Shown here: piece by piece, positions 1-63,208 of the stretch
Layout of the letters: the number at the start of each line of letters is the position of its first letter
Position numbering within the stretch: the first letter of the stretch is position 1
IMG/VR virus record: IMGVR_UViG_3300017700_000880
Location: 1 to 63,208 of that record
Strand: one strand, 5' to 3'
DNA length: 63,208 nucleotides
Source of the DNA: a virus
Taxonomy: Duplodnaviria > Caudoviricetes
Position numbers and translations under genes: made by a program
Notes under the pieces: generated by a model
Databases searched by the model: none
Seen by the model: the letters and a program-made list of their open reading frames with translations, nothing else
What the model was told of the DNA's origin: nothing

Positions 1-123
1 CACAAGCACGCGATGGAATCTTTGCTTGCGGCGTCGATGGACAAGTATGGAATCGACGTCGGCGATGACGACGCCATCCGTGCGTTCAAGAGCGACATGG
101 CGCACATCCGCACTTGGCGGGAG
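1..123. repeat. Terminal direct repeat copy 1 (assembly overlap of a circular contig)
   Basis: Identical to 63086-63208; lies inside a continuous ORF. Confidence 0.95.
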
Positions 124-240
124 ATTTGGGAATTCACGCAGAAGAAGGGCATCACCGCGACCGTTAACTGGATTGTTGCAGCCTCTCTGCTCAGCCTTGT
201 CACGGGCATCGGTTTCCTGATAAAACGGAATTTCTTCTAA
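1..240 (+). CDS. 3' part of a 124-aa membrane protein that starts at 62951 (DUF6127-like)
   Basis: In frame across the join; C-terminal hydrophobic helix WIVAASLLSLVTGIGFLI. Confidence 0.75.
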   Translation, partial: HKHAMESLLAASMDKYGIDVGDDDAIRAFKSDMAHIRTWREIWEFTQKKGITATVNWIVAASLLSLVTGIGFLIKRNFF

Positions 241-258
241 CACTTGGGGACTCATCAC

Positions 259-1923
259 ATGGCAAAAATGGAAGACGCCGTCTGCATTGCGGCGGTCAAC
301 GCTTACATCGAATATGGCAGTCAACGACTCGCCGCCGACGCGCTCGGGATAGCGCAGTCCAGTTTGAACGTACAACTCAAAGAGGCCAAGGTGCGCGGGC
401 TGTACCGCGAGCCGAGCGGCGCGGCGGAGGTGTTCGAATCCATCGACTACACCTTGCCAGCGAAGGGCAAGGTCAAACGGTACTTCCTGACCTGTGCGCA
501 GGACCACACGAAACTCAACCGGCCGGCGTGGCTGAACATGCAGGCGCTTGCCGACCACTACCGCGACCAGAAGGATTCGGACGGCGTCGAAATTCTGGTC
601 AGCACGTTCAACTATAACAAGGACGCGGTCGGCCAGAGCAAGTCGGCCAAGGGCCGCGACGAGCAGGCGGAATTGGCGGCCAACTTCCCGCGCGAGGTGG
701 TGCCGTTCATCTGCAACGACCGCATCAACCTCACAAAGAATCTCACGTTCGTCGGCGAGGTGCAAATCAGCCCCACGGCGCGCCGGCCGCTCACCGGCTT
801 CGAGAACTACACGTACCGGCGCTCCACCATCATCCCGCACACGACCATCGCGTTGGCCAGTGTGCCGGGTATGCACGACGAAGGCGTGAAGCTCCTGTAC
901 ACGACCGGCACGATGACGCAGCGCAATTACATCAAGCGCCGGGTCGGCTTCCAAGCCGAGCACTATCACGCTTACGGCTTCCTCCTTGTCGAGGTGGACT
1001 CCGATGGTCATTGGTGGTGCCGCCAAGTCCAGCACGGCGCGGACGGCGCAATGCACGACCTGAACATCCGCGTGAAGGCCGGCGACGTTCAGGTGCAAAC
1101 ATCCCTGCCCCTCGGGCGGAACCATAAAAGTTTTGTGGCCGACATCGCGTGGGGCGACACGCACGCCTCGCAGGTCGACCCCGTGGTCGCCGATATCCAG
1201 TGGGGCAAGCGGCCGGACTCGATGCTGGAATTCCTTCACCCGGCATCACAGCACGTCCACGACTTGCTCGACTTCTCCCCGCAGTCGCACCACACGCGGC
1301 GCGACCCGCATCTCGTTTACCGGCACTTCGTGAAAACCCGAGGGAGCGTTACGACCGAATTGCTCACCACGGCGAAGGTCGCCAACGAAATCTATCGCGA
1401 CTGGTGCGATACCGTGGTCGTCAATTCGAACCACGACCGGCACCCCGAGCGCTGGCTCAAGGAGGCCGACTGGCGTGACGACCACGAGAACGCCATCCTC
1501 ATCCTCGACCTGAACAGCGCAATCCTCAAAGCGATTCAGGCCGGCGACGACAACTTCTATTTGCCGGAAATGATGCTGAAGCTCAGCGGCGCGAATCCGA
1601 AGATTCGTTTCCTGCGCGAAGACGAATCGGACATCATCCTCGGCAACATCGACGGCGGCATCGAGGCCGGCTTGCACGGCGACCGTGGTGCCAACGGTGC
1701 CAAGGGCACCGTCAGCGGCATCGCGCGGTCGGGCCGCAAGTACAACATCGCCGACAAACATGCGGCGGCCATCATGGACCTCACCTATTGCGCCGGTACG
1801 AGCGGCCGGCTGAAAATGGGCTTCAACCACGGCCTCACCACATGGACGCACGCCGATATCGTCACATACAGGAACGGCACGCGCGCCATCGTCTCCGTGT
1901 GGAAGGGCAAATACAAGGCTTAA
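259..1923 (+). CDS. T5 A1-like protein: N-terminal HTH plus metallophosphoesterase/nuclease domain
   Basis: HTH SQRLAADALGIAQSSL; motifs WGDTH, HDLLD, SNHD, LHGDRGANGAKG, TWTHADIVTYRNG. Confidence 0.7.
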   Translation: MAKMEDAVCIAAVNAYIEYGSQRLAADALGIAQSSLNVQLKEAKVRGLYREPSGAAEVFESIDYTLPAKGKVKRYFLTCAQDHTKLNRPAWLNMQALADHYRDQKDSDGVEILVSTFNYNKDAVGQSKSAKGRDEQAELAANFPREVVPFICNDRINLTKNLTFVGEVQISPTARRPLTGFENYTYRRSTIIPHTTIALASVPGMHDEGVKLLYTTGTMTQRNYIKRRVGFQAEHYHAYGFLLVEVDSDGHWWCRQVQHGADGAMHDLNIRVKAGDVQVQTSLPLGRNHKSFVADIAWGDTHASQVDPVVADIQWGKRPDSMLEFLHPASQHVHDLLDFSPQSHHTRRDPHLVYRHFVKTRGSVTTELLTTAKVANEIYRDWCDTVVVNSNHDRHPERWLKEADWRDDHENAILILDLNSAILKAIQAGDDNFYLPEMMLKLSGANPKIRFLREDESDIILGNIDGGIEAGLHGDRGANGAKGTVSGIARSGRKYNIADKHAAAIMDLTYCAGTSGRLKMGFNHGLTTWTHADIVTYRNGTRAIVSVWKGKYKA

Positions 1924-1980
1924 CCAAGGCAAAATAAACCCTTGCAATCCCCGCCGCCGTGGTCAACCATGGCGGCGGGA
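1920..1980 (+). promoter_or_regulatory. Putative promoter: CtrA half-site TTAACCA, -35 TTGCAA (1942), inverted repeat over the -10 region
   Basis: Same geometry as the elements at 25292 and 60848. Confidence 0.6.
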
Positions 1981-2005
1981 CGTAACAGCAAAACAGGATA
2001 CAGCC

Positions 2006-2509
2006 ATGCACGGCATCGACCCTCTCCGCGCCCGCGTCTTGGAGATGCGCGCGAAGTCCGCCCCGAAGATTGCCAGCATCCTCGCCAAAAGAGAAGCCGA
2101 CCGCACCGAAGCCGACAAGGCAAAGGCCGCCGCCATCAAAGCGGTGCCGACATACGAGGAGCGCGTGCGCGAATTCTTCGACCTTATCGACACAAGCGCC
2201 GGCCCTGATGAATGCCACCCGTGGAAGGGGGCTCGTAAATTCAACCATCCCGCCGGCCACATCGCGCGATTCGAACAAGCGATTTTCAAAAGCACGCTGT
2301 TCAACACCGCACAGGCAACGCGCATCCTGTGCCTCCTGACCTACGGCCGCGAAGTGCCGGCCGGCAAGGACGTGACGCCGCTGTGCGAGGACCACTTGTG
2401 CTGCAACGTGCGGCACTTCGTTATCACCCCGGAGGGTTGCCCTAGCTTGGGGCTCAAGCTGAACAAGGGTCAGCCGGCCGAGGAATTCTTCTGCGAGGCT
2501 AAAGCCTGA
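2006..2509 (+). CDS. HNH/His-Cys-like endonuclease homolog, possibly inactive
   Basis: DECHPWKG ... PLCEDHLCCNVRH. Confidence 0.55.
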   Translation: MHGIDPLRARVLEMRAKSAPKIASILAKREADRTEADKAKAAAIKAVPTYEERVREFFDLIDTSAGPDECHPWKGARKFNHPAGHIARFEQAIFKSTLFNTAQATRILCLLTYGREVPAGKDVTPLCEDHLCCNVRHFVITPEGCPSLGLKLNKGQPAEEFFCEAKA

Positions 2510-4134
2510 TGGACTTCGTTCCAAAGACAAAACAGTTCGACCATCAACACGCATTCCTCGAAGAGCATTACGACGCCGAGGCGTTTGCGATGTGGTGGGA
2601 GCAGGGCACCGGCAAGTCGAAGGGCCTCATCGACAATTCGGCGATGCTGTATTGCGACGGGGCCATCGGCGGCCAGTTCGTGCTCGCGCCGAACGGCTTG
2701 CACCGTAATTTCGTGACCAAGGAATTGCCTAAGCATCTCCCCGACGCCATCGCGGAGAAGGCCAAGGCGCTGTTCTGGCGCACCGACAAGTCGGGGACCA
2801 AGTGGCATCAGAACGAGGCGCGCGAGTTGCTGGCGCACAAAGGATTCACGACGCTGGCCATGAGCTACGATGGCATCATGACCGAAGACGGCCGCAAGCT
2901 GGCCAAGGAATACCTGCAGGGCCGGCGGTGCATGTACGGCATGGACGAGTCCGGCCGCATCGCAAACCCTGAAGCCGACCGCACCATCCGCGTCCTCGGG
3001 TCCGCGCCTTTCGCCCCGTTCCGCCGTGGCATGACCGGCACGCCTATCGCTGGCCGGCCGTGGGACGTGTACACGCAAATCAAATTCCTCGACGCCAACT
3101 TCTGGAAACCTTATGGGCTCGATTCACCCGAGGCGATGAAGACCGCATTCGGTGTATGGGACCGGGTCGGCAAGCGCGTCACGGCACAGCAAGCCAAGCG
3201 CGGCAAGGGGCTGGAGAAGCACTACGACCGGGTCGGAATGCCGGAAGAGTTGCGGACCAAGTACCGCGAGGACGGCGATGGGACGGCGTTCATGCTGTTG
3301 CCGGTCATAAAGAAAAATGATTACGGCCGGCCGCAATACAAAAACCTCGAACGGCTCCGTGAAATTGTTTCCAAGATTCGAAGCCGCGTTCTCAAAAAGG
3401 ACGTGTTCGACTTGCCGCCGAAGATGTACACGCCGGTCGAGTACGAGATGGCCCCGGCACAGCGCCGCGCCTATGACTCGCTGAAGAAACTCGGATACGC
3501 AATCCACGAGGAGTCGGGCGGGCTGATGACGTCGCCGATGGCGATGACCACCATACTGCGCCTCCAGCAAATCGCGTGCGGGTACCTTGTGCAAGACTTG
3601 GACCCCAATGACACGAGCGAGGAGCCGAAGGTGCACGCCTTCGAGCCGAATCCGCGCATCGATATCATGCTGGAAATCACCGAGGGCCTCGACCACCCGG
3701 CGCTCATATGGGCACGCTTCCGCGCTGACATCGACCAAATCATGAAGGGGCTGGCAAAGCAAGGCAAGCGCGCCGCGCGCTATGATGGCACCATCAGCGA
3801 CGACGAGTGCGCGGAGAACGAGGACCGCTTCCACCGTGGCGAGGTTCAGTTCCTTGTGTTGAATCCCGCCAAGGGCTCCGAGGGCCTTACACTGAACGAA
3901 GCCAAGACCGTCATCTATTATTCGAACAGCTTCAAACTCATCGACCGACTGCAATCTGAGGACCGCAACCACCGCTATGGCCAATACAACGCCGTTAACT
4001 ACATCGACTTAATCGCACGCGGCACCGTTGACGAACAAATAGTCGAATCGCTACAAGCCAAGTATGACGTCGCCAGCGTCGTGACCGGGGACGGGTTGCG
4101 GTCTTGGCTTGCACCGAGCGACGGTTTCCTGTAA
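2509..4134 (+). CDS. SNF2-family (SF2) helicase
   Basis: EQGTGKS, DES, TGTP, SEGLTL, QSEDRNHRYGQ. Confidence 0.92.
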   Translation: MDFVPKTKQFDHQHAFLEEHYDAEAFAMWWEQGTGKSKGLIDNSAMLYCDGAIGGQFVLAPNGLHRNFVTKELPKHLPDAIAEKAKALFWRTDKSGTKWHQNEARELLAHKGFTTLAMSYDGIMTEDGRKLAKEYLQGRRCMYGMDESGRIANPEADRTIRVLGSAPFAPFRRGMTGTPIAGRPWDVYTQIKFLDANFWKPYGLDSPEAMKTAFGVWDRVGKRVTAQQAKRGKGLEKHYDRVGMPEELRTKYREDGDGTAFMLLPVIKKNDYGRPQYKNLERLREIVSKIRSRVLKKDVFDLPPKMYTPVEYEMAPAQRRAYDSLKKLGYAIHEESGGLMTSPMAMTTILRLQQIACGYLVQDLDPNDTSEEPKVHAFEPNPRIDIMLEITEGLDHPALIWARFRADIDQIMKGLAKQGKRAARYDGTISDDECAENEDRFHRGEVQFLVLNPAKGSEGLTLNEAKTVIYYSNSFKLIDRLQSEDRNHRYGQYNAVNYIDLIARGTVDEQIVESLQAKYDVASVVTGDGLRSWLAPSDGFL

Positions 4135-4162
4135 ACACCGCACACCCTCGGGAGGGGTTAAA

Positions 4163-4861
4163 ATGACAAACGATACCGACGACACCTTGCACGTTGGCCA
4201 AGGCGCTGCGCCAGTGGCCACCCCGCTCGCCGCCATCCTTGGCACGGCCAGCGCCGACGAGAACTACGGCGGCGACTCAGCCGATACGCCCATCACCGCC
4301 GACAGCTTGACCGCGTTGCGCGAGTTGGCGCAGCAACAGTTGAACGAGATGCGCGCCGTGGCCGATGCCGCGCAAGCCCTCAAGGATGCGAACAAGCGCC
4401 TCGCCAATATCGCCGAGGACAAACTGCCGAAGTTGATGAAGGAATTCGGCATGCCCCAATTCAATTTCATCGACGGCCACGATGGCAGCGTGCTCACCAT
4501 CAAGCGCGTCGAGAAACTGTACGTCTCGATGCCGAAGAACGACGCCGAGCACGCGGTCGAGCGCGAGGAAATCTTCGCTTGGCTCCGCACAAAAGACCTC
4601 GGCGGGTCCATCAAAGAGACCATGGAAATCAACCTCGGGCTCCACGTTGACGGCATCACCGAAAAACTGCAAGCGGCGCTCAACGCCACCGGCCTCAACC
4701 TCGACGTCGCCATCGATAAGAAAATCGAACCGGCAACGCTGACCGCCGCCGTCACCCGCCTCAAGGAAGCGGGCGAAAACATTCACGCCAGCATCAAGGT
4801 CACGCCGGCCGACTTCGCCGATGTGGTCGTCAAGACCAAGGCCAAGAGCAAGCGTAAGTAA
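4163..4861 (+). CDS. Hypothetical protein in the replication module
   Basis: RBS GGAGG; long ORF between the helicase and SSB. Confidence 0.75.
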   Translation: MTNDTDDTLHVGQGAAPVATPLAAILGTASADENYGGDSADTPITADSLTALRELAQQQLNEMRAVADAAQALKDANKRLANIAEDKLPKLMKEFGMPQFNFIDGHDGSVLTIKRVEKLYVSMPKNDAEHAVEREEIFAWLRTKDLGGSIKETMEINLGLHVDGITEKLQAALNATGLNLDVAIDKKIEPATLTAAVTRLKEAGENIHASIKVTPADFADVVVKTKAKSKRK

Positions 4862-4950
4862 TTCCCCTTAAGACGGGGAGTCCCTGCCCGAGGGGAGATT
4901 CGGGCCGTACCGCCGCGCGCGTTAGCCGGCTCAACACGGAGGCCCATCAC

Positions 4951-5871
4951 ATGGCCGAAACGAAACAGACTGAGACCAAGGCGGTTGCCAAGGTCGACGA
5001 ACAGAAGCCGGCGGATAACCCGCTGGCGCTTATCGGCGGCAGCACCACCGAGATGGCGAACTTCGATTACAGCGGCGGCGGCGTCTCGGGCTTCGAGAAC
5101 ACGTCGCGCGAGGACTTCAAGCGCCCGTTCCTGCGGGTGCTTCAGGCCAACTCGCCGCAGGTCGAAACCGTCGAAGGTGCCAAGGCCGGCAAGCTCATCA
5201 ACACCATCTCGAATCAGTTGTTCGAGACGGCCGCCTTCATCCCGGCCATCACCGAGCACTATTACATCGAGTGGGTGCCGCGCGAAGAAGGTCAGACCGA
5301 TGGCGGCGGGCTGGTCGGTGCGTTCCCTGTGGTCGGCGGCGTCGTGCAGTCGGACATGGTCAAGGCCGCGCTCGAAAAGCAGGGCGGCAAGTTCAACCGT
5401 GGGGCGGACGGCAAGGTCATCCTCGCCAAGTCGCCGGACGGTAACAACCTGATCGAGACGAAGTACGTGTACGGCTTGCTGCTCACCGAAGACGGTAGCG
5501 TCACGCCCATCACTGTGCCGTTCTCCTCGACTCAGTTGCCGGCCTTCGTCGACCTGATGAGCAAGGCGCAAGGCGAGACCTACGTCGACGGCAAGGATGG
5601 CAAGCGCAAGTCGAAGCCGCTGTACGCGCACGCCTTCAAACTCGGCTCGGTCAAGACGCAAAAGAACGGCAATACGTGGTACAAGATGACGGTCGACTTC
5701 TTCGGCGGCAGCGCGGCGAAGAGCCTCGTGCCCATGAACAGCGACCTCGGCTTGGCCGCCATCAATCTGGCGAAGGCTGTGCGCGACGGTGCGTACAAGG
5801 CCGACCACGAACAGGGTGCTGCGGCCGACAAGGCCGAAGGTGCTGGCGCGGATTCCGAAATCCCGTTCTAA
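4951..5871 (+). CDS. Single-stranded DNA-binding protein (putative)
   Basis: GFEN..ED...PFLRVLQANSPQV N-terminal motif; acidic tail ending DSEIPF. Confidence 0.7.
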   Translation: MAETKQTETKAVAKVDEQKPADNPLALIGGSTTEMANFDYSGGGVSGFENTSREDFKRPFLRVLQANSPQVETVEGAKAGKLINTISNQLFETAAFIPAITEHYYIEWVPREEGQTDGGGLVGAFPVVGGVVQSDMVKAALEKQGGKFNRGADGKVILAKSPDGNNLIETKYVYGLLLTEDGSVTPITVPFSSTQLPAFVDLMSKAQGETYVDGKDGKRKSKPLYAHAFKLGSVKTQKNGNTWYKMTVDFFGGSAAKSLVPMNSDLGLAAINLAKAVRDGAYKADHEQGAAADKAEGAGADSEIPF

Positions 5872-5900
5872 CACCGAGGCGCCTCAACACAACGTAAGAC

Positions 5901-5930
5901 GGCGGGGAGTCGCGTCCCCGCCGCCCTTTA
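5901..5930 (+). terminator. Stem-loop or weak terminator after ssb
   Basis: ggcgggga-gtcgcg-tccccgcc followed by a short T run. Confidence 0.45.
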
Positions 5931-5959
5931 CAAAACATCATCAACGGGATACCAAAGCC

Positions 5960-6268
5960 ATGAAATCAATCAGCCGACTCCTCATGACGACCGCCGCATC
6001 GGCCCTCTCCTTTATGGGAGCGGGTACAGAACAGAAGGCCGCGCGCCGCGTGCGCAGCGCCGTCACCCCCAAGGCCGGCAAAAAGGGTATGTATGGCCGC
6101 CGCCTCATCCGCTACGAGCGCACCGGCCCGTTCTACCGGCAGACCGGCGTGCGCGCTGACGGCCGCGAAATCATGCGCCCGTATTTCGTGCACAAGGTTC
6201 TGCACGCGACCAAGGGCTGGCGCACGTACCATCATCTCCCGATTGCCTTCAGCGCCGGCTCGCGCTGA
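5960..6268 (+). CDS. Basic hypothetical protein
   Basis: ATG after the hairpin; TGATG coupling to the next ORF. Confidence 0.6.
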   Translation: MKSISRLLMTTAASALSFMGAGTEQKAARRVRSAVTPKAGKKGMYGRRLIRYERTGPFYRQTGVRADGREIMRPYFVHKVLHATKGWRTYHHLPIAFSAGSR

Positions 6269-6441
6269 TGGGATGGGGTCATGGGTGGTTCGCCGGCTGG
6301 AGAACGGCCGGCAAGGATGAGCGCAAGGCGCGCATCCGCTCCAGCTTCCCGCGAATCCCCAAGCCGGCGCGCACCGTTCGACACGCGCCGGCACGGCAAC
6401 CGACATTTGATTATCGTCTGCGCAAGTGGAGGCACGGCTGA
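6268..6441 (+). CDS. 57-aa basic hypothetical protein (below the ORF-track cutoff)
   Basis: TGATG overlaps at both ends. Confidence 0.5.
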   Translation: MGWGHGWFAGWRTAGKDERKARIRSSFPRIPKPARTVRHAPARQPTFDYRLRKWRHG

Positions 6442-7226
6442 TGCGGTACATGGGCTCCAAGGGGCGATTCGCCAAAGCGTTGGTCCCTGAGATTATGCGC
6501 TGGCACCATGAGACGATGCCATACGTGGAGCCGTTCGTCGGCGGCGGGAATATGATTTGCAAGATTCCCGCCGTGCCGGCCGGCCGCACCGGATACGATG
6601 CGAATAAATACGTGGTCGCCCTCCTTGAGGCCGTGCGCGACGGATACCATCCGCCTGAGCACATCTCCGAGGAAATTTACAACGACGTCCGCGACAACCC
6701 CGACTCCTTTAGCCCCGCGCTGGTCGGCTTCGTCGGCACCGCGTGCACCTTCGGGTCCAAGTGGTTCGGCGGATACGCACGCACCTCGCGCACCGGAGAG
6801 CGCGTGCGGGACTATTGCGCTGAAGGCCGCGCCGCGCTATTGAAGCAAGCGCCGTCCCTGTACGGCATTCGCTTCAAGCATTCCGATTACAAGGACATCC
6901 AATTTGTTCTCCCGTCGCTCATCTATTGCGACCCGCCGTATGCCGACACCGATGCGCGGTACCAAAAGGGATTCGACTCCGCCGCGTTCTGGCGATGGGC
7001 TGATGACCTTGTCGAGGCCGGGCATCGCGTGTACGTCTCCGAATACGAAGCGCCTGACCACTGGCGCTGCATCTGGAACAAGCCGTTGAAAGTGGTCATG
7101 AACGGCACAAACTCAAAGCACGCAACCGAGCGGCTTTACACCCGAGGGAAATCATTCGATGAAGTACATGGGCAGCAAGGCGAAGCACGCCAACGACATT
7201 CTCAAGATTGTACTTGCGGCGCGTAA
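6441..7226 (+). CDS. Dam/D12-class N6-adenine DNA methyltransferase 1
   Basis: YMGSK, YVEPFVGGG, YCDPPY, VSEY. Confidence 0.9.
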   Translation: MRYMGSKGRFAKALVPEIMRWHHETMPYVEPFVGGGNMICKIPAVPAGRTGYDANKYVVALLEAVRDGYHPPEHISEEIYNDVRDNPDSFSPALVGFVGTACTFGSKWFGGYARTSRTGERVRDYCAEGRAALLKQAPSLYGIRFKHSDYKDIQFVLPSLIYCDPPYADTDARYQKGFDSAAFWRWADDLVEAGHRVYVSEYEAPDHWRCIWNKPLKVVMNGTNSKHATERLYTRGKSFDEVHGQQGEARQRHSQDCTCGA

Positions 7227-8130
7227 GCCGGGGCAATACTACGTCGAGCCGTTCGTTGGCGGTGCCAACGTGATGAGCCATGTGCCGACCGTCGAGGCCG
7301 AGCACGGCTACGCCACCGGCCCGCGCCTCGGGTGCGATATCAACCGGTACATGGTCGCGTTGCACACGGCGCTCGCCGCCGGCTGGCAACCGCCGCGCGA
7401 CCTGAAGCCGCAAGAGTACCGGCTCATCAAGGCGCGGCCGGATGACTTCCCGCCTGAACTCGTGGCCTTTGTGGCGACCGGCGTCACGTTCGGCTCCATG
7501 TGGTTCGGCGAATACGTCAAGGATGGCCCCGGCGAGAACCGGTGCCGGCAGTCGGCCGACTCATGCTTGCGTGATGCGCCCGGCCTCACTGGCGCGGAGT
7601 TTCGTCATTGGGAATTCAACAGCGACGACATGAGCGCGTTCCTGAAAGCGCACAAGCCGGCGTTGGTCTATTGCGACCCGCCGTATGTCAATACGACGAG
7701 TTATGCCGGCGCGAAGAAGACGATCAAGGTCGGCGATTCGCTCGGCGCGAATACGTGGAAGGCGAGCAAGTTCTGGAAATGGGCCGACGCGCTCGTCGAC
7801 GAAGGGCACAGCGTTTTCGTCAGCGAGTACACCGGCCCGTCGACCGATGTGTACGCCAGCCTCCCGCAATCGGACGCGGAGAAGGCCACGCGCGCCGCCG
7901 CCGCCGCGTTCCAAGCATCGACCGAGTACAGCGCCGCCGGTATGGAGGAGCACTTCGCGCGCATCAAATCGCACGAGGCCGAGCGCCGCGCCGCCGCCGA
8001 GGCCATGTGCGCGCGATGGGAGGTGGTGTGGTCGAAGGAAGTGACCGCCGACTTCAGCGCCAGCCGCGAGGCCGGCGTCAAGACCGGCAAGGTCGAAGTC
8101 GAAAAGCTGTTTCACCGAAAGGCCGCTTAA
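7159..8130 (+). CDS. Dam/D12-class N6-adenine DNA methyltransferase 2
   Basis: YMGSK, YVEPFVGGA, YCDPPY, VSEY; Ala-rich insertion. Confidence 0.9.
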   Translation: MKYMGSKAKHANDILKIVLAARKPGQYYVEPFVGGANVMSHVPTVEAEHGYATGPRLGCDINRYMVALHTALAAGWQPPRDLKPQEYRLIKARPDDFPPELVAFVATGVTFGSMWFGEYVKDGPGENRCRQSADSCLRDAPGLTGAEFRHWEFNSDDMSAFLKAHKPALVYCDPPYVNTTSYAGAKKTIKVGDSLGANTWKASKFWKWADALVDEGHSVFVSEYTGPSTDVYASLPQSDAEKATRAAAAAFQASTEYSAAGMEEHFARIKSHEAERRAAAEAMCARWEVVWSKEVTADFSASREAGVKTGKVEVEKLFHRKAA

Positions 8131-8131
8131 C

Positions 8132-9385
8132 ATGGAATGGTCACCGCAACAGGCCGCCGCGCTTGACAAGGTTCAGGCGTGGCTCGACAACCCCGACGCC
8201 GAGCAAGTGTTCAAGCTGTTCGGATACGCCGGCACCGGCAAGTCGACGCTGGCGCAGGAGATTGCCAAGATGGACTCGGCGGGTTACGTGCAATTCGCCA
8301 GCTTTACCGGCAAGGCGGCCGTCGTCATGCGCCGCAAGGGTTGCGAGAACGCGCGCACGTTGCACGGCCTCATCTACCGGTCGCACGAGAAGGCCAAGAC
8401 CGAATTGATGCGGCTGGAGGCGCTGCTCGAAACCGCCAAGGCGCACAGTCAGCCCATCGGCGACATCACGCGCGCCATCGAAGCGGAGAAGGACAACGTG
8501 CGCCAGCCGGGTTTTACCAAAAAGCCGGACGCGCTCCAGCTATGGGAAGGCTCGTTCGAAGACGGCGACCGCCGCCCCACGCACCGCATCGACACCTTCT
8601 GCATCGATGAATGCTCAATGGTGGACGAGCGCCTCGGCGGCGACTTGCTTTCCTTCGGTGCCAAGACGCTGGTCCTCGGCGACCCCGCACAGCTTCCGCC
8701 CGTCATGGGTGGCGGTTTCTTCACGAACGGCAAGCCGGACGTGCTGTTGACGGAGATTCACCGGCAAGCGGCCGACAACCCCATCATCCAAATGGCCAGC
8801 CGTATCCGTCAAGGCGACAACCTCGACCTCGGCGAGTACGGCGAGTCGCGCGTGGCGTACACGAGCGAACTCAGCCCCGGCACATGGCTTCAGGCCGACC
8901 AAATCCTGTGCGGGAAGAACATCACGCGCCAGCAAATCAACGGCCGGGTGCGCCAGCTACGCGGCTTTGAGGGGTACCTTCCATGCCCCGGCGAGAAGCT
9001 GGTCTGCCTCCGCAACTCGCGCGAGGAGGAATTGCTCAATGGCTCGCTTTGGGAGTGCCTTGAGTCCATCGATGCGCCGGACGGCGACACCTTTCGGGTG
9101 CGCCTGAAGTCGCTCGACGCTGTTGCCGGCGAGGAGCGTGAGATGACCACGCTCGTCCACAAGGCCAACTTTATGGGTGTGAAGCTGGACGACTACTTCG
9201 ACCGGCTGCGCGCCAACGAATTCGACTTCGGCTATGCGCTGACGGTGCACAAGGCGCAAGGCTCGCAATGGGACAACGTCGTCATCATGGACGAATGGAA
9301 TCGCCAAGACTCGCGCCAGCAATGGCTTTACACGGCGGTCACCCGAGCAGCAGAGCGCGTCACCGTGGCGCGGAGGGGCGGATGA
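8132..9385 (+). CDS. RecD/Dda-like SF1B helicase
   Basis: GYAGTGKS, DECSM, GDPAQLPPV, TVHKAQGSQW, YTAVTRA. Confidence 0.92.
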   Translation: MEWSPQQAAALDKVQAWLDNPDAEQVFKLFGYAGTGKSTLAQEIAKMDSAGYVQFASFTGKAAVVMRRKGCENARTLHGLIYRSHEKAKTELMRLEALLETAKAHSQPIGDITRAIEAEKDNVRQPGFTKKPDALQLWEGSFEDGDRRPTHRIDTFCIDECSMVDERLGGDLLSFGAKTLVLGDPAQLPPVMGGGFFTNGKPDVLLTEIHRQAADNPIIQMASRIRQGDNLDLGEYGESRVAYTSELSPGTWLQADQILCGKNITRQQINGRVRQLRGFEGYLPCPGEKLVCLRNSREEELLNGSLWECLESIDAPDGDTFRVRLKSLDAVAGEEREMTTLVHKANFMGVKLDDYFDRLRANEFDFGYALTVHKAQGSQWDNVVIMDEWNRQDSRQQWLYTAVTRAAERVTVARRGG

Positions 9386-9558
9386 TTCCATCATTGGTCA
9401 CGGCATTCTTCGACCCACGCATCTTTAACTATGTGATGATGGGGATGTGCCTTTGTGCGGCGGCGCGCTGGACATTGGCGGGGCAATGGTGGCAGGTTCT
9501 TTATTGGATTGCCGCCGGCCTCATCACCGTCGCCGTCACGAATGGGTTCACGAAATGA
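9382..9558 (+). CDS. Small membrane protein
   Basis: ATGA overlaps; two hydrophobic segments. Confidence 0.6.
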   Translation: MIPSLVTAFFDPRIFNYVMMGMCLCAAARWTLAGQWWQVLYWIAAGLITVAVTNGFTK

Positions 9559-10043
9559 AGTCGGTCACGCGCACCACGCAAGTCAACGGCAAGCAGGTCA
9601 GCACGCCGACCGACAATTCCTATCGCTGCATGAAGGCGCGCTGCCTCCGCACAACGCACCCTTATTATTATATGTATGGCGGCGCTGGCGTGAAGATTTG
9701 CGACCGATGGCTCAACGGCGAAGGCGGCCTCACGGGCTTCGAATGCTTCGTCGCCGACGTCGGTGAGCGGCCGTCGAAGTACCACACGCTCGACCGCAAG
9801 GACGGGAAGCTTGGATACACGAAAGATAACTGCGAGTGGCGGACCAAAAAGCAACAGCAGAACAACCTCAAGAGCAACCGCATCATAGTGCTCGATGGGG
9901 TCAATTATACGTTGAGCGAGGCGGTCGACAAGTATAAGATGCGGGCGAATTACTTCGCCATCGTCAAGCGCATGGGGCGGGGCATGGACTTCCTCGCTGC
10001 GGTAGCAAAACCTTTTCCAGAACGCAAAAAGAGGGCAGCATGA
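9555..10043 (+). CDS. HNH-family endonuclease-like protein
   Basis: MKARC..YGGAGVKICDRW..TLDRKDGKLGYTKDNCEW. Confidence 0.75.
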   Translation: MKSVTRTTQVNGKQVSTPTDNSYRCMKARCLRTTHPYYYMYGGAGVKICDRWLNGEGGLTGFECFVADVGERPSKYHTLDRKDGKLGYTKDNCEWRTKKQQQNNLKSNRIIVLDGVNYTLSEAVDKYKMRANYFAIVKRMGRGMDFLAAVAKPFPERKKRAA

Positions 10044-10267
10044 CAACTCCAGCAACAAAGGCCGGCATCTTGGCGGAGGCAATCGAGGACTTGATTGTCA
10101 CGCTGGCCGCGCCGAACGCCACCGATGAACAGAAGGACGCCAGCCGGGCGAACCTGAACGAAGCGTGCAAGGGTTACTTGACCCCGGTGCTCCGCCTCGT
10201 GGACGGCGGCCGGCAGGAACAGAACGCCGCCAACGCCAAGGCGCTGCACAGTGGAGACGCGGCATGA
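10040..10267 (+). CDS. Hypothetical protein
   Basis: ATGA coupling on both sides. Confidence 0.65.
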   Translation: MTTPATKAGILAEAIEDLIVTLAAPNATDEQKDASRANLNEACKGYLTPVLRLVDGGRQEQNAANAKALHSGDAA

Positions 10268-11334
10268 CGTGTAAGCGCGCCAATGGGGACGGCCTTCCGT
10301 GCCTCGGTTGCCCTGATGAATGTGTTGCACCGGTCGACCCCGTCGCCGCCGTGGAGCGTATCCGTGGCGGGTATCGCGGGCGCGGGCAAACGCCTGAGCC
10401 TGTGATGAGCGTTGATGCCAACGACTTCACCTTGCCGCGTGAGGAGCCGATGAAGCCGTTCAACCTCGGCCCCTCACCGAACTTCGGCGCGCCGGGCGGC
10501 GATGGCCCGTGCTACAATCCGGCCGCGTGCTTCAACTGCCCCGGCCCGTGCGAGGCGGAGGCCGTGCAATTGGTCGAGCCGCTCCCGCCGTTCCCAATGT
10601 CGGCCGAACAGATTGCGGCGCGCGGTACGCCGGCCGACGTCGACTACGACAAGTCGATTCACAAGGACGCGGCGCGCGCGTGGCTGCTTATGTTCTCGGG
10701 GCGACACGCCTATCCGCTGACCCTGACCGAGGACATGGTCGACATCCGCGACATCGCGCACGCGCAATCGATGCAGTGCCGGTACGGCGGCCACGTCCGC
10801 CGGTTCTACAGCGTGGCACAGCACAGCGTCCTCATGGCGCGCCATGTGTACAGCGACGACGCGAAGATGGACCGGCGCTTCGTTCGTAATGCGATGGGCG
10901 GCGTTCGGTACTTCGAGTCAGGTGAGTGGGACCTTCCGCTTCACCGGCTGGCGCTGATGATGCTGTTGCACGATGCGAGCGACCCGTATGTCATCGACAT
11001 CCCGCGCCCGCTCAAGTATCAACTTTACTGGAAGCGGCCACGGGAGGGCTCCACCGTCTTCCACGACTACGTCCCGCTCAAGGACATCGAAGCGCCCATC
11101 GAGGCGCTGACCGCGAAGAAGTACGGCCTGCGGTATCCGTTCCCCGACATCGTGCACGAGTGGGACAACCGCATGCTCACGACCGAGCGCAACAGCTTGC
11201 TCACCTTCGACCCGAAATGGGAATGCCCGAGGGAGGGGCTCCCGGTGCCGATTGAGTATTGGCTCCCCGAGCAAGCCGAATTCGAATTCATGAAGACGTT
11301 CAACGAAATGATGGCGGCGTCGTCCCATGGCTGA
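10264..11334 (+). CDS. HD-domain phosphohydrolase (YfbR/YfdR-like) with Cys-rich N-terminus
   Basis: IAHA..CRYGGH..FYSVAQHSV..LLHDA..DIPRPLK; alternative start at 10450. Confidence 0.85.
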   Translation: MTCKRANGDGLPCLGCPDECVAPVDPVAAVERIRGGYRGRGQTPEPVMSVDANDFTLPREEPMKPFNLGPSPNFGAPGGDGPCYNPAACFNCPGPCEAEAVQLVEPLPPFPMSAEQIAARGTPADVDYDKSIHKDAARAWLLMFSGRHAYPLTLTEDMVDIRDIAHAQSMQCRYGGHVRRFYSVAQHSVLMARHVYSDDAKMDRRFVRNAMGGVRYFESGEWDLPLHRLALMMLLHDASDPYVIDIPRPLKYQLYWKRPREGSTVFHDYVPLKDIEAPIEALTAKKYGLRYPFPDIVHEWDNRMLTTERNSLLTFDPKWECPREGLPVPIEYWLPEQAEFEFMKTFNEMMAASSHG

Positions 11335-11737
11335 GACACACCTCAACGAGCGCCTCACCCGTGCGCTGGCCGCGCTCGACCCTTGGCGGGTGGAGAACGC
11401 GGTCGGCCCCGGCACGCCGGACATCAACTACCGGGGCGGGTGGATTGAGTCCAAGCAATTGCCGGCGTGGCCTAAGCGCGAGGGCACCGTGGTCAAGGTT
11501 GACCACTACACGCCGCAGCAGCGCTCGTGGCACATGCGGCGCGCCAAACGCGGCGGCAACATACACGTCGCCATCGAGGTGGCCGGCGAATTCTTCCTGT
11601 TCAACGGATGGGATGCCGCACAGCACCTCGGCGTCGACTGGACTCGCGATGACTTCTATCAGTGCGCCGTCATCCGGTCGTTGCACTTCAACGACGCCAA
11701 GGTGCGCGACTTCTTTATGGGGCTTGTGAACGCATGA
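11327..11737 (+). CDS. PD-(D/E)XK nuclease / Holliday junction resolvase-like
   Basis: RVEN..GPGTPDINY..WIESK..QRSWH. Confidence 0.75.
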   Translation: MAETHLNERLTRALAALDPWRVENAVGPGTPDINYRGGWIESKQLPAWPKREGTVVKVDHYTPQQRSWHMRRAKRGGNIHVAIEVAGEFFLFNGWDAAQHLGVDWTRDDFYQCAVIRSLHFNDAKVRDFFMGLVNA

Positions 11738-12108
11738 CACCGTCGCCGCTGACTCAGTTCACCGCAACCATCACGTTGATGGGTGAGCAACGCAAGGCCA
11801 TCCAAGGCGCGGTCACGAGCGAATCCGACTGGCGCATCTTGCTCGAAGACCTTGCCATGCTCACGCAAGAGAACGTCGTCATCGGCCTGCGCTCCAAGTG
11901 GGTGCGCCGCGTGGCTGTGCCGATGCTGATGGCCGACCGCGTGCTGCGAGGGCAGGACGGCAACCAGCCCGGCCGCGCCGAGAAGGCGCTGGAGATTCTC
12001 GACCAGATTACGTCGACCGACGAGAACGTGGTCGCGTTGAAAAAGGCTTGCATTCATTGGATTAAAACGGTGTATAATGCACCGGCAACCGGAGGCTCCA
12101 CATGCTGA
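11734..12108 (+). CDS. Hypothetical; resembles the C-terminal domain of YuA-type dUMP hydroxymethylase
   Basis: VIGLRSKWVRRVAVPM..KALEILDQ..ACIHWI; similarity recalled, not searched. Confidence 0.45.
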   Translation: MTPSPLTQFTATITLMGEQRKAIQGAVTSESDWRILLEDLAMLTQENVVIGLRSKWVRRVAVPMLMADRVLRGQDGNQPGRAEKALEILDQITSTDENVVALKKACIHWIKTVYNAPATGGSTC

Positions 12109-12371
12109 CCCCGTACCGTAAGGCCGCTATCATCAACCTCACCATCTTCATTCCCCTGTATCCGCTCATCGCCATATCGCTGGCGCTGACGGGCCTGCGC
12201 AAGCTGTTCACGTTCCTCGAAGATGGATTCGATTGGCTCATACAAGACCGATGGCTGGTCAAGGCGCTCGGCCGCCTGACCGACCGCGTCGAGCGCCATT
12301 ACAAGGTCGACCCCGAGTCGATTCGCGCCGCGTGGCGTGAACGTATGGCGGCGGAGCAGAGCCATGGCTGA
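12102..12371 (+). CDS. Small membrane protein
   Basis: RBS GGAGG; N-terminal hydrophobic helix. Confidence 0.65.
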   Translation: MLTPYRKAAIINLTIFIPLYPLIAISLALTGLRKLFTFLEDGFDWLIQDRWLVKALGRLTDRVERHYKVDPESIRAAWRERMAAEQSHG

Positions 12372-12705
12372 CCGCGTGCGCGTCCTCATCGCCGCCATCA
12401 TGTTGGCGCTGGCCTCGCCGGCCGGCGCGCATGACTGGTACCCGCCCGATTGCTGCAACGGGAACAAGACGGTCAACGGCGTTGAGACGCCGGGCGACTG
12501 CCAGCCCGTGGCCGACGAAGACCTCGTCGAAATCGATGGCGGGTGCTGGAAGTACCTGCCGACCGGTAACACCTTTTGCGGCACAAAGGTCCGGCCGACG
12601 AAGGACTCCAAGTCGCACGTCTGCATCGGCATCGGTGCGGTCGTGAACGAGTGGGGCAACGACAAAGGCCACTCGTACTGCGTGTTCATCAAGCTAGGGA
12701 GTTGA
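12364..12705 (+). CDS. Secreted Cys-rich protein
   Basis: Signal peptide ending PAGA, then HDWYPPDCC. Confidence 0.7.
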   Translation: MADRVRVLIAAIMLALASPAGAHDWYPPDCCNGNKTVNGVETPGDCQPVADEDLVEIDGGCWKYLPTGNTFCGTKVRPTKDSKSHVCIGIGAVVNEWGNDKGHSYCVFIKLGS

Positions 12706-12708
12706 CCA

Positions 12709-13086
12709 ATGGGTGACAGCCTTCTCAACGAGCGCAACATCAGCGCGCGCCAGTTCGAACGGTTCATCCGTGAGCGAGCGCGCTACGACGCCGAGCACTT
12801 CGACCGCGACCGCACCTTGCTCCTCATCAGCGTGGGAGCCGGCGGCGAGATGGGCGAAGCGATGGACCACTTCAAAAAGGTGGTCCGCGATTACGACGCC
12901 GACTTCGACCTGTACCCGGCCGACAAGCGGCAGGAGGCGTTGCTGGAATTCGGTGACGCGCTGAACTACTTCACGCGGTGCGCTCATGAATTCGGCTTCA
13001 CGTTGGAGCAAATCATGGCGGCCAACGTGGTCAAGCTGGAGCGGCGCGATGCCGGTCTCGAACCGGGAAGGCCGGGCCGCAAGTAA
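12709..13086 (+). CDS. MazG-like NTP pyrophosphohydrolase
   Basis: GEMGEAMDHFKK..EFGDALNY..NVVKLERR. Confidence 0.85.
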   Translation: MGDSLLNERNISARQFERFIRERARYDAEHFDRDRTLLLISVGAGGEMGEAMDHFKKVVRDYDADFDLYPADKRQEALLEFGDALNYFTRCAHEFGFTLEQIMAANVVKLERRDAGLEPGRPGRK

Positions 13087-15191
13087 TGGCGCAAAAGTTC
13101 ATCAACCACCCCGACCAAGGCGGCCTCATGTTGCAGGGCGGCGAGTGGCATCCTGAATGCTACAAGACCGCGTTGTGGCGTCCTCCGTCGATGGAGTTGC
13201 CATCGTGGAAGGGTGTTAAGCGCATCGGCCTCGACACCGAAGGCTGCGACCCTCAACTGAAGAAGCTTGGCCCCGGTGTGCGCCGTGACGGCTTCACGGT
13301 CGGCATCAGCTTCGCCATTGAGGACGGGCCGAAATACTATTTGCCTTTCGGGCATCAGGGCGGCGACAACCTCGACCGCGAACAGGTGTACAGCTACATC
13401 AAAGACCAGTTCAAGACGTTCGACGGTGAAGTGGTCGGGATGAATCTCAGTTACGACCTCGATTACCTGTGGGAAGCTGGCGTCCACATGCCTCACGTCA
13501 AGGCGTATCGCGACGTCAGCCTTGCCGACCCTTTGCTGAACGAGTTGGAGCAATCGTACAACCTCGACAACATCGCCAAGCGCCTCGGCTTCGCTGGTAA
13601 GAACGAAGACGGCCTGCGTGTCGCCGCCGAACAATATCACCTCGACCCCAAGGCTGACCTATGGCGTATGCCGGCGCGTCACGTTGGCGAATATGCCGAG
13701 GACGACGCGGCGTTGCCCTTGCTCGTGCTACGCAAGCAAGAGACGCGCATGGACGACCAAGGCTTGCTCGACGTGTTCGACATGGAGTCCAAGCTGTTGC
13801 CGGTGCTGTTGCGAATGCGCCGCCGTGGTATCCGCGTCAATCTCGACCGGCTGGAGAAGGTCGAGGAGTGGACGCGCCAGCAAGAGGCCATTGCGTTCGC
13901 CAAGGTGAAGGACGCCACCGGCATCGACATCCCGGTCGGCCAGTCGATGAACGTGGACCTAATCGCACGCGCGCTCAAGGCCGTGGACATCCCTGTGCCG
14001 GTGCTGGCCAGCGGCAAGGAGTCCGTCAAAAAGGACGTGCTCGCCGTCATCAAGCACCCCGTCGCCGAGGCCATCGTGCGCGCCCGTCAAGTTGCGCGCG
14101 TGCGGACGTTCGGTACCAGCATCCGCAACCACCTCACGAACGGCCGCATACATTGCACGTTCAATCAGATGAAGCGCACCGACGACGACACCGATGAGGA
14201 CAGCGGCGCGCGGTTCGGACGCATGAGCGCCTCCTCGCCGAACATGCAAAACCAGCCGGGCAACTCCCGCTTCTCGGGTGACAACCAAATCGGCCCGATG
14301 TGGCGCGCCATTTATGAGCCCGAGGAGGGTGAGTTGTGGTGCGCGTGCGACTTGAAGCAACAGGAGCCGAAGTGGTCGTTCCACTACAGCGCCCTCGTGG
14401 AGCAAGGTATCAACGAGCGCTCGTCCAAGATGGTGCAACAGGTGCGCGGCGCGCTGAAGCTGTGCGAGCGCCTCAACGCCGACCCCACGATGGACACGTA
14501 TGACCCCATCGTTCAGGTTGCCGGCGTGTCGCGGCCGACCGCAAAAATCATGTGGCTGGCGCGTTGCTATGGCCAAGGCGAGGGCAAGCTGTGCGACAAC
14601 CTCGGCCTGCCATCCGTGGAGGTGGTGTACGACCGCGCCATATGGGCACCGGTCCCCGTTGACTCCGAGCGCGGTCAAGAGTTGATGCGCCAGCCGGGCG
14701 CGTTCAGCTATCGCGGCGCGGGCGAAGAGGGAAAGAAAATCATCGACAAGTTCGACGGTGAGTTGCCGTTCCTGAAAGTGATGGCCAAGATTGCGAAGTC
14801 GCAGGCCGATAAGAACGGGTACGTCACGCTGCTCGGCGGCCGGCGTTGCCACTTCGAAAAGAATCACAAGGGCGAATACGAATTCACGTACAAGGCGTTC
14901 AACCGGCTGATTCAGGGCACCGCCGCAGAGCAAACCAAGCGGATTATGCTGGCGATTGCGGACACTAGATTCGGCGACAAAATGCTGCTACAAGTGCACG
15001 ACGAGCTAGATTTTAGCTTGCCGTCTGTGGAGGACGCCAATGAAGCCGCTGCCGTGATGAAGAGCGCCGTGCCCATGCTCGTGCCGACCGTTGTCGATGT
15101 TGAGTGCGGGCCGTCATGGGGCGAAGCCATGACCATCGAAGAGGTTATCGATGGCAAAAAGACCAAGCGTTATTACAGGTGGAATATCTGA
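13086..15191 (+). CDS. polA: DNA polymerase family A with 3'-5' exonuclease
   Basis: Exo LDTE, N..YD, YAEDDA; motif A DLKQQE, motif B RPTAKIMWLARCYG, motif C VHDE. Confidence 0.95.
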   Translation: MAQKFINHPDQGGLMLQGGEWHPECYKTALWRPPSMELPSWKGVKRIGLDTEGCDPQLKKLGPGVRRDGFTVGISFAIEDGPKYYLPFGHQGGDNLDREQVYSYIKDQFKTFDGEVVGMNLSYDLDYLWEAGVHMPHVKAYRDVSLADPLLNELEQSYNLDNIAKRLGFAGKNEDGLRVAAEQYHLDPKADLWRMPARHVGEYAEDDAALPLLVLRKQETRMDDQGLLDVFDMESKLLPVLLRMRRRGIRVNLDRLEKVEEWTRQQEAIAFAKVKDATGIDIPVGQSMNVDLIARALKAVDIPVPVLASGKESVKKDVLAVIKHPVAEAIVRARQVARVRTFGTSIRNHLTNGRIHCTFNQMKRTDDDTDEDSGARFGRMSASSPNMQNQPGNSRFSGDNQIGPMWRAIYEPEEGELWCACDLKQQEPKWSFHYSALVEQGINERSSKMVQQVRGALKLCERLNADPTMDTYDPIVQVAGVSRPTAKIMWLARCYGQGEGKLCDNLGLPSVEVVYDRAIWAPVPVDSERGQELMRQPGAFSYRGAGEEGKKIIDKFDGELPFLKVMAKIAKSQADKNGYVTLLGGRRCHFEKNHKGEYEFTYKAFNRLIQGTAAEQTKRIMLAIADTRFGDKMLLQVHDELDFSLPSVEDANEAAAVMKSAVPMLVPTVVDVECGPSWGEAMTIEEVIDGKKTKRYYRWNI

Positions 15192-17608
15192 TGGTCGATG
15201 ACACCGCGCCGATTCCCAATACAGCCGCTGCGGTTGAATTCCTTCAATCGTGGCCGGGCTTCCCGGTGCTCAGCGCATCGCATACCGAACTTGCCACCGG
15301 TAAAAAGGGCCTGTTCGAGTCCAAGTCATTCCCCGCGCCGACCGATTGGAACGCCGTCGCAAAGTGGATTGATGCGCGCCAAGGCAAGGCGAACCTTTAC
15401 TTCAGCGTCAACCCACTCACGCACGCCATCGACAAAAAGGCCGAGCGCACCGACATCGCGCGCATCGTTGCGCTGCAGGTCGATAGCGATGTGCGGCCGG
15501 GCGAGAATCAGGCGGATGGCACCGCACGCATCATCAAGATGTTCGAAGCGTACAAGGTGCCGCCCTCGCTCATCATCAGTTCAGGCGGCGGCGCGCAGGC
15601 GTTTTGGTTGCTTGAGGAGCCGCTGGACATCGGTGGCGACTTGGTCAAGGCCGAGGACGCCAAGCTGTACAATATCCAGCTTGAGCGCGACCTGCAGGGC
15701 GACAACTGCCACAACATCGACCGCATCATGCGGCTCCCCGGCACCATCAACATCCCGAACACGACCAAGCTGAAGAAGGGTCGCAAGCCGAGCGTGGCCG
15801 CCATCTACAGCCGCACCGACGCCAAGTATCCCATCACGGCGTTCGCCAAGGCCATGAAGATTCAGGAGGCGGAGGAGAAGCCCGGCGCGGGACCGACCAA
15901 GGGCATCGACATCGTCATCAGTGGCAATTATGAGCGCATGGCCCCGAACGATGAGCGCCTGACAAAGACGCTCGGAGCAAAGTGGAGCACGTTCGGATTC
16001 ACGGGTGACACTGAGAACACTTATGGCGGCGACCGCTCCAAGGCGCTGTTCGCGTGGGTGTGCCAAGCCATCCGCGCCAAGGTGCCGGACCAAATCATTG
16101 CGAACTGCATCATGGACCCCGATTGGAAAATCGGTGAGTGCGCGCGCGAGAAAAAGAACGTCGACCGCGAGTTGCGCCGTGTCATCGAGCGCGGCCATAT
16201 GTTTGCCATCGACAACGATGACGACCTTGGCGAGATGAACGACAAGTACGCCGTCGTCAACGTGTACGGCAAGACGCGCGTCATGACTCAGGGGTTGAGC
16301 GCCATCTACCCCGACCGATGGTTGCCTCAGTACAGCACGTTCGAGGACTTCCAGAACCTGCACTCGAATCGGTTCAAGGAATTCCTCATTGAGGGAGAGG
16401 TGACTCGCATCCCGCTCGGCTCATGGTGGATTAAGAACAAGCAGCGCCGGCAATACAATGACGGCTTGCGATACCTCCCTCACCACGACGCCGACATCGT
16501 TGGCGATGCGCTGAACCTGTGGCGCGGCTTCACCGTTGTACCGAAGGCCGGCGACTGTGGTCTGTATCTGGCGCACATGCGCGAGAACATCTGTTCGGGC
16601 AACGAGGCGAACTATCAATACCTGATGCACCTCATGGCCGATGCGGTCCAAAATCGTGGCCGGCCGGGCGGCGTGGCAACGTGTCTCCGGGGTGGCAAGG
16701 GCACCGGCAAGGGATTTTTCATCCGCACGTTCGGTCGACTGTTCGGCCAGCACTTCCTCGCTGTGACCAACGCCGAACACTTGACCGGCAAGTTTAACCA
16801 GCACCTCGAAACAGTGTCGATTCTGTTCGCCGATGAGTGCTTCTTCGCTGGCGACAAAAAGCACGAGCAAATCCTCAAGGTGCTCATCACCGAGCCGGAA
16901 ATCATCATCGAGCCGAAGGGCATCAACGCCTATCAGGCCCCGAACTACCTGCACATCTTCATGGCATCAAATGGCGATTGGGTGGTGCCAGCCTCCAGCG
17001 ATGAGCGCCGTTACTTTGTGCTCGACGTCGGTACGGGCTCGCAACAGAACGGCGCGTACTTCGCCGCCATCGCTGACCAGATGAATAACAAGGGCGGCAA
17101 CGAGGCGCTGCTTCATCTGTTGCTGAACCTCGACTTGACCGCATTCGATATCCGCAAGGTGCCGAACACCGAAGGGCTCAAGCGCCAGAAGGCGCTCAGC
17201 CGGCGCGGATTCGATGCGCTGATCGAACAGGTTTGCCACGATGGCATCATCCCGTTCGGCTATGAGCGCGCGCCGGATGTGGCCGTCACAACCAAGGACG
17301 ACCACGGCCGCTCGTTCTGGACTGATATCCAGAGCACGCATTACGAGTTGAAGTTCATGGCCCCGACCGCCATGGGTATGAAGCTCAAGGAGTGGGGCTG
17401 TAAGCCGTGGCACCGCCCTCGGGTAAAGTTGCGCGGCATTCAATTCCCGCCGCTGAACGAATTGCGCGCCAAATTCGAAGACAAGTTCGGGCCGCAACAG
17501 TGGGATACCGACGTCGATTGCTGGCAAGGCAACGACTCCGATGCCAGCCGTGCGCCGGGTACCGCATCGGGCAAGGCCGACAAGGGCGACCCCGAAATCC
17601 CGTTCTAG
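15191..17608 (+). CDS. RepB'-like primase fused to an SF3 (DUF5906-like) helicase
   Basis: YFSVNP, QVDSD, SGGG, RIMRLPGT; Walker A GGKGTGKG, Walker B FADE; DERRY. Confidence 0.88.
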   Translation: MVDDTAPIPNTAAAVEFLQSWPGFPVLSASHTELATGKKGLFESKSFPAPTDWNAVAKWIDARQGKANLYFSVNPLTHAIDKKAERTDIARIVALQVDSDVRPGENQADGTARIIKMFEAYKVPPSLIISSGGGAQAFWLLEEPLDIGGDLVKAEDAKLYNIQLERDLQGDNCHNIDRIMRLPGTINIPNTTKLKKGRKPSVAAIYSRTDAKYPITAFAKAMKIQEAEEKPGAGPTKGIDIVISGNYERMAPNDERLTKTLGAKWSTFGFTGDTENTYGGDRSKALFAWVCQAIRAKVPDQIIANCIMDPDWKIGECAREKKNVDRELRRVIERGHMFAIDNDDDLGEMNDKYAVVNVYGKTRVMTQGLSAIYPDRWLPQYSTFEDFQNLHSNRFKEFLIEGEVTRIPLGSWWIKNKQRRQYNDGLRYLPHHDADIVGDALNLWRGFTVVPKAGDCGLYLAHMRENICSGNEANYQYLMHLMADAVQNRGRPGGVATCLRGGKGTGKGFFIRTFGRLFGQHFLAVTNAEHLTGKFNQHLETVSILFADECFFAGDKKHEQILKVLITEPEIIIEPKGINAYQAPNYLHIFMASNGDWVVPASSDERRYFVLDVGTGSQQNGAYFAAIADQMNNKGGNEALLHLLLNLDLTAFDIRKVPNTEGLKRQKALSRRGFDALIEQVCHDGIIPFGYERAPDVAVTTKDDHGRSFWTDIQSTHYELKFMAPTAMGMKLKEWGCKPWHRPRVKLRGIQFPPLNELRAKFEDKFGPQQWDTDVDCWQGNDSDASRAPGTASGKADKGDPEIPF

Positions 17609-17900
17609 CCGGCGGCGATGCGGTAGGGTGCGGGTCGGATATGGCCTGTTCGACATCGCTTAACTCCATGAAATGATTACAGAATGAGCCGCGATGCGGT
17701 AGGGTGCCGATACCCGAGGGAAGAGCCGTTAGGGGAAGGCACACGCGCAGTCGATTCCGTTGTCGGTTGTTATTGTTCGACATCCTTCCACATCCTTCAA
17801 CATCTTCTATAAAAGAATAAATAGAACAGTGAGTTAGGCGATGCCGAACGATGCGGTAAGATTCTGAACTGTGCAATTCACCCCTCTCGGGTGGTTGACA
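17609..17900. other. Non-coding repeat and AT-rich region; candidate origin or pac site
   Basis: gcgatgcggtagggtgc at 17615 and 17691, partial at 17849; tandem acatccttc; AT-rich 17805-17830. Confidence 0.5.
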
Positions 17901-17987
17901 TCCGCGCGCCAGCACGAGCATCGTCCACACGCGCGCGCGTGCGCGAGGAGTCGCGGCAACGCATTGCCGTTACAGGAGAACAGGGCA

Positions 17988-18716
17988 ATGGCGAGCAAAC
18001 GTAACGACGAGGGCATGCAAGCGGACGCGGTACAGGCCAGCGATGCCGATGGCGGGTCATGGGGCGGCCGGGACCAAGAGGTGGAGGGCGGCGAGGTGGA
18101 CGAATTCGACGCCGATGCGCCGCGCCCGAGTCGGGCGGTGCCGGCCCCGAACTACCAAGCGGTCGCCAAGGCCACGCAACACGCCAACGCCATTACGCCG
18201 GAAGAGCAAAACCAATTCCTCATCCTGTACGCCGAGACCGGCCAGTGGAATCAGTCGGCCTATCGCATCGGTCGAAGCGGTCGCGCCTTCCGCACGCTGT
18301 GCCAAATCGAGCCCGGTTTTTGTTTGCTGGTACAGGAGGCCCTGCAAGACTGGCGCGAGCGCATCACTGGCGAGATTGTTCGGCGCGGCTTCATCGGTGT
18401 GCTCAAGCCCGTGTTCGGTTCACAAGGCAAGGACGTTGGCAACGGGCAGGTCGGTGTGATTCGCGAGTACAGCGACCGCTTGCTCGAATTGGAAGCGAAG
18501 GCGGTGTATCCTGAAAAGTATCGGGAGCAATACGCGCCTCCGCAAAACCCCGCAGGCGTGGACGCAAGCGGCGAGGCGTCGTATGGTGTCGTTCAGGTGC
18601 CGGCCCCAATGGTCGACGAGGCGGAATGGGAGAGGGTCTATGGGGCTGCTGCAGCGGGACGACTTACTCGAAAAGTTACGCGACCAGTTGGCGCACGCGC
18701 TCCAGACAAAAAGTAA
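17988..18716 (+). CDS. terS: Terminase small subunit
   Basis: RRG..GVLKPVF..REYSDRLL...PEKYRE; upstream of terL; RBS AGGAG. Confidence 0.8.
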   Translation: MASKRNDEGMQADAVQASDADGGSWGGRDQEVEGGEVDEFDADAPRPSRAVPAPNYQAVAKATQHANAITPEEQNQFLILYAETGQWNQSAYRIGRSGRAFRTLCQIEPGFCLLVQEALQDWRERITGEIVRRGFIGVLKPVFGSQGKDVGNGQVGVIREYSDRLLELEAKAVYPEKYREQYAPPQNPAGVDASGEASYGVVQVPAPMVDEAEWERVYGAAAAGRLTRKVTRPVGARAPDKK

Positions 18717-18900
18717 CGCGGACGTCGTGCGCGCGCATCAGGGTCACGCTCCAGCGCATATCCTTATCTGCCGGGGCGAGGGGCGATGCCCTCTGGCAAG
18801 CGACCCCGTCACCACTTGCGAATTCTGTTACGCTGTTCCAGCCAACGCGCGCGAGCGCGACATCGACTCGCTGGTCGGCCGCATCATGAAGGGGCACTAA
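18640..18900 (+). CDS. Small Cys-containing hypothetical protein
   Basis: RBS-like GAGAGG; CRGEGRC..CEFC; fills the gap before terL. Confidence 0.5.
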   Translation: MGLLQRDDLLEKLRDQLAHALQTKSNADVVRAHQGHAPAHILICRGEGRCPLASDPVTTCEFCYAVPANARERDIDSLVGRIMKGH

Positions 18901-18904
18901 CGCG

Positions 18905-20461
18905 ATGGCCATCTACGACCCCTTTAACCCCGCGCACTTCGCCGTTGTGCAAGAGCCCCTTGAGTACGGGCAAGGCTCAGCGACGACCAAGGTGCAAATG
19001 CTCGCGGCCGATGGCTCGGGGCGCGCGGTTATTTGGGACGCACAGAAGGGCGGTCAGCAGGCATTCTTTACGAAACTGATTTGGGAGGTGCTGCTCGAAG
19101 GCAACCGAGGCGGCGGCAAGACCGACGTCTTGCTCATGGACTTCTTCATTTCGGTGAACAAAGGATTCGGCCGAGCATGGAAGGGCCTGCTGCTGCGGCG
19201 CACGTTCCCCGAGTTGCGCGACGTCATCGACAAGTCGATGATTTGGTTCCCGCGCGTGTGCCCCGGTGCACGATACAATCAATCGACCTATACGTGGCAC
19301 TTCCCTCAAGGCGAGACGCTTCGATTCGCATACGCGCAAGCGCCAAAGGATTATTACAACTACCATGGCCACGCCTATCCGTGGATTGCGTGGGAGGAGT
19401 TGACGACGTGGCCTGATGACAAGCTGTACAAAATGTTCATGTCGCTCAACCGCTCCTCGCGCGCGGACATGCCTCGCCGATACTGTGCAACGACGAATCC
19501 GTTCGGCGTTGGTCACTCATGGGTGAAGGACCGATTCCGCTTGCCGGCGATGAAGGGCAAGGTCATCAAGGACTCGATGACGGACGATGGAAAGCTGGAG
19601 CGCCCGCGCATCGCTATCCATTGCGACTTGTTCGACAACGAGGTGCTCATGACCGCCGAGCCTGAGTACGTCACCACGCTCAGCATGTCGGCCGACTCGC
19701 CAGCACGGCAGCAGGCGTGGGTGGCAGGCTCATGGGATATCGTTGCCGGCGGCATGTTTAGCGACGTGTGGAATCCGAAGGTCAACGTGCTGCCCGACTT
19801 CATGCCGCCGAAGGATTGGTACATCGACAAGGCATACGACGACGGGTCGAGCGCGCCGTTCTCGGTCGGCTGGTACGCCGAATCGAATGGCGAGGAGCTA
19901 GTGCTCCCCGGCGGCATCGTAAAGCAAACGATTCGCGGCGACCTGTTCCGCTTTAAGGAGTGGTACGGCTGGAACGGCAAGCGCAACGAGGGCCTCGGAC
20001 TGACCAGCAGCGAAATCTCCTCGGGTATAATCGAGCGCGAATTGTCGTGGGGCATTTACGGCCGCGCGCGGTGCGGGCCGGCGGATAGCGCCATTTTCTC
20101 GAACGAGCACGGCATCAACTTCAGCGACGAATTCAAAAAGCCGGTCCAAATCAATGGCAAGTGGTACCGAGGGCAAGACTGGCAAAAGGCCGACAAGGCA
20201 CCCGGCTCACGCAAGGCGGGATGGAGGCAAATCCGCGCGATGCTGAAACAGGCACAGCCCATCAAGGGCCGGCGCACTAAGCCGGGGCTGTTTATCTGCG
20301 AGGGTTGCGTCCAATGGCTGAACACGGTACCAATACTGCCACGTTCCGAAAAGGAGCCCGACGACGTCGAGCACCCCGAGGACCACGCTGGCGATGAGAC
20401 GCGGTATCGCTTGCATAACCCGCCGCAGCATTGGCGGCAATCGCGCAAGGCGGGAGAGTGA
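18905..20461 (+). CDS. terL: Terminase large subunit
   Basis: GNRGGGKT, LRRTFPEL, WEELT, TTNPFGVGHSW, DHAGDETRY. Confidence 0.95.
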   Translation: MAIYDPFNPAHFAVVQEPLEYGQGSATTKVQMLAADGSGRAVIWDAQKGGQQAFFTKLIWEVLLEGNRGGGKTDVLLMDFFISVNKGFGRAWKGLLLRRTFPELRDVIDKSMIWFPRVCPGARYNQSTYTWHFPQGETLRFAYAQAPKDYYNYHGHAYPWIAWEELTTWPDDKLYKMFMSLNRSSRADMPRRYCATTNPFGVGHSWVKDRFRLPAMKGKVIKDSMTDDGKLERPRIAIHCDLFDNEVLMTAEPEYVTTLSMSADSPARQQAWVAGSWDIVAGGMFSDVWNPKVNVLPDFMPPKDWYIDKAYDDGSSAPFSVGWYAESNGEELVLPGGIVKQTIRGDLFRFKEWYGWNGKRNEGLGLTSSEISSGIIERELSWGIYGRARCGPADSAIFSNEHGINFSDEFKKPVQINGKWYRGQDWQKADKAPGSRKAGWRQIRAMLKQAQPIKGRRTKPGLFICEGCVQWLNTVPILPRSEKEPDDVEHPEDHAGDETRYRLHNPPQHWRQSRKAGE

Positions 20462-20465
20462 CATC

Positions 20466-20711
20466 ATGTTCAAAGTCTTGGCCGTTGTGATGTTCCTGAG
20501 TCCCACTGGTGCGATGCTTGACCAAGGCAATTACACGTCGAAGGATTCATACGCCACGCGCGAAGACTGTGAAGTCGCAAGGCCAGCCGAACAGGCTATG
20601 CAACTGGCGTATGCTGTGCGCGCGATTGCCATCGTCACGGAAATGGGTGGACCCGAGGGCACCACGGCCGAAGTACATACAACGTGCGCGCCGGTCGGCT
20701 CACCGGCTTAA
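20466..20711 (+). CDS. Hypothetical protein with hydrophobic N-terminus
   Basis: RBS GGAG; fills the terL-portal gap. Confidence 0.55.
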   Translation: MFKVLAVVMFLSPTGAMLDQGNYTSKDSYATREDCEVARPAEQAMQLAYAVRAIAIVTEMGGPEGTTAEVHTTCAPVGSPA

Positions 20712-20723
20712 GGGAGGACACAC

Positions 20724-22286
20724 ATGGCGGCGAATCTCAGCAGCAAGCATCCGGCGTACACCGCGCGCGAGCCCGACTGGAAAATCATGCGCGATGCGTA
20801 CAGCGGTGAGCGCTGCATCAAAAAGGCCGCGCAGGAATACCTGAAGCCGACCGGCACGATGCAAGAGGACGGCATGACCGCCCCGAGCGGCACTGGTTAT
20901 CTCGCCTATGAGGCGTATCTCGGCCGCGCCGTGTATCACGAAATGGTTCGGCCCGCGCTGGAAGCGGCGCTCGGTGTGATGCACTCCAAGCCCGCCGAAA
21001 TCGAAGTACCGCCGCAACTGGAGGACATGCTCAAGTCGGCAACCTTCAACGGCGAGGACATGCAAACGCTTTTGCAGAAAACAAACGAGGCGCAGTTGCT
21101 TATGGGGCGAGTCGGGCTCATGCTCGACGTCGCGACCGGCGCAGCGGCCTCGGCACTTCCGTATATCGTCAGCTATTCGACCGAGTCGATGGGGAATTGG
21201 GATACCAGCAAGGTCGGCGACCTGCAGGGCCTTCGCACGCTCGAACTCGTGGTGCTGAACGAGACGCGCCAAGAGCGCATTCACGGGCTGGCATGGGAGC
21301 AAGTGACGCGGTACCGCATCCTCGCACTGGCCGAGCAAGTCGACGACGTTTGGCCGGGCATCAAGGCGCTCGGCAAGCAATACGTGGCCGCCGAAGTGAA
21401 GGACCGCGATGACGCCGTGCTGGCCGACTTCCGTGTGCCGCAACTGGCCGGCCGCGCGCTGGAGTCCATCCCATTCGTGTTCGTCGGCCCGCGCGACCTT
21501 GTGCCGGACCCCGACATTCCGCCGATGATGGCGCTGGCGCGCATTGCCCTTGCCATCTATCGCACCGAGGCCGACTATCGGCAGGCGCTGTACATGCAAG
21601 GGCAGGATACGCTCGTGCTCATGGGACGCCCGCCCGCCGTCCCCGGCGAAAAGGAAACGACCAAGGTCGGCGCGGGACACGTCATCGACGTGCCGCTGAA
21701 CGGCGATGCAAAGTACATCGGCGCGGAAAGCGAAGGCATCAGCGACCTGCGTACAGCGATTCAGGACGACCGCGAGGAGGCTGAACGCATCGGTGGCCAG
21801 TTGCTTACCGAGCGCGGCAACGCGGCTGAGTCCGGCGATGCGTTGCGTATCCGTGTCGCCTCACGCACGTCCACCCTCACCACCGTCGCCAAGGCCGGCG
21901 GCGTTGCGCTGGAGCAATTGCTCCGCTCCGCTGCGGTTTGGGTCGGTGCCGACCCTGAGAAGGTCAAGGTCAAGCCGAATCTGGACTTCGCTGATAACGA
22001 GGCGCTGGCACAAGACCTCGTCCAACTGATGAGCGCCAAGATGCTCGGTGCGCCCATCAGCAAAAAGTCAATCCATGATTGGATGGTCAAACGCGAATTC
22101 ACAAAGCTGACTTTCGAGGAAGAGATGGACGAAGTCGGCGGCGAGGAGCCGATGGTTGCGCCGACTCGCGGAGTCGGTGGACCGCTCGGTGCCGGCCCCG
22201 GTAATGCGCCGGCAAAGGACGACGAGAAACCGCCTGTCAAGGACAAAAAGGCGAAGCCCGCCGAGGCCAAAACCCCTCCGAAATAA
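20724..22286 (+). CDS. Portal protein (DUF4055-type)
   Basis: KHPAY..W..MRDAY.GE, IPFVFVG, AESGDALRIR; position after terL. Confidence 0.9.
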   Translation: MAANLSSKHPAYTAREPDWKIMRDAYSGERCIKKAAQEYLKPTGTMQEDGMTAPSGTGYLAYEAYLGRAVYHEMVRPALEAALGVMHSKPAEIEVPPQLEDMLKSATFNGEDMQTLLQKTNEAQLLMGRVGLMLDVATGAAASALPYIVSYSTESMGNWDTSKVGDLQGLRTLELVVLNETRQERIHGLAWEQVTRYRILALAEQVDDVWPGIKALGKQYVAAEVKDRDDAVLADFRVPQLAGRALESIPFVFVGPRDLVPDPDIPPMMALARIALAIYRTEADYRQALYMQGQDTLVLMGRPPAVPGEKETTKVGAGHVIDVPLNGDAKYIGAESEGISDLRTAIQDDREEAERIGGQLLTERGNAAESGDALRIRVASRTSTLTTVAKAGGVALEQLLRSAAVWVGADPEKVKVKPNLDFADNEALAQDLVQLMSAKMLGAPISKKSIHDWMVKREFTKLTFEEEMDEVGGEEPMVAPTRGVGGPLGAGPGNAPAKDDEKPPVKDKKAKPAEAKTPPK

Positions 22287-22349
22287 AACTAGACATCGCG
22301 GCGCGCGGAGACGTACCTTCGCCGCCGTTCACAAGGTGAGGGCATTTCC

Positions 22350-22922
22350 ATGAGCGGCACGCTACTCGAAGTCATTTTCCAAAACCTGATGAGCCTGTTC
22401 CCGTTCGTTATCATCAAGAGTTATGCACGCGGCGTCCGATGGACGCTTGGCCGCAACCCCAAAGAACTGAAGCCCGGCCCTCACTGGCGCGTGTGGCTGA
22501 TTCATCAGGTCGAGGAGTACAACGTGGTCGACGAGGTGCTCGACCTTCCGGTGCAATCGGTTATCACAAAAGACGACAAGCCAATTTGCTTCAGCGTGAA
22601 CATCGGCTTCCGCGTGACGGACGTGGTGACGCATTGCACGGGCGTTCAGGACTTCAACGAATCCACCGCCGGCCTTGCCATGACGCATCTTGCGCAGCGC
22701 GTGCGCGAGAAGACGCTGGCCGACTTGGTTGCTGAAGGCGGCCTCAAGGATTTGGAGAAGTCGCTGGAGGGAACACTGACCACGCGGCTCAAGGCGTGGG
22801 GCGCGACGGTGTTCTCGGTCGGCTTCATCAACTTCGCACCCGGCCGCGCGCCGCTCCGCATCTTCCTCGACCAGCATACGCAAGGCGTGCTCGCGCCGCC
22901 GCCGACCGCGTTGCGGAGGTGA
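22350..22922 (+). CDS. SPFH/band-7 domain protein
   Basis: GVRWTLG..LKPGPHW..LDLPVQSVITKD..FRVTD. Confidence 0.8.
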   Translation: MSGTLLEVIFQNLMSLFPFVIIKSYARGVRWTLGRNPKELKPGPHWRVWLIHQVEEYNVVDEVLDLPVQSVITKDDKPICFSVNIGFRVTDVVTHCTGVQDFNESTAGLAMTHLAQRVREKTLADLVAEGGLKDLEKSLEGTLTTRLKAWGATVFSVGFINFAPGRAPLRIFLDQHTQGVLAPPPTALRR

Positions 22923-22924
22923 GC

Positions 22925-23161
22925 ATGCGGTACCTTGCTCCATTTTTACTCTACGCATTCGTCGCTCTGACGAATCCCACGGGCGCGCCGCTCTGGATTC
23001 AGCACGACGCGCTCGTCGCGGTGTTGCCAGCACGAGCAAGCGAATGCCACGCTGCAGCAAAGACGCAAGTCATCACATCGAGCGGCACGTTTTGCGTGAC
23101 CGAGTTGCCGCAGGAAGTCATGGACGCATTCAAGGGAGCAACCGATGCCGAAACCGAGTGA
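22925..23161 (+). CDS. Small protein, FlbD-like pattern
   Basis: FVALT...G..LWI....TQVIT..G.FCVTELPQEV. Confidence 0.45.
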   Translation: MRYLAPFLLYAFVALTNPTGAPLWIQHDALVAVLPARASECHAAAKTQVITSSGTFCVTELPQEVMDAFKGATDAETE

Positions 23162-23309
23162 GCCTGATGAGTCATGGGTGCCGTTGCTGGCGCTGGCCGG
23201 TATCCTGTTCTTTATGGTGCTGAGCGTGGCCGGCGGCCAAGGCCGATTCAACAATCCCGGCCCCGACCCGCTCGCCATCGTGGCGCGCACGGAGGCGGGC
23301 AATGATTAG
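23145..23309 (+). CDS. 54-aa membrane protein
   Basis: RBS GGGAG; helix WVPLLALAGILFFMVLSVA. Confidence 0.5.
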   Translation: MPKPSEPDESWVPLLALAGILFFMVLSVAGGQGRFNNPGPDPLAIVARTEAGND

Positions 23310-23499
23310 CATCATAAGCCAAATCACAAAGGGCCTCGCGGTCGGCTTTGCCATTTTCGGCTGCGTCCTTGCCGTCCCGTTCCTCATCGTCGCCGGCATT
23401 CTGTTCAAGGTGGCCGATGATTTGGATGGCGAATGGCGGCGCGGCCGTCGCCAGAATGCGCTCTGGCGATGGGCTCGACGCTGGAGCGGTAAACCGTGA
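23302..23499 (+). CDS. Small membrane protein
   Basis: RBS GGAGG; hydrophobic helix. Confidence 0.6.
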   Translation: MISIISQITKGLAVGFAIFGCVLAVPFLIVAGILFKVADDLDGEWRRGRRQNALWRWARRWSGKP

Positions 23500-23966
23500 A
23501 TCGCGCTCAACTCCTTCGGGCCATCGACATGCTGCCGCGCTACAATAACACGCGGGCGCATAGCAATTACGTCCACAACGGCAAGCGGTGTGCGTTCCAG
23601 ACGCGAATGACGCCGCGCCACATCGACGAATTCCTTCACGCCATTATGAAGCGCCGCGAGGTGGACTACTTCATGACGACGCAATGGGTGAACGTACAGG
23701 GCGACAACTTTTGGACCCTCCAGCGGTGCCTGCGGTACGAGACTCTCGTGTGGCTGGCCAAGCGGTGGACGTGGAACAACTGGACGCGCTGGCGTCTGCC
23801 TTGTTACATCAAATTCAGCGGCAAAATCATCATCTGGAACGGCACTCACCGGACCATGATAAGCCGGCTCGCGAATCGCCGCGTGCGAGCCAAGGTCATC
23901 GACTTCGATGCCCTCCTCAGTGTACACAAGGAACTGAAAAGGAAACGCAAATGCGCCAAGACCTGA
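23496..23966 (+). CDS. ParB/Srx-like domain protein
   Basis: IIIWNGTHR..RVRAKVID resembles the ParB DGxHR motif. Confidence 0.45.
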   Translation: MNRAQLLRAIDMLPRYNNTRAHSNYVHNGKRCAFQTRMTPRHIDEFLHAIMKRREVDYFMTTQWVNVQGDNFWTLQRCLRYETLVWLAKRWTWNNWTRWRLPCYIKFSGKIIIWNGTHRTMISRLANRRVRAKVIDFDALLSVHKELKRKRKCAKT

Positions 23967-24193
23967 TTCCGAAGACCCGTTCAAAGCGCATTGCGCGCGT
24001 GCTCGAAGAGGCCGGTGAAGTCATAAAGGCCATCGGCAAGCTACAGCGATTCGGCAAAATCGCCCGCGACCCGAAGACGAAAATCAAGTACGACAACGTC
24101 GCCGACCTGCGCGCCGAGATGAAGGATTTGCGGCACGCCATCGACGAACTGGAGCGTGATTACAATGGCAACGTCAAACGAACTCCTGCGTGA
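23951..24193 (+). CDS. Second MazG-like protein
   Basis: EEAGEVIKAIGK..RFG..LRAEMKDL. Confidence 0.6.
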   Translation: MRQDLIPKTRSKRIARVLEEAGEVIKAIGKLQRFGKIARDPKTKIKYDNVADLRAEMKDLRHAIDELERDYNGNVKRTPA

Positions 24194-25295
24194 TGCGCTA
24201 GTCCGCCGGCAGATTTACCTGCAGCGGTTCAGCACAGGACTCAGCAACGACATCATCAAGGTGCTCGACGGCACCGAGGACGCGTTGCGCGCGGCGCTGG
24301 AGCGCCGGCTTGCCACTATCCTCAAGGGCGGCGTCGACTTCGGCCCCGAGACCACGGCGCGCCTCAAGGTGCTGGCCGAAATCGTTGCGCGTATCCGTGC
24401 GGCCGGCTTCGACCAAGCGACCGACATGTGGAACGACAACCTCGCCGAGGTGGCCAAGGCCGAGGCCGCGTTCATCAACAGCGCCGTTAAAGAGCACTCG
24501 CCGGTCGTGCTGGATACCGTCGTCCCCACGGCGACTCAGCTTGCGTCCATCGTGCGGTCGAAGCCTTTCGAGGGACGGCTGATGAAGGAATGGGCATCGG
24601 GGCTCGCTGATGCTGATGCTGATCGCATCATGGACGCGGTCAAAATCGGAATGACGCAAGGGCAAACGACGAACGATATCGTGCGCCGCGTGGTCGGCTC
24701 TTCGCAATTCGACGGCGCTGACGGTGTGATGGAAATTGCGCGCCGCGATGCCACGTCCATCACGCGCACCGCGACCAACTTCATCGCCAACGAAGCGCGC
24801 CAAGCGTTCAGCCAAGCCAACGACGACATCTTCAGCGAGGAGGTGTATGTGGCCACGCTCGACTCGCGCACGACCGAAGAGTGCGCGGCGCTCGATGGCA
24901 AGGTGTTCAAGATTGGCGAAGGCCCCATCCCGCCGATTCACTGGAACTGCAGGTCGACGCGCGTGCCAGCGCTCGACGGCAAACTCATCGGTAAACGCCC
25001 TGCCTCGGGTGCAACCGAGGCGGACCTTGAGGGATTGAATCAGAAGGACCGGCGCGCGATGGTCGAAAAATTGACGGGGCAAGTGCCAGCCGCGACCACG
25101 TATCAGGACTTCCTCGCAAAGCAAACCGTCGCTTTTCAAGAGGACGTTCTCGGCAAGGGCAAGGCCGCGCTATTCCGCAAAGGCGGGTTGTCGCTTGACC
25201 GATTCGTGAATCGCAATAACGAGCCGTACACGCTGGCGCAATTGCAAAAGCTGGAGCCGGCGGCGTTCAAGCGGGCCGGCCTGTCAGCGGATTAA
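24165..25295 (+). CDS. Minor head / head morphogenesis protein (Mu gpF/SPP1 gp7-like)
   Basis: ATLDSRTTEECAALDG..PPIHWNCRS. Confidence 0.9.
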   Translation: MATSNELLRDALVRRQIYLQRFSTGLSNDIIKVLDGTEDALRAALERRLATILKGGVDFGPETTARLKVLAEIVARIRAAGFDQATDMWNDNLAEVAKAEAAFINSAVKEHSPVVLDTVVPTATQLASIVRSKPFEGRLMKEWASGLADADADRIMDAVKIGMTQGQTTNDIVRRVVGSSQFDGADGVMEIARRDATSITRTATNFIANEARQAFSQANDDIFSEEVYVATLDSRTTEECAALDGKVFKIGEGPIPPIHWNCRSTRVPALDGKLIGKRPASGATEADLEGLNQKDRRAMVEKLTGQVPAATTYQDFLAKQTVAFQEDVLGKGKAALFRKGGLSLDRFVNRNNEPYTLAQLQKLEPAAFKRAGLSAD

Positions 25296-25364
25296 CCACG
25301 CTACAGATTCCGCTTGCAAAGGCGAACGGCTGTGGCAAGGTGCGCCAACGCCACGGAGATTCAC
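25292..25364 (+). promoter_or_regulatory. Putative promoter: TTAACCA half-site, GANTC, -35 TTGCAA, conserved leader
   Basis: ttaaccacgctacagattccgcttg nearly matches the minus-strand copy at 60848-60824. Confidence 0.65.
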
Positions 25365-25550
25365 ATGCCGGAAAAGAAACTAACCCGCGTCCAAAAGGCC
25401 AACGCAATGGACGCAGCATTCGATACGCTGATGCACGAGTACGGCAACGCCGCTAGATTCGAATGCGCTGAATCTGTGCGAATCGTAAAAATCGGATTGC
25501 CCGGTGACAGCAAGGCCCGCCTCTACGATATCCTCAAGGGAGCCAAGTGA
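25365..25550 (+). CDS. Hypothetical protein
   Basis: RBS ACGGAGA. Confidence 0.6.
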   Translation: MPEKKLTRVQKANAMDAAFDTLMHEYGNAARFECAESVRIVKIGLPGDSKARLYDILKGAK

Positions 25551-25963
25551 TGCCGCGCGAAACCAAAGCCGAGAAGGCTGAGCGCATCGAGCGCCTCCAC
25601 AAGCGACTCCATGCGCTCAAGTGGCCGAATTATGCGAAGCCGCAGCCGATGCCGGTCTCCGATATCATGGCGCTGTGCAAGGCCACGCCGCACGGATACC
25701 TCCGCGTCTATTTTCAGAACCGGCACACGATGGAAGTCAAAGCCGGCTGGACTAGCTCAACGCTCCATTGCCGCGATTGGCCCGAGGCGTTGCCGAAGAA
25801 CTGGCGCGAGGAGCAAAACCGGCACAGCGTGAGTCGCGATGCCGGCGAGTGTTACCTCACGCTCGAAGATGCGGCGCGCGCCATGCGATGGGAAGTCACC
25901 GAGGAGGCGGCCGAGGAATGCCGCAAGGCCGACGAGGTGCTGGCCAACTTGGGGGTCAAATGA
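25547..25963 (+). CDS. Hypothetical protein
   Basis: Overlap-coupled ORF. Confidence 0.65.
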   Translation: MMPRETKAEKAERIERLHKRLHALKWPNYAKPQPMPVSDIMALCKATPHGYLRVYFQNRHTMEVKAGWTSSTLHCRDWPEALPKNWREEQNRHSVSRDAGECYLTLEDAARAMRWEVTEEAAEECRKADEVLANLGVK

Positions 25964-26271
25964 ATCCCGAACGCGAGGCCATCCGTTACGCTGAGAAGAT
26001 TCGCATGGCGACTCGCTTCGCCAGCAACATCCTCATCGGCTGCGAGGCGCGCCTGAATACGAAGGCGGCGCACATCTTCAACGGCCGCACCGGATACATC
26101 GAGGGCGTCATGCCCGACGCGAAGCACGGCCTCACCGTGCTCGTGATGCTGGAAAGCAAACGCCGCAAGGGCGGTGTGCTCAACAGCCGGCCGGCGACCC
26201 GCACGTACTGGCCGCTCGTTGATGTGGTCATCACAGGGAAAAGGAAAACGCCATGCACACGTTCAGACTAA
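25960..26271 (+). CDS. Hypothetical protein
   Basis: ATGA coupling. Confidence 0.6.
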   Translation: MNPEREAIRYAEKIRMATRFASNILIGCEARLNTKAAHIFNGRTGYIEGVMPDAKHGLTVLVMLESKRRKGGVLNSRPATRTYWPLVDVVITGKRKTPCTRSD

Positions 26272-26432
26272 AAGAAAACGGCTCATTCTCGGTCGGATAC
26301 CACAGACGCGACGTCAATGATGCGTTCGTGTGGAGCGAATTGCTCGAAGTCCCGACCAAGTTCAAAGCCGTCATGTGGGTGAACTTCCTCAACGGCGGTT
26401 CGTCCGACATCTGGCGCGACCTCCGTGAGTAG
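26253..26432 (+). CDS. 59-aa hypothetical protein
   Basis: RBS AGGA; VNFLNGG motif; fills a gap. Confidence 0.55.
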   Translation: MHTFRLKENGSFSVGYHRRDVNDAFVWSELLEVPTKFKAVMWVNFLNGGSSDIWRDLRE

Positions 26433-26784
26433 CCTTACGCGCGAAGAGCGCCAAGCCATCTCGCGCAAACAAGACGCCGCCGCATCACGGCGCGACCAGC
26501 GCGGCGGACGATGCGCGCGGGACGACGCGCATGGCGAGTGTATGTGCCGCTCTTATCGCGCGTGGAGTATGTGCTCCGACTTCACGCCAAACCCGCCACC
26601 GCCGCCGACGCTGGAGGAGCGCGTTGAGTCGCTCGAAACCCGCGCCGATGAACTGGCCGCGCGCCTTGAGACGCTGGAGGGCGATGTGAACAAACGCCTC
26701 AACGCCTTGGAGCGCCACTCGCACAAGCCTTTCGACTTCACCGACTTGATGCGCCGGCTGACGGCGCTGGAGGATAAACGATGA
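26425..26784 (+). CDS. Hypothetical coiled-coil protein
   Basis: Cys cluster, poly-Pro, heptads. Confidence 0.6.
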   Translation: MSSLTREERQAISRKQDAAASRRDQRGGRCARDDAHGECMCRSYRAWSMCSDFTPNPPPPPTLEERVESLETRADELAARLETLEGDVNKRLNALERHSHKPFDFTDLMRRLTALEDKR

Positions 26785-27224
26785 ATCAATACGCCAAGCG
26801 TGATGCCCATAAGGAGGCATTCATGAACACGAACGGCACCCTCGCGCCGTCCTATGACTTGGTCCGCCGCGCATTCGACGCCGGATGGGCATCTCACAAG
26901 GCCGTCATCTACCAGCAACTGCTCGGCCTGTTGCCTCCCGAGCGCCATGCGGCCAGCGGCCTCATCCCGACGCCGGCACCGGTCAACGCGCGGCCGATGA
27001 AGATTGTTATCGCGCGCACAGGCCCCGAGGTTTGCCCCGGCGGCGACCGGCCGTTGCACTATGTACGCACCGAAATCGATTCCGGCGGTATGACGGTGTC
27101 GCTGGTCGACGTTAACCTCGCGGACGAATTCCCCTCTCGGGTGGATGCGATAGCCTTTGCGCTTCGCGTGAAGGAGCGGTACCCTGCTGAGACGGATTTG
27201 AACGTGGTCGAGGTTCCCCGATGA
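26781..27224 (+). CDS. Hypothetical protein
   Basis: RBS GGAGG, ATGA coupling. Confidence 0.65.
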   Translation: MNQYAKRDAHKEAFMNTNGTLAPSYDLVRRAFDAGWASHKAVIYQQLLGLLPPERHAASGLIPTPAPVNARPMKIVIARTGPEVCPGGDRPLHYVRTEIDSGGMTVSLVDVNLADEFPSRVDAIAFALRVKERYPAETDLNVVEVPR

Positions 27225-27466
27225 AGCGCTGCAAGGTTGCCACCCGCTACAAGGCCATCGTCCCGCCGCGCTGTAACAGCGGCGACCCGTGCGAGGCTTG
27301 CCTTGCCAAATGGTACAAGGCGAATCCCGCCGTGTGCGCGTACTCCGCCGAGAAGGTCATCGAGAAGGCGCTGAAGCTTTCCCGCGATTCGTGCTACGAC
27401 GCACTCGAAGCGTGGCAAGTCGGCGACTTCAAATCCATGCACGATATTTTCAATCTGGAGCGCTGA
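27221..27466 (+). CDS. Cys-rich hypothetical protein
   Basis: ATGA coupling; PRCNSGDPCEAC. Confidence 0.6.
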   Translation: MKRCKVATRYKAIVPPRCNSGDPCEACLAKWYKANPAVCAYSAEKVIEKALKLSRDSCYDALEAWQVGDFKSMHDIFNLER

Positions 27467-27469
27467 GCA

Positions 27470-27880
27470 ATGCTGACCAACGACGACATCACGTTCAACC
27501 GCCGCGCCTTCCCGATTGGCCGGCTGTGCATCTTCACCGATGCGGACAAGCCTTGCGCCACGATGCTGGTCGTGGTGCTCCAGCCCGTTGGCCTCGATTC
27601 CGACAAGGTGCCGCTGTACAAGTGCGAATACATCCGCGCATCGCGCTCGGTCGGCCGGCTGGAGCAATGCCGCGCGACTGACCTTACGCCGATTGAGCAC
27701 TTCGGATTCACCGCTTCGTTCGACGCGCGGAGCGGCATCTTGCGCCTCACCACATGCGAGGGTCGCGTGCGCGTGCAGGCCACGTACAAAAACGGCGATG
27801 AGCGCAAGTGGCAGGGCCTTCAGGCCGTTGGCGTGCATCCCGACGTCGTTGAAACCCTCGACGACCTTTACGGAGTCTAA
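27470..27880 (+). CDS. Hypothetical protein
   Basis: Tiles the island. Confidence 0.6.
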   Translation: MLTNDDITFNRRAFPIGRLCIFTDADKPCATMLVVVLQPVGLDSDKVPLYKCEYIRASRSVGRLEQCRATDLTPIEHFGFTASFDARSGILRLTTCEGRVRVQATYKNGDERKWQGLQAVGVHPDVVETLDDLYGV

Positions 27881-27883
27881 CCC

Positions 27884-28126
27884 ATGCAGGTTATTTGGAA
27901 CGCGGTCGACGTCATCCCCGGCCAGCGGCTCGGGAAGCAAAGCACCACCGAGCGGTTCATCATCGGTTATGAGGCGAGCACAAAGCCACCGCTAATGTGC
28001 ATCACCAGTCTGGAGGACGGGATGATTGTCACAACCGCCTTCGACCCCGAGAAGCTGGCGAAGTGGTTGACCGACTACCACTACCAGCCCGTCGAGTTGC
28101 TCGACCGCAAGCGGCGGCCGGCGTGA
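27884..28126 (+). CDS. Hypothetical protein
   Basis: RBS GGAG. Confidence 0.6.
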   Translation: MQVIWNAVDVIPGQRLGKQSTTERFIIGYEASTKPPLMCITSLEDGMIVTTAFDPEKLAKWLTDYHYQPVELLDRKRRPA

Positions 28127-28389
28127 TGGCAATCTTCACAGGCAACCGCCCGCTGCCCGAGCAGCCGAAGGCGAAGGCCCCGCCGCGTTGCGTGCGCGAC
28201 GGTCGCGACCTACGCACGCACATCCCTTGCTCGATGTGTTGCTGTGCGGCCGGCCAGTTGCGCGCCGCCGCGAAGCCTCTTACGTTTCCCGACCGGCCGT
28301 GCGCGCCGACGAAGCCCGCACGATTCGACTCACCCGTCCGCAACGGCGCTCCGTACTACGAGGCCGGCGCGATGACTTACAGGAGTTGA
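28126..28389 (+). CDS. Cys/Pro-rich hypothetical protein
   Basis: TGATG coupling. Confidence 0.5.
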   Translation: MAIFTGNRPLPEQPKAKAPPRCVRDGRDLRTHIPCSMCCCAAGQLRAAAKPLTFPDRPCAPTKPARFDSPVRNGAPYYEAGAMTYRS

Positions 28390-28391
28390 GC

Positions 28392-28928
28392 ATGAACCGC
28401 AGCCGACCAGTTGCCGCCGCGCTTCCTGACCGCGCGTGGTTTTGCGAATTCCATCGGTGCCATCACGGCTCCGCCGGCTGCTTGGAATGCAAGGCGGCCG
28501 ACGATGTGCCGGCGCTGGTCGTGGAGGACACGCCACCGCATCACTGGTACTGCTCGCAATGCAAGGCTGACCGCGACGATTCGATTTGCACAGCATGCGG
28601 TCGCCCGTGCGTCGCGATGGGTGCGCCCATCAGCGAAATCAAATGGGGCAGCGGTGCGCCGCGCGCCAGCGTCGTCACCGACGACATCAACCGATTCCTC
28701 AAGGACATGGCCGACGCGATTCCGAAGATGAAAATGACGGCCCTCCAGCGTGAGCACGCCAAGGCGGTGCTGCGGTTTTGCATCGCGGACGCCATCGCTG
28801 AGCGCCTGATACGGCGGCGCGACCCCGATGCGGAGCACGCCGCCGAAATGTCCCGGCGCATGATGGAGGGCGACGTGGCCGGATACCAAGCGCCGGAATT
28901 CCTTGACGCCGGTATCCCGACCGGCTAA
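28392..28928 (+). CDS. Zn-finger-like hypothetical protein
   Basis: RBS AGGAG; CEFH, CLEC, CSQC, CTAC. Confidence 0.6.
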   Translation: MNRSRPVAAALPDRAWFCEFHRCHHGSAGCLECKAADDVPALVVEDTPPHHWYCSQCKADRDDSICTACGRPCVAMGAPISEIKWGSGAPRASVVTDDINRFLKDMADAIPKMKMTALQREHAKAVLRFCIADAIAERLIRRRDPDAEHAAEMSRRMMEGDVAGYQAPEFLDAGIPTG

Positions 28929-29168
28929 CTGACCACCGCTGCGCCTGTAAGCCCCTAGCCTTTGGCGGGAATGGGACGGCGTGGCACCACTAGAACAGGC
29001 GCGACGGACGGATGTACTCCGCGCGCCCGTGAGGTACCGGCTAGGGACCGGTGCTGAATGGCGCGGCGCGCTTATCCCCTCGGGCTTTGCCCTAGCGCGC
29101 CGCGTTTTACTTCGCCCCGGCCGGGCCTTGCGGCCATTAACCAAATTTGTTAAACCTCTGCGGACGAT

Positions 29169-29205
29169 GCTGAACATGGGTTCAGCCGGCGCGCATGGCG
29201 TGCCG
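29169..29205 (+). promoter_or_regulatory. Tandem AUGG/AUG-loop hairpins in the scaffold leader
   Basis: gctgaac-ATGG-gttcagc; cggcgcgc-ATG-gcgtgccg. Confidence 0.55.
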
Positions 29206-29232
29206 CCAAATCGCACACGGAGGGACTCATAC

Positions 29233-30072
29233 ATGCTGTTGAAAATGATTATCGACCGTCTCGAAGACGTCGAGGAATCCGCGCGCCCGTTCTACGTTCA
29301 GAAGGGCGACAAGTTCGAACTGCAGGTCGAAGGCGCAAAGTCACAGGCGGACATCGACCGCCTCAATACTTCGCTGACCAAGGAGCGTGCCGACCACGCC
29401 AAGACCAAGGAGACGCTCAAGACGGCAACCGCAACGCTGACCACTTTCGAAGGGCTCGACCCCGAGGAGGTGCACGCGAAGCTCGCCGAGTACGACACGC
29501 TCAAGGCATCGGTCGGCGCAACGCCGGACGCCGCCAAGACGGCCGAACTCATCCGTGCCGGCGTCGAAGCGCAACTCAAGACCAAAACTGGTCCGCTGGA
29601 GCGCGAAATCAAAAACCTCAAGGCCGCCGCCGAATCGGCTGTGACCGAGAACGCAACGCTCAAGACGCAAATCACGTCGCGCACCATCGACGACGCGCTT
29701 CGCACGGCGGCGCTGAACGCCAAGGTCAACCCGGCGGCGCTCGATGACTTCCTTGCGGTCGGCCGCGCCAACTTCGAAGTCGCCGAAGATGGCAAGGTCA
29801 TCAGCAAGGACGGCATCGACCCGAATGCGTGGGTGACCGACCAGAAGAAGGCGCGTCCGCACTTCTGGCCTGTGGCGACCGGCGCTGGCGCGCAGGGTGC
29901 ACAGGGCGGCGACGGCAATGGCGGCCCGAATCCGTTCTCGGCCGAAGGCTGGAACGTTACGGCGCAGGGCAAGCTGGTCTCGACCGACCGCCCGGCCGCC
30001 GAGAACATGGCCAAGGCCGCCGGCACCACCATCGGCGGGCCGCGCCCGGTGCCGAAGGCAAAGGCCGCCTAA
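29233..30072 (+). CDS. Capsid scaffolding protein
   Basis: Coiled coil; PHFWP..GAGAQG..NPFS..WNVTAQG; precedes the capsid gene. Confidence 0.85.
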   Translation: MLLKMIIDRLEDVEESARPFYVQKGDKFELQVEGAKSQADIDRLNTSLTKERADHAKTKETLKTATATLTTFEGLDPEEVHAKLAEYDTLKASVGATPDAAKTAELIRAGVEAQLKTKTGPLEREIKNLKAAAESAVTENATLKTQITSRTIDDALRTAALNAKVNPAALDDFLAVGRANFEVAEDGKVISKDGIDPNAWVTDQKKARPHFWPVATGAGAQGAQGGDGNGGPNPFSAEGWNVTAQGKLVSTDRPAAENMAKAAGTTIGGPRPVPKAKAA

Positions 30073-30100
30073 GCTTCCAAGGCGGTTCGCAAACATAGAC

Positions 30101-30128
30101 GGCGGGGCCAAAAGCCCCGCCGTTATTG
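30101..30128 (+). terminator. Stem-loop after the scaffold gene
   Basis: ggcggggc-caaaa-gccccgcc then gttatt. Confidence 0.5.
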
Positions 30129-30233
30129 CGTCGTGGGGCGGTTCTCAGGCCCCGCCGGGGCGGCCAAAAGAATCTTCCGGCGCACGCTTGACGCCCTCCC
30201 CTCGGGCATAGTAAACAGGCTGCAGACGATAAC

Positions 30234-30314
30234 GATGGCATGGGCCATCACGCTGGCAATGAGCCGCGACCGTCGCATAAAGGCAAACCCGAAGACCCGG
30301 CGCACATGGTGCGC
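30234..30314 (+). promoter_or_regulatory. AUGG/AUG-loop hairpins in the capsid leader
   Basis: gatggc-ATGG-gccatc; gcgcac-ATG-gtgcgc. Confidence 0.55.
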
Positions 30315-30364
30315 AGAGGATACGGACCCGGCCTTGCACCCCATCAACGCAAAGGAGGCTCACC

Positions 30365-31390
30365 ATGGCCGTTGTTCGCATCTCGGACGTCATCGTCCCC
30401 GAAGTTTTTTCGCCCTACGCGCAGCAAATCACCGAAGAGAAGTCGGCGCTCGTGCAGAGCGGTGCGCTCGTTCGTGACGGCGCGCTCGACCAGAAGCTGG
30501 CCGGCGGCGGTCTCACGTTTCAGGTCCCCTCGTGGAAGGACCTTGCCAACGAAGAAGAGAACGTTGGCACCGACGACCCGACCGACCTGTCCTCGCCGAA
30601 GAATACCGGCAGCGGCAAGGAAATCGCCGTGCGCCTGAGCCGCAACCAGTCGTGGTCGACCATGAACTTGGCGACCGTGCTGAGCGGCGACGACCCGGCC
30701 GGTGCCATTGCCGCGCGTGTCGGCAACTACTGGACTCTCCGCATGCAGGCCGCCTATGTGGCGGCGGTGCGCGGCCTGTTCCGTAACAACGACAAGGCGT
30801 CTCCCGGTGGCGGTGCCACGCAGTACGACCTGACCAACGACATTTCGTCGACCAGCTATACGGCCGGCGTCACCGACTTCAACGCCAGCGCCTTCATCGA
30901 CGCCTGCGTTACCATGGGCGACTCGATGGGCGACCTGACCTTGGTCATGGTGCACTCGCTCGTTTACGCGCGCATGCAGAAGAACAACCTCATCGACTTC
31001 ATCCCCGATGCCGATGGCAAGGTGAACATCCCGACTTTCCTTGGCCGCCGCGTGGTCATGGACGACGGCGTGCCGTTCAACGGCGGCGTCTTCGAAACGT
31101 GGCTGTTCGGTTCCGGCGCGGTGCGCCTCGGCGTTGGTTCGCCGGAAGTGCCGACCGAGACCAAGCGTGCGCCCGATTCCGGCAACGGCTCGGGGCAGGA
31201 TACCCTGTACAACCGCGTCGAGTGGGTGCTTCACCCGACCGGCCACAAGTACGCCGGCACCCCGGCGTCCGGCGGGCCGAGCAACGCCAACTCGACGAAC
31301 AACCTCGCTCACGCCGATTCGTGGGAGCGGGTGTACCCGGAGCGCAAGCAGATTAAGATTGCGCGCCTCATCACCCGCGAATTCGCGTAA
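30365..31390 (+). CDS. Major capsid protein
   Basis: RISDVIVPEVFSPY, MVHSLVY, FLGRRVVMDD, WVLHPTG; strong RBS. Confidence 0.92.
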   Translation: MAVVRISDVIVPEVFSPYAQQITEEKSALVQSGALVRDGALDQKLAGGGLTFQVPSWKDLANEEENVGTDDPTDLSSPKNTGSGKEIAVRLSRNQSWSTMNLATVLSGDDPAGAIAARVGNYWTLRMQAAYVAAVRGLFRNNDKASPGGGATQYDLTNDISSTSYTAGVTDFNASAFIDACVTMGDSMGDLTLVMVHSLVYARMQKNNLIDFIPDADGKVNIPTFLGRRVVMDDGVPFNGGVFETWLFGSGAVRLGVGSPEVPTETKRAPDSGNGSGQDTLYNRVEWVLHPTGHKYAGTPASGGPSNANSTNNLAHADSWERVYPERKQIKIARLITREFA

Positions 31391-31418
31391 GCGAACGGCG
31401 GCAATCTGGAATGTTACC

Positions 31419-31442
31419 GGGCGGCGACTTCGGTCGCCGCCC
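31419..31442 (+). terminator. UUCG-tetraloop hairpin after the capsid gene
   Basis: gggcggcgac-TTCG-gtcgccgccc; no U tract. Confidence 0.5.
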
Positions 31443-31523
31443 AACTGGATACCAGCGCAGGCAAAGCGCAGCACATTAGCCCCGCGATGCGGGATATTTT
31501 GAACAACGAGAAGGAGAGTCCTC

Positions 31524-32051
31524 ATGTATGGTTCAACCCCGACCCGCGAGGGTGTTACCGCTCACGAGACCGGCCACGGCAAGACCCGGCGCACGGTCCT
31601 CAAGTTCGATGAAGTGGTCGTTCCGCTCATCGGCGATGCTTCGCACAGCGCGCGTCTCGCGCTCAAGGTCTACGACTTCCCCGAGGGTCTCATCACCATC
31701 AAGGGCGCGGTCGTGAACCTTTCGGCCACCGACGACACCGCTGCGGTCACCGATACGCAGGCCGGCTTCACTGGCCTCGGCACTGTTGCCGCCGCGCAGG
31801 ATGCCGACACGCTGGCGACCACGACTCAGAACCTCGCGACCACGACCGCGTTCACTGCCGTCGCTGGCGTGATTCCGGCCAAGGCCGCCGGCCCGGCCGC
31901 GCCCGTCAACTTCGACGGTACCGGTGGAGCCATCGACGTCTATCTGAACATGCTCGCCACCGCAGTCGGTACGGCGGTCGGTTCGGCGGCGACGAACCTG
32001 ACGCTCAACGGCACCATCGAAATCAATTGGGAAGAAGTCGGCGACAAGTAA
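31524..32051 (+). CDS. Putative head decoration protein
   Basis: Ala/Thr/Gly beta-rich; follows the capsid gene; RBS AAGGAG. Confidence 0.6.
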   Translation: MYGSTPTREGVTAHETGHGKTRRTVLKFDEVVVPLIGDASHSARLALKVYDFPEGLITIKGAVVNLSATDDTAAVTDTQAGFTGLGTVAAAQDADTLATTTQNLATTTAFTAVAGVIPAKAAGPAAPVNFDGTGGAIDVYLNMLATAVGTAVGSAATNLTLNGTIEINWEEVGDK

Positions 32052-32075
32052 TTCGCAGGCGCCTCAATAGCTATC

Positions 32076-32099
32076 GGGAGTCGCGGCAACGCGACTCCC
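32076..32099 (+). terminator. GNRA-tetraloop hairpin
   Basis: gggagtcgcg-GCAA-cgcgactccc. Confidence 0.5.
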
Positions 32100-32148
32100 C
32101 AATTAACCCGGCCAACGAGCCGAGCAATTCCTCAGAAGGAGGCCCGCC

Positions 32149-32994
32149 ATGCGTATCCCGTCCATGAACTATCTCCGTCATCGCACCTTTGCCCGCGTCC
32201 GCCGGTCGAAGAAGCTGATCGAATTCCTTGCCGCGCAAGACACCCGCCTCACCTCCAGCGCCAGCGCAACCACGGTCGACTCGGTCGACGTCGCGGCCAT
32301 TGCGGCGGTCGGCACCCTTACGTTCGGTGCCAACGCGCTGAACAACTCCACCGTCACGCTCGACGCGCGCGTGTACACGTACAAGGACACGCTGACCGGC
32401 GCGGCGAACGAAATTCTCGTCGGTGCCAGCGCCTCGGCTTCGCTGGACAACCTCATCTCCGCCGTTAACGGCACCGCTGGCGCTGGTACGACTTACGGCA
32501 CCGGCACCGTCGCGCATGCCACCGTCGACGCGGCGGCCGGCGCTGGCGATACGGCCACGATGACGGCGACCACCGCCGGCACCGCTGGCAACAGCATCGC
32601 AACCACGACCACCGTTGTCTCCGCCTCGTTTGGCGGCAACTCGCTGGTCGGCGGCGCGGCGGCCACCTTCGGCCCGACCTTTGCGGCGACCACGCACGGC
32701 ATCACTGACGGCGAAGGCCCTTACGTGATGACTTCCTCGAACGGCGCAGGCGGCCTCCCGGCCGGCATCGCCGCCGGGGAGTTGCTGTACGTCGCCAACG
32801 TGAGCGCTTCCGTCCTCGGGCTGGCGCGCACCCGAGAGGAGGCCATCGCCCGCGACTACATTCAAATCACGAGCGCCGGTACCGGCACCCTCACCATTAC
32901 GAAGGCCATGACCAACGCGGGAATCTTCGGTATCCTGCGCCGGCACAAGGCCCGCACCGTGGTCGCGGCGGCCGACATCGATTCGCTGAACTAA
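32149..32994 (+). CDS. Virion structural protein sharing a domain with the major tail protein
   Basis: GTLT..ANEI.VGA..S.DNLI.A.N..GNSIATTT also in 37300-39195. Confidence 0.7.
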   Translation: MRIPSMNYLRHRTFARVRRSKKLIEFLAAQDTRLTSSASATTVDSVDVAAIAAVGTLTFGANALNNSTVTLDARVYTYKDTLTGAANEILVGASASASLDNLISAVNGTAGAGTTYGTGTVAHATVDAAAGAGDTATMTATTAGTAGNSIATTTTVVSASFGGNSLVGGAAATFGPTFAATTHGITDGEGPYVMTSSNGAGGLPAGIAAGELLYVANVSASVLGLARTREEAIARDYIQITSAGTGTLTITKAMTNAGIFGILRRHKARTVVAAADIDSLN

Positions 32995-33003
32995 GGAGCC
33001 AAG

Positions 33004-33237
33004 ATGGCAAACGCACGGGCTGCGGCCCTGTACTTCGCGCGCAAGCGCCGCCGGCAACGGTCGGTCATTGCATGGGAAGAGGGGCAGGACATTTTGGTCA
33101 GCATGCAACGCAAAAACGCGGGGCATCTGTACTGTGCATCGACCGAAGGCGTATCCGGCGCAAGCGCGCCAACGCACACGGAAGGCACCGTCAGCGATGG
33201 CGGTGTCGATTGGACTTTTGTTAGCGTCTTCCCATAA
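33004..33237 (+). CDS. Small virion protein with a carbohydrate-binding-like module
   Basis: LYCASTEGVSGASAPTHTEGTVSDGGVDW. Confidence 0.6.
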   Translation: MANARAAALYFARKRRRQRSVIAWEEGQDILVSMQRKNAGHLYCASTEGVSGASAPTHTEGTVSDGGVDWTFVSVFP

Positions 33238-33294
33238 CGGTTTCGCGGGGTCCGCCCTCCTCCCTTCGAACCGTTGCCCGGCCCGTGAGTAGCC

Positions 33295-33324
33295 TTGCGG
33301 GCCGGGCGTTTCTTCTGCTATAAC
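33295..33324 (+). promoter_or_regulatory. Sigma70-like promoter
   Basis: TTGCGG-N18-TATAAC with TG extension. Confidence 0.55.
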
Positions 33325-33350
33325 CGAGGGCACACTAAGGAGGCACAATC

Positions 33351-33725
33351 ATGTCCGATTCATCCGTCTATGTCGGCGACAAGTTGCTCAACTGGATTAA
33401 GGGCACGGCAATGGGCACAGCCCCGACGACCGTGTACGCCTCGCTCTGGAACGGCGACCCCGACGCGGCCGGCACCGAAGTCACGCAGAGCATCTCGCTC
33501 ACGCGCCAGCCCATCACCTTCGGCTCGGTCACCGCGCGCGCAATGTCGAACAGCGGCGCGCTTGCCTTCGACAACTCCAGCGGTTCGGGGTCGGTGACTT
33601 ATGTGGCGCTGTATGACTCCGCCACGGCCGGCAATCAGATTTGCAAAAAGGCCATCTCGACCGTGTCGATTACGAACGGCCTCGCCGTGCAAATCGCCAG
33701 CGGAAACTTGACGCTCTCGTACTAA
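33351..33725 (+). CDS. Fibre-associated structural protein
   Basis: VYASLWNGDP..TEV..RQPITF..VTYVALYDSATAGN. Confidence 0.7.
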   Translation: MSDSSVYVGDKLLNWIKGTAMGTAPTTVYASLWNGDPDAAGTEVTQSISLTRQPITFGSVTARAMSNSGALAFDNSSGSGSVTYVALYDSATAGNQICKKAISTVSITNGLAVQIASGNLTLSY

Positions 33726-33742
33726 GCCCCGGAGGGCGCACC

Positions 33743-34945
33743 GTGGACATCAATTCGAATCCATGGACGGCGGACAATTGGAACATCACCGAGCAAGGTA
33801 AGTTCCTGCGTCTGTTCGGCAAAAAGTTGGCGTCCATCAAAGCCAATGAAGCGGGGACGACTCTCGGTGGTCCCCGCCCCGTGAAAATCCAGAAGGGCGA
33901 GCGCGGTCCTCGTGGTCGCCCCGGCGGCCCCGGCCCGCGTGGTCGGCCCGGCCGCGACGGACTCATCCAAGTTGTCGGCTTGTCTTTCATGGTCGGCTTC
34001 ACCTTCGGCAACGATGTGAACGTGTTCGTCGACGACGGCAACGACTTCAATGACCTGAACCTCAACTTTAACATGGGTGCGGACCTTGCGCAGGACTTGC
34101 GCCTCGCGTTGCCGTTCAACGCTGACCCGGCCATCGGCTTCCACATGGCGGCGACCATCTCGCGCTTTAAGGACGTCGGCAACATTGGATTCACGTTCGG
34201 CAACGACCTTGCGGCTAACGTCGAGGCGAACTTCCTCATCGATGCCGGCACCTTCGCCCTCGGGTTCGACCAGAATCAGTCGACCATCGACCAAGGCGTT
34301 GGCGCAACGAATAACAATATGGGCCTCTCGATGAACGTCGTCATGGGGCAACCGCCGGCCTATGTGAACGCCGGTACGTGGACTCAGTCGGTCACCGTGA
34401 CCAGTTATAACCCGCCGCTCCCCGGCTCGCGCGTGAATGGCAACCTCTTGATTGCGTACTTCGCCGCAAACAATTCGAAAATCATTACTATCAGCGGCGG
34501 ATGGACGATGCTGCAGAACGACACGAACGTCGACTTCATTGTTGCGTATCGTTATGTCGACGGCACCGAAGCCGCGCCTAGCTTCCAGTTTGTCGGCGGC
34601 GGTACGCTGACTTGTCAGGGTCAGGTGCTTCAGTTCAGCGGCGCGGCGGCCACTGGCGCGTTCGGCACGTTGAGCACGCAAACCGGCAACTCGGCGACGA
34701 TGGCGCACACCGGAATCACCACGACGAAGGGGCAAAGCCTTGTCCTTGCCATGTCCGCAATCTTGAACAACCAAGTCATCGGCGGCCCGCCGTCCGGCTG
34801 GAATACGGAGTCAGGCGGCAACGGAGTATGGTCGACCCGAACGTGGGATAAGGCTGTGGTCGTCGCCGGGTCGAGTGGTTCGCTTTCACAAGCGGTCACG
34901 ACCGGCGTGTGGCGCGTGTCGCTGCTGGAGATTAAGAGTCCGTAA
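33743..34945 (+). CDS. Collagen-repeat fibre protein
   Basis: GTG start after GGAGG; GERGPRGRPGGPGPRGRPGRDG; GFTFGND twice; C-terminal beta domain. Confidence 0.7.
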   Translation: MDINSNPWTADNWNITEQGKFLRLFGKKLASIKANEAGTTLGGPRPVKIQKGERGPRGRPGGPGPRGRPGRDGLIQVVGLSFMVGFTFGNDVNVFVDDGNDFNDLNLNFNMGADLAQDLRLALPFNADPAIGFHMAATISRFKDVGNIGFTFGNDLAANVEANFLIDAGTFALGFDQNQSTIDQGVGATNNNMGLSMNVVMGQPPAYVNAGTWTQSVTVTSYNPPLPGSRVNGNLLIAYFAANNSKIITISGGWTMLQNDTNVDFIVAYRYVDGTEAAPSFQFVGGGTLTCQGQVLQFSGAAATGAFGTLSTQTGNSATMAHTGITTTKGQSLVLAMSAILNNQVIGGPPSGWNTESGGNGVWSTRTWDKAVVVAGSSGSLSQAVTTGVWRVSLLEIKSP

Positions 34946-34974
34946 AAGCAAGGAACATGCGCCTTTTAGGAGCG

Positions 34975-35004
34975 TTGCTCCTTGTGCTGTAGAAGTGCTA
35001 TAAC
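34975..35004 (+). promoter_or_regulatory. Sigma70-like promoter
   Basis: TTGCTC-N18-TATAAC with TG extension. Confidence 0.55.
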
Positions 35005-35031
35005 CTTTTCATCAACTGGAGGACCAAATAC

Positions 35032-35775
35032 ATGTCGAACAATCAGAATCAGAACAAGGTTGCCGCTGCCAGCGGCCAGCAATTGAAGATGGACGTCAAA
35101 CTCGACGCCGTCCCGGCGAACGCCGAAAAGATTATCGCGGCGCTGGAAAGCATGGACCACTCCGACGTCGGTCAGTGGAACACCGACAAGACTCCGAACC
35201 TCATCGTGGTCCGCCGTATGAGCGGCCTTGCCGATATCACCGACGCCGATATCGCCGCCGCCGCGCCGGGATACCTGCGCGACTTCGCCGAGCCCGAGGC
35301 TGACCCCGACGCCGGCAAGGCGGAAGGCATCGGCGAAGGCAAGCCGGACGAGGAAGTCGAACGGCCGTCACCGGAAGCGATTCAGGGACAGGTCAAGGAC
35401 GCGCGCAGCGAAGTTGAACGGCTCACGCCGGTCATCGAAAAGATGCAGGCCGAAATCTCGAAGGCCAACGACGCGGTCGCCGCGCTTCAGAAGGAACGCG
35501 ACGTGCACCTTCAGGTCATCAACCGCGAAGACAAGAGCGGCAAGCTGACCGACGCCATCAAGCGTTATCAGGCGAACAACCTCGCCGAGGCGCACAAGCG
35601 CGCGGGTGCGATTCAGAAGTTGAACGCGCACCTCACGGAAGCCGGCCAGCCGGTGGTCCAAGGGTTGTCGCCTCTCGACCAGTCGCTCCGCCGCAAGCAG
35701 GGCAACACTGGCGAGGTGCGGAAGCCGACGCCGATGATTCAGGGCGGCGCAGTTTCAGAAGCGAAGACCAAGTAA
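35032..35775 (+). CDS. Coiled-coil protein in the head-neck region
   Basis: IIAALESMD....WNTDKTPNL; heptads; RBS GGAGG. Confidence 0.65.
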   Translation: MSNNQNQNKVAAASGQQLKMDVKLDAVPANAEKIIAALESMDHSDVGQWNTDKTPNLIVVRRMSGLADITDADIAAAAPGYLRDFAEPEADPDAGKAEGIGEGKPDEEVERPSPEAIQGQVKDARSEVERLTPVIEKMQAEISKANDAVAALQKERDVHLQVINREDKSGKLTDAIKRYQANNLAEAHKRAGAIQKLNAHLTEAGQPVVQGLSPLDQSLRRKQGNTGEVRKPTPMIQGGAVSEAKTK

Positions 35776-35808
35776 GACCGCCCCGGCGGTCGCAAGCAAG
35801 GAGCTACC

Positions 35809-35961
35809 ATGTCGCGCAGTAAGAGGCACAGCCGGGATGAAGATGAATCGGAAGAGGCAATCGACCGATTTAAGGAACGACGAAACGCGCGCCAGCGGAA
35901 GGCCGGCGCGCGTGAGGATAACGAAGAGGGCAAAGATGATAGGAGTCGCCGATGGCGCTGA
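35809..35961 (+). CDS. 50-aa highly charged protein
   Basis: RBS AAGGAG; fills the gap. Confidence 0.45.
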   Translation: MSRSKRHSRDEDESEEAIDRFKERRNARQRKAGAREDNEEGKDDRSRRWR

Positions 35962-36482
35962 CGGTTCAAAATGATGCAGGGACGGTGGTGAACGCCAATG
36001 GCTACATCACCGTCGCCGAATTCAAGGCGTACCACGACGACCGTGGCAACTCCTACGGCGCGGACTCCGATGCGCTCATCGGCTCGTACATCGTGCGCGC
36101 CACCGACTACATCGACACGCGCTTCCGCTTCAGCGGCTCCAAGCTGGCCGATGGTCAGACGACTCAGGTGCCGCGCGCGGAAGTGTATGACGGCGCTGGC
36201 GTCCTCATCGAGGGCATCGTTACCGACATCAAAGCGGCGACCGCCGAGTACGCGCTCAAGGCCAAGACCGCGTCACTGTATCAGGATACGCCGGCACCGA
36301 CCGGCGGCCTTGCGGTCACGCGCAAAAAGGTCAAGGTCGACGTCATCGAAACCGAAACCGAATTCGCCTCCAGCGGCGCGGGGAGTCCCGGCGTTGCTGT
36401 AATCGGCGCTTACCCTCTCGCGGACGGGCTGGTCTACCGCAGCGGACTCGTCCTCTCGGGCCAACGCCGGACGATGCGATAA
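35952..36482 (+). CDS. Head-tail adaptor (DnaT-like family)
   Basis: ANGYITVAEFKAYH..RATDYID..KVDVIETE. Confidence 0.8.
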   Translation: MALTVQNDAGTVVNANGYITVAEFKAYHDDRGNSYGADSDALIGSYIVRATDYIDTRFRFSGSKLADGQTTQVPRAEVYDGAGVLIEGIVTDIKAATAEYALKAKTASLYQDTPAPTGGLAVTRKKVKVDVIETETEFASSGAGSPGVAVIGAYPLADGLVYRSGLVLSGQRRTMR

Positions 36483-36853
36483 TGACCGTTTATGACGACA
36501 TCCGCGCCGAGGCCATCCCGCTGATTAAGGAGATGGGACGGCCGTGCTATATGCTCACGAACACCGACGCCGCGCCGGTCGACACGACCAAGCCGTGGCG
36601 CGTTGGTACGGGCACCGTGTCCGCTGTTGCCGGCTCGTTCGTCGTGGTCGACGATAAGATGCCCGAGAAGGGCGAGGCAAATAAAATTTGCATCATCCCC
36701 GGCGACTTCTCCGTGGTGCCGGACGAAACGAAACGGATTCAGCTTGGCGAAAACGCGCAAGAGGTGTACGCCATTTCCGCCATCACAATTTATGCGCCAG
36801 ATGGAATCCCCATCGGCTGGAAAATGAGGCTCACGCTATGGCCGACATCGTAA
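36482..36853 (+). CDS. Head closure protein (putative)
   Basis: Position; YDDIRAEAIPLIKEMGR..KPW. Confidence 0.6.
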   Translation: MTVYDDIRAEAIPLIKEMGRPCYMLTNTDAAPVDTTKPWRVGTGTVSAVAGSFVVVDDKMPEKGEANKICIIPGDFSVVPDETKRIQLGENAQEVYAISAITIYAPDGIPIGWKMRLTLWPTS

Positions 36854-37284
36854 CAGCGACCGACGACATCTTGGCGGCGCTCCGCACGATTTGGCTTGCG
36901 GAGTCTCCGGCTATCGTTGGCTCGATGACCGCGCCGGTCTTGGTCTTCGAGGCGCTGGAAAAGGACTTGAAGCCGCACCCCAAGGACGGCTCAAAGGCAT
37001 GGGCACGGCTGACCGTGCGGCATGCCAGCGGCCGGGCCGCCGCGCTTGGAAACCGCCGATTCCGCCGCACCGGGACGGTGCATGTGCAGATTTTCGTACC
37101 GTTCAAGGACGGGTCCGCCTATACGGTGGCGCAGAGGCTTGCACGGGTAGCGCAAAAAGCCTATGAAGGGGAGCGCGCCGGGGCGGTGACTTTCAACTCT
37201 GTGGCCACCCCTGAGCGCGGCGTTGAGGGCTCGTGGTACCGCATCGATTGCCTTGCATCGTTTTCATGGGACGAAGTCAACTAA
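36838..37284 (+). CDS. Tail terminator (putative)
   Basis: WARLTVRH..RRFRRTGTVHVQIFVP. Confidence 0.75.
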   Translation: MADIVTATDDILAALRTIWLAESPAIVGSMTAPVLVFEALEKDLKPHPKDGSKAWARLTVRHASGRAAALGNRRFRRTGTVHVQIFVPFKDGSAYTVAQRLARVAQKAYEGERAGAVTFNSVATPERGVEGSWYRIDCLASFSWDEVN

Positions 37285-37299
37285 AGGGAGACCGCAACT

Positions 37300-39195
37300 A
37301 TGGCCCTCGTAAACAAACAGGATTCCAACTTCACCGGTCTGCGTTACGCGGTCGAAGAGACGCCCGGCGTGTTGCCGACGACTCCGGTCTGGATTGAACT
37401 GGAGCCGAACTCGTACAACGACTTCGGCGGCAGCATCGAGACCAAGGCGCGCAACCCCATCAACGCATCGCGCCAGCGCAAAAAGGGCGTTATCATCGAC
37501 CTGAACGCGCAAGCCGGTTTCGTTCAGGACATCACGCCGACCAACGTGCAGGGCCTCATGGAGGCGTTCATGTTCGCCGCCACGCGCGAGAAGACGAACA
37601 TGGACAGCACCGCCGTCGACGGTACGGCGAACCATTACGTGGTCGCCAGCGGCGGCGCGGCATTCGCACCCGGCGACTTGGTCTTCGCTGAAGACTTCGA
37701 CACCACGGCGAACAACGGCCTCAAGGTCGCTGCGCCGGCTTCCACCGCGACCAACGTGCTGGTCACCGACACGGGCCTCGTCACCGAGGCCGGCGCGGAA
37801 GGCCACATCACGAAAGTCGGATACCAATTCCCCACGGGCCTCGCGTCCATCAACGCGACCGCCTCCGAATTCCCCAAGCTGGTCGCCGCCAACGTCGCCG
37901 CGACCGGTACGCTCACGCTCGGCTCGAATCCGGTTGTCGATGACGAAGTGGTCATCGGCTCGCGCACTTATCTGTTCAAGGCGAACCCGACCACGGTCGC
38001 CAATGAAGTCGAAATCGGCGCGGACGCCAGCGGCTCCATCGACAACCTCATCGCGGCCATCAACTTGGCCGCCGGCTCCGGTACGTTGTACGGCTCGGCG
38101 ACCACCATCAACCCCGACGTCACGGCTGCGGTCGGCGGCGGCGATACGATGGTCCTGACCGCCAAGGTGACCGGCGTGGTCGGCAACAGCATCGCAACGA
38201 CCACGGACGTCGCCACCTCCTCGTTCGCCAGCGCCACCTTGACCGGCGGTGCCGGCCGCGCGCTGGATACGCTCGGCCTCATCCCCGGCGAATTCGTTTA
38301 CATCGGCGGCGATGCCGGCGGCACCATGTTCGCCACGCCCGAGGACAACGGCTACTGCCGCGTCCGCTCGACCAGCGCCAACGAAATCGTCTTCGACAAG
38401 ACTCAGTTCATCATGGAAGACGATGCCGGCGCGGGCCTCACCCTGCAAATCTTCCTCGGGCATTGCCTGAAGAACGAAACCGACCGCGCCCTCATCGTTA
38501 CCAAGACGCTGCAGATGGAGCGCTCGCTCGGCGCGCCGGATGACTCGTTGCTGGCACAGGTGCAGGCCGAATACATCGTCAACTGCTTGGCCAACGAGTT
38601 GACCCTGAATATGACCACCGCCGACATCGCGGTGCTCGACGTCAGCTTCCTCGCTGGCGACAACGAAACGCGCACGGGTGCCGAAGGTCTCAAGACCGGC
38701 GACCGCCCGGCGCTGGTCGACACCGATGCGTTCAACACGGTCAGCGACTTGAGCCTCATCAAGATGGCGGTCGTTACCGATGGCGACTCGTGCCCCACGC
38801 CGCTGTTCGCCTTCCTCACCGACCTCGAACTGAGCATCAATAACAACATCACTCAGAACAAGGCGCTCGGCGTGCTCGGCTCGTTTAGCTCATCGCCTGG
38901 TACGTTCGAAGTGTCGGCCACGGTGACCGCTTACTTCCAGACCGTCGATGCCATCCGGCAGGCGCGCGCCAATGCGTCCGTCACGCTGGAGCAGCATCTG
39001 GCCAAGGCGAATCGCGGCGTGTCCATCGACTTGCCGCTGCTGACCTTGGCCAACGTCGCGGCCAACGTCGAGCAGGACGAGCCGGTTACGTTGCCCATCG
39101 AAAGCGATGCGGCGACCGCCAAGCTGATTCATCCCACGCTCGACTATACTGCGCTGTGGATGTTCTGGACTTATCTGCCGACTGCGGCGGAGTAA
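37300..39195 (+). CDS. Major tail tube protein with inserted domains
   Basis: DSNFTGLRYAVEETPGVLP..EPNSY.DFGG..RQRKKG; INNN..KALG. Confidence 0.88.
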   Translation: MALVNKQDSNFTGLRYAVEETPGVLPTTPVWIELEPNSYNDFGGSIETKARNPINASRQRKKGVIIDLNAQAGFVQDITPTNVQGLMEAFMFAATREKTNMDSTAVDGTANHYVVASGGAAFAPGDLVFAEDFDTTANNGLKVAAPASTATNVLVTDTGLVTEAGAEGHITKVGYQFPTGLASINATASEFPKLVAANVAATGTLTLGSNPVVDDEVVIGSRTYLFKANPTTVANEVEIGADASGSIDNLIAAINLAAGSGTLYGSATTINPDVTAAVGGGDTMVLTAKVTGVVGNSIATTTDVATSSFASATLTGGAGRALDTLGLIPGEFVYIGGDAGGTMFATPEDNGYCRVRSTSANEIVFDKTQFIMEDDAGAGLTLQIFLGHCLKNETDRALIVTKTLQMERSLGAPDDSLLAQVQAEYIVNCLANELTLNMTTADIAVLDVSFLAGDNETRTGAEGLKTGDRPALVDTDAFNTVSDLSLIKMAVVTDGDSCPTPLFAFLTDLELSINNNITQNKALGVLGSFSSSPGTFEVSATVTAYFQTVDAIRQARANASVTLEQHLAKANRGVSIDLPLLTLANVAANVEQDEPVTLPIESDAATAKLIHPTLDYTALWMFWTYLPTAAE

Positions 39196-39236
39196 TTTGC
39201 GGCGGCGCAGCCCGCGCCGCCTTGGAGGAGGGTACT

Positions 39237-39668
39237 ATGACGCTGGATACCAAAGTCGGCCTCGCAGAGGATTCCGACATCGATGCCATCTTTGCGATGG
39301 ACGAAGAAAAGGAACTCAACGGAGTCACGATTCAATTCGGTAAGCTGGTCCTCAAGCTGGCGCGCGTTGGCGGTTCGAACAAGACCTTCGCCAAGGCGGC
39401 CGAGGAAGCCTTCCGCCCTTACCGGCGCATGATGGAAGCCGGCGTCGAGTTGCCGGAAGACGTCAGCAAGGAAATCGGCTTCAAGCTGTACTCCAATATC
39501 GTCAAGGACTGGAATCGCGCCAAGGACGGCGTCCCGATTCCGTGCACGCCGGACGAGGTGGTCAAGCTGTTCGAGAAGCGTCCCGAGGTGTTCTACTTCG
39601 TGGTCGAAGAATCGAAGCGCGCCGCCAACTATCGCAAGGCCAGCGCCGAGGTTGACCGAAAAAACTAA
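39237..39668 (+). CDS. Tail assembly chaperone (gpG-like)
   Basis: LARVGGSNK; ends in the slippery sequence A AAA AAC TAA. Confidence 0.85.
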   Translation: MTLDTKVGLAEDSDIDAIFAMDEEKELNGVTIQFGKLVLKLARVGGSNKTFAKAAEEAFRPYRRMMEAGVELPEDVSKEIGFKLYSNIVKDWNRAKDGVPIPCTPDEVVKLFEKRPEVFYFVVEESKRAANYRKASAEVDRKN

Positions 39669-40084
39669 TCGCGGTCATGCTCTTCGCGGCTGAGCATGGA
39701 CCGGTCGACAAAAAGTTGCTGCTCCAGTTTGCGAAGCAGTTCAGCAAGTCGCAAAAAATCGCGATGCCGAAGAGGCTGGAGCCGGGGCCGGAATTGTACC
39801 CCGGCCTCGACCTTTTCTATGACGCCTTTTGGGACTTGACCACGGAGCGCCCGGCGGAGACCGCGCCGATTCCGTGGTCCCGTATCCAGCAATGGGCCGT
39901 CGCCACCCGCCTCTCGGGTGACCAGCGGGCGCTTTTGCACGGCCATATCAGGGCCATGGACCTTGCTTTTCTAGGGTGGCGGAGGGATAAACAGGGGCGC
40001 ACAAAATCACCCCCGAAACCCGAGGAGGGTCAGAATGGCAAGCCTGTCCGACCTCGGCCGCCGCATGGAAATCCACGCCGCTAA
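39659..40084 (+). CDS. -1 frameshift extension of the tail chaperone (gpGT-like)
   Basis: -1 frame open from the heptamer; FWDLTTER..IPWSRI..IRAMD. Confidence 0.8.
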   Translation, partial: KKLIAVMLFAAEHGPVDKKLLLQFAKQFSKSQKIAMPKRLEPGPELYPGLDLFYDAFWDLTTERPAETAPIPWSRIQQWAVATRLSGDQRALLHGHIRAMDLAFLGWRRDKQGRTKSPPKPEEGQNGKPVRPRPPHGNPRR

Positions 40085-40454
40085 CATCGAGCGCAATGCA
40101 CCGTTGGCGCAGCGCGTCACCGCCGTCGCGGTGCTTCAGGTCGTCACCCTTTCCACGCCGGTCGATACCGGCCGCGCACGGACCAACTGGCTCGTCGGCA
40201 TCGGCGGCGCGAAGAATGAAGTGGTCGAGTCCGCCGGCACCGATGGCGGCATTGCTGGCAAGGTGGCAAAGCTGAAGAACACGCAGACGAAGCAAGGCCA
40301 AGACATTCACATCACGAACAATCTACCGTATATTGTGCGGCTGAACGAAGGCCACTCCGCGCAAGCGCCGGCCGGCTTCGTTGAGCAAGCCATCGCGGCG
40401 GCCGTCGAAGCGATTAAATCCTTCCGACTCCTCGCACCGAATCGGGGAGCATAA
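40035..40454 (+). CDS. Tail completion / neck protein (HK97 gp10-like)
   Basis: TPVDTGRARTNW..NNLPYIVRLNEGHSAQAPAGFV. Confidence 0.85.
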   Translation: MASLSDLGRRMEIHAANIERNAPLAQRVTAVAVLQVVTLSTPVDTGRARTNWLVGIGGAKNEVVESAGTDGGIAGKVAKLKNTQTKQGQDIHITNNLPYIVRLNEGHSAQAPAGFVEQAIAAAVEAIKSFRLLAPNRGA

Positions 40455-42499
40455 TGGCCACTGAGAAAATTGACATCGTCGTTACGGAGAAGGGCTCGGT
40501 CACCGCCGCCGCGCGCGTGCGCGACGTCGGCACGGCCGCGACCGTTGCCGGCGCACAGGTGCAATCGTTCGGCAGTATCCTGTCCGGCCTTTTGCCTTTG
40601 CTGGCGTTCGCCGGCATCAGCGCCAGCGTTGCAAAACTTGGTCAGTACGGCGAAGCGTACACCCGCATCTCGAATAAGATTTTGGAGGCGACCAGTTCGC
40701 AGCGCGAGTACCTTCAGGTCGAGCAGTCGCTTTTTGATATCTCGCAGCGCACGCGCACGTCGCTGGAGTCCAACGCCAACTTGTACGAGCGCCTCGCCGA
40801 GGCGACCACGGGTACCGACATCACGACCAAGGAATTGCTCCGCAGCATCGAGAGCCTCAACCTTATCATGACCGCGTCCGGTGAAACCTCGGAGACGGTA
40901 TCCGGCGCGCTCAACCGCCTCATGACGTCGATCAGCACTGGCACCGTCGACACGCGCGGTCTCATGACCGTCCTCAATCAATTCCCCGACTTGGCGCAGG
41001 CCATCGCCGCGCAATTGGGAGTCACCGCCGGCCGGCTGAAGCAGATGGGCGAAGAAGGTTCGCTCACGAGCAAGGCGTTGCTCGAAGTGTTTACGAGCAC
41101 GCAATTTGCCACGTCCGCCGCCGCCGCTTTTGAGAAGCAGCAAGTCACCCTGTCCGGTGCGTGGACGGTGTTGAACAATGCCGTCACCCGATTCGTTGGT
41201 CAGCTTGACCAGACCAATGGCGCAAGCGCCACCTTTGCCGGCATCATCATCACACTGGCGAACAACCTGCCGGCGCTGGCCGGTTCGCTCTTGGTTGTCG
41301 GCTCGGCGCTCGCGGCCATCAAGGTTCAGGCGTGGGGCCTTGCGGCCGTTGCCGCGTTTGGCGGCGCGGCCAATGCCGGCGCGCTGCTCGGCACCGTCAT
41401 CCGCTCGTTGCTGAATCCGATGACCATCCTGACCACGCTGACCACTATCGCCAGCGGCGGCCTCAATTTGCTCATCCCGCTCATCGTTGCGGCGACCACG
41501 TACATCCTCACGTTCGGCCAAGGCATCGCCCTCACGGCTGACGGTGCTGTTACGTTGCGCGGTGCATTCGTCGGCACGTTCACCTATATCATCGACTTGA
41601 TTGGACAGGCGTACACCGCCATCACGCAATTCTTCGCGGCCTCTCAGCTTGGCCAAGGCGTTGCCGCCGTCTTCACCGCCATCGGTGACGCGGTGCAATG
41701 GGTTATCGACAAGCTGATGCAACTGTTGCAGTCGCTCGGTGTGCTCGCGGAAGGTGCGTCCCTTTTCGATGGGTTGTCGAAGGCCATCCGCGAGGCCAGC
41801 GCCAGCGGCGAAGGTGCCGCCAAGTCGTTGGCCAAGGTCGACCAGTCTGCGAACGGAGCAAACGTCGCGGCCGGCGTGTTGAAGGAAACCGTCAAGGCGA
41901 CCACCCCGGAATTCCGCCGCATGACGGAAGCGACTCAGCAAAGCGCGCAGGCCATGGTCACGCATCAGCAAGTCACGACCAACGCCCTCGGCGAAGAGGT
42001 GAAGGTCATTAGCGAATGGGCACGCCGCTCCGGTGCGTACTTCAACGACTTCGGACAGGCCGCCATCGCCTCCGCACAGCAAGCGGCGGCGGCCGTTGAT
42101 TCCATTTCGTCGAGCATGAGCCGGGGCCGGTCCTCTGCCTCGGGTAGCGGCCGGGGCGGTTTCAGCATTGCATCGCCGGGCCGTCTGGATACCGGTAACA
42201 ACCATTGGTCGAGCGACGACGTGCGCGGCTTTGCCCGAGGAGGTGAGTTTGCCGTTGGCGGAAGCGGCGGCACCGACTCGCAACTCGTGCAATTCATGGC
42301 ATCGCCGAACGAGCGCGTGCGCGTCGAGACGCCGGCACAGCAAGCGTCGAGCGACCGCAACGGCGGTCGTGGTGACATCAAGGTCAACGTCTCGATGACG
42401 GTCAACGCCAAGGATGCGGACAGCTTCAATCTCAGCCGCAAGACCATCGTGATGGGCTTGCAAAGCGAACTCAATCGCGCCGTGAGGAGTATCGGATAA
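40454..42499 (+). CDS. Tape measure protein
   Basis: Ala-rich helical; GFARGGEFAVGGSGGTDS near the C-terminus. Confidence 0.9.
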   Translation: MATEKIDIVVTEKGSVTAAARVRDVGTAATVAGAQVQSFGSILSGLLPLLAFAGISASVAKLGQYGEAYTRISNKILEATSSQREYLQVEQSLFDISQRTRTSLESNANLYERLAEATTGTDITTKELLRSIESLNLIMTASGETSETVSGALNRLMTSISTGTVDTRGLMTVLNQFPDLAQAIAAQLGVTAGRLKQMGEEGSLTSKALLEVFTSTQFATSAAAAFEKQQVTLSGAWTVLNNAVTRFVGQLDQTNGASATFAGIIITLANNLPALAGSLLVVGSALAAIKVQAWGLAAVAAFGGAANAGALLGTVIRSLLNPMTILTTLTTIASGGLNLLIPLIVAATTYILTFGQGIALTADGAVTLRGAFVGTFTYIIDLIGQAYTAITQFFAASQLGQGVAAVFTAIGDAVQWVIDKLMQLLQSLGVLAEGASLFDGLSKAIREASASGEGAAKSLAKVDQSANGANVAAGVLKETVKATTPEFRRMTEATQQSAQAMVTHQQVTTNALGEEVKVISEWARRSGAYFNDFGQAAIASAQQAAAAVDSISSSMSRGRSSASGSGRGGFSIASPGRLDTGNNHWSSDDVRGFARGGEFAVGGSGGTDSQLVQFMASPNERVRVETPAQQASSDRNGGRGDIKVNVSMTVNAKDADSFNLSRKTIVMGLQSELNRAVRSIG

Positions 42500-44529
42500 T
42501 GAGCTTCGATGACATTCGTTTGCCAGTTGACGTCGAGCAAGGCGCAAAGGGCGGTCCCAATTTCCAGACCAGCATCGTGGCCCTCTCCAGCGGCAACGAG
42601 CAGCGGAATCAGGATTGGTCCGCCCCGCGCCAAGCGTGGGACATTGGATACGGCATCGGCGACCGCGAGAACTACGAGTCCGTCCGTGACTTCTTCTACG
42701 CGCGGCGCGGCCGTCAGCGCGGATTCCTCTTCAAGGATTGGTCCGATTACACCGTGACGAATCAATTGCTCGGTACTGGCAACGGTACGCTCCGCACGTT
42801 CCTGCTCGTCAAGACTTACGAGAACGATGGCCCCTCGCCGTTCACCCGCCGCATCACGCGGCCGGATTTGACGACGCTTGTCGTGCGCGTCAACGATGTG
42901 GTGACGACCGCCTTTGTGACTGGCGACGGCGGATGGATTCGATTCACCCCCGGCAATGCGCCGGCCAATGATGCCGAGGTGCGCGCCGACTTCGAATTCG
43001 ATGTGCCGGTGCGCTTCGCCATCGATACGTTCCCGCTGCAGCTTGGCTGGTCAGAAGTCGGCTCCATCGATTCGATTCCGGTTGTCGAGACGCGCGACGA
43101 CTTCAACGCGCCGCCGACTGATGTGTCGCTCACTGGTACCACGACCAGCATGGCGGAGAACACTTCCACGGCCACGCGCATCAAGGTCGCCGACATCAGT
43201 GTCACTGATGACCCGTTCGGCTTCAACGTGCTGAGCCTCACTGGCGCGGACGCGGCCAGCTTCGAACTCGACGGCGACCTGAACATCGATGGCATCGGCG
43301 GCGAGTTGTACCTCAAAGCCGACGTCGTGCTGAACTACGAGGTGAAGGCAGCATACAACGTCACCGTCAACGTCGATGACCCGCTTGCGGCCGGCGCGCA
43401 TCCGCAGGCCACCGAAAACTTTACCCTCACCCTGACCGATGTGAACGAAGCGCCGGACGTGATACTTACGAACCGAGTGTACTCGCTTCCCGATGACGAA
43501 GATACGACCGGCCCGATTGCCATTGCGAACGTCACCGTCATCGATGATGCGCTTGGTTTGCGTGCGCTTACCTTGAGCGGTGCGGACGCGGCCAGCTTCA
43601 CACTCGACGGTTCGCTTACGTGGACCGGCACCGACCCCATCACGGGCCTGCGCAACTATACCGGCGTCACGTTGAACACTGTGGCGGGCCTCGACTACTC
43701 GGTGCAAACGCTGTTCGAAGTCACCGTCGAAGTTGCCGACTCCGGTTTGCCTTCGCCGCCTCAAGGTACGTTCGACCACACGCTTCAGTTCGGTGTCGCA
43801 CCCGGTGTCGAGGATAGCGTTGGCACAGGTGCCAAAGTTTTCGCCGTGCCGGTCTATGCCACGCTGACGATTGAACTTTGGGGACCGGGAGCGGGCGGCC
43901 ACGGCTTCAACACGTCCGGCACAACGCCATCAGGCGACACCACTCTCGCATCACTCAGCTTGACCGCTGGCAAAGGCTTCGCGGCGTCCGGTACACTTGG
44001 CGGTCTCGGCGGCACCGCGACCGGCGGCGACGTGAATCAGAACGGCAAGCCCGGCAACACTGGCGTCAACTTCCGCCAAGGGTATCTCACCGGGGACGCC
44101 TTCACGACCGGCGTACAGGGCATTCAATTCTATACGGCCGCAGGCGGTAACGCTGGCGATGACCTTGGCGGCGGCCCGTCGACGACCGGCGCGTTCTATA
44201 ACTTCGAACTCAACACCTACACGAACATCAACGTCAACGGCGCGGACGCAACTTCACACGGCGGCGCTGGCGCGGGCTCTGTTCAATACGGCGCTGACTC
44301 GCGCGCCGCGTCCGGCGGATTCTTCGGCGTGTACGGTTACGGCAAGGGCTCGCCGAGCGGCGGCGGCGGCGCGAAGGTGACCAAGACCTTCATCTACGGC
44401 GTCACACCCGGCGCACCGGAGCCCGGTTCGAACCTCAACTATGTCATCGGTCCCAAGGGCATCGGTGGAGTCAGCTTCGCCGATGGCGGCGACGGTGCTG
44501 ACGGTCATGCCCGATTCACTTGGAGTTAA
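42499..44529 (+). CDS. Distal tail protein (DUF2460) fused to two cadherin-like repeats and a Gly-rich domain
   Basis: GGPNFQTSIV..SGNEQRNQDW..FYARRG..FDVPVRF; AEN..NYE..DVNEAP. Confidence 0.85.
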   Translation: MSFDDIRLPVDVEQGAKGGPNFQTSIVALSSGNEQRNQDWSAPRQAWDIGYGIGDRENYESVRDFFYARRGRQRGFLFKDWSDYTVTNQLLGTGNGTLRTFLLVKTYENDGPSPFTRRITRPDLTTLVVRVNDVVTTAFVTGDGGWIRFTPGNAPANDAEVRADFEFDVPVRFAIDTFPLQLGWSEVGSIDSIPVVETRDDFNAPPTDVSLTGTTTSMAENTSTATRIKVADISVTDDPFGFNVLSLTGADAASFELDGDLNIDGIGGELYLKADVVLNYEVKAAYNVTVNVDDPLAAGAHPQATENFTLTLTDVNEAPDVILTNRVYSLPDDEDTTGPIAIANVTVIDDALGLRALTLSGADAASFTLDGSLTWTGTDPITGLRNYTGVTLNTVAGLDYSVQTLFEVTVEVADSGLPSPPQGTFDHTLQFGVAPGVEDSVGTGAKVFAVPVYATLTIELWGPGAGGHGFNTSGTTPSGDTTLASLSLTAGKGFAASGTLGGLGGTATGGDVNQNGKPGNTGVNFRQGYLTGDAFTTGVQGIQFYTAAGGNAGDDLGGGPSTTGAFYNFELNTYTNINVNGADATSHGGAGAGSVQYGADSRAASGGFFGVYGYGKGSPSGGGGAKVTKTFIYGVTPGAPEPGSNLNYVIGPKGIGGVSFADGGDGADGHARFTWS

Positions 44530-44533
44530 ATGA

Positions 44534-45370
44534 ATGCGAACCGTTTCCACGGAATTCAATACTGCCCTCGGGCAAGTCGGCACCACCTTTGCGCGCCTGT
44601 GGACCATCACGCGCACGGACGGTCGTGTCATTCGGTTGACCGACAATGATTCGAACGTGCTGGTCGATGGGCAAATCTTCCAAGCAAGTTTCGGCTTTAC
44701 CTCGACGGCCGTGCTCACGTCCTCGACTTCGGTCGGCTCGCAGAACGTGGAGTTGACGGTGCCGCTTGTCGACCTTGGAATCACCGAGGACGATTTGCGC
44801 AGCCGCATTTATGAAGAGGCGACCGCCGTGTTGCGCGTTGTCAATTACGAGCACCCCGAGGACGGCACGATGCTCATCTTCAGCGGCATCGTCGGCCGCG
44901 TGGTCTTGTCCGATAAGCACCGCGCCACCATCGAAGTCATCTCGTTCGCTGACCCCAATGTGTACATCGCCGGCGAACAGTATTCCTCGTCGTGCCGCAA
45001 TGACCTCGGCGACTCGCGGTGCCGCTTCAACATCTACAGCATGGCCATCGAATTCGAAGTCGAAAGTCTGATCGACACCATGGCGTTCGTTATTGATGAT
45101 ATGAAAGGCCAGCCGGATGACTTCTTCGCGCTCGGTCAAATCAAATGGCTCAGCGGCGAAAACGTCGACCAAGTCTCGGACGTGCGGACCAATGTGCTGG
45201 CGATGCGCAGCGTGGGACTGTTCTACCCGTTGCCGTATCCCATCGCGGCGGGCGACACTGGACAGTTGCTCCCCGGCTGTGATAAACAGGCCACAACGTG
45301 CTTCAGCAAGTTCAACAATATCATCAACATGAGGGCGGAGTTTTTCGCCCCGACCTTTGGCGGTGGCTAA
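44534..45370 (+). CDS. Baseplate hub protein (DUF2163, GTA-like)
   Basis: RTDG..TDND; CRNDLGDSRC and GCDK..TC..KFNN. Confidence 0.9.
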   Translation: MRTVSTEFNTALGQVGTTFARLWTITRTDGRVIRLTDNDSNVLVDGQIFQASFGFTSTAVLTSSTSVGSQNVELTVPLVDLGITEDDLRSRIYEEATAVLRVVNYEHPEDGTMLIFSGIVGRVVLSDKHRATIEVISFADPNVYIAGEQYSSSCRNDLGDSRCRFNIYSMAIEFEVESLIDTMAFVIDDMKGQPDDFFALGQIKWLSGENVDQVSDVRTNVLAMRSVGLFYPLPYPIAAGDTGQLLPGCDKQATTCFSKFNNIINMRAEFFAPTFGGG

Positions 45371-48300
45371 ATGACGGTCCTTGACCCCATCACACAAGCG
45401 GCCATCGCGCTCCAGCGGCGCAACGAGGACGGCCTCTCTCGGCCGGGCGCTGCCACGATTCCCGTATCCTTCGGCCGCCGTGTGGTGCAAGGCTTCCCGA
45501 TTTGGGTGAGCCAAGAGACCGCGCCGGCCACCGAACCGGAGACCGTTGAGGGCCAACTGATTCATCAGCGCCGCGCGCCGCCGATTCTGGCCGGCGCGAC
45601 GAAGGCCACGTTCGCCGTTGCCCTCGGGTACAGCCTTTTGCCCGAGGAGGAGCGCGTTGGCACGACCATCCGGCGCATGTGGGCAGACGGCCTTCTCATC
45701 TACGACGCAACGAATCCCGATGGCACGCCCGACTTCAATGGCATGACGTTGTCCTTCCACACTGGCGACTCCGAGGCGCAGCCGGACGCGTTCATCAAAT
45801 CCGACATGGGTGAATTCACGACGGGATTCCGCGAATTGATTTACGTGGTGCTCCGCGACTTCCCGCTGCAAGTGGGACCGACTCCGGTCGCACCGCCGCC
45901 GACGACCAGCGCGCCGGTCACGACCAAGTCGACCGCCACGTATGCGCTCCCGAGTCTTTCGACGCCCGGCACACCCGGCGCGTTCAACGGCGGCCTCGTC
46001 GACGTCGGAATCGGCGGATGGGGTTTCACCTATCTCACCGGCCCGGCTAACATTGCGTATCCTGTAAACGGCCACGGCGGCGTGTTCCTCTCGTGGATTA
46101 CGGATGGCCAAGCGACCGCCGGCATCGGCGGCGGTTATAACTCGCTGACCGGCAAAGTGACGCCGTACCCGTTCGACCTTGGCGGCGGCCAGAAAATCAT
46201 CGGCGCTGATGGCTCCTATGGTGCCAGCGTCGAGACCAGCCGCACCGTGCCGGGCGTGGTGACGCAAGCGCCCGCTCCCGCTCCGACTTATCGAACCACG
46301 TTGCCGACCATCACGGTGGAGTTGTCGGACCTGATTAGCATCACGCCCATCATCGCGGAGCACGACCCCATCAACGCGAATGACCCGCCCGACTCGCTTG
46401 GCGTCTTGGCCGATTGGGATACCGACACCGCTTACGCATGGACGAACCGGCCGAGCGACGACCCTCAGTCGTTCCTGCTTCACACGTACAGCGTATCGCA
46501 AAAGCTGGAGTTGCAACGATTCGCCCCGGCGAATCAATACACCGTGTTCCCCGGTACGCCGGACGCTGTTCAGTATGAGAGCGCGCGCGTGCATTTCGAT
46601 TACCTGTGCGCGCACGACAAGTTGAACAAATTCGCTTTCACAATCCCGTTCTCGACCGTTACGCCGAACTCGGACAGCATCATCTGCATCGACTTGGAGA
46701 CGGGCAAGATTCTGTCCGGCTATGGCCTGCACACGTTCGACACGACTGACGTCCCCGGTGTTAGCATTGCGCAGCGCCAGCGCGGCGACTGCGTCGTGTC
46801 GACTTCCAGCTTCGGCAAGTCTTACGGTGTGGTCAGCAGTTCGGCGCTTGGTCCGATTTTCGGTTATACGACTTACACGACGACGGGCATTCTGAGTCAC
46901 GGCGGCGAGGTTGAATTGGGAGCGCCCGGCTTCCTTGGCGGCAACCACCCGTCGACCGTGCTGGCGTATCCCATCGTCGACCGGCCGGACCTTGTGGCGC
47001 AGTACGGTATGTCGCCGCTGATGACACAAAACTGGTTTGCCTTCGTCGCCATGGGAACGGGGTTGTGGCTCGCGCAAGGCGACCCTGATGAAATCTTCGG
47101 CGCGACTCAAGTCTATACGTCGCCGGTCAACATCATCGCATCGTTCATCGACCAGACTGATTTTAGCGTGATGCTGGTCGAGGCCGTTGGCGGCCAATAC
47201 TATCTTGAGAAAATCCGCGTCAACTACACCTTCAGCGATGCCGGCGTGACGCCTTCGTTCGGTGGCAGCGTGTACCATGTGCCCATCAACACGCCGGTCA
47301 ACGGCGTGCACTTCGAGACGTCGTTCCGCGAGAGCAACTATCTCGACGGCCGGCTGGTCTATCCCGGCATGGACGACGGCGACCCGTTTTGGTTCACGTA
47401 TGACATGAGCACGGGCCAGCGCATCTCGGCCGTTGCGTGGCCGCACAGCGGCGCGAATGCCGAGTCGTTCGTGTACAACTCGCGCACCGGCAACGCTTTG
47501 GTCATGGGCATCGGCCCCGAGCCGGTCAACACGCAAGTCACGTCGAGCGACACCGAGACCATCCCGCTGAACGACTTGCTCCGGTGGCTGATGCTGGAGG
47601 CCGGTTACAGCACGGAGCAAATCGATATCAGCGGCGACCTCGACGACGCGGTCATCGGCGGCGTCTACACTTCCCGCCTCGGGTTGTGGCCGTACATTCG
47701 CAACCTCGCGGTCGTGTACAACTTCAGCTTTTACGAGTCCGAGGGCAAAATCAAATTCACCCGAGGGACGAGCGGGGATACCACTCTCGTCAGCTACACC
47801 ATCGACGTCGATTCCTTGTCGCAAGTGCAAAGCGGCGGAGACGTTTCCGAGAACCTCATCACCACCATGGCCTCGCCGGTCGAGTTGGCGACCAGCGTGG
47901 AGATTAGCTATGTGGACCCCGACTACGGGTACCAGCCGAACTCGAAGGTCTTCTCGCGGTCGCGCTTCCCGTACAAGGATTCGCGCGGCGGCCAGATGGC
48001 GTCCTATGCCACTTATCTCGTGATGGACTCCGGCGAGGCGCTCCAGCGCGCCGCGCGCGTTGCGTTCAGCAATTACGGCCAAGGCATCGTTCAGGCGATG
48101 CGATTGCCATGGGCATTCTCCCGCATGGAGCCGAGCGATAGCATCGCCCTCACCATCGCAGGCCGCAACTATCTGGTCAACGTGACGGAAGTTGTGCTCA
48201 ACATGGACTGGTCGTTGTCGGTGACCGGCGTGGACTTCAATTATCGGAACGATGTGGCGGTGAGCGCCGACCAGCCTCTCGGCCTCATCAATCAGCCGGC

Positions 48301-49270
48301 CGGGCCGAGCGATAGTTTGCCCGTCATCATCGACACCACGTTGCCGGCGGCGACCGATGACCCCGGCGCGACGACCGCGTTGCTGTTTACCGGCGTGCAA
48401 AGCCGAGGGCAGCCGTGGTGGACCGGCGCGGCACTCAACATCCTCGACGGTGGCTGGAGCCAACTGTATTTCACCGACGAGCAAGTACCGTATGCGACTT
48501 GCACGCTGGCGCTTGCGCCGACCTTCGTACCGTTCCAGACCGACTCGGCGTCTTACGATATGCTCTCGGTCACCATGCCGGCCGGTACCATTGGCACCGT
48601 GTCCGCATCGCAGGACGACTTCCTTGCCGGCGTGAACGCCGCCTTCGTCGGCAATGTCGGCCGATGGGAGTTGATTTATTTCAAGGACATCACTTGGCAC
48701 AACGCCCGCGCCTTCACCATCACGGGGCTGTTGCGCGGCCGGCGTGGCACCGAGACGCACGTCAACTCGCATCAGGTCGGCGATTACTTCATCCCGTTCA
48801 ACCGCCCCAAGCTTCCGAAATACACGATGAGCGAGTCGCGCGTTGGCGAGGAATTTTCTTACGCTGCGGTCGGCAAGGGTACGACCAAGTCGGCGGTCGT
48901 GGTCGATGCACCGCTGGAGGGCAACAGCCTGAAGCCATGGGCACCGCACCACGTCAAGGCCGTGGAGAATGCCGGCGATATCGATATCACTTGGCTGCGC
49001 CGCAACCGCATCAACGAGAGCCCCTTGTTCGTGACGGACGATGTTCCCATGGAGGAATTCGTCGAAGCTTACGAGGTGGACATCGTTGAGGCTGGCGTTG
49101 TGGTGCGAACCTACACCGGTCTCAGCACCCCGGAGGCCACCTATACGGCCGCTCATCAAACGGCGGACGGCTGGACTTCGACGCCGATTCAACTTACTCT
49201 GCGCGTGTACCAAATCAGCGACACGATTGGGCGCGGCCTAACCAACGAGGTGACCGTCAATGTCGAATAA
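45371..49270 (+). CDS. Tail tip / host-specificity protein (GTA megatron-like)
   Basis: IPVSFG, RMWADG, GLLRGRRGTE, ITWLRRNR, EAYEVDI. Confidence 0.88.
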   Translation: MTVLDPITQAAIALQRRNEDGLSRPGAATIPVSFGRRVVQGFPIWVSQETAPATEPETVEGQLIHQRRAPPILAGATKATFAVALGYSLLPEEERVGTTIRRMWADGLLIYDATNPDGTPDFNGMTLSFHTGDSEAQPDAFIKSDMGEFTTGFRELIYVVLRDFPLQVGPTPVAPPPTTSAPVTTKSTATYALPSLSTPGTPGAFNGGLVDVGIGGWGFTYLTGPANIAYPVNGHGGVFLSWITDGQATAGIGGGYNSLTGKVTPYPFDLGGGQKIIGADGSYGASVETSRTVPGVVTQAPAPAPTYRTTLPTITVELSDLISITPIIAEHDPINANDPPDSLGVLADWDTDTAYAWTNRPSDDPQSFLLHTYSVSQKLELQRFAPANQYTVFPGTPDAVQYESARVHFDYLCAHDKLNKFAFTIPFSTVTPNSDSIICIDLETGKILSGYGLHTFDTTDVPGVSIAQRQRGDCVVSTSSFGKSYGVVSSSALGPIFGYTTYTTTGILSHGGEVELGAPGFLGGNHPSTVLAYPIVDRPDLVAQYGMSPLMTQNWFAFVAMGTGLWLAQGDPDEIFGATQVYTSPVNIIASFIDQTDFSVMLVEAVGGQYYLEKIRVNYTFSDAGVTPSFGGSVYHVPINTPVNGVHFETSFRESNYLDGRLVYPGMDDGDPFWFTYDMSTGQRISAVAWPHSGANAESFVYNSRTGNALVMGIGPEPVNTQVTSSDTETIPLNDLLRWLMLEAGYSTEQIDISGDLDDAVIGGVYTSRLGLWPYIRNLAVVYNFSFYESEGKIKFTRGTSGDTTLVSYTIDVDSLSQVQSGGDVSENLITTMASPVELATSVEISYVDPDYGYQPNSKVFSRSRFPYKDSRGGQMASYATYLVMDSGEALQRAARVAFSNYGQGIVQAMRLPWAFSRMEPSDSIALTIAGRNYLVNVTEVVLNMDWSLSVTGVDFNYRNDVAVSADQPLGLINQPAGPSDSLPVIIDTTLPAATDDPGATTALLFTGVQSRGQPWWTGAALNILDGGWSQLYFTDEQVPYATCTLALAPTFVPFQTDSASYDMLSVTMPAGTIGTVSASQDDFLAGVNAAFVGNVGRWELIYFKDITWHNARAFTITGLLRGRRGTETHVNSHQVGDYFIPFNRPKLPKYTMSESRVGEEFSYAAVGKGTTKSAVVVDAPLEGNSLKPWAPHHVKAVENAGDIDITWLRRNRINESPLFVTDDVPMEEFVEAYEVDIVEAGVVVRTYTGLSTPEATYTAAHQTADGWTSTPIQLTLRVYQISDTIGRGLTNEVTVNVE

Positions 49271-49988
49271 TCTCAACTTGGACCAGTTGGCGACGAACCA
49301 AGCCTCGCCGGAAGTCACCGTCAACGATGCGAACGCGCAACTCGACGCGGCCATCACCGAAATCCTCGACCTCGACCTTACGGCCGCCGATGCAACGGTG
49401 ACGCTGGCGCAATGGCGCGAGCATGTGCTGTTCCGCGTCATCGGTGCGGATGGCTCGGCGGTCGGTGACACCGTCAACCTCCCGCAGGGCAAGCGCGGTT
49501 TCGTTCTCATTCAAAGCGATGAGGCCAACGTCGACCCGGTCGACGTTGTGCGCGGCTCGGTGACCTACGTTATTCAGCCCGGCCATCTGTACCTCGCTTA
49601 TTGCGACGGCACGACCGATCAACTCATCATGCGCGACATCGGTGGCGCTGGCGAGCCGAACGACTTCCACATCTTCCTCCCCGGCTTGATGGCCGATGCG
49701 CAGGTGTGCATCCGTATGAACGTGACGCGAGCCTTCACGTTGCCCATCAACCTGACCGGCTCCATTGCCACCTCTGGCGTTGCGGCCACCGCGACCACGA
49801 CTATCACGCTGTATAAGAACGGCGTGAGCATCGGGACGCTGGTCTGGTCGGCCGCCGGCACGACCGCCGCCAAGACCTTCGCCTCCGCCGTATCCTTCGA
49901 CCCCGGCGACGTGTTTAGCATCGAAGGGCAAGCCACGGCTGACGTCACCGCCGCCGACATTGCCATCGACCTGTTCGGGACGCGCTAA
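49260..49988 (+). CDS. Tail fibre/adaptor (DUF2793-like N-terminus)
   Basis: NLNL..NQASPEVTVNDANAQLD. Confidence 0.7.
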   Translation: MSNNLNLDQLATNQASPEVTVNDANAQLDAAITEILDLDLTAADATVTLAQWREHVLFRVIGADGSAVGDTVNLPQGKRGFVLIQSDEANVDPVDVVRGSVTYVIQPGHLYLAYCDGTTDQLIMRDIGGAGEPNDFHIFLPGLMADAQVCIRMNVTRAFTLPINLTGSIATSGVAATATTTITLYKNGVSIGTLVWSAAGTTAAKTFASAVSFDPGDVFSIEGQATADVTAADIAIDLFGTR

Positions 49989-51041
49989 ATGACAACTCCC
50001 TTCGTCATGGTTGCGAACGGCGGGGCATCAGCCACGCAGCGCTCCGCCTATTCGCCGGACGGCTCAAGCTGGACGACGGCAACGATGCCGACCTTTTCGA
50101 ATGGCTCCGGTCAAACGTGGACCGATGTTGCGTTCTCGCCTCCGCTTGGTTTGTTCGTTGCCATCGGCTCCGGCGGTTCGAACAATAATAACGCGCTGGC
50201 CACGTCGCCGGACGGTATCACTTGGACCGGACGCTCCATCCCGCAGGCGAATACGTGGCGCTCGATTTGTTGGGCCGGCGGCACCATCAACCTCTTCGTC
50301 GCCGTTTCGGAAGACGGTACGAATCGCGTTATGACTTCGCCGGACGGCACCACTTGGACGGTGCAAACGGCTGCGAGCGCCTCCGCGTGGAAGTCGGTGG
50401 CGTACAGCGAAGACCTCGACATGCTGTGCGCGGTCGGTTCTTCGAACGTCATCATGACGTCGACCAACGCGACCTCGTGGACTTCGCAAACCGGCCCGGC
50501 TTCGAGCAAAAACTGGAACTCGGTCGTATGGGCAAGCGGAGCGATTCAAAAGTTTGTCGCCATCGCCTCGGGTGCCGGCGGTTCGAACGATGAAATGTAT
50601 TCCTCCAACGGCACATCGTGGACGCAGCAAACGGTCGGAGCGGGCCTCGGTTATTCGTGGGTGCATATTGCGTACAGCGTTGACCTCGACATGCTCCTCG
50701 TCGTTGGAGGCAACACTGGCGTCTATAACCGCTCGACCAACGCCACCTCGTGGACGGAAGTGACGAGCGGCGTTGGCAGCAATGCGTTCCAAGGCTCGGC
50801 GTGGTCCGAAGACCTTGCCCTGTGGTGTATGGTCGCCAACGGCTCGCTCTATACGTCGCCGGATGGTTCGACTTGGACGTCGCGCACGGTACCGAGCGGC
50901 TCGTGGAATAAAGTCGTGGCCGGCGTTACCACGACGACCCCGCTTCCCATCACCGCAACGAATCATGATACCGGCCTGTCCATGACGGTCTCCCTCGGGC
51001 AACCGCGCTCGAAACAGCCCGTCATCATTACAGTAAACTAG
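49989..51041 (+). CDS. Asp-box beta-propeller, probable receptor-binding protein
   Basis: Seven SxD/NxxxW repeats, e.g. SPDGITW, SPDGTTW, SSNGTSW. Confidence 0.8.
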   Translation: MTTPFVMVANGGASATQRSAYSPDGSSWTTATMPTFSNGSGQTWTDVAFSPPLGLFVAIGSGGSNNNNALATSPDGITWTGRSIPQANTWRSICWAGGTINLFVAVSEDGTNRVMTSPDGTTWTVQTAASASAWKSVAYSEDLDMLCAVGSSNVIMTSTNATSWTSQTGPASSKNWNSVVWASGAIQKFVAIASGAGGSNDEMYSSNGTSWTQQTVGAGLGYSWVHIAYSVDLDMLLVVGGNTGVYNRSTNATSWTEVTSGVGSNAFQGSAWSEDLALWCMVANGSLYTSPDGSTWTSRTVPSGSWNKVVAGVTTTTPLPITATNHDTGLSMTVSLGQPRSKQPVIITVN

Positions 51042-51043
51042 GC

Positions 51044-51072
51044 TTGCCGCGTATCCTGCGCTGTGCTAGAAC
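51044..51072 (+). promoter_or_regulatory. Sigma70-like promoter of the lysis cassette
   Basis: TTGCCG-N17-TAGAAC with TG extension. Confidence 0.55.
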
Positions 51073-51104
51073 GGGGCACACGCTCACCCGAGGGAGATTG
51101 AATC

Positions 51105-51956
51105 ATGGCCGCCTCCAGTTACGCGGAATTCCTCAAGCGCCTCATCTACAATTACGAGGGAACGAAATACACGGACGGCGTCACCCCTTATGACCCCGGC
51201 GGCCCGACTCGCTACGGTATCACGCTCGGCGTGGCGCGCCAGTATTGGAAGTCGAACGCCACCGCGCAGGACGTGAAGGACATGCCCATCGGCATCGCCA
51301 TCGGAATCTATAAGGCCAAGTATTGGGACGCTCTTTGGGGCGACAAGCTTCCGGTCGGTACCGATGGCGTGACCGTCGACTACGGCGTCAACAGCGGCAT
51401 CAGCCGCGCCGGCAAGGTGCTTCGCCGCGTGCTCGGTCTGTCCGACAAAAAGTGGCAGGTGGATGCCGAGGTGCTCGCCGCGCTGAGCAAGCGCGACCAG
51501 AAGAAGGTCATCGACGCCATCAGCGACGAGCGCCTGCGCTTCATGCAGGGCCTCAAGATTTGGCCGACTTACAAAAACGGATGGACGCGCCGCGTGAACG
51601 GCGAGCGCGCTCTGGCCAAGGCGATGGTCGACAAGATGCCGGCCGAGGCCGTGGTCATCGCCGCCGGCATGAATGAATTGCCGGCGCTGCCGAAGGCCAT
51701 GGTCCCCGAACCGAAGACCACAAAGAACGTGGTCAAGGGCTCCGTACCGGCCGCCGCCGCCGAAGAGGCAGCGCGTGACGGCGGCAATTGGTTCGACTGG
51801 ATTGTCGCGCACCCGCTGGAGTCCGCCGTTTGCGCGGCGCTCATCGTGGCGGCCGTGTTCGCCATCATCACACTCATCAACCGCCGCTGGCAGGCCAAGC
51901 AAGACGCGCCGACGCCGGGCATCACTGTGGTCCCCGAGTTGCCGGCCACCGCGTAA
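51105..51956 (+). CDS. Endolysin, glycoside hydrolase family 108, with C-terminal TM helix
   Basis: EG...DPGGPTRYGIT, YWD, D.GVNSG, GWTRRV. Confidence 0.88.
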   Translation: MAASSYAEFLKRLIYNYEGTKYTDGVTPYDPGGPTRYGITLGVARQYWKSNATAQDVKDMPIGIAIGIYKAKYWDALWGDKLPVGTDGVTVDYGVNSGISRAGKVLRRVLGLSDKKWQVDAEVLAALSKRDQKKVIDAISDERLRFMQGLKIWPTYKNGWTRRVNGERALAKAMVDKMPAEAVVIAAGMNELPALPKAMVPEPKTTKNVVKGSVPAAAAEEAARDGGNWFDWIVAHPLESAVCAALIVAAVFAIITLINRRWQAKQDAPTPGITVVPELPATA

Positions 51957-51966
51957 GGAGGATACC

Positions 51967-52491
51967 ATGTACCAGCTTTTGCTCCATGCCTTGCTGTGGT
52001 CGCTCATCGTTGGCACGACCGCCGGCTTCTATTGGTTCTGGATTCGACCCATCCTGCGCATCAACCCCTCGTTCAAGGAGTTTTACGAGGAGTCGGATAC
52101 GCGCATCGAAGCCTTGCGCCGCAAATTCGCCGGCCTCAAGCAAAAGCTGACCACGGCGTTCTTCTTCCTGATCGGCATCATCGTCAGCGGTTACGACTTC
52201 TTCCTCACGATGGCACAGGCGTCCGGCTACGGCCTGAACGACTTGAGCACGCTCACCGACAAGGTGCCGCCGGCCGCGTGGCCGCTCATCGGCATGGCGG
52301 TGCTCGCGCTGATTCAGTATCTGCGCAACTTGAACGACGCGCGGACCAATGCTGAAATCGTGGTCGCCGCCGCAACTGGCGAAGTGAAGGAGACCACCAT
52401 CGAAGCGGTGGCCGCCAAGTCGCCGGAAGTGCTGGCCGAGCAGGTCGGCATCATCACGCCGGTCAGCGCCGTCACCGGGGAGCGCGTGTAA
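51967..52491 (+). CDS. Membrane protein with three hydrophobic segments (holin/antiholin candidate)
   Basis: RBS AAGGAGG; lies in the lysis cassette. Confidence 0.6.
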   Translation: MYQLLLHALLWSLIVGTTAGFYWFWIRPILRINPSFKEFYEESDTRIEALRRKFAGLKQKLTTAFFFLIGIIVSGYDFFLTMAQASGYGLNDLSTLTDKVPPAAWPLIGMAVLALIQYLRNLNDARTNAEIVVAAATGEVKETTIEAVAAKSPEVLAEQVGIITPVSAVTGERV

Positions 52492-52922
52492 TGTGGAAAG
52501 TCCTCGGCGGATTCCTTACGGGCGGGCCTATCGGAGCGGTCGCCGGCTTTGTCGGCGACCTGCTCGCGCCCGTGAACGGCATCATCAAGTCGCTGGCCGA
52601 TGCGAAGGTGCAACTCAAAAACGCCGAGAACGATGAGCAGCGCATCTTCCAGCAAGAGCGCATCAATGCGCTGAACGCCAAGATGAACCTCCAGCTAGGC
52701 GAGGCCCCGTTCACGCGGCTGAACGCCATGACGCGCACGGCCGCCGCCGCCGGCCCCATCATTGTCCTGCTCAAGATTTTCGTTTGGGACAAGGCCCTCG
52801 GTCAGTGGACCGGCGGTTACACCGACCCGCTTGGCGAACAGCTTTGGCAGGTCATCATGGTCGTCCTCGGCTTCTATTTCGTGTCCGATATGGCGGCGCG
52901 CGTGTTCGGGAAAACCAAATGA
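52491..52922 (+). CDS. Holin (GTA 3TM-holin-like)
   Basis: TM segments; VWDK....TDPL...W...VLGFYF. Confidence 0.65.
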   Translation: MWKVLGGFLTGGPIGAVAGFVGDLLAPVNGIIKSLADAKVQLKNAENDEQRIFQQERINALNAKMNLQLGEAPFTRLNAMTRTAAAAGPIIVLLKIFVWDKALGQWTGGYTDPLGEQLWQVIMVVLGFYFVSDMAARVFGKTK

Positions 52923-53470
52923 CCGACTCCAACTATCGCTTGTCGGCGACTCGCTATTACGCCGACTTCGTCACCGTGCCGCTGGCCATCCTTGCCGCGT
53001 GCATCTTCGGCAACCAACTGGCGTCCGAGGCATTCGTGTCGTCCGTGATGGCCGGCGTGCTGACTTGGTCGCTGGCCGAATACTGGATTCACCGTTCCCT
53101 CTTCCACGGCGTGGAGCCGTTCAAGGCCGAGCACCGAGTGCACCACATCCGGCCGCCCGACTACATCGGCGCGTCCCCGTGGCTTACGGCGGCCGTGATA
53201 GCGGTCGGCGGCCCGGTCGCTTTCGCCTCCCTCGGGTCAACGGTCGGCGCGGGATTCTTCGCCGGTATCCTGACGGGCTATTTCGCTTACATCTTTGTGC
53301 ACGACCGATTCCATCATGCCCGAGGGCTTGGCCCTGTGCTGGCATGGCTCCATGCACGGCACGAGTACCATCACCGCCGCGAGCGGGTGAATTTCGGCGT
53401 GACAAGCCCGTTGTGGGACTTGGCCTTCGGCACCTATGCCCGGCCGCACGCGCTGGAAAGGCGTCGTTAA
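52919..53470 (+). CDS. Fatty-acid hydroxylase / sterol desaturase family protein
   Basis: EYWIHRSLFH, HRVHH, HDRFHH, HEYHH, NFGVTSPLWDLAFGT; TM helices. Confidence 0.92.
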   Translation: MTDSNYRLSATRYYADFVTVPLAILAACIFGNQLASEAFVSSVMAGVLTWSLAEYWIHRSLFHGVEPFKAEHRVHHIRPPDYIGASPWLTAAVIAVGGPVAFASLGSTVGAGFFAGILTGYFAYIFVHDRFHHARGLGPVLAWLHARHEYHHRRERVNFGVTSPLWDLAFGTYARPHALERRR

Positions 53471-53559
53471 CCATACGATCAGCCCGGCCACCCCGTTAAC
53501 GATTTGTTAAGACCTTGCCGGTACGTTGGCCCCATCGTAACCAGCCAAGGACGACCGCC
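53467..53559 (+). promoter_or_regulatory. CtrA-box promoter cassette 1
   Basis: TTAACCAT at 53467; TTAA-CGATTTG-TTAA at 53496-53510. Confidence 0.8.
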
Positions 53560-54036
53560 ATGTTGAGATTCCAGCTTACCCGCAGCCCCGCCGGCCACAT
53601 CACTCACGCCGTTGCCATTGACGAGACGGTGCCGTGGACGCGGGACCAGAACTTCGAAAACCGCAACGACTGGAAAACCTTCGAGGAAGCCGTGCGCGTT
53701 GCCATGGCGCTGAACGCGGCCGAGGCCGCCAAGGTGCCGGCCGAGCGCACCGTGTACATCCCGACCGATGCCGGCGCGCACGTTTCGCCGCGCTATGATG
53801 TGGAAGCCCTCCCCAAGGTCGGCGACGACGTGAGCTACGGCTTCAACGGCGACTCGTACCCGTGCGGCAAAATCACCTCCATCAGCAAAGGCCCCGACTA
53901 CCGCCGCATCGTTGCTAAGAACGACGCCGGCACCGAGTGCGTGTTCTGGCGCTTGCGGAAGACCGGTAGCTGGAAATATCAACAGACTTGGTCGCTGATG
54001 AAGGGCGTGCACAACGAGCGCAACCCCTCGTTTTAA
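53560..54036 (+). CDS. Hypothetical, probably early, protein
   Basis: Follows cassette 1; RBS AAGGA. Confidence 0.75.
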   Translation: MLRFQLTRSPAGHITHAVAIDETVPWTRDQNFENRNDWKTFEEAVRVAMALNAAEAAKVPAERTVYIPTDAGAHVSPRYDVEALPKVGDDVSYGFNGDSYPCGKITSISKGPDYRRIVAKNDAGTECVFWRLRKTGSWKYQQTWSLMKGVHNERNPSF

Positions 54037-54149
54037 CCCCCTGTTAACCATTGAACACAAGGCCCGGCCGGCGCGCCGGGCCTTAACCTTTTGTTAAGAC
54101 CTGCCCTGTACGTTGGCCATATCGAAACCAGCGCCACGGAGAACCGCAA
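54033..54149 (+). promoter_or_regulatory. CtrA-box promoter cassette 2 (two full boxes around a hairpin)
   Basis: TTAA-N7-TTAA at 54033 and 54083; inverted repeat 54059-54084. Confidence 0.85.
54078..54131 (+). repeat. 54-bp direct repeat copy 1
   Basis: Identical to 54846-54899. Confidence 0.9.
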
Positions 54150-54407
54150 ATGACCATCACCATCCTGAAACTCAGCCCCGGCCAGAAGATTGCCCGCCCC
54201 TTCAGCCGCGCCAGCACCATCGGCGAACTTGCCGAAATCATCGTAACCGGTGAGCCCTCCAAGGGCATGACCTACAAGGCCCGCGCCGCCTTCGGTGCAC
54301 AGGCCAACGACAAGCCGGAAGCGCACATCGTGGTTGCCGCCATCGACACCGAGGAACCGGTGTTCCAGTGGAAGGGCGACCGGTACTACGCCTTCACCGA
54401 AAACTAA
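54150..54407 (+). CDS. Hypothetical protein
   Basis: RBS GGAGA. Confidence 0.7.
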   Translation: MTITILKLSPGQKIARPFSRASTIGELAEIIVTGEPSKGMTYKARAAFGAQANDKPEAHIVVAAIDTEEPVFQWKGDRYYAFTEN

Positions 54408-54436
54408 ACCCCGCAACCAACGCCACGGAGAATCAC

Positions 54437-54814
54437 ATGACGAAGTTCACCCGCCCCGCCAAAGGCGATGCCGCCCGCCAAATAGTTTCCAGCGGCAAAC
54501 TCGGCGACATTGTTTGGGATGTGGTCGAGACCGGCCTCGGTGCCGGCGGCCAGTTCGCCGAGATTCGCGAGCACGGCACCGAATACAAGACTCAGTTTTG
54601 GCCGCTCGATATGCTGGCCAAGGACGCCGAGGTACAGGCCGCGAAGTACGTGCTCATCGAACGCCAGCCGGACGGCTGGACCGATGTGTACGGCCCCTTC
54701 ACCTCCCGCGCCGCCGCCAAGGCGCACGGCCAGTTCCGCTCGGACATGAACAAGGAAGACGGCCCCGGCTTCAAATACACCGTGTCGCAATTGACGGCCG
54801 TGGAAGGCCAGTAA
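54437..54814 (+). CDS. Hypothetical protein
   Basis: RBS GGAGA. Confidence 0.7.
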   Translation: MTKFTRPAKGDAARQIVSSGKLGDIVWDVVETGLGAGGQFAEIREHGTEYKTQFWPLDMLAKDAEVQAAKYVLIERQPDGWTDVYGPFTSRAAAKAHGQFRSDMNKEDGPGFKYTVSQLTAVEGQ

Positions 54815-54915
54815 CCGAAAATTAACCCTCGGGTCAACAGCCCGAGGGCCTTAACCTTTTGTTAAGACCTGCCCTGTACGTTGGCCATATCGAAACCAGT
54901 GCCCCGGAGAACGCC
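54811..54915 (+). promoter_or_regulatory. CtrA-box promoter cassette 3
   Basis: GTAA-N7-TTAAC at 54811, hairpin 54826-54848, TTAA-N7-TTAA at 54851. Confidence 0.85.
54846..54899 (+). repeat. 54-bp direct repeat copy 2
   Basis: Identical to 54078-54131. Confidence 0.9.
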
Positions 54916-55053
54916 ATGACCACCCGCCGCCGCATCCTCCTCGCTCAGTTGAACACCATGCTCCGCCTCGCCGGCCAAGCCGAAGTCGTGCGGTTCCATG
55001 GCTCGACTCAGAAGCTCAGCGCCCGCGTGACGCGCATGTGGAAGGCCCTGTAA
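54916..55053 (+). CDS. 45-aa basic hypothetical protein
   Basis: RBS GGAGA after cassette 3. Confidence 0.6.
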   Translation: MTTRRRILLAQLNTMLRLAGQAEVVRFHGSTQKLSARVTRMWKAL

Positions 55054-55054
55054 C

Positions 55055-55339
55055 ATGAACAACGCCATCAACGACGCCAAGCTGAACCGCGCCGGCCTCA
55101 AGTTGGACCGCAAGGCCGAAGAGTGGAAGGAAGTGACCAGCACCGTCCCCGCCGACCGCTTGCCGGCCGACCTTCCGGTGTACGATGCCGACGCCATGGG
55201 CATCCGCTGGCAAGTGATGAACGACTTCAAGCACGAGCCCGGCGCGCAATACTTCATCGTGACGGTCGGTGCCGACCGGTACCTCGTGAACACCGAGGGC
55301 TATAACTTCGCCAAGTACGTTGCCAAGGTGGTGTCATGA
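55055..55339 (+). CDS. Hypothetical protein
   Basis: Tiles the array; YLVNTEGYNFAKY. Confidence 0.7.
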   Translation: MNNAINDAKLNRAGLKLDRKAEEWKEVTSTVPADRLPADLPVYDADAMGIRWQVMNDFKHEPGAQYFIVTVGADRYLVNTEGYNFAKYVAKVVS

Positions 55340-55554
55340 GCACGCGCAAAATCGGCGATAAAGTTTTCGACATGCCGAGCCAAAAGGTTTGCACCATCAT
55401 CGACATCGACACGATGGAAGTGGAAGGCCACGCCGAAACCTACTTCCAAGTCGATGCGCCGGACAACGCCACAGGCGACGGGGCCTTCCCGAACGGCTGG
55501 CGCTGTGAGTTTGAAATTTGCGACCCCGACAAAACTTTGCCGCTTGAATACTAA
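55336..55554 (+). CDS. Hypothetical protein
   Basis: ATGA coupling. Confidence 0.65.
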   Translation: MSTRKIGDKVFDMPSQKVCTIIDIDTMEVEGHAETYFQVDAPDNATGDGAFPNGWRCEFEICDPDKTLPLEY

Positions 55555-55563
55555 CCCCGGAGA

Positions 55564-55914
55564 ATGACAATGCCCATCACTGAACGCAAGCTGACCCTCG
55601 ATATGCCGTTCCACCCTTACAGCGGCGCACCGCATCTCCGCCGCGTTGTTACCGACCGCGACCATGTGCCTTTTAATAAGCGCCGCCATCAGGTTGAATC
55701 ATCCGTTGCGCGCTTCACCGCCACGGCGATGCCGGGCGGCGATTGGGTGACGGTCGAGATGGAAGAAACGACCAAGTCGCACAGCGGCACCGTGCAAACC
55801 CGCACCATCAGCATGAGCATCCCGGCCGCGTTTGCCGACTCGATGGGCGACGTGCTCAAGGCGACGAAGATGGCCAGCTACGCCGAGCGCGTTGCCGGCG
55901 AGGTGAAGTCGTGA
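55564..55914 (+). CDS. Hypothetical protein
   Basis: RBS GGAG. Confidence 0.65.
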   Translation: MTMPITERKLTLDMPFHPYSGAPHLRRVVTDRDHVPFNKRRHQVESSVARFTATAMPGGDWVTVEMEETTKSHSGTVQTRTISMSIPAAFADSMGDVLKATKMASYAERVAGEVKS

Positions 55915-56132
55915 GAACGGCCGCCATGTACAAGGCCGGTGCGCGCATTGCCCGCACCGGTACAGGCGGACTCCCGCAAGTGCGGCGGTGGTGCATGGAC
56001 TCGCGCCTCCCCGCCCGACTCGTTGATACTGTGGTATCCGGCTGGCGCGCCGAACAGCGCCTCATCAAGCGGTACGGCCTTGACGCCCGTCTCGGCACCC
56101 GCCTTGGAGCAACTGAGGATAGACGCCGATGA
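55911..56132 (+). CDS. Hypothetical protein
   Basis: GTGA coupling. Confidence 0.5.
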   Translation: MRTAAMYKAGARIARTGTGGLPQVRRWCMDSRLPARLVDTVVSGWRAEQRLIKRYGLDARLGTRLGATEDRRR

Positions 56133-56410
56133 AACCCCTTGCCCTCGCCCTACTGACCGCCGCCCTCCTCGGGCAACCGGCCAGCGCCTTGACCATTACG
56201 CGCACTTGCACCGGGACGACCTGCACCCTGCAGGTTTTCCAGCTTGACGCCGGCCCGCGCATCATCCGCCGGGGTCAGCCCGAGGAGGGCGCGGCCGAGC
56301 GCGAGCGGAAGTGGCTGGAGTTTTGCAAGCCAACGTTCCGCACCGACGAACTTGGCGTCGAGCATTACGTGTACGCCGAGAAGGGTTGCCAGTACGGCCG
56401 GAGTCAGTAG
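56129..56410 (+). CDS. Secreted hypothetical protein
   Basis: Signal peptide ending PASA; 4 Cys. Confidence 0.65.
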   Translation: MKPLALALLTAALLGQPASALTITRTCTGTTCTLQVFQLDAGPRIIRRGQPEEGAAERERKWLEFCKPTFRTDELGVEHYVYAEKGCQYGRSQ

Positions 56411-56760
56411 CCGGCCAGCACCTTCCGCTCCATAAGGTTGAGTTGGGCGCTGATGGTCTTGGCCAGCCGGCGCTCAACGGCCGTCTCAACTGGCGTCATC
56501 GGTTCGCCGCGCTGGCGTAGCGTGACCATGCAGGCAAGCTGGCGCATCGTTATCTGCACCGCGCCGCTGGACAAAGCCTTGCGCCGTTTGGTTATGCAGA
56601 TATCGAAATGCTCTTTGAAGGTGCCGGGGAATTGTACGTGCCGAGTGGCCACGCCGATGGTCCTCATCATCGCCATCAACTCGGATGACGAGTCGGCAAT
56701 GACGTGGCACATCTTCATCCCGCGATAGGGTGCGGCCATATCGTCAACGTACACGGCCAC
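56404..56760 (-). CDS. DUF4031 domain protein
   Basis: VYVDD...MCHVIAD...EL......IG......EHFDI....RKAL..GA. Confidence 0.85.
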   Translation of the reverse strand: MAVYVDDMAAPYRGMKMCHVIADSSSELMAMMRTIGVATRHVQFPGTFKEHFDICITKRRKALSSGAVQITMRQLACMVTLRQRGEPMTPVETAVERRLAKTISAQLNLMERKVLAGY

Positions 56761-57148
56761 GCCTCACCTCCAGATAAGAGAAGACCTTGAGCGGCTCCTC
56801 GCCGGCCGGGTCGAACATCTTGCGGCCGTCCCACGCGCACCAATGCCAGCCGCTCCGCTTCAGGTGGAACAGTTCCTTGGTCTTGAGGAGGCACTTGCCC
56901 TCGCGATAACGCGGCGGCCACGGCTGGAGCCGGTGGTGACTGCACTCGAAGCCAAGCTGCGCCAGCGCGGCGATGACGTGCTTCGTCGTGGTGCCCCGTG
57001 GTCGCCCGCGCGGGAATTGAAACGCCTCCAGCGCCCGCTTATAGCTGACGTTCGTCAGCATGGCCACGACCGCCACGCCGCAGTCTTTGTTCGTGCGTTG
57101 CGCGACCAGCTTCACGAGCGCGGCTCCAGATGGCCGAGCCGTCGCCAC
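56744..57148 (-). CDS. Peptidase C39-like (papain fold) protein
   Basis: QRTNKDCGVAVVAML..HWCAWDG..FDP. Confidence 0.75.
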   Translation of the reverse strand: MATARPSGAALVKLVAQRTNKDCGVAVVAMLTNVSYKRALEAFQFPRGRPRGTTTKHVIAALAQLGFECSHHRLQPWPPRYREGKCLLKTKELFHLKRSGWHWCAWDGRKMFDPAGEEPLKVFSYLEVRRGRVR

Positions 57149-57915
57149 ATGTCATCCTTTTCGGCGACCGCTTTATTGTGCGCCAGCACGAGCGACTTCA
57201 CTTGGTCCTCAAGGTCGAGGATGCGCTCGTTCTTCAGAAGGTCGGCGTGCGCGTTGACGATATCGCGGCGCAACCGGATACAGCCGGACTCGTGCAACTC
57301 GCCGTGGATGATGCGGTGCTGGTCGATTTGGTTCCGCGAGCCGAAACCTTCAGGGTCAAAGCGGCCGGTCCATCCGTGGTATTTGCCGTCCTCGTCACGC
57401 TTATCGCATGACAGGTACCGGCGCATCTGGTCCTCGGAGTGCGGCCCGCCTTCGAGCAACGCCTCGACGGTCCTGCGCGCCATCTCTTGCACCCACGTCA
57501 CAAGGTTCGGCGCTAGGTCGTCTTTCATACGGTACATCAGGTCGTCCTCGACCATGCACGTAATCTCCTCAATCTTTTTGCCCATCGCCTTGACGGTGTC
57601 ATCGCTGACGCCAGAGGTGAGCACGGCGCGAAGCTTGGCCGATAGCTCCGCGTGGTCGGTGCCGTCAAATTCGACAACCGGCGGCGAGTGGCCGGGCTCC
57701 AGCCCGCACGCATCGCGCAACTCGGACCAAAGGCGCGCGGCGGTGCCGCCGTACAGCGTCTTCACCGGCACCCATCGCGTCTCGTAATACACGGCCGCGA
57801 CGGCGCGCATCAGGCGCGCCACCTCAATCTCCTCGGCCGACTTGGTCGACCACGGGACGCCAACTTCGACGCCGCTCTTCTCGTTGATGCCTTCGGTCAT
57901 TGTGCTCGCCCCCAT
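57112..57915 (-). CDS. Hypothetical protein
   Basis: Long ORF in the minus-strand array; start uncertain. Confidence 0.65.
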   Translation of the reverse strand: MGASTMTEGINEKSGVEVGVPWSTKSAEEIEVARLMRAVAAVYYETRWVPVKTLYGGTAARLWSELRDACGLEPGHSPPVVEFDGTDHAELSAKLRAVLTSGVSDDTVKAMGKKIEEITCMVEDDLMYRMKDDLAPNLVTWVQEMARRTVEALLEGGPHSEDQMRRYLSCDKRDEDGKYHGWTGRFDPEGFGSRNQIDQHRIIHGELHESGCIRLRRDIVNAHADLLKNERILDLEDQVKSLVLAHNKAVAEKDDMWRRLGHLEPRS

Positions 57916-58260
57916 AATGCGCCGAGTTCATTGTCCATGAACACGTCGTCGTCCAACGATTGGACCAATTCCTTGCCGGCCTGAAGCATGTACTCCAGCG
58001 GCGACGGTGCGTGCTGGCGCAAGCGTTCGATGGCGGCGGCGTCTTCCTTCGTAGCGGTGCGGATAATCATTTGCCTCGTGCCCTTCGTTGCATTGACGCC
58101 TGCAGTTGCTTCACGAGTTGGTCTTGCACCGCTGGCGTCTCATGCGGAGGCAAGATGGCGATGGCTTGGTTGCCCTGTACAATGCCAGTGGCGACCGGCG
58201 GCCGGGAGTCGGCGTAAGCGCCGCGCGCGGCGCGATTGCCATACGGGTCATCGTTGAACA

Positions 58261-58608
58261 TCAGCGTGCCAGCGATTGCCGAGCCATCTCGGACTCGGAG
58301 GGAAGCTTGCGGCGGTAACGCGGCGGCGGCCGTTCAGGCTTGAGGCCGAGCGCCTCGCGGCCCTTGGCGGTCAGCGTGAACGTCACGACGATGGCCGGCT
58401 CATCGCGCGGGCCGTCATCGATAGCGCGGCGCGCGAGGTATCCCTCCAGCGCCAGCGCGGACAATTCCTTGCCCTTGATGCCACGGTGAGTCGCGCTGAC
58501 CAGTTTCGGCGTCTTATGGCCGGCGTGAGGAATCTCGTATCCGAAGCGGGCGGGCTTATCGGCCAGCCGCTTAAGCAACTGGAGCGAGTCGGGTTTCAGC
58601 GTCATCAT
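58261..58608 (-). CDS. Hypothetical, winged-helix-like
   Basis: L..LALEGYL....FTLTAKGREAL. Confidence 0.55.
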   Translation of the reverse strand: MMTLKPDSLQLLKRLADKPARFGYEIPHAGHKTPKLVSATHRGIKGKELSALALEGYLARRAIDDGPRDEPAIVVTFTLTAKGREALGLKPERPPPRYRRKLPSESEMARQSLAR

Positions 58609-58886
58609 TGGCGACCTTCGTTGGAGTGCAAATAAAGAATCCAGATTGACCGAAACTTGGCGGCGCGAAGTGCGGTCCCGGCCGGCCGCAGTTCGGACAC
58701 GGCCCTCCCTCGGGTATCACACCGTTAAACCGGCGATGGTACTGCGCATCGGCGACCGTCATAACGCCCTGCCTTTTGCGGCGCGCCCTTGCGCGCACGG
58801 ATGAACTTGTCATCACCGACTCCGGTCGATGATGATAGCGATGGCGAGGGCCGCCATCAGGATGACCAAACCCTCGCCACCGGATA

Positions 58887-59405
58887 TCATTTGCCGGCCT
58901 TCGCCTTGCGGCGCAACTTGGCCATCACAGCCTTCTTCGACTTGGCCAGCGGCGCGGCCTTTACCCGAGGGGCAGAGTCCGGCCAGTTGCGCGAGCCGTA
59001 CATCGTGGCCAGCGCCAGCGTCTTGCCAGCTTGGCGCGCAAACATCCCGCGCACGCGGTCGTCCATGACCGCCGGCCAGATAAGCATCCGCTCACCGGTA
59101 CGGGCACCGCCAACGTCGCCATGTACGCCGACCTCGACCTTTGCCTTGCGGTCGTCCTTGGCCGCCGGCTTGCGCGAGGCGATGGTCGGTGAGACCGGCT
59201 CCACGATGCCGACAATCTTGACGATGGCGAAGGTGCCGGTCTTCTGAAGCTGTGCCAGCTTGACAATGGTGGCGCGCGCCTCGTCTTCGGCACCGGCCTG
59301 CTTGCGGTGAAGCTTGCGGTCGGTATCCTTGCCGTCCGCTTTGATGCAGATGGCGGCGTACTGTGCCATCATGCGCGGCTCGGTCTTCGGTTTACTCTTC
59401 TTCAT
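58887..59405 (-). CDS. Lys/Ala-rich basic protein
   Basis: RBS GGAG; basic composition. Confidence 0.6.
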   Translation of the reverse strand: MKKSKPKTEPRMMAQYAAICIKADGKDTDRKLHRKQAGAEDEARATIVKLAQLQKTGTFAIVKIVGIVEPVSPTIASRKPAAKDDRKAKVEVGVHGDVGGARTGERMLIWPAVMDDRVRGMFARQAGKTLALATMYGSRNWPDSAPRVKAAPLAKSKKAVMAKLRRKAKAGK

Positions 59406-59582
59406 CAGTCGCTCCAATGTACCGAGGCAACCGGCGGTCGCCTTCCAGTTCTCGCTCGTTGGCAAGTTCGTCGATACCCGACTCCCGCCGCGCCCGCGCC
59501 ATCAGGCGCTCGGCCGGCTTGCGCGCATGTGGCGCAAGCAATTGCTGGAACAGGGCGTTGAAGCCTATCGCGGCGGCGGCGC

Positions 59583-59861
59583 TCATGCTGTTATCGTCCA
59601 TCCCAAATCGCGGAGGATATTCTCCGCCTCGTCGATTGCGCCGTCGAGCAACACGCCGCCGACCATCGTGACCACGCCGAACTTGTTCGGAGCAATGGCT
59701 GTAATGAACCACACGCCCTCGGTGCGGCTGTACACCGTGCCGACAACGAAGTCGACATTGGCCGGCTTAAACTGATGGCCGGTGACCGTGTGCTGGTTTA
59801 CCTCGCCCTCGTTGAGGACCACGTCGACCGGCTTCCAGCGTTTGACCTGTGCCGGCGTCAT
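59583..59861 (-). CDS. Hypothetical protein
   Basis: ATGA coupling. Confidence 0.6.
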   Translation of the reverse strand: MTPAQVKRWKPVDVVLNEGEVNQHTVTGHQFKPANVDFVVGTVYSRTEGVWFITAIAPNKFGVVTMVGGVLLDGAIDEAENILRDLGWTITA

Positions 59862-59943
59862 ACCAGCACCGCTGCGGCGAAGCCGATGCAAACGATATAA
59901 AGCGCGGTGCCGCCGATGAGGCGGAGGGCGCATTCACGAGTCA

Positions 59944-60663
59944 TCATGTCTCGCTCCTGTACACGGTGCCGCGTGCTTCCTTGGTCTTGTTCACGGTCTT
60001 GACCTTCTTCACGCCGCTGATGCGCGCGCCGGCCGTGTGCTCTTCCCATCCGGTCGCCGCCGCAATCTCGGCCAGCGTTGCGCCTTCCGGCCGCGCCAGC
60101 ATCGTGAGCAGCGCGGCTTGCTTGTCGGTCGGAGGCTGGCCGACCTTGGAGGTGAACGGCGCGGTGCGCGCGTGTCCGATGACCTTGCGGGCCGCCGGGG
60201 CGGGCGAGGCAGGCTTCGCTTTGACGCGCGCCTTATCCTCGCCCTTGACCGCCGCCACAACGGTCTCCCCTTTGGCCCCGCCAGAGCGGTGCATGTGCGC
60301 GAACTTGTCCGGCACAAATCTCATTCGGCGCTGGTCGTAGACCATGCCACTCAAGTCAGCCGGCACGGCCAGCGCGTCATCGACCGCCGGCTTGCCAGTC
60401 AGAAGCAATTCCTTTTTGAGGCGCTTGGCCTTCGCCTCTTCGCGCTGTGCTTCGAGCACCGCTTCCTCGGCGGCCAGTTGCTCGGGGCTCTTGCGCGTGT
60501 CGGCGAACTTCGGCATCGCCTTCGGCGGGTTGCGTTCCCAAGCGGCGAACCGTTCCTCGGCTGAGATGAGGAGGAACAGCGGGAAGCCACTTGCGGTCGT
60601 TGATGTGAAGTCGTTGGCGGCGCGTGCGGCGCGGCCGGCGTTGTAATCAGGAGCGGCGAGCAT
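59944..60663 (-). CDS. DUF3489 (winged-helix) domain protein
   Basis: KQAALLTMLARPEGATLAEIAAATGWEEHT; RBS GGAGA. Confidence 0.8.
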   Translation of the reverse strand: MLAAPDYNAGRAARAANDFTSTTASGFPLFLLISAEERFAAWERNPPKAMPKFADTRKSPEQLAAEEAVLEAQREEAKAKRLKKELLLTGKPAVDDALAVPADLSGMVYDQRRMRFVPDKFAHMHRSGGAKGETVVAAVKGEDKARVKAKPASPAPAARKVIGHARTAPFTSKVGQPPTDKQAALLTMLARPEGATLAEIAAATGWEEHTAGARISGVKKVKTVNKTKEARGTVYRSET

Positions 60664-60778
60664 CGAAGGCTTCTCCGGTTTGGCGGGCGGCGATGCGGGC
60701 CTGTACAGCGACAAGGCCCTCACGTTGCAATCGGGATTTGAGTAACAGCATTTCAAGTTCAAGGTCGTGGCGGTTCAT
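60647..60778 (-). CDS. 43-aa hypothetical protein
   Basis: RBS ACGGAGAT; first ORF after the promoter. Confidence 0.5.
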   Translation of the reverse strand: MNRHDLELEMLLLKSRLQREGLVAVQARIAARQTGEAFDARRS

Positions 60779-60786
60779 GGCGTATC

Positions 60787-60859
60787 TCCGTTCCCGCCAC
60801 CATAGCTCAGCGGGAACGGACTTCAAGCGGAATCCGTAGGGTGGTTAACAGGCGGTTAA
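60787..60859 (-). promoter_or_regulatory. Promoter with a full CtrA box, GANTC site and inverted repeat around the -10
   Basis: TTAA-N7-TTAA at 60845-60859; TTGAAG-N16-TATGGT; 11-bp inverted repeat 60787-60820. Confidence 0.8.
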
Positions 60860-61248
60860 TGCGTTCGAGCCCCGTTTTCCAGCCCCTTGTCGCGCTCGGT
60901 CATTGCCGCCCGCGCCTGTTGCATCTTTTCGAAAAGCGCCACCATGTGCTCCTCGGTGCGCTTGCGACCGTACACATCGACCGCGTTATAGAACAGTTGC
61001 TCGGCCGGTTGCACGTTGATGTTCGATAGCGTCGACAACCACGTTCCGCCGGCCGGGTCATCGCGGCCCGCCGCCTTGAGGTTGATGCTGGCATTCGAAA
61101 TCATCGTGCCCTGCACGGCGAACGGCAACAGCACCTCCTCCAGTTCTTTGATGCGCTTCAACGCATCAGCGAGCGGGCCTTCCAATTCGATGGCGGAGCG
61201 CGCCACGAGTTGCTCGACCGTGATGGGCTCTTTGTATTCGTCAGCCAT
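60856..61248 (-). CDS. Hypothetical protein
   Basis: RBS AGGAGG. Confidence 0.7.
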   Translation of the reverse strand: MADEYKEPITVEQLVARSAIELEGPLADALKRIKELEEVLLPFAVQGTMISNASINLKAAGRDDPAGGTWLSTLSNINVQPAEQLFYNAVDVYGRKRTEEHMVALFEKMQQARAAMTERDKGLENGARTH

Positions 61249-61507
61249 TGCTCACCTCCTGCCGCTTGGCGGCGTTGTCGCGCAGCATCTGTGCCACGCG
61301 CTTGTTCGTATCGCCGAGCGCTTCAAACGCCTCGGCGCGGGCCTTTGGTCCGTCGATGCGCGCCACGACCTTCCACCGGTCGACCAGCGCGCCAGCCGTA
61401 TCCCGCTCGTGCTGGTTATTCTCCAGCAAGTAAACGCGGCCGATGCGCCGCAAGCGCAGGAGCCGCGTCGTCCCGTAAGCCACCTCCTCGGGTATATGTT
61501 CGGTCAT
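61241..61507 (-). CDS. Hypothetical protein
   Basis: ATGA coupling. Confidence 0.6.
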   Translation of the reverse strand: MTEHIPEEVAYGTTRLLRLRRIGRVYLLENNQHERDTAGALVDRWKVVARIDGPKARAEAFEALGDTNKRVAQMLRDNAAKRQEVSNG

Positions 61508-62037
61508 TTTGTTTTCCGTGCCCGAGAGGAAGGCGAAGGGGTCCAAGGGTAAATCACGTTCAGGTCGCCAGAGGGCTCGAGAATTTCGGCCGCGATGGCG
61601 CATTGCGTGCGGTTCGGAATCGTGTCGGCTATGAAGCCGCGCCGCTGAATTTCTTTGTGGCACGCGACCAGCGGCGCAAGCGCCAACTCAAGAGCGCGAA
61701 TCTTAGCGTGCGTCTCCAGCCGGTCAAGGGCGAGTCGTTCAGGTTCGAAGTCAATGTAATCCCTCCACAGCCTTCCGGCCGGTGTAATCTTTAGAACGGT
61801 GTCATGCAGGTACGGGTGACCGTCCTTGCGAAGCTTCATTCGATTCTCTTGCGCGGCCACCCATCCGGCACGGATGAGGAAACCTGTCACGGCAAGAGCG
61901 GCACCGCCTCGCAAGCTACCGATGAGCCACATGCTCAGGTCGCCGACTGTGGCGGTGCCATTCTTTTCATCAACCAGCCACCGCAGAGCCCTCATCGAGG
62001 GCTCGTTGTGATGGCCGAATTGAAGTCGCTTGCGCAT
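61504..62037 (-). CDS. Hypothetical, winged-helix-like
   Basis: LIRAGWV...KITPAGR; TAATG coupling. Confidence 0.6.
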   Translation of the reverse strand: MRKRLQFGHHNEPSMRALRWLVDEKNGTATVGDLSMWLIGSLRGGAALAVTGFLIRAGWVAAQENRMKLRKDGHPYLHDTVLKITPAGRLWRDYIDFEPERLALDRLETHAKIRALELALAPLVACHKEIQRRGFIADTIPNRTQCAIAAEILEPSGDLNVIYPWTPSPSSRARKTK

Positions 62038-62579
62038 TACCCGCGCTTCGCTGCCCGTGCCGCCTTCGCCGCCTTCGCCGCATCGGCGGCGCGCTTGTCG
62101 AGGAACAGCTTCGCCATCGTGGCGGTCAACATGGGACCGCCATGAATCTCGCCGAGCGTGCGCGCGGGAGTGCGCGTAAGCTTCAGCGTCGAGGCGTCGT
62201 AGTTGTCAGCGGTCAGCAATTCGAGAAGGGCGGCGGCACCGTCCTTCTCACGCCGGTCGTCGATGAGGCAACCGGCGGCGCGCGCATCTTCGATGATGGC
62301 GGCGCAGGCCATGATGTGACCAGTGTGCGGGATGCCGCTCTTGCGGTCGACGTCTTCACCGGCTTCGAGTTGCATATTGTGCCGCTTGATGGCCGCGATG
62401 TAGACCGACATCCGCACGGCCTTATTGCGCCAGTTCTTCTCGCCGTACTTCGCCGCGCCGTCCGCCTGCGCCAGCGCCCACCATATCTGCGCCACGCCCA
62501 TCGTAAGGTCGAGCGGGACCTTCAGCGCGCCGAGCGAGTCTTTCGGATTCGATGAATCCGCCTTTGCACGTTTCGTCAT
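62037..62579 (-). CDS. dATP/dGTP diphosphohydrolase domain protein (DUF5664)
   Basis: NPKD..G..K..GAAKYGEKNWR..RH..GEDVD..SGIPH..H. Confidence 0.88.
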   Translation of the reverse strand: MTKRAKADSSNPKDSLGALKVPLDLTMGVAQIWWALAQADGAAKYGEKNWRNKAVRMSVYIAAIKRHNMQLEAGEDVDRKSGIPHTGHIMACAAIIEDARAAGCLIDDRREKDGAAALLELLTADNYDASTLKLTRTPARTLGEIHGGPMLTATMAKLFLDKRAADAAKAAKAARAAKRG

Positions 62580-62812
62580 GAGCCCTCCGGTATCCGTTGA
62601 TGTGAAAACCCGTCAGCACCGGACTCGAACGCGAAGCCGCGCACCCTGTTCACCTCGTAGTCGAGGCGCAGCGGTGCGCGTGCGAGCAGCCGGTTGATGA
62701 TGGTCGTTGCGGGGAATTGCCGGACCTTGGAATGGCGAGGAAGCAAAGCATCGCGCACCGCGCAAAACTCCGCCGCCGATATTTCGTCGCCAATGTTATA
62801 GGGTACGGGCAT
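62576..62812 (-). CDS. Hypothetical protein
   Basis: RBS GGAGAGG; ATGA coupling to DUF5664. Confidence 0.6.
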   Translation of the reverse strand: MPVPYNIGDEISAAEFCAVRDALLPRHSKVRQFPATTIINRLLARAPLRLDYEVNRVRGFAFESGADGFSHQRIPEGS

Positions 62813-62831
62813 CCGCCTCTCCAGTGCGTGG

Positions 62832-62919
62832 CATATAGCATCGCGGCCCCGGCCGGCGCAAGGGCCAAAGTTCCGCCTTGTTCCGGCGGGTTGCATCGCC
62901 CGGCCCGCCTTGGTAGGTT
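62832..62919. promoter_or_regulatory. Divergent sigma70-like promoters
   Basis: Minus strand TTGCGC-N18-TATATG; plus strand TTGCAT-N17-TAGGTT. Confidence 0.6.
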
Positions 62920-62950
62920 GCCAGAAGGACGGGCGCTGGAGACGGAAATC

Positions 62951-63208
62951 ATGGCAGCGCGGAATAAAAGTCAGACGGCACAAATCGCTGCCAGCGCCGC
63001 TCGCGTTGCTGTGCGAGCGGAGGCCAGCATCATCGCAAACCGTGCCGCGCGTGCGGCCGTGCGCGAATTCGTCAAGAGCCCCGAGCACAAGCACGCGATG
63101 GAATCTTTGCTTGCGGCGTCGATGGACAAGTATGGAATCGACGTCGGCGATGACGACGCCATCCGTGCGTTCAAGAGCGACATGGCGCACATCCGCACTT
63201 GGCGGGAG
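62951..63208 (+). CDS. 5' part of the join-spanning membrane protein
   Basis: ATG at 62951 after GGAG; open into the repeat. Confidence 0.75.
   Translation, partial: MAARNKSQTAQIAASAARVAVRAEASIIANRAARAAVREFVKSPEHKHAMESLLAASMDKYGIDVGDDDAIRAFKSDMAHIRTWRE
63086..63208. repeat. Terminal direct repeat copy 2
   Basis: Identical to 1-123. Confidence 0.95.

Follow-up and report, generated by a model that had tools for sequence, protein, structure and literature searches.

Polar copies of an over-represented GC-rich word form divergent inverted pairs in the genome of an uncultured freshwater phage

The window analyzed here, 63,208 nt in length, is the complete 63.2 kb genome of an uncultured freshwater phage known from assembled contigs of a single run. 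Our own gene map, predicted with a codon-likelihood model, comprises 89 ORFs, of which 72 were examined, 70 by Pfam or PHROG scans and two by tblastn. With respect to a possible DNA-binding protein, these 72 ORFs yielded only two homing-type His-Me/HNH nucleases (2006-2509 and 9555-10043), two D12-class methyltransferases encoded in tandem (6426-8130), helicases and a DUF3489 protein. No HTH, repressor or ParB-type domain and no integrase or lysogeny module were detected among the same 72 ORFs, and none of them matched an SSB family, so that the “ssb” label given to one gene in the preliminary description is unconfirmed. PDB sequence searches for a candidate DNA-binding protein returned no match. 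The Shine-Dalgarno (SD) sequences of the phage genes are of the GGAG type. No close relative of the phage was found, and comparisons were made with five relatives at ~48% TerL identity.

The octamer CCCGAGGG occurs 24 times in this genome, 12 times on each strand (about one copy per 2.6 kb, or 380 per Mb), with 12 copies sense and 12 antisense to transcription. All 22 coordinates given in the preliminary description are exact matches, but two copies on the minus strand, at 1109 and 44565, had been missed; the base 5′ of the word is A in 13 copies, as described, and G in nine rather than seven, with C at 31680 and T at 4145. Dinucleotide shuffles (n = 100) yielded 2.96 ± 1.54 copies, with a maximum of 8, Markov models of orders 0 to 6 predicted between 1.6 and 13.7, and the extended form RCCCGAGGG was observed 22 times against 1.65 expected. 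By the order-3 z-score, CCCGAGGG is the top 8-mer of the genome, ACCCGAGGG the top 9-mer (13 vs 0.49) and ACCCGAGGGA the top 10-mer (7 vs 0.10). The word is strict, with its single-base variants and the other 14 CCCNNGGG centers present in 0-2 copies. The original observation is therefore real and stronger than first stated, with about ten times too many copies. In the five relatives, CCCGAGGG was found 0, 0, 0, 1 and 4 times, suggesting a specificity confined to this phage lineage.

Chance, codon usage and composition do not explain this excess, which marks a DNA signal under selection. Codon-preserving shuffles (n = 1000) produced 2.06 ± 1.29 genic copies (maximum 6) and, when 20 avoided restriction-type words were forbidden (551 samples), 2.41 ± 1.53 (maximum 9), compared with the 15 observed. 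The rare codons GGG, CGA, AGG or CCT are used at 13 of these 15 copies, and selection acts on the nucleotide sequence itself. Furthermore, non-coding DNA, which makes up 8.0% of the genome, holds nine of the 24 copies (binomial p = 5.8e-5). The 5′ flank is AT-rich, with positions −4 to −1 conforming to W-W-T-R (p = 0.026, 0.01, 0.0013 and 2e-5, respectively), and the 3′ flank displays no significant base preference; the site is thus polar and asymmetric.

The main structural fact, absent from the preliminary description, is that these polar sites stand in divergent inverted pairs within 400 nt, reading 5′-CTCGGG...CCCGAG-3′ on either strand. All seven 8-mer pairs closer than 800 nt are in the (−,+) order (strand-shuffle p = 1e-4), as are 13 of the 16 7-mer pairs within 300 nt (p < 1e-5) and 23 of the 37 pairs of the 6-mer core within 400 nt. 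A (−,+) partner within 400 nt accompanies 17 of the 24 octamers, and a (+,−) partner three. The association extends over 0-400 nt (26 observed vs 10 expected), and the reverse order is depleted at 200-600 nt (1 vs 10 expected), the shortest spacing of a head-to-head (+,−) 8-mer pair being 1507 nt. Protein-preserving shuffles (n = 300) gave a mean of 3.9 (−,+) pairs, with a maximum of 9 and no orientation bias. In a relative of similar GC content (G005), two of the 23 close pairs were (−,+), and across 356 viral loci (3.25 Mb) the proportion was 366 of 1784, or 20.5% (binomial p = 4e-8 for the phage excess; p = 2.7e-5 without pairs having two 8-mer arms). The first 100 of the 272 sites in a motif-rich bacterium (G048) included three pairs of each order. 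When words were ranked by oriented inverted pairing, this word came first among the 541, 778 and 724 words tested, and partner enrichment was confined to the exact inverted word (24 vs 9.5). Pairs did not enclose gene starts or ends above chance (3 starts vs 5.1 expected). Wobble pairing, local RNA folding, gene boundaries and restriction-site avoidance were all considered as causes of the pairing or the excess, and the tests gave them no support. Polar divergent pairing constrains any mechanism.

The pairs are spread across the genome. Pair 1 (1109..1344) joins the octamers CCCTCGGG (1109-1116) and CCCGAGGG (1337-1344) within ORF 259-1923, and pair 2 (2994..3133) consists of CCTCGGG and CCCGAGG within the SNF2-type helicase gene. 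In pair 3 (4633..4894), CCTCGGG at 4633 faces CCCGAGGG at 4887-4894, an intergenic copy 58 nt 5′ of the ATG at 4951. Pair 4 (14273..14325; CTCGGG and CCCGAGG) lies within the DNA polymerase gene. Pair 5 (17416..17720), with two 8-mer arms, spans both the end of the primase gene (17608) and the first iterons of an origin- or pac-like region; the copy at 17713 is inside the iteron region. Two 6-mers flank the TerS start (17988) in pair 6 (17886..18130), and TerL contains pairs 7 (19015..19213, 6-mers) and 8 (20019..20381, 7-mers). Pair 9 (27929..28051) again has 6-mer arms, whereas pair 10 (29077..29467) combines an octamer, situated in the loop of a GC-rich terminator-like hairpin, with CCCGAGG at 29461, enclosing the scaffold gene start at 29233. 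The arms of pair 11 (32814..32836; CCTCGGG and CCCGAG) are 16 nt apart, start to start, and the 6-mers of pair 12 (36455..36667) span the gene junction at 36482. In pair 13 (39913..40025; CTCGGG and CCCGAGG), the right arm, CCCGAGGAGGG at 40019, provides the SD sequence for the ORF that begins at 40035.

Farther along, the stem of the two 7-mers of pair 14 (42138..42240) can be extended to 10 bp. Pairs 15 (44565..44861, in a tail assembly gene) and 16 (45621..45647) each consist of an octamer and CCCGAGG, the latter with a 12-nt loop and predicted local pairing, and pair 17 (47677..47767), in a tail protein gene, of CCTCGGG and an octamer. The octamers of pair 18 (50992..51094) are extendable to 14 bp with G-T pairs and bracket a promoter-like TTGCCG-N17-TAGAAC (51044-51072), with the right arm ending 10 nt 5′ of the endolysin ATG at 51105. 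Pair 19 (53229..53326, 8-mers) is contained in ORF 52919-53470. Pair 20 (54826..54848) has an 8-bp stem and a 7-nt loop, is T-rich on both sides and hence terminator-like in both directions, and directly adjoins a 67-nt promoter-like repeat with TTAA-N7-TTAA. This hairpin had been described as lying between CtrA boxes; the hairpin holds, as does a full TTAA-N7-TTAA from 54851, but the upstream side has no more than a TTAA half-site. The 7-mers of pair 21 (56167..56285) are part of a perfect 14-nt inverted repeat (CGCCCTCCTCGGGC / GCCCGAGGAGGGCG) close to the point where two transcription directions converge. Finally, in the leftward operon, pair 22 (58707..58971, 8-mers) crosses an intergenic region and pair 23 (61486..61526; CCTCGGG and CCCGAG) is located at a gene junction.

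Several copies, including unpaired ones, adjoin promoter-like patterns and ribosome-binding regions, which partly confirms the regulatory positions noted earlier. The minus-strand copy at 4145..4152 has no partner within 400 nt (the next octamer, 4887 on the plus strand, is 742 nt away); it starts 8 nt past a promoter-like TTGCAC-N17-TAAACA (4109-4137), adjoins the SD sequence GGGAGGGG and ends 10 nt 5′ of the ATG at 4163. The plus-strand copy at 7141..7148 includes an SD-like GAGGG and ends 10 nt 5′ of the ATG of the second D12-class methyltransferase gene (7159). Together with 51087, upstream of the endolysin gene, three copies thus end exactly 10 nt 5′ of an ATG, so that the proposed placement at gene starts stands for these three, whereas the scaffold and capsid copies, for which the same had been proposed, lie 149 and 159 nt 5′ of their gene starts. 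The latter copy (30199..30206, minus strand) sits in the spacer of a promoter-like TTGACG-N18-TAAACA (30188-30217) 5′ of the major capsid gene. The association of copies 4145, 30199 and 51087 with promoters is circular because the promoter pattern was derived from those same three sites. Among the other unpaired octamers, 20652..20659 (plus) is 66 nt 5′ of the portal gene start, in a weakly supported small ORF; 11226..11233 (plus), in the dNMP-phosphatase gene, reads CCG-AGG-GAG with the rare codon AGG; 34257..34264 (minus) falls on the codons GCC-CTC-GGG; and 31680..31687 (plus) encodes Pro-Glu-Gly with common codons and is possibly background. A comparable arrangement is the SAS/ESAS of cluster K mycobacteriophages, a conserved GC-rich word with an SD-like core, positioned a short and constant distance 5′ of several start codons. 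The three copies 10 nt 5′ of an ATG and a fourth site, a 7-mer variant that is itself the SD, resemble it; in contrast to SAS/ESAS, only 3-4 of the 24 copies are start-associated, the others being intragenic or at promoters or terminators, with half on the non-coding strand.

The explanation that we tentatively prefer, while giving it somewhat less than an even chance, is that (T)R-CCCGAGGG, with the core CCCGAG, is the polar DNA site of a lineage-private protein, probably encoded by the phage, which acts on divergent pairs, some of the sites being placed at promoters or ribosome-binding sites. From the sequence we infer protein binding, DNA looping and the consequences of binding as follows. 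The candidate protein would recognize the double-stranded site, and its working unit would be the tail-to-tail pair 5′-CTCGGG...CCCGAG-3′, 13 to ~400 bp apart, with the presumably flexible AT-rich T-R flanks facing inward. Two bound copies might cooperate by looping or bridging the short stretch of DNA between them; protein-mediated DNA loops in about this size range are known. Binding at 4145, 7141, 30199, 51087 and 40019, in a promoter, 5′ leader or ribosome-binding region, could modulate expression, and the intragenic pairs could be auxiliary sites or roadblocks, or take part in a DNA transaction that involves the whole genome. Against this account, the searches of 72 of the 89 ORFs yielded no candidate binder, the pairs do not enclose starts or ends above chance, and most of them are intragenic, which is odd for a gene regulator. 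Moreover, 8 bp is little for an operator, known dispersed operators measuring 13-17 bp.

The C1 operators of phage P1 are likewise dispersed, asymmetric and bound by one phage protein, and stoperators are 13 bp long and aligned with the direction of transcription, a rule from which the 12 sense and 12 antisense copies of the 8-10 bp core depart. To our knowledge, divergent pairs within 400 nt have not been described for stoperators. A repressor, an integrase and a lysogeny module were not found among the 72 ORFs examined. The stoperators of cluster A mycobacteriophages are bound by one phage protein (PMC9283540, PMC6550527). They share with the present word its short, highly conserved and asymmetric form, two to three dozen copies genome-wide, restriction to a lineage, and positions both at promoters and far from them.

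Among the alternatives to a paired protein-binding site, the one that fares best, unlikely as we consider it, is paired nicking or cleavage, in which a phage nuclease, such as one of the two His-Me/HNH enzymes, would nick one strand at the T-R step next to the GC-rich core. Opposite-strand nicks 13-400 nt apart would then generate long cohesive or recombinogenic ends, or divergent 3′-OH replication primers. A strict polar word whose 5′ edge carries a T-R step recalls TACT/RTGMC of phage tf and R/GCGCRGG of T5, the copy number is near that of nicked phages (13-14 sites), the genome carries two nuclease genes, and polarity combined with opposite-strand pairing is what a nickase would “see.” In T5-, phiKMV- and tf-like phages, nick motifs are also 7-9-nt words, enriched about ten-fold or more, present in about a dozen copies, both genic and intergenic, and lineage-specific, as the present motif appears to be. 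Those motifs, wherever documented, all occupy a single strand (14 of 14 in tf, 13 of 13 in Rembedalsseter, and likewise in phiKMV-like phages and T5), a rule from which the 12:12 split and the paired opposite-strand sites of our word depart. The tf-type motif is common to 61 phages, whereas our word is absent or rare in distant relatives, and 12% of the 542 motifs of tf-like phages fall outside coding sequences, without enrichment, compared with 37% here. In addition, opposite-strand nicks 13-18 nt apart (54826/54841, 45621/45641 and 32814/32831) would fragment the genome, and both nucleases resemble ordinary free-standing homing enzymes, with no Pfam or PDB match for either.

Slightly less probable again is a Chi-like signal for a host AddAB/RecBCD enzyme, whereby the phage would copy a host recombination hotspot in both orientations. 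An exonuclease entering from either end would be tamed and recombination-dependent replication driven, and pairs would leave overlapping 3′ tails from opposite-side resection. The word is strict, leads all octamers in over-representation, occurs in every reading frame and is present once per 2.6 kb. In the Chi-rich phages LLS and MD8, which use the host RecBCD, Chi is likewise the most over-represented octamer, with a density of one per 1-3 kb and no recognizable recombination module in the phage. Alphaproteobacteria have no established Chi sequence, so that a new word is conceivable. The Chi-rich phages, however, are reported to have a near-total bias to one orientation (20 of 23 and 32 of 32) and clustering near one genome end, whereas our word has neither strand bias nor end clustering and is locally paired. 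Close divergent pairs, the intergenic excess and copies fixed 10 nt before ATGs are not predicted by this reading. None of the 401 sampled Pseudomonadota genomes exceeded ~160 copies per Mb, against 380 in the phage (the result is the same for the 400 genomes without one unpublished genome, G391), and in the genomes with the highest ratios the word was flanked by TG, as is typical of codon context, and showed no visible skew.

An element acting in RNA is improbable. In a transcript reading 5′-CUCGGG...CCCGAG-3′, the 5′ arm resembles an anti-SD and would pair with the SD-like 3′ arm (GAGG). Such an element would make the pairs terminators, mRNA-stabilizing stems, or devices for masking or translationally coupling downstream starts. 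The fixed order, with the anti-SD-like arm first, would supply a natural polarity, and the phage genes do use GGAG-type SDs; 45621/45641 is predicted to pair locally, 50992/51087 can form a 14-bp stem whose 5′ arm falls within the upstream ORF and which would mask the endolysin SD, and 39913/40019 is laid out in the same way. At least 119 other viral contigs also carry the CCCTCGGG/CCCGAGGG hairpin stem, in many cases beside A and T runs, and pair 54826/54841 resembles such intrinsic terminators. The other pairs, in contrast, are 80-380 nt apart, without T runs and within ORFs, so that the terminator account covers one pair, perhaps two. Further against an RNA element, wobble partners were not enriched (9 vs 6.9; 14 vs 23.6), including G-U partners on the transcribed strand, motif pairing in local folds was 0.67 against 0.71 in GC-matched controls, arm extension past the 8-mer was not significant (p = 0.21), and the pairs do not precede or surround starts above chance. 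Most of them lie in translated ORFs, their loops reaching 380 nt, and the two stem orders should not differ in how well they pair, although just one of them is enriched.

We regard as highly improbable a methylation target, with a phage D12-class adenine methyltransferase or a host BREX-/Type III-like system modifying the single A of CCCGAG, which would make the sites epigenetic marks and the orientation rules a two-site restriction logic. Hemimethylating systems have target words with A on one strand only, as here; two tandem D12-class genes are present, the second with its fixed-spacing copy 10 nt before the ATG, and close head-to-head 8-mer pairs are absent. However, a restriction target should be under-represented, as 18 palindromes and CCWGG are in this genome, and not ten-fold enriched, and head-to-head avoidance leaves the tail-to-tail excess unexplained.

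Least credible, and already contradicted, is the absence of any function, the word being a side effect of codon usage, base composition or selection against restriction sites: the avoided CCCGGG (0 copies) and CTCGAG (1 copy) are one transition from CCCGAG and CTCGGG, CCCGAGG often encodes Pro-Glu-x in frame 0, and GC-rich bacteria reach ~160 8-mer copies per Mb, but oriented pairing is missing from shuffles, relatives, other viral DNA and the bacterium, the intergenic excess and the rare codons are not accounted for, and shuffled codons, whether or not sites were forbidden, yield 2.1-2.4 genic copies where the genome has 15.

We identified 24 copies of the octamer CCCGAGGG in the phage genome, 12 on the plus strand and 12 on the minus strand, compared with 2.96 ± 1.54 (maximum 8) in 100 dinucleotide shuffles. 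The 22 coordinates listed in the preliminary description are all correct, and two copies, 1109(-) and 44565(-), had been overlooked. Markov models predict between 1.6 copies (order 2) and 13.7 copies (order 6), the latter being high because CCCGAGG alone has 50 copies. Ranked by order-3 z-score, CCCGAGGG leads the 8-mers of the genome (24 vs 2.2), ACCCGAGGG the 9-mers (13 vs 0.49), and ACCCGAGGGA the 10-mers (7 vs 0.10). Among the 16 CCCNNGGG words, enrichment is confined to the GA/TC centre, each of the other 14 words having 0–2 copies.

Our own gene map, obtained with a codon-likelihood model trained on long ORFs, contains 89 predicted ORFs and assigns 92% of the window to coding sequence. 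The remaining 8% holds 9 of the 24 copies (p = 5.8e-5), and the 15 genic copies compare with 2.06 ± 1.29 (maximum 6) in 1000 synonymous-codon shuffles within genes, so that the word stands out in both the intergenic enrichment and the codon-preserving tests proposed in the preliminary description. At least one rare codon is present in 13 of the 15 genic copies (GGG, 8.6% of Gly; CGA, 7.3% of Arg; AGG, 2.5% of Arg; CCT, 9% of Pro). Furthermore, copies oriented as CCCGAGGG are preceded at positions -4 to -1 by W-W-T-R (p = 0.026, 0.01, 0.0013, and 2e-5, respectively), with no significant position in the 3' flank, and AT enrichment is limited to the last five bases of the 5' flank (0.58 vs the genome mean of 0.38). 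CCCGAGGG is an asymmetric site selected at the DNA level.

The genome almost wholly lacks CCWGG and 18 palindromes, the latter all at an observed/expected ratio below 0.15; examples are GATC (10 vs 218–311), CCWGG (1 vs 223), CCGCGG (0 vs 72), and CGATCG (0 vs 57). Because of this near-absence of restriction-type words, the codon shuffle was rerun with new copies of them forbidden, which gave 2.41 ± 1.53 genic copies of CCCGAGGG (maximum 9; 551 samples) and led us to reject funnelling by restriction avoidance as the source of the motif. Further avoided words are GGCGCC (2 vs 65), ACGCGT (2 vs 40), CCCGGG, GGGCCC, and CACGTG (0 each), and CTCGAG (1). Some palindromes are in excess, namely TGTACA (21 vs 5.5), GAATTC (37 vs 14), and GTAC (217 vs 106). 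GANTC (303 vs 218) shows no avoidance. Other over-represented words are GGATAC (61 on both strands vs 17.6 by order-3 Markov), AAGCTG (69 vs 23), and CCTGCAGG (8 on both strands vs 0.33), and all eight copies of CTGATC occur as CTGATCG.

The copies of the 8-mer alternate in strand, and all seven neighbouring pairs less than 800 nt apart consist of a minus site followed by a plus site (strand-shuffle p = 1e-4), so that close pairs read CCCTCGGG...CCCGAGGG on the top strand. Distances between neighbours are 15–2139 nt for divergent (-,+) pairs and 1507–8425 nt for head-to-head (+,-) pairs (Mann–Whitney p = 2.9e-4). The shorter cores behave likewise: the 50 CCCGAGG sites form 13 (-,+), 2 (+,-), 1 (++), and 0 (--) pairs within 300 nt (p < 1e-5), and the 80 CCCGAG sites form 23, 7, 7, and 0, respectively, within 400 nt. 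The minus-then-plus order is found 26 times at distances of 0–400 nt (10 expected) and the opposite order once at 200–600 nt (10 expected). Of the 24 8-mers, 17 are partnered in the (-,+) arrangement within 400 nt and only 3 in the (+,-) arrangement. The arrangement of a pair is its own reverse complement, and both strands therefore read 5'-CTCGGG...CCCGAG-3'. The AT-rich flanks point inward in every pair, and the arms are 46–382 nt apart in 19 of the 23 pairs.

Among the 541 six-mers, 778 seven-mers, and 724 eight-mers of the genome that were tested, the CCCGAGGG word ranks first for oriented inverted pairing. In 300 protein-preserving shuffles, (-,+) pairs of the 6-mer numbered 3.9 on average (maximum 9) and the four pair types were roughly equal or rarer; the pairing thus does not stem from a Leu-Gly...Pro-Glu pattern in the proteins. 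The background of 356 other viral loci (3.25 Mb), which leaves out pairs with the 8-mer on both arms because such pairs had selected the loci, comprises 523 (--), 435 (+-), 460 (++), and 366 (-+) pairs, the last type amounting to 20.5%; the 23 of 37 in the phage differ from this at p = 4e-8, and at p = 2.7e-5 with the equal exclusion (17 of 31). Two of 23 close pairs are (-,+) in the distant relative G005 (66.7% GC, 79 CCCGAG sites), and the first 100 of 272 sites in G048, a motif-rich bacterial genome, give 3 (-,+), 3 (+,-), 1 (++), and 1 (--). No private oriented pairs were found in four relatives, only localized repeat clusters. Back-to-back inverted pairing on a 400-bp scale was not found in 3.25 Mb of other viral DNA, in the relatives, or in the null models. 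Distant relatives (loci L044–L051 and L056–L059) have private over-represented words of their own, mostly in localized clusters, including ATACGGTATA (14 copies) and GTATATAC (26) in G002, ACTACAGG (22) in G003, and AGGTTAAG (11) in G005.

The segments between the arms share no sequence and, therefore, the pairs are not MITE-like elements. Nor do the pairs enclose gene boundaries above chance (starts, 3 vs 5.1 expected; ends likewise).

The enrichment, asymmetry, and pairing statistics are direct observations. As their explanation we tentatively favour a polar DNA site that is read by a private, probably phage-encoded protein, which would act on divergent pairs by looping or bridging between sites up to 400 bp apart, a subset of the sites controlling promoters or translation starts. 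The mechanism is inferred: no binder was found among 72 of the 89 ORFs, and PDB sequence searches with three candidate proteins returned nothing useful. The most over-represented word of the genome is maintained at a rare-codon cost and deployed as back-to-back inverted pairs. If a protein does read these pairs, it would define a new principle by which a phage labels or arranges its own DNA.

A regulatory role for part of the sites is consistent with several placements. Three 8-mers end exactly 10 nt upstream of an ATG (at 4163, 7159, and 51105), and a 7-mer variant (40019) forms the Shine–Dalgarno (SD) sequence of the ORF at 40035. The copies at 7141 and 51087, like the 7-mer at 40019, have an SD-like placement (purine-rich and GGAG-like, sense, 5–10 nt before the start), and 4145 abuts an SD. 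The copies at 4145 and 51087 start 8 and 15 nt past the -10-like hexamer of a promoter-like sequence, TTGNNN-N17-TA(A/G)A(A/C)(A/C), and 30199 lies inside the spacer of another; this pattern has 8 matches in the genome vs 3.1 in shuffles, an association that is only suggestive because the pattern was derived from these very sites. The motif as a whole is not an SD element, the other ~20 copies lying away from starts and 12 being antisense. The regulatory positions claimed in the preliminary description are confirmed in part. Two promoter-like sequences, 197–226 and 4109–4137, which precede the ORFs at 259 and 4163, have in common the block CGGTTTCCTG followed by (A)TAAA and may represent a shared early or middle promoter type.

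Stoperators, the orientation of which follows the direction of transcription, are a known regulatory parallel. They are described as dispersed asymmetric operators in PMC9283540 and PMC6550527. The 24 asymmetric phage sites, with their W-W-T-R 5' flank, resemble them in kind and fall within the ~20–35 copies expected of such a set, although the core is shorter (8–10 bp) and the sites are 12 sense and 12 antisense, in divergent pairs. No HTH or repressor family was recognized in 72 of the 89 ORFs as a cognate repressor; a DUF3489 protein (59944–60663) and many small uncharacterized ORFs remain as candidates.

A more far-reaching version is possible, if doubtful: a previously undescribed genome-wide system in which polar 8–10-bp sites, arranged as divergent pairs, bracket about two dozen segments of 13–400 bp for a private phage enzyme or bridging protein. 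The enzyme might introduce paired opposite-strand nicks, which would leave either long ends, cohesive or recombinogenic, or divergent primers for replication; alternatively, the protein could be a genome-organizing looping factor. If real, such a system would give tailed phages a cis-acting architecture of a new kind, different from Chi, nick motifs, and stoperators. No strand-changing joints indicative of inversion of the bracketed segments were present over 43500–63208 in the contigs of the single run (depth 468), which says little because contigs lose rare variants.

Among the alternatives, it is unlikely that one of the two phage-encoded His-Me/HNH nucleases nicks the paired sites. The nick motifs of the T5, phiKMV, and tf kind, as presented in PMC3517423 and PMC11780129, are 7–9-nt words with 13–14 copies on a single strand. 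The phage word is likewise short and conserved, the 8-mer having 24 copies and ACCCGAGGG having 13, where ~4–14 copies of 7–9 nt are expected of a nick motif; however, its strands are split 12:12, whereas the documented motifs are 14/14 and 13/13 on one strand.

A Chi-like signal for the host AddAB is likewise unlikely. In Chi-rich phages, according to PMC12315714, Chi is the top octamer, at a density similar to that of the present word, and has a single orientation (20/23 in LLS, 32/32 in MD8); PMC8022716 indicates that no Chi has been established in Alphaproteobacteria. CCCGAGGG is similarly a strict octamer and the most over-represented 8-mer of the phage, but it is divided 12:12 between the strands, unlike the nearly one-way Chi. 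In 401 sampled Pseudomonadota genomes the motif density reaches ~160 per Mb at most, the phage having 380 per Mb (equally for the 400 genomes that remain without G391, a genome flagged unpublished), and no skew of the motif was seen in G128 or G048. An apparent run of plus copies in several genomes proved to be an artefact, as judged from the complete G048 site list. The TR-flank test on five genomes with the top motif-to-control ratio showed TG flanks, as is usual for CTG-CCC-GAG-GGC coding. A host origin of the motif thus finds no support, and the true host probably lies outside the sample. Five relatives with ~48% TerL identity contain 0, 0, 0, 1, and 4 copies. No Erf, RecT, Red, UvsX, or Gam family match indicative of a phage recombination module was detected in 72 of the 89 ORFs. 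The literal word CCCGAGGG surfaced in the literature searched in one paper on absent words only.

CCCGAGGG has in common with Chi, nick motifs, and stoperators a private, strict, and dispersed character; it fails their one-strand or transcription-aligned feature and adds divergent pairing. Each of these dispersed short words has led to a specific protein–DNA mechanism. To our knowledge, the purpose of nick motifs has stayed obscure after decades, and all such words are one-strand or transcription-aligned.

RNA stems or SD masking are improbable as a general account, notwithstanding four pairs that could form such structures. The pair 54826/54841 forms a hairpin that is terminator-like in either direction and is the only pair with a loop below ~30 nt, a GC-rich stem, and a T run, and its stem is a common terminator stem present in at least 119 other viral contigs; 45621/45641 folds locally, with no T run; and the arms of 50992/51087 and 56167/56279 extend into 14-bp inverted repeats. 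Across the genome, however, the motif is paired in local RNA folds no more than in GC-matched controls (0.67 vs 0.71), and on the transcribed strand the exact inverted word is enriched as a partner (24 vs 9.5) and G-U wobble partners are not (9 vs 6.9; 14 vs 23.6). Complementarity of the arms does not extend significantly beyond the 8-mer (p = 0.21 in 8-mers only); an apparent extension at the 6-mer level (p = 0.003) was discounted, being confounded by the 8-mers themselves. With these exceptions, what is selected is the word itself, oriented, on duplex DNA, and not its base-pairing potential.

Methylation or two-site restriction logic is very unlikely, the word being enriched ten-fold and not avoided, unlike GATC and CCWGG. 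A by-product of composition or site avoidance is the least probable reading, with 2.06–2.41 genic copies in codon shuffles against 15 observed and the oriented pairing missing from the shuffles.

At 63,208 bp, the window represents a complete viral record; it has a terminal overlap of 123 bp and a G+C content of 62%, and the sole public run containing the phage is a freshwater metagenome, kept as contigs. Genes are rightward from 1 to ~56.4 kb and leftward in the block at 56.4–62.8 kb, and family scans indicate a siphovirus-type layout, with TerS, TerL, portal, scaffold, major capsid, and tail genes and an endolysin, together with PolA, an AEP-type primase/helicase, SNF2 and RecD/Dda-like helicases, a dNMP phosphatase, MazG-like proteins, two tandem D12-class adenine methyltransferases, and the two His-Me/HNH nucleases at 2006–2509 and 9555–10043, of the homing type. 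The nearest cultured phages infect Bordetella, Pseudomonas, Stenotrophomonas, and Rhodobacter, with PolA and TerL identities of only ~45–50%. Close relatives were not found: megablast gave no match among phages, tblastn with PolA and TerL stayed below 60% identity, the best TerL match in viral contigs was ~50%, genome contigs gave 4 loci at 42–50%, and in metagenome contigs the portal had 2 loci at 42–49% and the tail protein no relative.

Searches for host clues revealed no tRNA and no Rfam family in the phage and no prophage relative among genome contigs. Five TTAA-N7-TTAA boxes (0.1 expected in the window) are located at 53496, 54033, 54083, 54851, and 60845. If these are CtrA boxes, they would fit an alphaproteobacterial host and suggest CtrA-type control. 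Together with the extreme avoidance of ~20 restriction-type words, the putative CtrA-box promoters make this phage a useful case of phage–host conflict in freshwater Alphaproteobacteria. A 67-nt promoter-like repeat occurs three times (53491–53557, 54078–54144, and 54846–54912; 64–97% identity), each copy with a TTAA-N7-TTAA box inside and a small gene downstream, and copies 2 and 3 are preceded by a GC-rich hairpin.

Between the primase gene and TerS, the non-coding region 17609–17987 is rich in iterons, with two copies and a shorter third copy of GCGATGCGGTAGGGTGC (17615, 17691, and 17849) and two of TGTTCGACATC (17647 and 17774), and is likely an origin or packaging-recognition region. The paralogous methyltransferase genes (6426–7226 and 7159–8130; D12-class N6-adenine) overlap by 68 nt, and comprise DNA segments that are 70–74% identical. 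Next to them come genes for the RecD/Dda-like helicase and for an HNH nuclease. A gene at 22350–22922, between those for the portal and head morphogenesis, codes for a protein with an SPFH/Band 7 domain, and an insertion of ~12 small unannotated ORFs (25.3–28.9 kb) separates the head-morphogenesis from the scaffold gene. Finally, a minor contig in the single run (depth 10 vs 468) connects 54928 with 57020, 24 other letters lying between them, and loose contig ends lie at 54911, 55248, and 57037. Judging from these contigs, ~2.1 kb of small genes (54929–57019) appears to be replaced in a low-abundance variant or relative.

Follow-up and report, generated by a model that had tools for sequence, protein, structure and literature searches.

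Hairpins with a kept A-Y-G(N) loop in the scaffold and capsid leaders of a tailed phage, a candidate shared RNA operator

How tailed phages set the ratio of scaffold to capsid protein is a classic question of phage assembly, and the P22 scaffolding protein was already known in the 1980s to regulate its own synthesis. The question is raised anew by a virus of the Caudoviricetes (IMG/VR record IMGVR_UViG_3300017700_000880), in which the leaders of both genes carry small hairpins with AUG(G) loops. The DNA analysed (63,208 nucleotides, hereafter the window) is a complete 63-kb phage genome. A first-pass annotation had proposed from its letters that the paired hairpins form an RNA operator shared by the two genes. 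Here it is asked whether these hairpins are conserved RNA structures, and what might read them.

The two leaders and their hairpins

The head scaffolding protein gene (279 aa) lies at 29233..30072 on the + strand (phrog_206, E 2.8e-36; PF06810, E 3.3e-10), and the major head protein (capsid) gene (341 aa) at 30365..31390 on the same strand (phrog_247, E 2e-104). The scaffold start was assigned to the ATG at 29233 and not at 29234; the PHROG alignment begins at that Met, and the N-terminus MLLKMIID resembles the MALKAVYD-type N-termini of relatives. Shine-Dalgarno sequences were evident in front of both start codons, GGAGGG before the scaffold ATG (29220..29235, +) and AAGGAGG before the capsid ATG (30352..30367, +).

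Regular-expression matches revealed a promoter-like element upstream of each gene: TTGCGG-N17-TAAACC with TGt before it at 29128..29156 (+), paralleled by TTGACG-N18-TAAACA at 30188..30217 (+). These are the putative promoters of the scaffold mRNA and the capsid mRNA, respectively, and sigma-70-like promoters were seen by eye at the equivalent place in the capsid leaders of relatives. A sigma-70 promoter scan of 28000-32500 returned 0 sites, so we infer both promoters from their hexamers. With its own promoter, each gene would have its first hairpin near the 5' end of its mRNA, and, counted from the transcription starts that the hexamers predict, these window hairpins come at about +6 and +11. 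Parts common to both leaders were identified by pattern searches and short BLAST; aligning the leaders with each other by MAFFT gave nothing informative. An 11-mer of the pattern CTGCRGACGAT occurs in both, as CTGCGGACGAT at 29158..29168 (+) and as a second copy, CTGCAGACGAT, at 30220..30230 (+). The exact pattern was found at these two places of the window only (29158 and 30220), and the sole other listed match, at 26502, had one mismatch. The first copy probably comprises the discriminator and the initial transcribed region of the scaffold mRNA.

A terminator-like long hairpin, CGCGGCGCGCU ... AGCGCGCCGCG followed by UUUUA, was noticed by eye at 29062..29109 (+), where it precedes the scaffold transcription unit; it was missed by the terminator scan because the loop limit of the scan was 8 nt. 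Another terminator-like hairpin, ACGGCGGGGCC-AAAA-GCCCCGCCGU, was found in the sequence and the leader fold 3' of the scaffold gene (30098..30123, +). The scan reported this stem on the minus strand.

The four AUG(G)-loop hairpins of the first-pass annotation were all present where it had placed them. In the scaffold leader, hairpin 1a (GCUGAAC-AUGG-GUUCAGC, 29169..29186, +) has a stem of 7 bp with a folding energy of -8.9 kcal/mol (z -4.8), and it is directly abutted by hairpin 2a (CGGCGCGC-AUG-GCGUGCCG, 29187..29205, +), which has 8 bp including one G.U (-13.4 kcal/mol, z -3.1). In the capsid leader, hairpin 1b (GAUGGC-AUGG-GCCAUC, 30234..30249, +) and hairpin 2b (GCGCAC-AUG-GUGCGC, 30300..30314, +) have 6 bp and -8.1 kcal/mol each, with z of -2.6 and -2.9, respectively. 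Each hairpin adopted the form given here when folded alone, and all four were also present in the MFE folds of wider leaders. Two observations count against an operator: the whole-leader folds were not more stable than those of shuffled sequences (z of -1.5, -1.2, -1.25 and -0.33), and alternative folds compete with the leader hairpins.

It had been stated that the stems differ in sequence and still pair. This is correct for hairpins 1a and 1b, whose stems differ at 5 of 6 positions with pairing kept throughout; it does not apply to hairpins 2a and 2b, which have a 13-nt stretch in common with one mismatch, and between which one compensatory change from G-C to A-U was observed. CATG followed by G occurs 105 times on the + strand of the window. 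Only 4 of these CATGG sites cap a stem of at least 6 bp with at most one G.U, all of them in the two leaders, compared with a chance expectation of 0.37 such hairpins on average (maximum 3) in 300 dinucleotide shuffles. Ten further intergenic regions of the window contain hairpins with loops such as UUCG and GCAA, none of them starting with AUG or ACG.

The distance to the scaffold ATG is 28-64 nt for hairpins 1a and 2a. The CAUG of hairpin 2b is 60 nt before the capsid ATG, where relatives have their conserved proximal hairpin. Neither start codon of the window is inside a hairpin and hairpin 2b is 50 nt from the capsid start, which counts against the operator reading. The earlier description of the hairpins as lying shortly before the ribosome-binding site holds for the scaffold gene (14 nt) and fails for the capsid gene, where the hairpin ends 37 nt before the Shine-Dalgarno sequence.

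Conservation and covariation among relatives

About 80 relatives with capsids 50-70% identical to that of the window were compared. Metagenome, viral and genome scans yielded 0 relatives closer than 70% capsid identity, so the window leaders could not be aligned base by base with those of a near relative. Among sequencing runs, matches came from DNA datasets, one of which may be the source sample and a second of which contained 0.05 of the sampled words. It was found that hairpins pile up in the scaffold and capsid leaders of the relatives. Their A-Y-G(N) loops are closed by a C:G pair, and their stems are unrelated in sequence and covary. Across 80 non-identical loci, loops starting with AUG were found in 74 of 230 leader hairpins versus 78 of 3478 hairpins elsewhere on the + strand, counts which are inflated by shared descent because only identical leaders were dropped and the loci are not independent. 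Likewise, CATG capped a stem of at least 4 bp at 107 of 209 leader sites, compared with 66/1585 elsewhere and 58/1794 on the minus strand. The result was replicated with 34 further metagenome loci, in which CATG was stem-capping at 19 of 60 leader sites versus 20 of 374.

Sites were also chosen in the capsid leader by position only, as the CATG nearest -58. The AUG was at the apex of a hairpin in the MFE fold at 56 of these 67 sites, compared with 51 of 309 CATG sites inside the capsid gene. In an alignment of 70 position-chosen sites CAUG was invariant. RNAalifold predicted no consensus pairs from the 70 rows, because triloop, tetraloop and bulged registers are mixed in them. After this null result, a 5-bp tetraloop stem was named and the pairs were counted on it: 68.4% were paired, compared with 59.6 ± 1.5 after shuffling, and the covariation score was 0.417 compared with 0.225, neither value being reached by any of 500 shuffles. 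All slid registers of this stem scored worse. Pair 30-37 of the alignment was CG in 31 rows, UA in 21, GC in 3, GU in 3, AU in 2 and UG in 2. Counted by a symmetric rule, G.U exceeded A.C in the leader stems (45 versus 17) and not elsewhere (30 versus 41), indicating that the pairing takes place in the + strand RNA.

The hairpins thus exist and are conserved, with covarying stems that pair as + strand RNA, and they are confined to the two leaders, near the starts. That loops are kept while stems are free had been taken as a sign of a selected RNA structure; this is strongly supported by the roughly 80 relatives and the covariation. Absence of the motif from relatives, which the first-pass annotation had named as the outcome that would speak against its proposal, was not what was found, the motif being kept in about 80 of them. 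On these comparisons it is a well-supported new candidate RNA family for databases. In the outgroup phages, with capsids about 28-40% identical, the motif was present in 0 of 4.

A covariance model (R1) was made from 63 of the 70 rows; it contained relatives only and omitted the window row and six rows without a clear site (L003, L011, L062, L064, L080 and L086). The top match of R1 in the whole window was hairpin 1a (18.4 bits, E about 0.1). Hairpin 1b was listed 29th (9.9 bits, E 7.7), and the triloop hairpins 2a and 2b were not found in this search of the window. R1 carries too little information to serve as a search tool, and only hairpin 1a stands out.

The loop had been given as AUG(G). 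This describes the window correctly but is not strict in the whole clade, for which A-Y-G(N) is appropriate. Loops AUGA and AUGU also occur among the relatives, and the leader hairpins of phages CAjan (4) and ESCO3 (3) with stems of at least 4 bp all have ACGG and none AUG, so the loop is not a mimic of a start codon. The related Klebsiella phage K4PH164 carries AUGG on a stem nearly identical to that of CAjan. Such a concerted loop change would fit a phage-specific reader, the U-to-C switch coming from one lineage.

The positions relative to translation starts were examined for 58 distinct scaffold starts, with the reservation that automatic selection picked a wrong scaffold ORF in some loci (L016 has an additional gene between scaffold and capsid). 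An ATG was at a hairpin apex in 26 cases, some of which are upstream in-frame ATGs; a hairpin was present at most 120 nt upstream in 29, mostly at -20 to -35; and 41 had one or the other. In many relatives the hairpin at -20 to -35 adjoins the scaffold Shine-Dalgarno sequence, and in loci whose loop holds the start codon, codons 2-3 covary with the non-coding 5' arm. A link of the hairpins to translation is plausible from these positions.

Possible readers of the loop and other readings

We propose that all four hairpins represent one cis-acting RNA element of the whole clade, made up of a short stem of free sequence and a C:G-closed A-Y-G(N) loop (core CAUGG in the window). Only the scaffold and major head protein mRNAs carry it, with one to three copies in the 5' leader. 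There is, in our estimate, an even chance that the hairpins are operators read at the loop by one shared trans-acting factor. The candidate factor would most likely be a phage-encoded head-module protein, and would control both mRNAs together after transcription, by acting on translation initiation, on mRNA lifetime or on both. In a more specific form of this proposal, to which only a low probability can be given, the two genes would make up a post-transcriptional regulon responsive to assembly. Scaffold (or capsid) protein not yet assembled would attach to the A-Y-G(N) loops of the two mRNAs and couple synthesis of both proteins to procapsid assembly. The binder might also tether both mRNAs for co-translational co-assembly.

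The hairpins might instead be structural elements of the 5'-UTR, which protect the 5' end of two highly abundant mRNAs from RNase E/RppH decay and insulate the ribosome-binding site from the sequence upstream, without any reader of the loop. Stabilisation by a 5' stem-loop is established for ompA-type leaders. The two genes seem to form separate units, each with a terminator, promoter and leader of its own, and by eye the distal capsid hairpin of most relatives starts ~2-12 nt after the start predicted from the sigma-70-like promoter, as expected of such elements. However, a purely structural role leaves unexplained why the loop is kept and the stems are free, why other hairpins of the same genome have UUCG or GNRA loops, and why the same loop is found in the copies at -55 and at the scaffold start codon. 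Neither AUGG nor ACGG is known as a tetraloop of special stability. We consider this explanation unlikely.

Control could also be exerted at transcription rather than translation, as is suggested by ESCO3, VhaS-tm, L069 and L073, in which AYG(G)-loop hairpins are followed by U-runs and look terminator-like. The hairpins would then be nut/put-like elements acting on RNA polymerase, or regulated terminators or attenuators, and would set the read-through of the terminators flanking the scaffold and capsid genes. Both genes are indeed flanked by terminator-like hairpins. As in lambda nut and HK022 put, the leader hairpins come just 3' of a promoter-like element with a linear element first, the 11-mer before hairpin 1 in both leaders recalling the boxA-boxB layout, and the two stems of the scaffold leader are adjacent; the two put stems abut, as hairpins 1a and 2a do. 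Nevertheless, the loops of the window are 3-4 nt AUG(G) loops and not GNRA-like pentaloops, there is no boxA-like sequence, CTGCRGACGAT not resembling the boxA consensus, and no N-like protein was identified. The 3' flanks of the four window hairpins (CGGCGCG, CCAAAUC, ACGCUGG and AGAGGAU) contain no U-run, so none has the stem and U-run of an intrinsic terminator, and the terminator scan listed 0 of 4. In addition, the spacing of the two hairpins varies from 0 to 50 nt, and copies that enclose the scaffold start or abut its Shine-Dalgarno sequence make little sense for antitermination. A transcriptional role was regarded as very unlikely.

It is highly improbable that the loop AUGs are addressed by the ribosome itself, as starts of short uORFs or as decoy or standby sites that tune the real start. 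Such a role is suggested by the proximal capsid hairpins of one subgroup (L001, L037, L042, L048 and L050), with an AGGAGG-like sequence 5 nt before the loop AUG, by the resulting 16-codon ORF of L001, which stops 1 nt before the capsid ATG, and by PP740684, where an ORF of 39 codons is annotated as starting at the loop AUG; hairpin 1a of the window has its AUG in the scaffold reading frame. On the other side, every copy in CAjan and ESCO3 has ACG, the loop AUGs of the window lack an upstream Shine-Dalgarno sequence, and uORF length is not kept (6 codons in L039; 132 codons in the window, out of frame into the capsid gene). By hand tally, upstream loop AUGs were in frame in about 6 of 35 cases, no more than chance, and a codon within a loop of 3-4 nt could not be presented unless the stem melts.

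That the repeats act in DNA, as an inverted-repeat operator of a DNA-binding regulator or as an ssDNA-extruded hairpin, is next to negligible in probability: they adjoin promoter-like elements and their CATG core is a DNA palindrome, but the arms vary around a fixed centre (a DNA operator would show the reverse), the repeats are no true palindromes with centres that are odd (3 nt) or asymmetric (4 nt), G.U exceeds A.C on the + strand only, and one arm is often within coding sequence.

Further candidates were dropped. Kissing of the loop with CCAUGG at the capsid start is impossible in CAjan, and the loop context does not suit a substrate of TadA or TGT. The capsid leader of ESCO3 has an ops-like GGCGGTAG, which is absent in CAjan and was taken as chance.

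Comparison with known RNA elements

In the ssRNA phages MS2 and PP7, the coat protein represses the replicase gene via a translational operator hairpin. The element described here is likewise a short hairpin with a sequence-specific loop, with the start codon inside it in many relatives, and by analogy a structural protein could be the repressor of the scaffold and capsid mRNAs. Unlike MS2 and PP7, the phages are tailed and have dsDNA, several copies are distributed over two mRNAs, and the start codons of the window are outside the hairpins. In P22, the precedent named in the first-pass annotation, Wyckoff and Casjens (1985) reportedly described a scaffolding protein that regulates its own synthesis post-transcriptionally, and no RNA element is known to have been defined for it. 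If the analogy holds, the scaffold gene would be under post-transcriptional feedback both in P22 and here; the capsid leader with the same element has no counterpart in P22.

The arrangement also resembles the dual sites of CsrA/RsmA, with two loop sites 0-60 nt apart, one of them near the ribosome-binding site, and a loop of the form A-N-G-G. The GGA that CsrA/RsmA sites have in the loop is absent from the window hairpins, which read AUGGGU, AUGGCG, AUGGGC and AUGGUG. To our knowledge, the alphaproteobacterial hosts of RDJL3 and MMDA13 are mostly without CsrA.

PF06810 was formerly named Phage_GP20, and hence we take the 'GP20' of published leader RNAs to be the scaffold family. PMC10690425 describes the Rfam families GP20-a (RF02991) and GP20-b (RF03003), with structures of 107 and 72 nt, along with six more candidate RNAs located 5' of 'GP20' genes. 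As presented there, GP20-a and GP20-b are like the window hairpins in being candidate cis-regulatory leader RNAs of presumed PF06810 genes found by comparative genomics, and hairpins 1a and 2a share their location directly upstream of a PF06810 gene. The window element differs from GP20-a and GP20-b in being a short hairpin with a kept loop, which is repeated and occurs also in the capsid leader. An Rfam search, which had been suggested as a check of the operator, matched 0 families (cmscan of the whole window at gathering score); for GP20-a and GP20-b, 28900-30420 gave no match even at E up to 10, and 20 related loci gave none either. In a literature search no description of this motif was met in the parts of the sources available, and the supplementary candidate lists of PMC10690425 and PMC5737381 may overlap it.

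If the proposed assembly-sensing operator is true, tailed dsDNA phages would have their first defined RNA operator of scaffold/capsid feedback, with a conservation that spans Queuovirinae-like phages whose hosts are alpha-, beta- and gammaproteobacteria. The motif might also become a part for tuning phage gene expression. It offers a concrete target for mutation, a hairpin of 15-20 nt with a kept loop in two mRNAs, and the natural variants AUGG and ACGG on the same stem provide a ready specificity swap. The motif is present in cultured phages that grow on laboratory hosts, namely CAjan and ESCO3 (in E. coli K-12 and DH5a) and NP1-like phages.

Hairpins in the scaffold and capsid leaders

The record is a complete viral one (63,208 bp, direct terminal repeats, 62% G+C), and its packaging and head module is carried on the + strand: terS (17871-18716), terL (18905-20461), portal (20724-22286), a MuF-like head morphogenesis gene (24156-25295), ∼3.6 kb of small ORFs (25314-28928), the scaffold gene (29233-30072; phrog_206, PF06810) and the major head gene (30365-31390; phrog_247), followed by adaptor, tail and tape-measure genes. 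The small ORFs had no PHROG or Pfam match except phrog_28248 (unknown function) at 25547-25963; most relatives have the scaffold gene immediately after the MuF-like or portal gene.

Reading of the sequence confirmed the exact coordinates of the four hairpins claimed by the first-pass annotation, 1a (29169-29186) and 2a (29187-29205) in the scaffold leader and 1b (30234-30249) and 2b (30300-30314) in the capsid leader. Folded singly, 1a, 2a, 1b and 2b gave –8.9, –13.4, –8.1 and –8.1 kcal/mol, respectively (z –2.6 to –4.8). Each was also contained in the folds of the wider leaders, and the whole-leader fold energies were ordinary (z –1.5 and –1.2). The + strand of the window contained 433 hairpins with a stem of at least 6 bp and a loop of 3–4 nt, seven of which had an ATG or ATGG loop; among these seven, only the four leader hairpins were closed by a C:G pair and had no more than one G.U. 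CATGG capped such a stem in 4 of 105 cases on this strand, all of them leader hairpins, and 300 dinucleotide shuffles of the window gave a mean of 0.37 such hairpins and never reached four. One extra site (37553, within a tail gene) appeared when the stem cut-off was lowered to 5 bp, and the hairpins of ten further intergenic regions within the module all had loops that start with neither AUG nor ACG. R1, a short covariance model of the hairpin built from relatives only, ranked 1a top in the window (18.4 bits, E ∼0.1) and was too weak to recover the other three. Long G+C-rich stems after the capsid gene (31419-31442) and after the gene following it (32076-32099) bear canonical UUCG and GCAA loops, respectively, in contrast to the AUG(G) of the leaders. 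A 132-codon ORF (30240-30638) begins at the loop AUG of 1b, is in frame with the AUG of 2b and overlaps the capsid gene in a different frame; as high-G+C DNA gives long open frames, it probably does not encode a protein.

The two leaders share a common order (29128-29186 and 30188-30249): TTG(C/A)(G/C)G, 17–18 nt, TAAAC, 2–3 nt, CTGCRGACGAT, 0–3 nt and an AUGG hairpin. Exact matches to the 11-mer CTGCRGACGAT occur in the genome at these two leaders only, and together with the promoter-like TTGNNG-N17/18-TAAAC (29128-29168 and 30188-30230) it may mark promoters of a phage-specific class that serves the two head genes. Terminator-like hairpins precede the scaffold unit (29062-29109, read by eye) and the capsid unit (30098-30123). 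We infer that the scaffold and capsid genes are separate transcription units with similar promoters, which would put 1a about 6 nt and 1b about 11 nt from the 5' end of the respective mRNA. Because the promoter scan called neither promoter-like site, the promoters of the window are regarded as putative. The earlier statement that the stems differ held for 1a and 1b, in which five of six stem positions differ and all pair; 2a and 2b have 13 nt in common with one mismatch, and their stems are set apart by one compensatory change (G-C to A-U) and by a G.U in place of a G-C.

Recurrence of the hairpins in related phages

No relative with more than 70% capsid identity to the window was found in the three collections (metagenome, viral and genome sets), so the leaders were not alignable by sequence. 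When 95 related loci were scanned blind for hairpins, those with ATG(G) loops, on stems of unrelated sequence, clustered at two places: the scaffold leader, ∼1 kb upstream of the capsid start, and a stretch 40–140 nt upstream of that start. On non-identical loci (identical leaders dropped and related ones kept, so that shared descent inflates the counts), loops starting ATG made up 74 of 230 leader hairpins vs 78 of 3478 elsewhere on the + strand (80 loci), the next commonest leader loops being AGG (13) and TGG (10); the predicted conservation in relatives was thus observed. CATG capped a stem of at least 4 bp in 107/209 cases in leaders, 66/1585 elsewhere and 58/1794 on the minus strand, and 34 fresh metagenome loci gave 19/60 in the capsid leader vs 20/374. 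When sites were chosen by position only, as the CATG nearest –58 relative to the capsid ATG, AUG lay at the hairpin apex of the MFE fold in 56 of 67 unique sites vs 51 of 309 intragenic capsid CATGs. AUGG was the commonest of all C:G-closed tetraloops on stems of at least 5 bp in all loci (43 unique), followed by UUCG (33).

In relatives, the proximal copy of the capsid leader usually lies at –50 to –65 and is often built of an apical stem of 2 bp, a 3' bulge of 1–2 nt and a lower stem of 4–5 bp. The distal copy is found further upstream, around –90 to –125; by eye, in most relatives it starts a few nt past the predicted start of a sigma-70-like promoter, which sits after the scaffold stop codon. 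The closest viral relative (L016) has an extra gene between the scaffold and capsid genes (2120-2730), and its capsid leader retains the proximal CAUGG hairpin only. At 26 of 58 distinct scaffold starts an ATG was within the loop, a few of these being upstream in-frame ATGs and not the true start; in examples such as TGAGAG-ATG-GCTCTCA, TAGGGC-ATG-GCCCTA and ATAGC-ATG-GCTAT, the 5' arm covaries with codons 2–3. For 29 of the 58, a copy was found no further than 120 nt upstream, in most cases between –20 and –35 and so adjoining the Shine-Dalgarno; 41 had one or the other arrangement. The scaffold start of the window is outside the hairpins, with copies at –64 and –45.

The motif was present in the NP1-like Pseudomonas phage PP740684, Pseudomonas phage Iggy, Stenotrophomonas BUCT626, Klebsiella K4PH164, Vibrio VhaS-tm, Roseobacter RDJL3 and Sphingomonas MMDA13; of the eight + strand CATG hairpins (stems of at least 5 bp) counted over the complete genome of the NP1-like phage, three fall in these two leaders. 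The E. coli phages CAjan and ESCO3 had ACGG in all leader copies (four and three, respectively; stems of at least 4 bp), and K4PH164 carries AUGG on a stem nearly identical to their ACGG stem. The proposal that AUG(G) loops are kept therefore does not hold strictly, and the loop consensus becomes A-Y-G(N), with concerted change within a genome. The outgroups Jersey, Bacillus 049ML003, Achromobacter Axy06 and Alteromonas R9Y1 showed no such hairpins (0/4); their scaffold and capsid genes are tightly packed and their capsids ∼28–40% identical.

Just past an ACGG hairpin in the ESCO3 capsid leader (L106, ∼1460-1480) lies GGCGGTAG, which corresponds to the RfaH ops core; it was considered a chance occurrence, because CAjan lacks it at the same place. 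PP740684.1 is annotated with a 39-codon 'hypothetical protein' (17167-17286; L097:2398-2517) that overlaps the capsid start and takes as its start codon the AUG in the loop of the distal hairpin of the capsid leader; this call is probably spurious and prompted by the motif. Another stretch of this genome (L102, 39283-44161) holds a 7-deazaguanine DNA-modification cluster (DpdA-like transglycosylase, FolE, QueD, QueE and amidotransferase), as expected for Queuovirinae-like phages.

In the Rfam search suggested by the first-pass annotation, neither the window nor any of 20 related loci matched a family of Rfam 15. We take 'GP20', as used in the paper cited next, to be PF06810, the scaffold family matched here. 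The nearest described motifs, which lie ahead of 'GP20' genes, are GP20-a, GP20-b and another six candidates (PMC10690425). These motifs are not named in the main text of PMC5737381, and no description of this hairpin motif was found in the literature searched, which took in the text of both papers.

Covariation and possible roles

CATG was invariant in the alignment of 70 position-chosen sites. RNAalifold gave no consensus structure for it, as the sites are a mixture of triloop, tetraloop and bulged hairpins. The named 5-bp tetraloop stem was 68.4% paired vs 59.6 ± 1.5 after shuffling (reached in 0/500), its covariation score was 0.417 vs 0.225 (0/500), and all slid registers were worse; the second stem pair was CG 31, UA 21, GC 3, GU 3, AU 2 and UG 2. 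When G.U and A.C were counted under one symmetric rule, there were 45 G.U vs 17 A.C in leader stems and 30 vs 41 in stems elsewhere. This G.U excess indicated that pairing is selected on the + strand, i.e. in RNA. We are confident that the motif is a selected, functional RNA element.

That the loop is fixed while the stems are free suggests that something reads the loop; the restriction of the motif to two mRNAs points to a dedicated reader, and the copies at or adjoining start sites point to translation, mRNA stability being a second possible output. The concerted U-to-C loop switch favours a reader encoded by the phage rather than by the host. Judged from sequence, the putative role of the hairpins as a shared post-transcriptional operator of scaffold and capsid mRNAs is the preferred reading, held at about even odds. 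Its bolder scaffold-feedback version, for which the scaffolding protein of P22 reportedly offers a precedent by autoregulation, is rather unlikely. A purely structural, stabilising role is similarly doubtful: it would leave the fixed loop unaccounted for. Terminator-like U-runs follow some copies (ESCO3, VhaS-tm and the related loci L069 and L073), as nut/put-like or attenuator control might have it; with copies at start sites, such control seems improbable. Slightly less probable still is a role of the loop AUGs as uORF or decoy starts, which the open frames beginning at loop AUGs would fit and the ACGG loops would not. That the hairpin repeats are a DNA-level signal is scarcely credible beside the G.U excess.

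Just upstream of the scaffold leader, two related viral or MAG contigs (L001:2444-2869 and L037:1431-1810) carry a permuted two-piece alpha-type tmRNA gene, which scored 102.9 and 94.2 bits, respectively, with RF04321 and 97.7 and 88 bits with RF01849.

Follow-up and report, generated by a model that had tools for sequence, protein, structure and literature searches.

A fatty-acid hydroxylase gene in the lysis cassettes of phages and prophages, mostly of Bradyrhizobium or other Alphaproteobacteria

A gene for a short fatty-acid hydroxylase ends the lysis block of a Caudoviricetes phage, the DNA of which was analysed over its full length of 63,208 nucleotides and is called the window below. Members of the same short subfamily were located inside or against lysis cassettes, on the same strand, at 13 further phage or prophage loci, mostly Bradyrhizobium or alphaproteobacterial. 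We hold with considerable confidence that these genes belong to a diverged, phage-borne hydroxylase lineage, which alphaproteobacterial (largely Bradyrhizobium) phages have kept in their lysis cassettes through rearrangements of the surrounding genes.

The hydroxylase and the lysis block of the window phage

The genes of the block and the motif that follows it are as follows.

51105..51956, + strand: endolysin, 283 aa, N-terminal GH108 muramidase domain and C-terminal hydrophobic helix
51967..52491, + strand: T1, membrane protein, 174 aa, the first of two holin-type candidates
52491..52922, + strand: H1, holin-like protein, 143 aa, judged by a sub-threshold PF11351 match, hydrophobic segments and position
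52919..53470, + strand: fatty-acid hydroxylase, 183 aa, ATG at 52919-52921 and TAA at 53468-53470
53504..53531, + strand: 28-nt motif TTGTTAAGACCTKSCNNGTACGTTGGCC, copy 1 of 3, within the gap after the hydroxylase at the boundary of the lysis block

The hydroxylase was matched to Pfam family PF04116 (FA_hydroxylase) with an E value of 2.1e-19 and 70.7 bits (cut-off 31). The alignment covers model positions 2-132 of 132 (131/132) and residues 44-172 of the protein. An intact enzyme with four His boxes and a characteristic tail had been noted from the sequence, and this was borne out: the boxes HRSLFH (residues 58-63), HRVHH (72-76), HDRFHH (128-133) and HEYHH (148-152) and the tail NFGVTSPLWDLAFGT (158-172) occupy columns that are invariant across relatives in alignments of 19 and 30 sequences. 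The 183-residue protein matches PF04116 alone and has no cytochrome b5 domain; no electron-donor gene was found adjoining it in the window. Its GC3 of 0.80 compares with a genome mean of 0.79 ± 0.05 (61 ORFs of at least 100 aa), and the gene is compositionally at home in the phage genome.

The AlphaFold2 model of the hydroxylase (pLDDT 94.8, pTM 0.90) contains four long helices (residues 16-31, 36-62, 87-105 and 107-133). Scs7p of yeast, a ceramide acyl 2-hydroxylase, was the only significant match to this model in Foldseek (E 7.5e-6, TMq 0.73), and the sole match when a profile of the subfamily was searched against PDB sequences (PDB entry 4zr1; E 9.7e-24, residues 20-177). The structure-based identity between the two proteins is just 28-30%, so the specificity of Scs7p is not transferable to the phage hydroxylase, and its rank as nearest relative is a weak discriminator because few structures have been solved across the PF04116 superfamily. 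In BFVD no phage protein was among the fold matches, which were weak (E 0.0096 at best, TMq about 0.5), and in the protein atlas the nearest clusters were bacterial 'sterol desaturase family' proteins and a eukaryotic ceramide VLCFA hydroxylase. Taken together, the sequence and the model make it very probable that the protein belongs to the FA2H/Scs7p type, as a catalytically competent di-metal membrane hydroxylase with four helices and no cytochrome b5 domain. The His cluster would lie on the cytosolic side of the membrane.

The substrate could instead be an isoprenoid (a hopanoid, a carotenoid, a quinone or the undecaprenyl carrier), with envelope synthesis or membrane order being perturbed in consequence. 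PF04116 does take in carotene hydroxylases and sterol desaturases (PMC12971839, excerpt), and four metagenomic chromosomal relatives (L161, L165, L168 and L170) lie directly upstream of a gene that was recognized by eye as dxs-like. These dxs-linked copies fall in a clade other than that of the phage copies, however, an acyl 2-hydroxylase is the top match in both the profile and the fold search and the only one of significance, and no NCBIfam model matched the hydroxylase at E ≤ 1. We regard an isoprenoid substrate as quite improbable.

The endolysin was assigned from matches to PF05838 (GH108; 6.8e-16) and to phrog_315 'endolysin' (1.2e-33); a match to the NCBIfam model holin_dep_muram (4.9e-8) is under the cut-off of that model. 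Its C-terminal hydrophobic helix (residues 240-258) is strong and single, with a hydropathy peak of 2.78, and GGGAGA precedes its ATG at 51105. The ATG of T1 (51967) lies 5 nt past the Shine-Dalgarno sequence AAGGAGGA and 10 nt past the endolysin stop. T1 has a hydrophobic segment at residues 64-82 and no match in Pfam, PHROGs or NCBIfam; its N-terminus weakly resembles a protein of 120-122 aa that is encoded in Bradyrhizobium prophage cassettes (E 0.002, the database being small). The ATG of H1 overlaps the TAA of T1 by 1 nt. H1 had been called a holin, and this stood in part: its size, its hydrophobic segments (residues 14-32 and 118-136) and its position are holin-like, from which we infer the label, but its match to PF11351 (GTA_holin_3TM; E 0.0041, 18.1 bits) is below the threshold of 24.8, and just one of nine H1 family members matches PF11351 even at this sub-threshold level. 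Members of the H1 family adjoin endolysins at ten other hydroxylase-bearing loci and in 29 of 30 Bradyrhizobium cassettes of the T1 type.

The intervals from endolysin to T1, H1 and hydroxylase are 10, -1 and -4 nt. The ATGA overlap noted earlier is evident from the coordinates, the hydroxylase ATG (52919) being shared with the TGA (52920-52922) of the H1 ORF (52491..52922). Downstream of the hydroxylase there is a gap of 89 nt, assuming that the next gene starts at ATG 53560 (the ORF listing starts this frame at TTG 53515), and no terminator-like hairpin was found directly 3' of the hydroxylase. The three copies of the 28-nt motif, which start at 53504, 54091 and 54859, are intergenic, lie on the + strand and fit the degenerate pattern exactly; 100 shuffles gave no match, with none expected by chance. 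The copies mark the starts of the small transcription units that follow, the first appearing only after the hydroxylase, and the motif is a candidate promoter or operator. With tight packing from the endolysin onwards and then a gap that holds this motif, the placing of the hydroxylase last in the operon is reasonable. We think it likely, judging from the gene arrangement, that the hydroxylase gene is part of the late lysis transcript and that its translation is coupled to that of the holin-like gene.

Recurrence, selection and accessory status

Related loci were searched for with a profile built from a nine-row hydroxylase alignment. The search of phage databases that had been proposed, for hydroxylases beside endolysin or holin genes, returned repeated linkage in phage and prophage loci. 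Counting the window, 14 loci are linked, with endolysins of at least three annotated families. They are distributed as follows.

GH108-type endolysin: window, L101
phrog_181-type endolysin: L003 (2.2e-49), L004 (6e-24), L020, L103
phrog_880 amidase (2.1e-45): L199
Family E3 in the endolysin slot: L006, L008 (identical to L037), L018, L019, L116, L134, L178

Family E3 thus accounts for half of the 'endolysins' at linked loci. It has no match in Pfam, PHROGs, NCBIfam or the PDB (the last searched with an E3 profile). Its predicted model is confident over residues 1-200 only (mean pLDDT 72.5) and yielded no significant match in a fold search (best E 2.5), the matches being to lytic transglycosylases and g-type lysozymes. 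E3 is treated here as a putative endolysin family that is common in Bradyrhizobium prophages. An iterative HMM merged it with the phrog_181-type endolysins; this was rejected, as hhalign gave a probability of 0.6%.

Four gene orders were observed, in which FAH denotes the hydroxylase.

Order 1: endolysin-T1-H1-FAH
Order 2: endolysin-FAH-T1-H1
Order 3: endolysin-TM-FAH-H1
Order 4: FAH-endolysin-TM-H1

In L019 and L020, T1 and H1 are 98-99% identical and the hydroxylases 86% identical, and the endolysins are different. Start and stop codons of the hydroxylase overlap those of its neighbours in L178 as well as in the window, and in L006, L019, L020 and L178 membrane-protein and holin-like genes lie directly downstream of it on the same strand.

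PHROGs contains no family for the hydroxylase. Three divergent hydroxylases (window, L020 and L004) gave no tblastn match among 50,697 GenBank phage records, which may not include the window's own record, and the L020 hydroxylase gave none at 1e-10 among 72,556 plasmids, a collection that may likewise omit it. Positions 51000-54100 gave one 113-bp blastn match to GenBank phages, confined to the downstream gene. Against IMG/VR, a single-protein scan with the window hydroxylase returned just a 26-residue match (L002), which was set aside; H1 had no match, and the endolysin matched seven distant cassettes (33-36% identity) in none of which a hydroxylase was seen.

The phage copies of the hydroxylase have diverged to 35-50% identity, and the ten His ligands are kept in all 20 phage and prophage copies. 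The dN/dS ratios of the three least saturated pairs are 0.24, 0.30 and 0.43. With this purifying selection, and with linkage at 13 other loci, the gene in the window is not a recent one-off capture. The same conservation bears on the idea that the protein is a non-catalytic membrane partner, its four helices binding and regulating the holin in the manner of an antiholin and its His cluster being vestigial. Translational coupling to a holin-like gene and a membrane protein of holin-like size would suit such a partner; the strictness of the ten ligands, a complete Scs7p-like fold that points to retained metal chemistry, and a varying place relative to the holin-like gene all argue against it, and we give it very little credence.

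Left out of the trees were the fragment L002, sequences shorter than 140 aa, and the duplicates L008 (of L037), L129 (of L007) and L179 (of L020). In a FastTree phylogeny of 202 rows the window falls in a clade of 15 leaves (support 0.858), 13 of which are lysis-linked, ten by HMM or PHROG matches and three by fragments read by eye. Deltaproteobacterial relatives (39-43% identity) bear a C-terminal extension that is absent from the phage clade. A single clade of all 19 phage and prophage rows is not rejected (p-AU 0.13), and several independent captures are accordingly not claimed; if one capture gave rise to all phage copies, the repeated linkage is in part inheritance and not repeated selection. 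When the 17 lysis-linked rows were held to one clade and the nested rows L005 and L099 kept outside it, the tree was rejected (p-AU 7e-10); this grouping was judged to be unfair, and adding the two nested rows gives the clade of 19 that is not rejected.

The hydroxylase is an optional add-on to the cassette and not a core component. Among 201 Bradyrhizobium-genus genomes there are 30 T1 cassettes, only two of which contain the hydroxylase, both in one strain, so it is dispensable for this cassette type. Other copies lie outside lysis cassettes. In L009, a relative of the window phage, the hydroxylase adjoins a homologue of the gene at 244-1923 with no lysis linkage; in L005 it lies between recombinase-like and terminase-like genes; and L007, L010 and L177 are viral copies without lysis linkage. 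Chromosomal singletons of the subfamily are common (Pseudomonas, Cypionkella, Steroidobacteraceae, Bacteroidota and other Bradyrhizobium clades). In three host genomes the only relative besides the prophage copies is a distant paralogue, the open frame of which spans some 280-330 aa (E 5e-10 to 4e-7); as far as these sequences go, the hydroxylase is new to the host. Acyltransferase-like genes, identified by eye, were noticed beside some hydroxylase cassettes. The junction between tail-fibre and lysis genes may be a cargo hot spot.

These distributions raise the alternative of passenger cargo (a moron), that is, a host-derived lipid enzyme that landed once in a tolerant lysis-cassette site and confers at most a host benefit unrelated to release. 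It accords with the single origin that the AU test allows, with the absence of the gene from 28 of 30 homologous cassettes, with the frequent chromosomal singletons and with in-frame stops in 5 of the 43 hydroxylase matches in Bradyrhizobium-genus genomes. It accords poorly with the retention of every His ligand at 35-50% identity and dN/dS of 0.24-0.43, and with a linkage that has outlasted four gene orders and endolysin swaps such as that between L019 and L020. Morons are self-contained, with a promoter or terminator of their own and often in the opposite orientation, and are expressed in lysogens of temperate phages, unlike this gene as its arrangement presents it: it shares codons with its neighbours in the window and L178 and lies on the lysis-gene strand in 14 of 14 linked loci. 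The complete 63-kb genome, moreover, carries no integrase or resolvase (PF00589 and PF00239 recombinases are absent). Nor is it likely to be a lysogen-conversion gene here: constitutive expression would run into the holin-like genes downstream in L006, L019, L020 and L178. Passenger cargo is on these grounds improbable.

Possible role at lysis

The reading that we favour, at somewhat less than even confidence, is that the gene supplies a lipid hydroxylase of the inner membrane, made late and coupled to the holin, by which the behaviour of the envelope is tuned at lysis. Anchored in the inner membrane, the enzyme would turn its His cluster towards the cytoplasm and take electrons from a host donor. 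Its targets would be the acyl chains of lipids in the host membrane, which it would most probably hydroxylate at C-2, on a chain joined through an amide or ester bond. Scs7p acting on ceramide serves as the model; candidate substrates would be ornithine lipid, lipid A precursors, phospholipid and ceramide. As the hydroxylase would be made along with holin and endolysin, the altered lipid would accumulate late in the latent period. It might then shift bilayer packing such that hole formation, envelope rupture or both are better timed or more complete. 2-Hydroxylation usually stabilizes membranes and is of no obvious help to lysis. In a more specific version, which we consider a long shot, the 2-hydroxylated and tightly hydrogen-bonded lipid would either favour lateral clustering ('rafting') of the GTA-type holin, by which the lysis clock is set, or weaken the unusual outer membrane of Alphaproteobacteria for a spanin-less phage, and so provide a fourth lysis function.

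Spanins (Rz/Rz1 or u-spanins) usually follow the holin and endolysin in phages that infect Gram-negative bacteria, and the hydroxylase had been described as filling this slot. This did not hold up beyond a positional coincidence of the window genome, since at other loci the gene precedes the endolysin, separates it from the holin-like genes, or lies between the two membrane-protein genes. PF03245 had no match in the window genome, and two lipobox scans of its six frames (heuristic, not a spanin-specific tool) returned only antisense ORFs and helix 1 of the hydroxylase; we could not recognize a spanin in this sequence. The lipobox-like LAAC (residues 25-28) lies within helix 1 and is not conserved, and the hydroxylase was rejected as a lipoprotein. 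Unlike spanins, it has neither a lipobox signal of its own nor a periplasmic coiled coil. Carriers L100 and L199 also encode a lipobox lipoprotein and L003 a weakly Rz-like protein (phrog_312, E 0.0085); because some carriers have such genes, the hydroxylase is not a general substitute for spanins.

Late envelope-lipid remodelling might also serve a purpose other than lysis. A modified surface lipid (lipid A or ornithine lipid) could cut adsorption of superinfecting phages, or of the phage's own progeny to the dying cell, debris and vesicles; alternatively, the membrane could be kept tight and energized until the holin fires. This alternative has its enzymology and its presumed late co-expression in common with the lysis reading, and 2-hydroxyl groups on ornithine lipids and on lipid A are a known stabilizing modification of the surface. 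(Ornithine-lipid hydroxylations are reviewed in PMC12971839.) Accessory status, at two of 30 cassettes, fits a fitness-tuning trait, and the L101 cassette stands beside an acyltransferase-3-like surface-modification gene (by eye). Against this, transit from the inner to the outer membrane leaves little time if the enzyme is made with the lysis genes only. Exclusion genes are as a rule switched on early or in the lysogen, whereas this hydroxylase gene lies within late cassettes and is followed by holin-like genes, and the window phage has no integrase. We rate a purpose of this kind as rather unlikely.

Comparison with known systems

The original prediction that a lipid-enzyme lysis system would be undescribed stands, in that a full-text literature search on phage hydroxylases and desaturases gave no relevant paper among the matches listed. 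If the favoured reading is correct, a selected O2-dependent lipid hydroxylase in lysis cassettes would be new chemistry for lysis or late envelope remodelling, and would point to a membrane-lipid property that counts in the rupture of alphaproteobacterial envelopes. Since about one in seven surveyed phages of Gram-negative hosts has no recognizable spanin (91 of 677; PMC6139136, Table 1), a new accessory factor has a bearing on an open question. Carrier prophages reside in cultivable, non-pathogenic Bradyrhizobium strains, which makes the system tractable; Bradyrhizobium oligotrophicum S58 carries a prophage and a 49.9-kb replicon of this kind, and Bradyrhizobium sp. YR681 a prophage. Should the gene be mere cargo, it would still define an unannotated phage gene family, along with the putative endolysin family E3.

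Among characterized enzymes, Scs7p/FA2H (PDB entries 4zr0 and 4zr1), the eukaryotic ceramide very-long-chain fatty acid 2-hydroxylase, shares the His-box architecture and the four-helix di-metal fold; the phage hydroxylase differs in being of bacterial or phage origin. The cytochrome b5 domain is absent also from plant FAH1/2 and bacterial forms (PMC10002949, excerpt). Myxobacterial FA2H orthologues are bacterial His-motif fatty acid 2-hydroxylases that lack b5 and resemble eukaryotic FA2H (Ring et al., 2009, as cited in the same excerpt). Their genes are chromosomal, with a role linked to the synthesis of sphingolipids, and the phage hydroxylase is likened to them by description and not by sequence comparison. 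OlsE (Rhizobium tropici and Agrobacterium), the C4 hydroxylase of the ornithine-lipid headgroup, is likewise compared by description.

Among viruses, the sphingolipid pathway of the Emiliania huxleyi virus reportedly links viral lipids to host death. This virus and the fatty-acid hydroxylases of giant viruses provide lipid-modifying enzymes of the same or a related superfamily, but in viruses of eukaryotes. The canonical lysis cassette comprises holin, endolysin and spanin, to which lineage-specific extras such as the LysB esterase, LysZ and cationic 'disruptin' peptides are added. LysB of mycobacteriophages is a mycolyl-arabinogalactan esterase whose action on the envelope lets lysis finish (PMC5707550, excerpt), and LysZ, a membrane protein of corynephages and mycobacteriophages, overcomes the lipomannan/lipoarabinomannan barrier (PMC13123898, excerpt). 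LysB is a hydrolase and LysZ an uncharacterized membrane protein, whereas the phage hydroxylase is predicted to be of the O2-dependent di-metal type; their hosts are Corynebacteriales and their phenotypes are proven, whereas the hydroxylase is known from sequence alone. What LysB and LysZ have in common with the role proposed here is that they are accessories of the lysis cassette that act on envelope lipids or lipoglycans.

The hydroxylase gene and its genome

The window has direct terminal repeats and its completeness at 63,208 bp is rated 100% in the IMG/VR record; GC is approximately 0.62 along the whole length. PHROG matches were obtained for helicase, primase, terminase large-subunit, portal, head-morphogenesis, minor tail and tape-measure proteins, with replication genes at 0.2–18 kb and structural genes at 19–51 kb; as judged from this gene content, the window is a siphovirus-type phage. 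Neither a tyrosine integrase (PF00589) nor a serine recombinase (PF00239) was found in it by searches that recovered PF00589 in 14 of 14 and PF00239 in 12 of 14 control genomes, which makes a virulent, or at any rate non-integrating, lifestyle of the phage probable. The genes of the lysis block and the adjoining repeats are as follows.

Features of the lysis block and its downstream flank
51105–51956 (+), GH108 endolysin, upstream of T1
51967–52491 (+), T1, membrane protein of 174 residues, one-base overlap with the next ORF
52491–52922 (+), H1, holin-like ORF; its TGA overlaps the hydroxylase ATG; PF11351 match below threshold
52919–53470 (+), hydroxylase, 183 residues; PF04116, E = 2.1e-19, well over the curated cut-off
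53504–53531, 54091–54118 and 54859–54886 (all +), three copies of the 28-nt motif TTGTTAAGACCTKSCNNGTACGTTGGCC (0 expected by chance)

T1 starts 10 nt past the endolysin and is preceded by a strong Shine–Dalgarno sequence. The original prediction described an intact hydroxylase as the last gene of the lysis operon, with its ATG overlapping a holin stop codon. The ORF is indeed intact: HRSLFH, HRVHH, HDRFHH and HEYHH, the four His boxes, and the tail NFGVTSPLWDLAFGT lie in invariant alignment columns. Its GC3 (0.80) equals the genome mean (0.79 ± 0.05). The preceding gene and the overlap stand, but the identification of this gene as a holin is weaker, as only one of nine family members reaches even a below-threshold PF11351 match. 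Downstream, a gap of 89 nt follows if the next gene begins at ATG 53560 (a start read from the sequence; TTG 53515 is the alternative in the ORF list). The first motif copy lies within this gap, and each copy occupies a gap ahead of a small plus-strand gene just past the lysis block, the second being preceded by a strong terminator-like hairpin (54059–54084). A phage-specific promoter or operator function of the motif for these small genes is probable. Gap and motif thus place the hydroxylase last in a tightly packed late block, as predicted.

The endolysin carries a single very hydrophobic C-terminal helix (residues 240–258, hydropathy 2.78), whereas SAR endolysins have an N-terminal signal-anchor. 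A similar C-terminal helix was seen by eye on a fragment upstream of the hydroxylase in contig L100.

A hydroxylase linked recurrently to lysis genes

Besides the window, 13 distinct loci have the hydroxylase on the same strand as lysis genes and no more than approximately 1 kb from them (L numbers denote loci with hydroxylase relatives or T1 cassettes). Linkage was detected using seed HMMs and inspection, and the count is therefore a lower bound.

Lysis-linked loci and the protein in the endolysin position
L003, L004: annotated endolysin, phrog_181 (2.2e-49 and 6e-24)
L020, L103: homologues of phrog_181-type proteins
L101: GH108 homologue of the window endolysin
L199: phrog_880 amidase (2.1e-45)
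L006 (7073–7930), L116, L134, L178 (482–1474): E3, an uncharacterized family
L008 = L037 (Bradyrhizobium sp. YR681): E3
L018 (alphaproteobacterial MAG): E3 (4862–5611)
L019 (prophage on the B. oligotrophicum S58 chromosome): E3 (5204–5953)

The linked cassettes have four gene orders. On the short contigs L098, L100 and L102 fragments of cassette genes adjoin the hydroxylase (by eye), and L098 also has a homologue of window gene 244–1923. In L019 and L020 the T1 and H1 genes are 98–99% identical and the hydroxylases 86% identical, and the endolysins are different. L020 is the 49,884 bp 'plasmid unnamed1' of Bradyrhizobium oligotrophicum S58; it carries phage lysis genes and resembles a phage-plasmid or a phage kept as an episome.

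E3 proteins (approximately 250–330 residues, conserved core HERE...QGDPW...GRGPF) had no match in Pfam, PHROG, NCBIfam or PDB sequences, hhalign gave no link to the phrog_181-type family, and all matches in a fold search (lytic transglycosylases and g-type lysozymes) were non-significant. Slot equivalence in L019/L020 and presence in 26 of the 30 T1 cassettes (L215–L244) favour E3 as a putative, not proven, endolysin; most lysis cassettes of Bradyrhizobium prophages have it in the endolysin position.

The decisive comparison used the T1 gene of L019, for which 30 loci were found in 27 of 201 Bradyrhizobium-genus genomes. The H1 holin-like gene adjoins T1 in 29/30, and the hydroxylase is present in 2/30, both of strain S58 and equal to L019 and L020; cassettes without it have nothing in its place. 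The hydroxylase is thus an optional extra, inserted between the endolysin and the membrane genes. Acyltransferase-3-like genes (O-antigen acetylase type) were seen by eye on the opposite strand adjoining the endolysin in L101 [1946–3013 (−)] and L218 [2637–3345 (+)], which may make the tail-fibre/lysis junction a hot spot for cargo. The hydroxylase itself may, with lower probability, be plain cargo.

No recognizable spanin was found in the window, and 91 of 677 surveyed phages likewise have none (PMC6139136, Table 1); this absence is no sign that the hydroxylase substitutes for a spanin. The carriers L100 and L199 also encode a lipobox lipoprotein and L003 a weak Rz-like protein.

Lysis linkage was not found for the viral copies L005, L007, L009, L010, L177 and the distant L011–L017 group. 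L009 (IMGVR_UViG_3300046557_000219) is related to the window phage: seven of its genes match, five at 46–56% identity, terminase and portal homologues included. In the region 6298–8522 its hydroxylase (35% identity, more divergent, long branch, altered tail motif NFGV...W) lies divergent to a neighbouring homologue of window gene 244–1923, with no lysis gene seen nearby. L011–L014, L016 and L017 (IMG/VR, GC 0.38–0.41) are related phage contigs with a distant hydroxylase (25–27% identity) in a conserved block with a GroEL-like 525-residue protein (5/6), a glutaredoxin-like protein and an 849-residue protein.

Distribution, selection and history

The survey covered 205 loci. IMG/VR contributed 15, species-representative genomes 80 (retained from 267), metagenomes 80 (retained from 468) and the 201 Bradyrhizobium-genus genomes 30; 36 of these 201 genomes gave a match at E ≤ 1e-20. 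The majority of the loci are chromosomal and hold a lone hydroxylase gene among unrelated ones; they come from Pseudomonas, Cypionkella, Steroidobacteraceae, Bacteroidota and several Bradyrhizobium clades. Single in-frame stops in five of 43 hydroxylase-profile matches (Bradyrhizobium-genus genomes G070, G036, G062, G110 and G108) suggest decaying copies. Four chromosomal relatives on metagenome contigs (L161, L165, L168 and L170; 31–36% identity) lie directly upstream of a dxs-like gene, called by eye from N-terminal sequence, and in L165 and L170 an ArgE-like fragment also precedes the hydroxylase relative. For that clade, the arrangement may point to isoprenoid lipids. For the phage hydroxylase, an isoprenoid substrate would be a less likely alternative.

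Among the (pro)phage copies, ten His ligands are kept in 20/20 and the eleventh in 18/20; a non-catalytic role would be an unlikely alternative. Between pairs of phage copies dN/dS was 0.24 (L006/L037), 0.30 (L004/L103) and 0.43 (L019/L020), more distant pairs being saturated. The linkage to lysis genes repeats under purifying selection. A FastTree phylogeny of 202 rows placed the window, 12 other lysis-linked rows, L099 (too little flank to judge linkage) and L070 (a chromosomal row on a long branch) in a 15-leaf clade (support 0.858), with L004/L103, L199 and L134 outside. In the AU test, monophyly of the 19 (pro)phage rows was not rejected (p = 0.13); monophyly of the 17 lysis-linked rows was rejected when two nested rows were left out. 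In our reading, a single old phage lineage, or a small number of them, has persisted in lysis cassettes while these were extensively reshuffled; the results do not show many independent captures.

Predicted enzyme and possible role

A PDB profile search with 30 relatives gave yeast Scs7p as the sole match (9.7e-24, residues 20–177, His boxes aligned). AlphaFold2 gave a confident model (pLDDT 94.8, pTM 0.90); Scs7p was the one structure that Foldseek matched to it significantly (E = 7.5e-6, TMq 0.73), and placement in a protein atlas agrees. The cytochrome b5 domain is absent, as it is, according to an FA2H review (PMC10002949), from plant and myxobacterial FA2H-type enzymes. PHROGs has no family for the protein and NCBIfam none at E ≤ 1. 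A representative library of 1.84 billion proteins gave 1867 matches at E ≤ 1e-3, 478 at ≤ 1e-10 and seven at ≤ 1e-30, the best being 53% identical (52% by BLASTP); near relatives form a subfamily of approximately 165–200 residues with an N-terminal YYxDFxxxP motif.

The enzyme would be an inner-membrane protein with its active site towards the cytoplasm, hydroxylating acyl chains of host lipids late in infection; the altered lipid could tune hole formation or envelope rupture. Three host genomes hold, besides prophage copies, only a distant paralogue, so the phage brings a new (predicted) activity. Such an activity could also serve lysogenic conversion, against which argue the recombinase-free window genome and the holin-like genes directly downstream of the hydroxylase in several prophages. 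Late surface remodelling for exclusion may be an alternative to a part in lysis.

The original prediction was aware of no described system of lipid-enzyme-assisted lysis, and our searches agree. In full-text literature searches no description of a fatty acid hydroxylase/sterol desaturase with phage lysis genes was found among the papers listed, a paper on 16 Bradyrhizobium phages makes no mention of hydroxylase, desaturase, holin, endolysin or spanin, and GenBank phages, PHROGs and a viral structure library yielded no phage member. LysB and LysZ of Corynebacteriales phages are known analogues in spirit of the lysis-linked hydroxylase.
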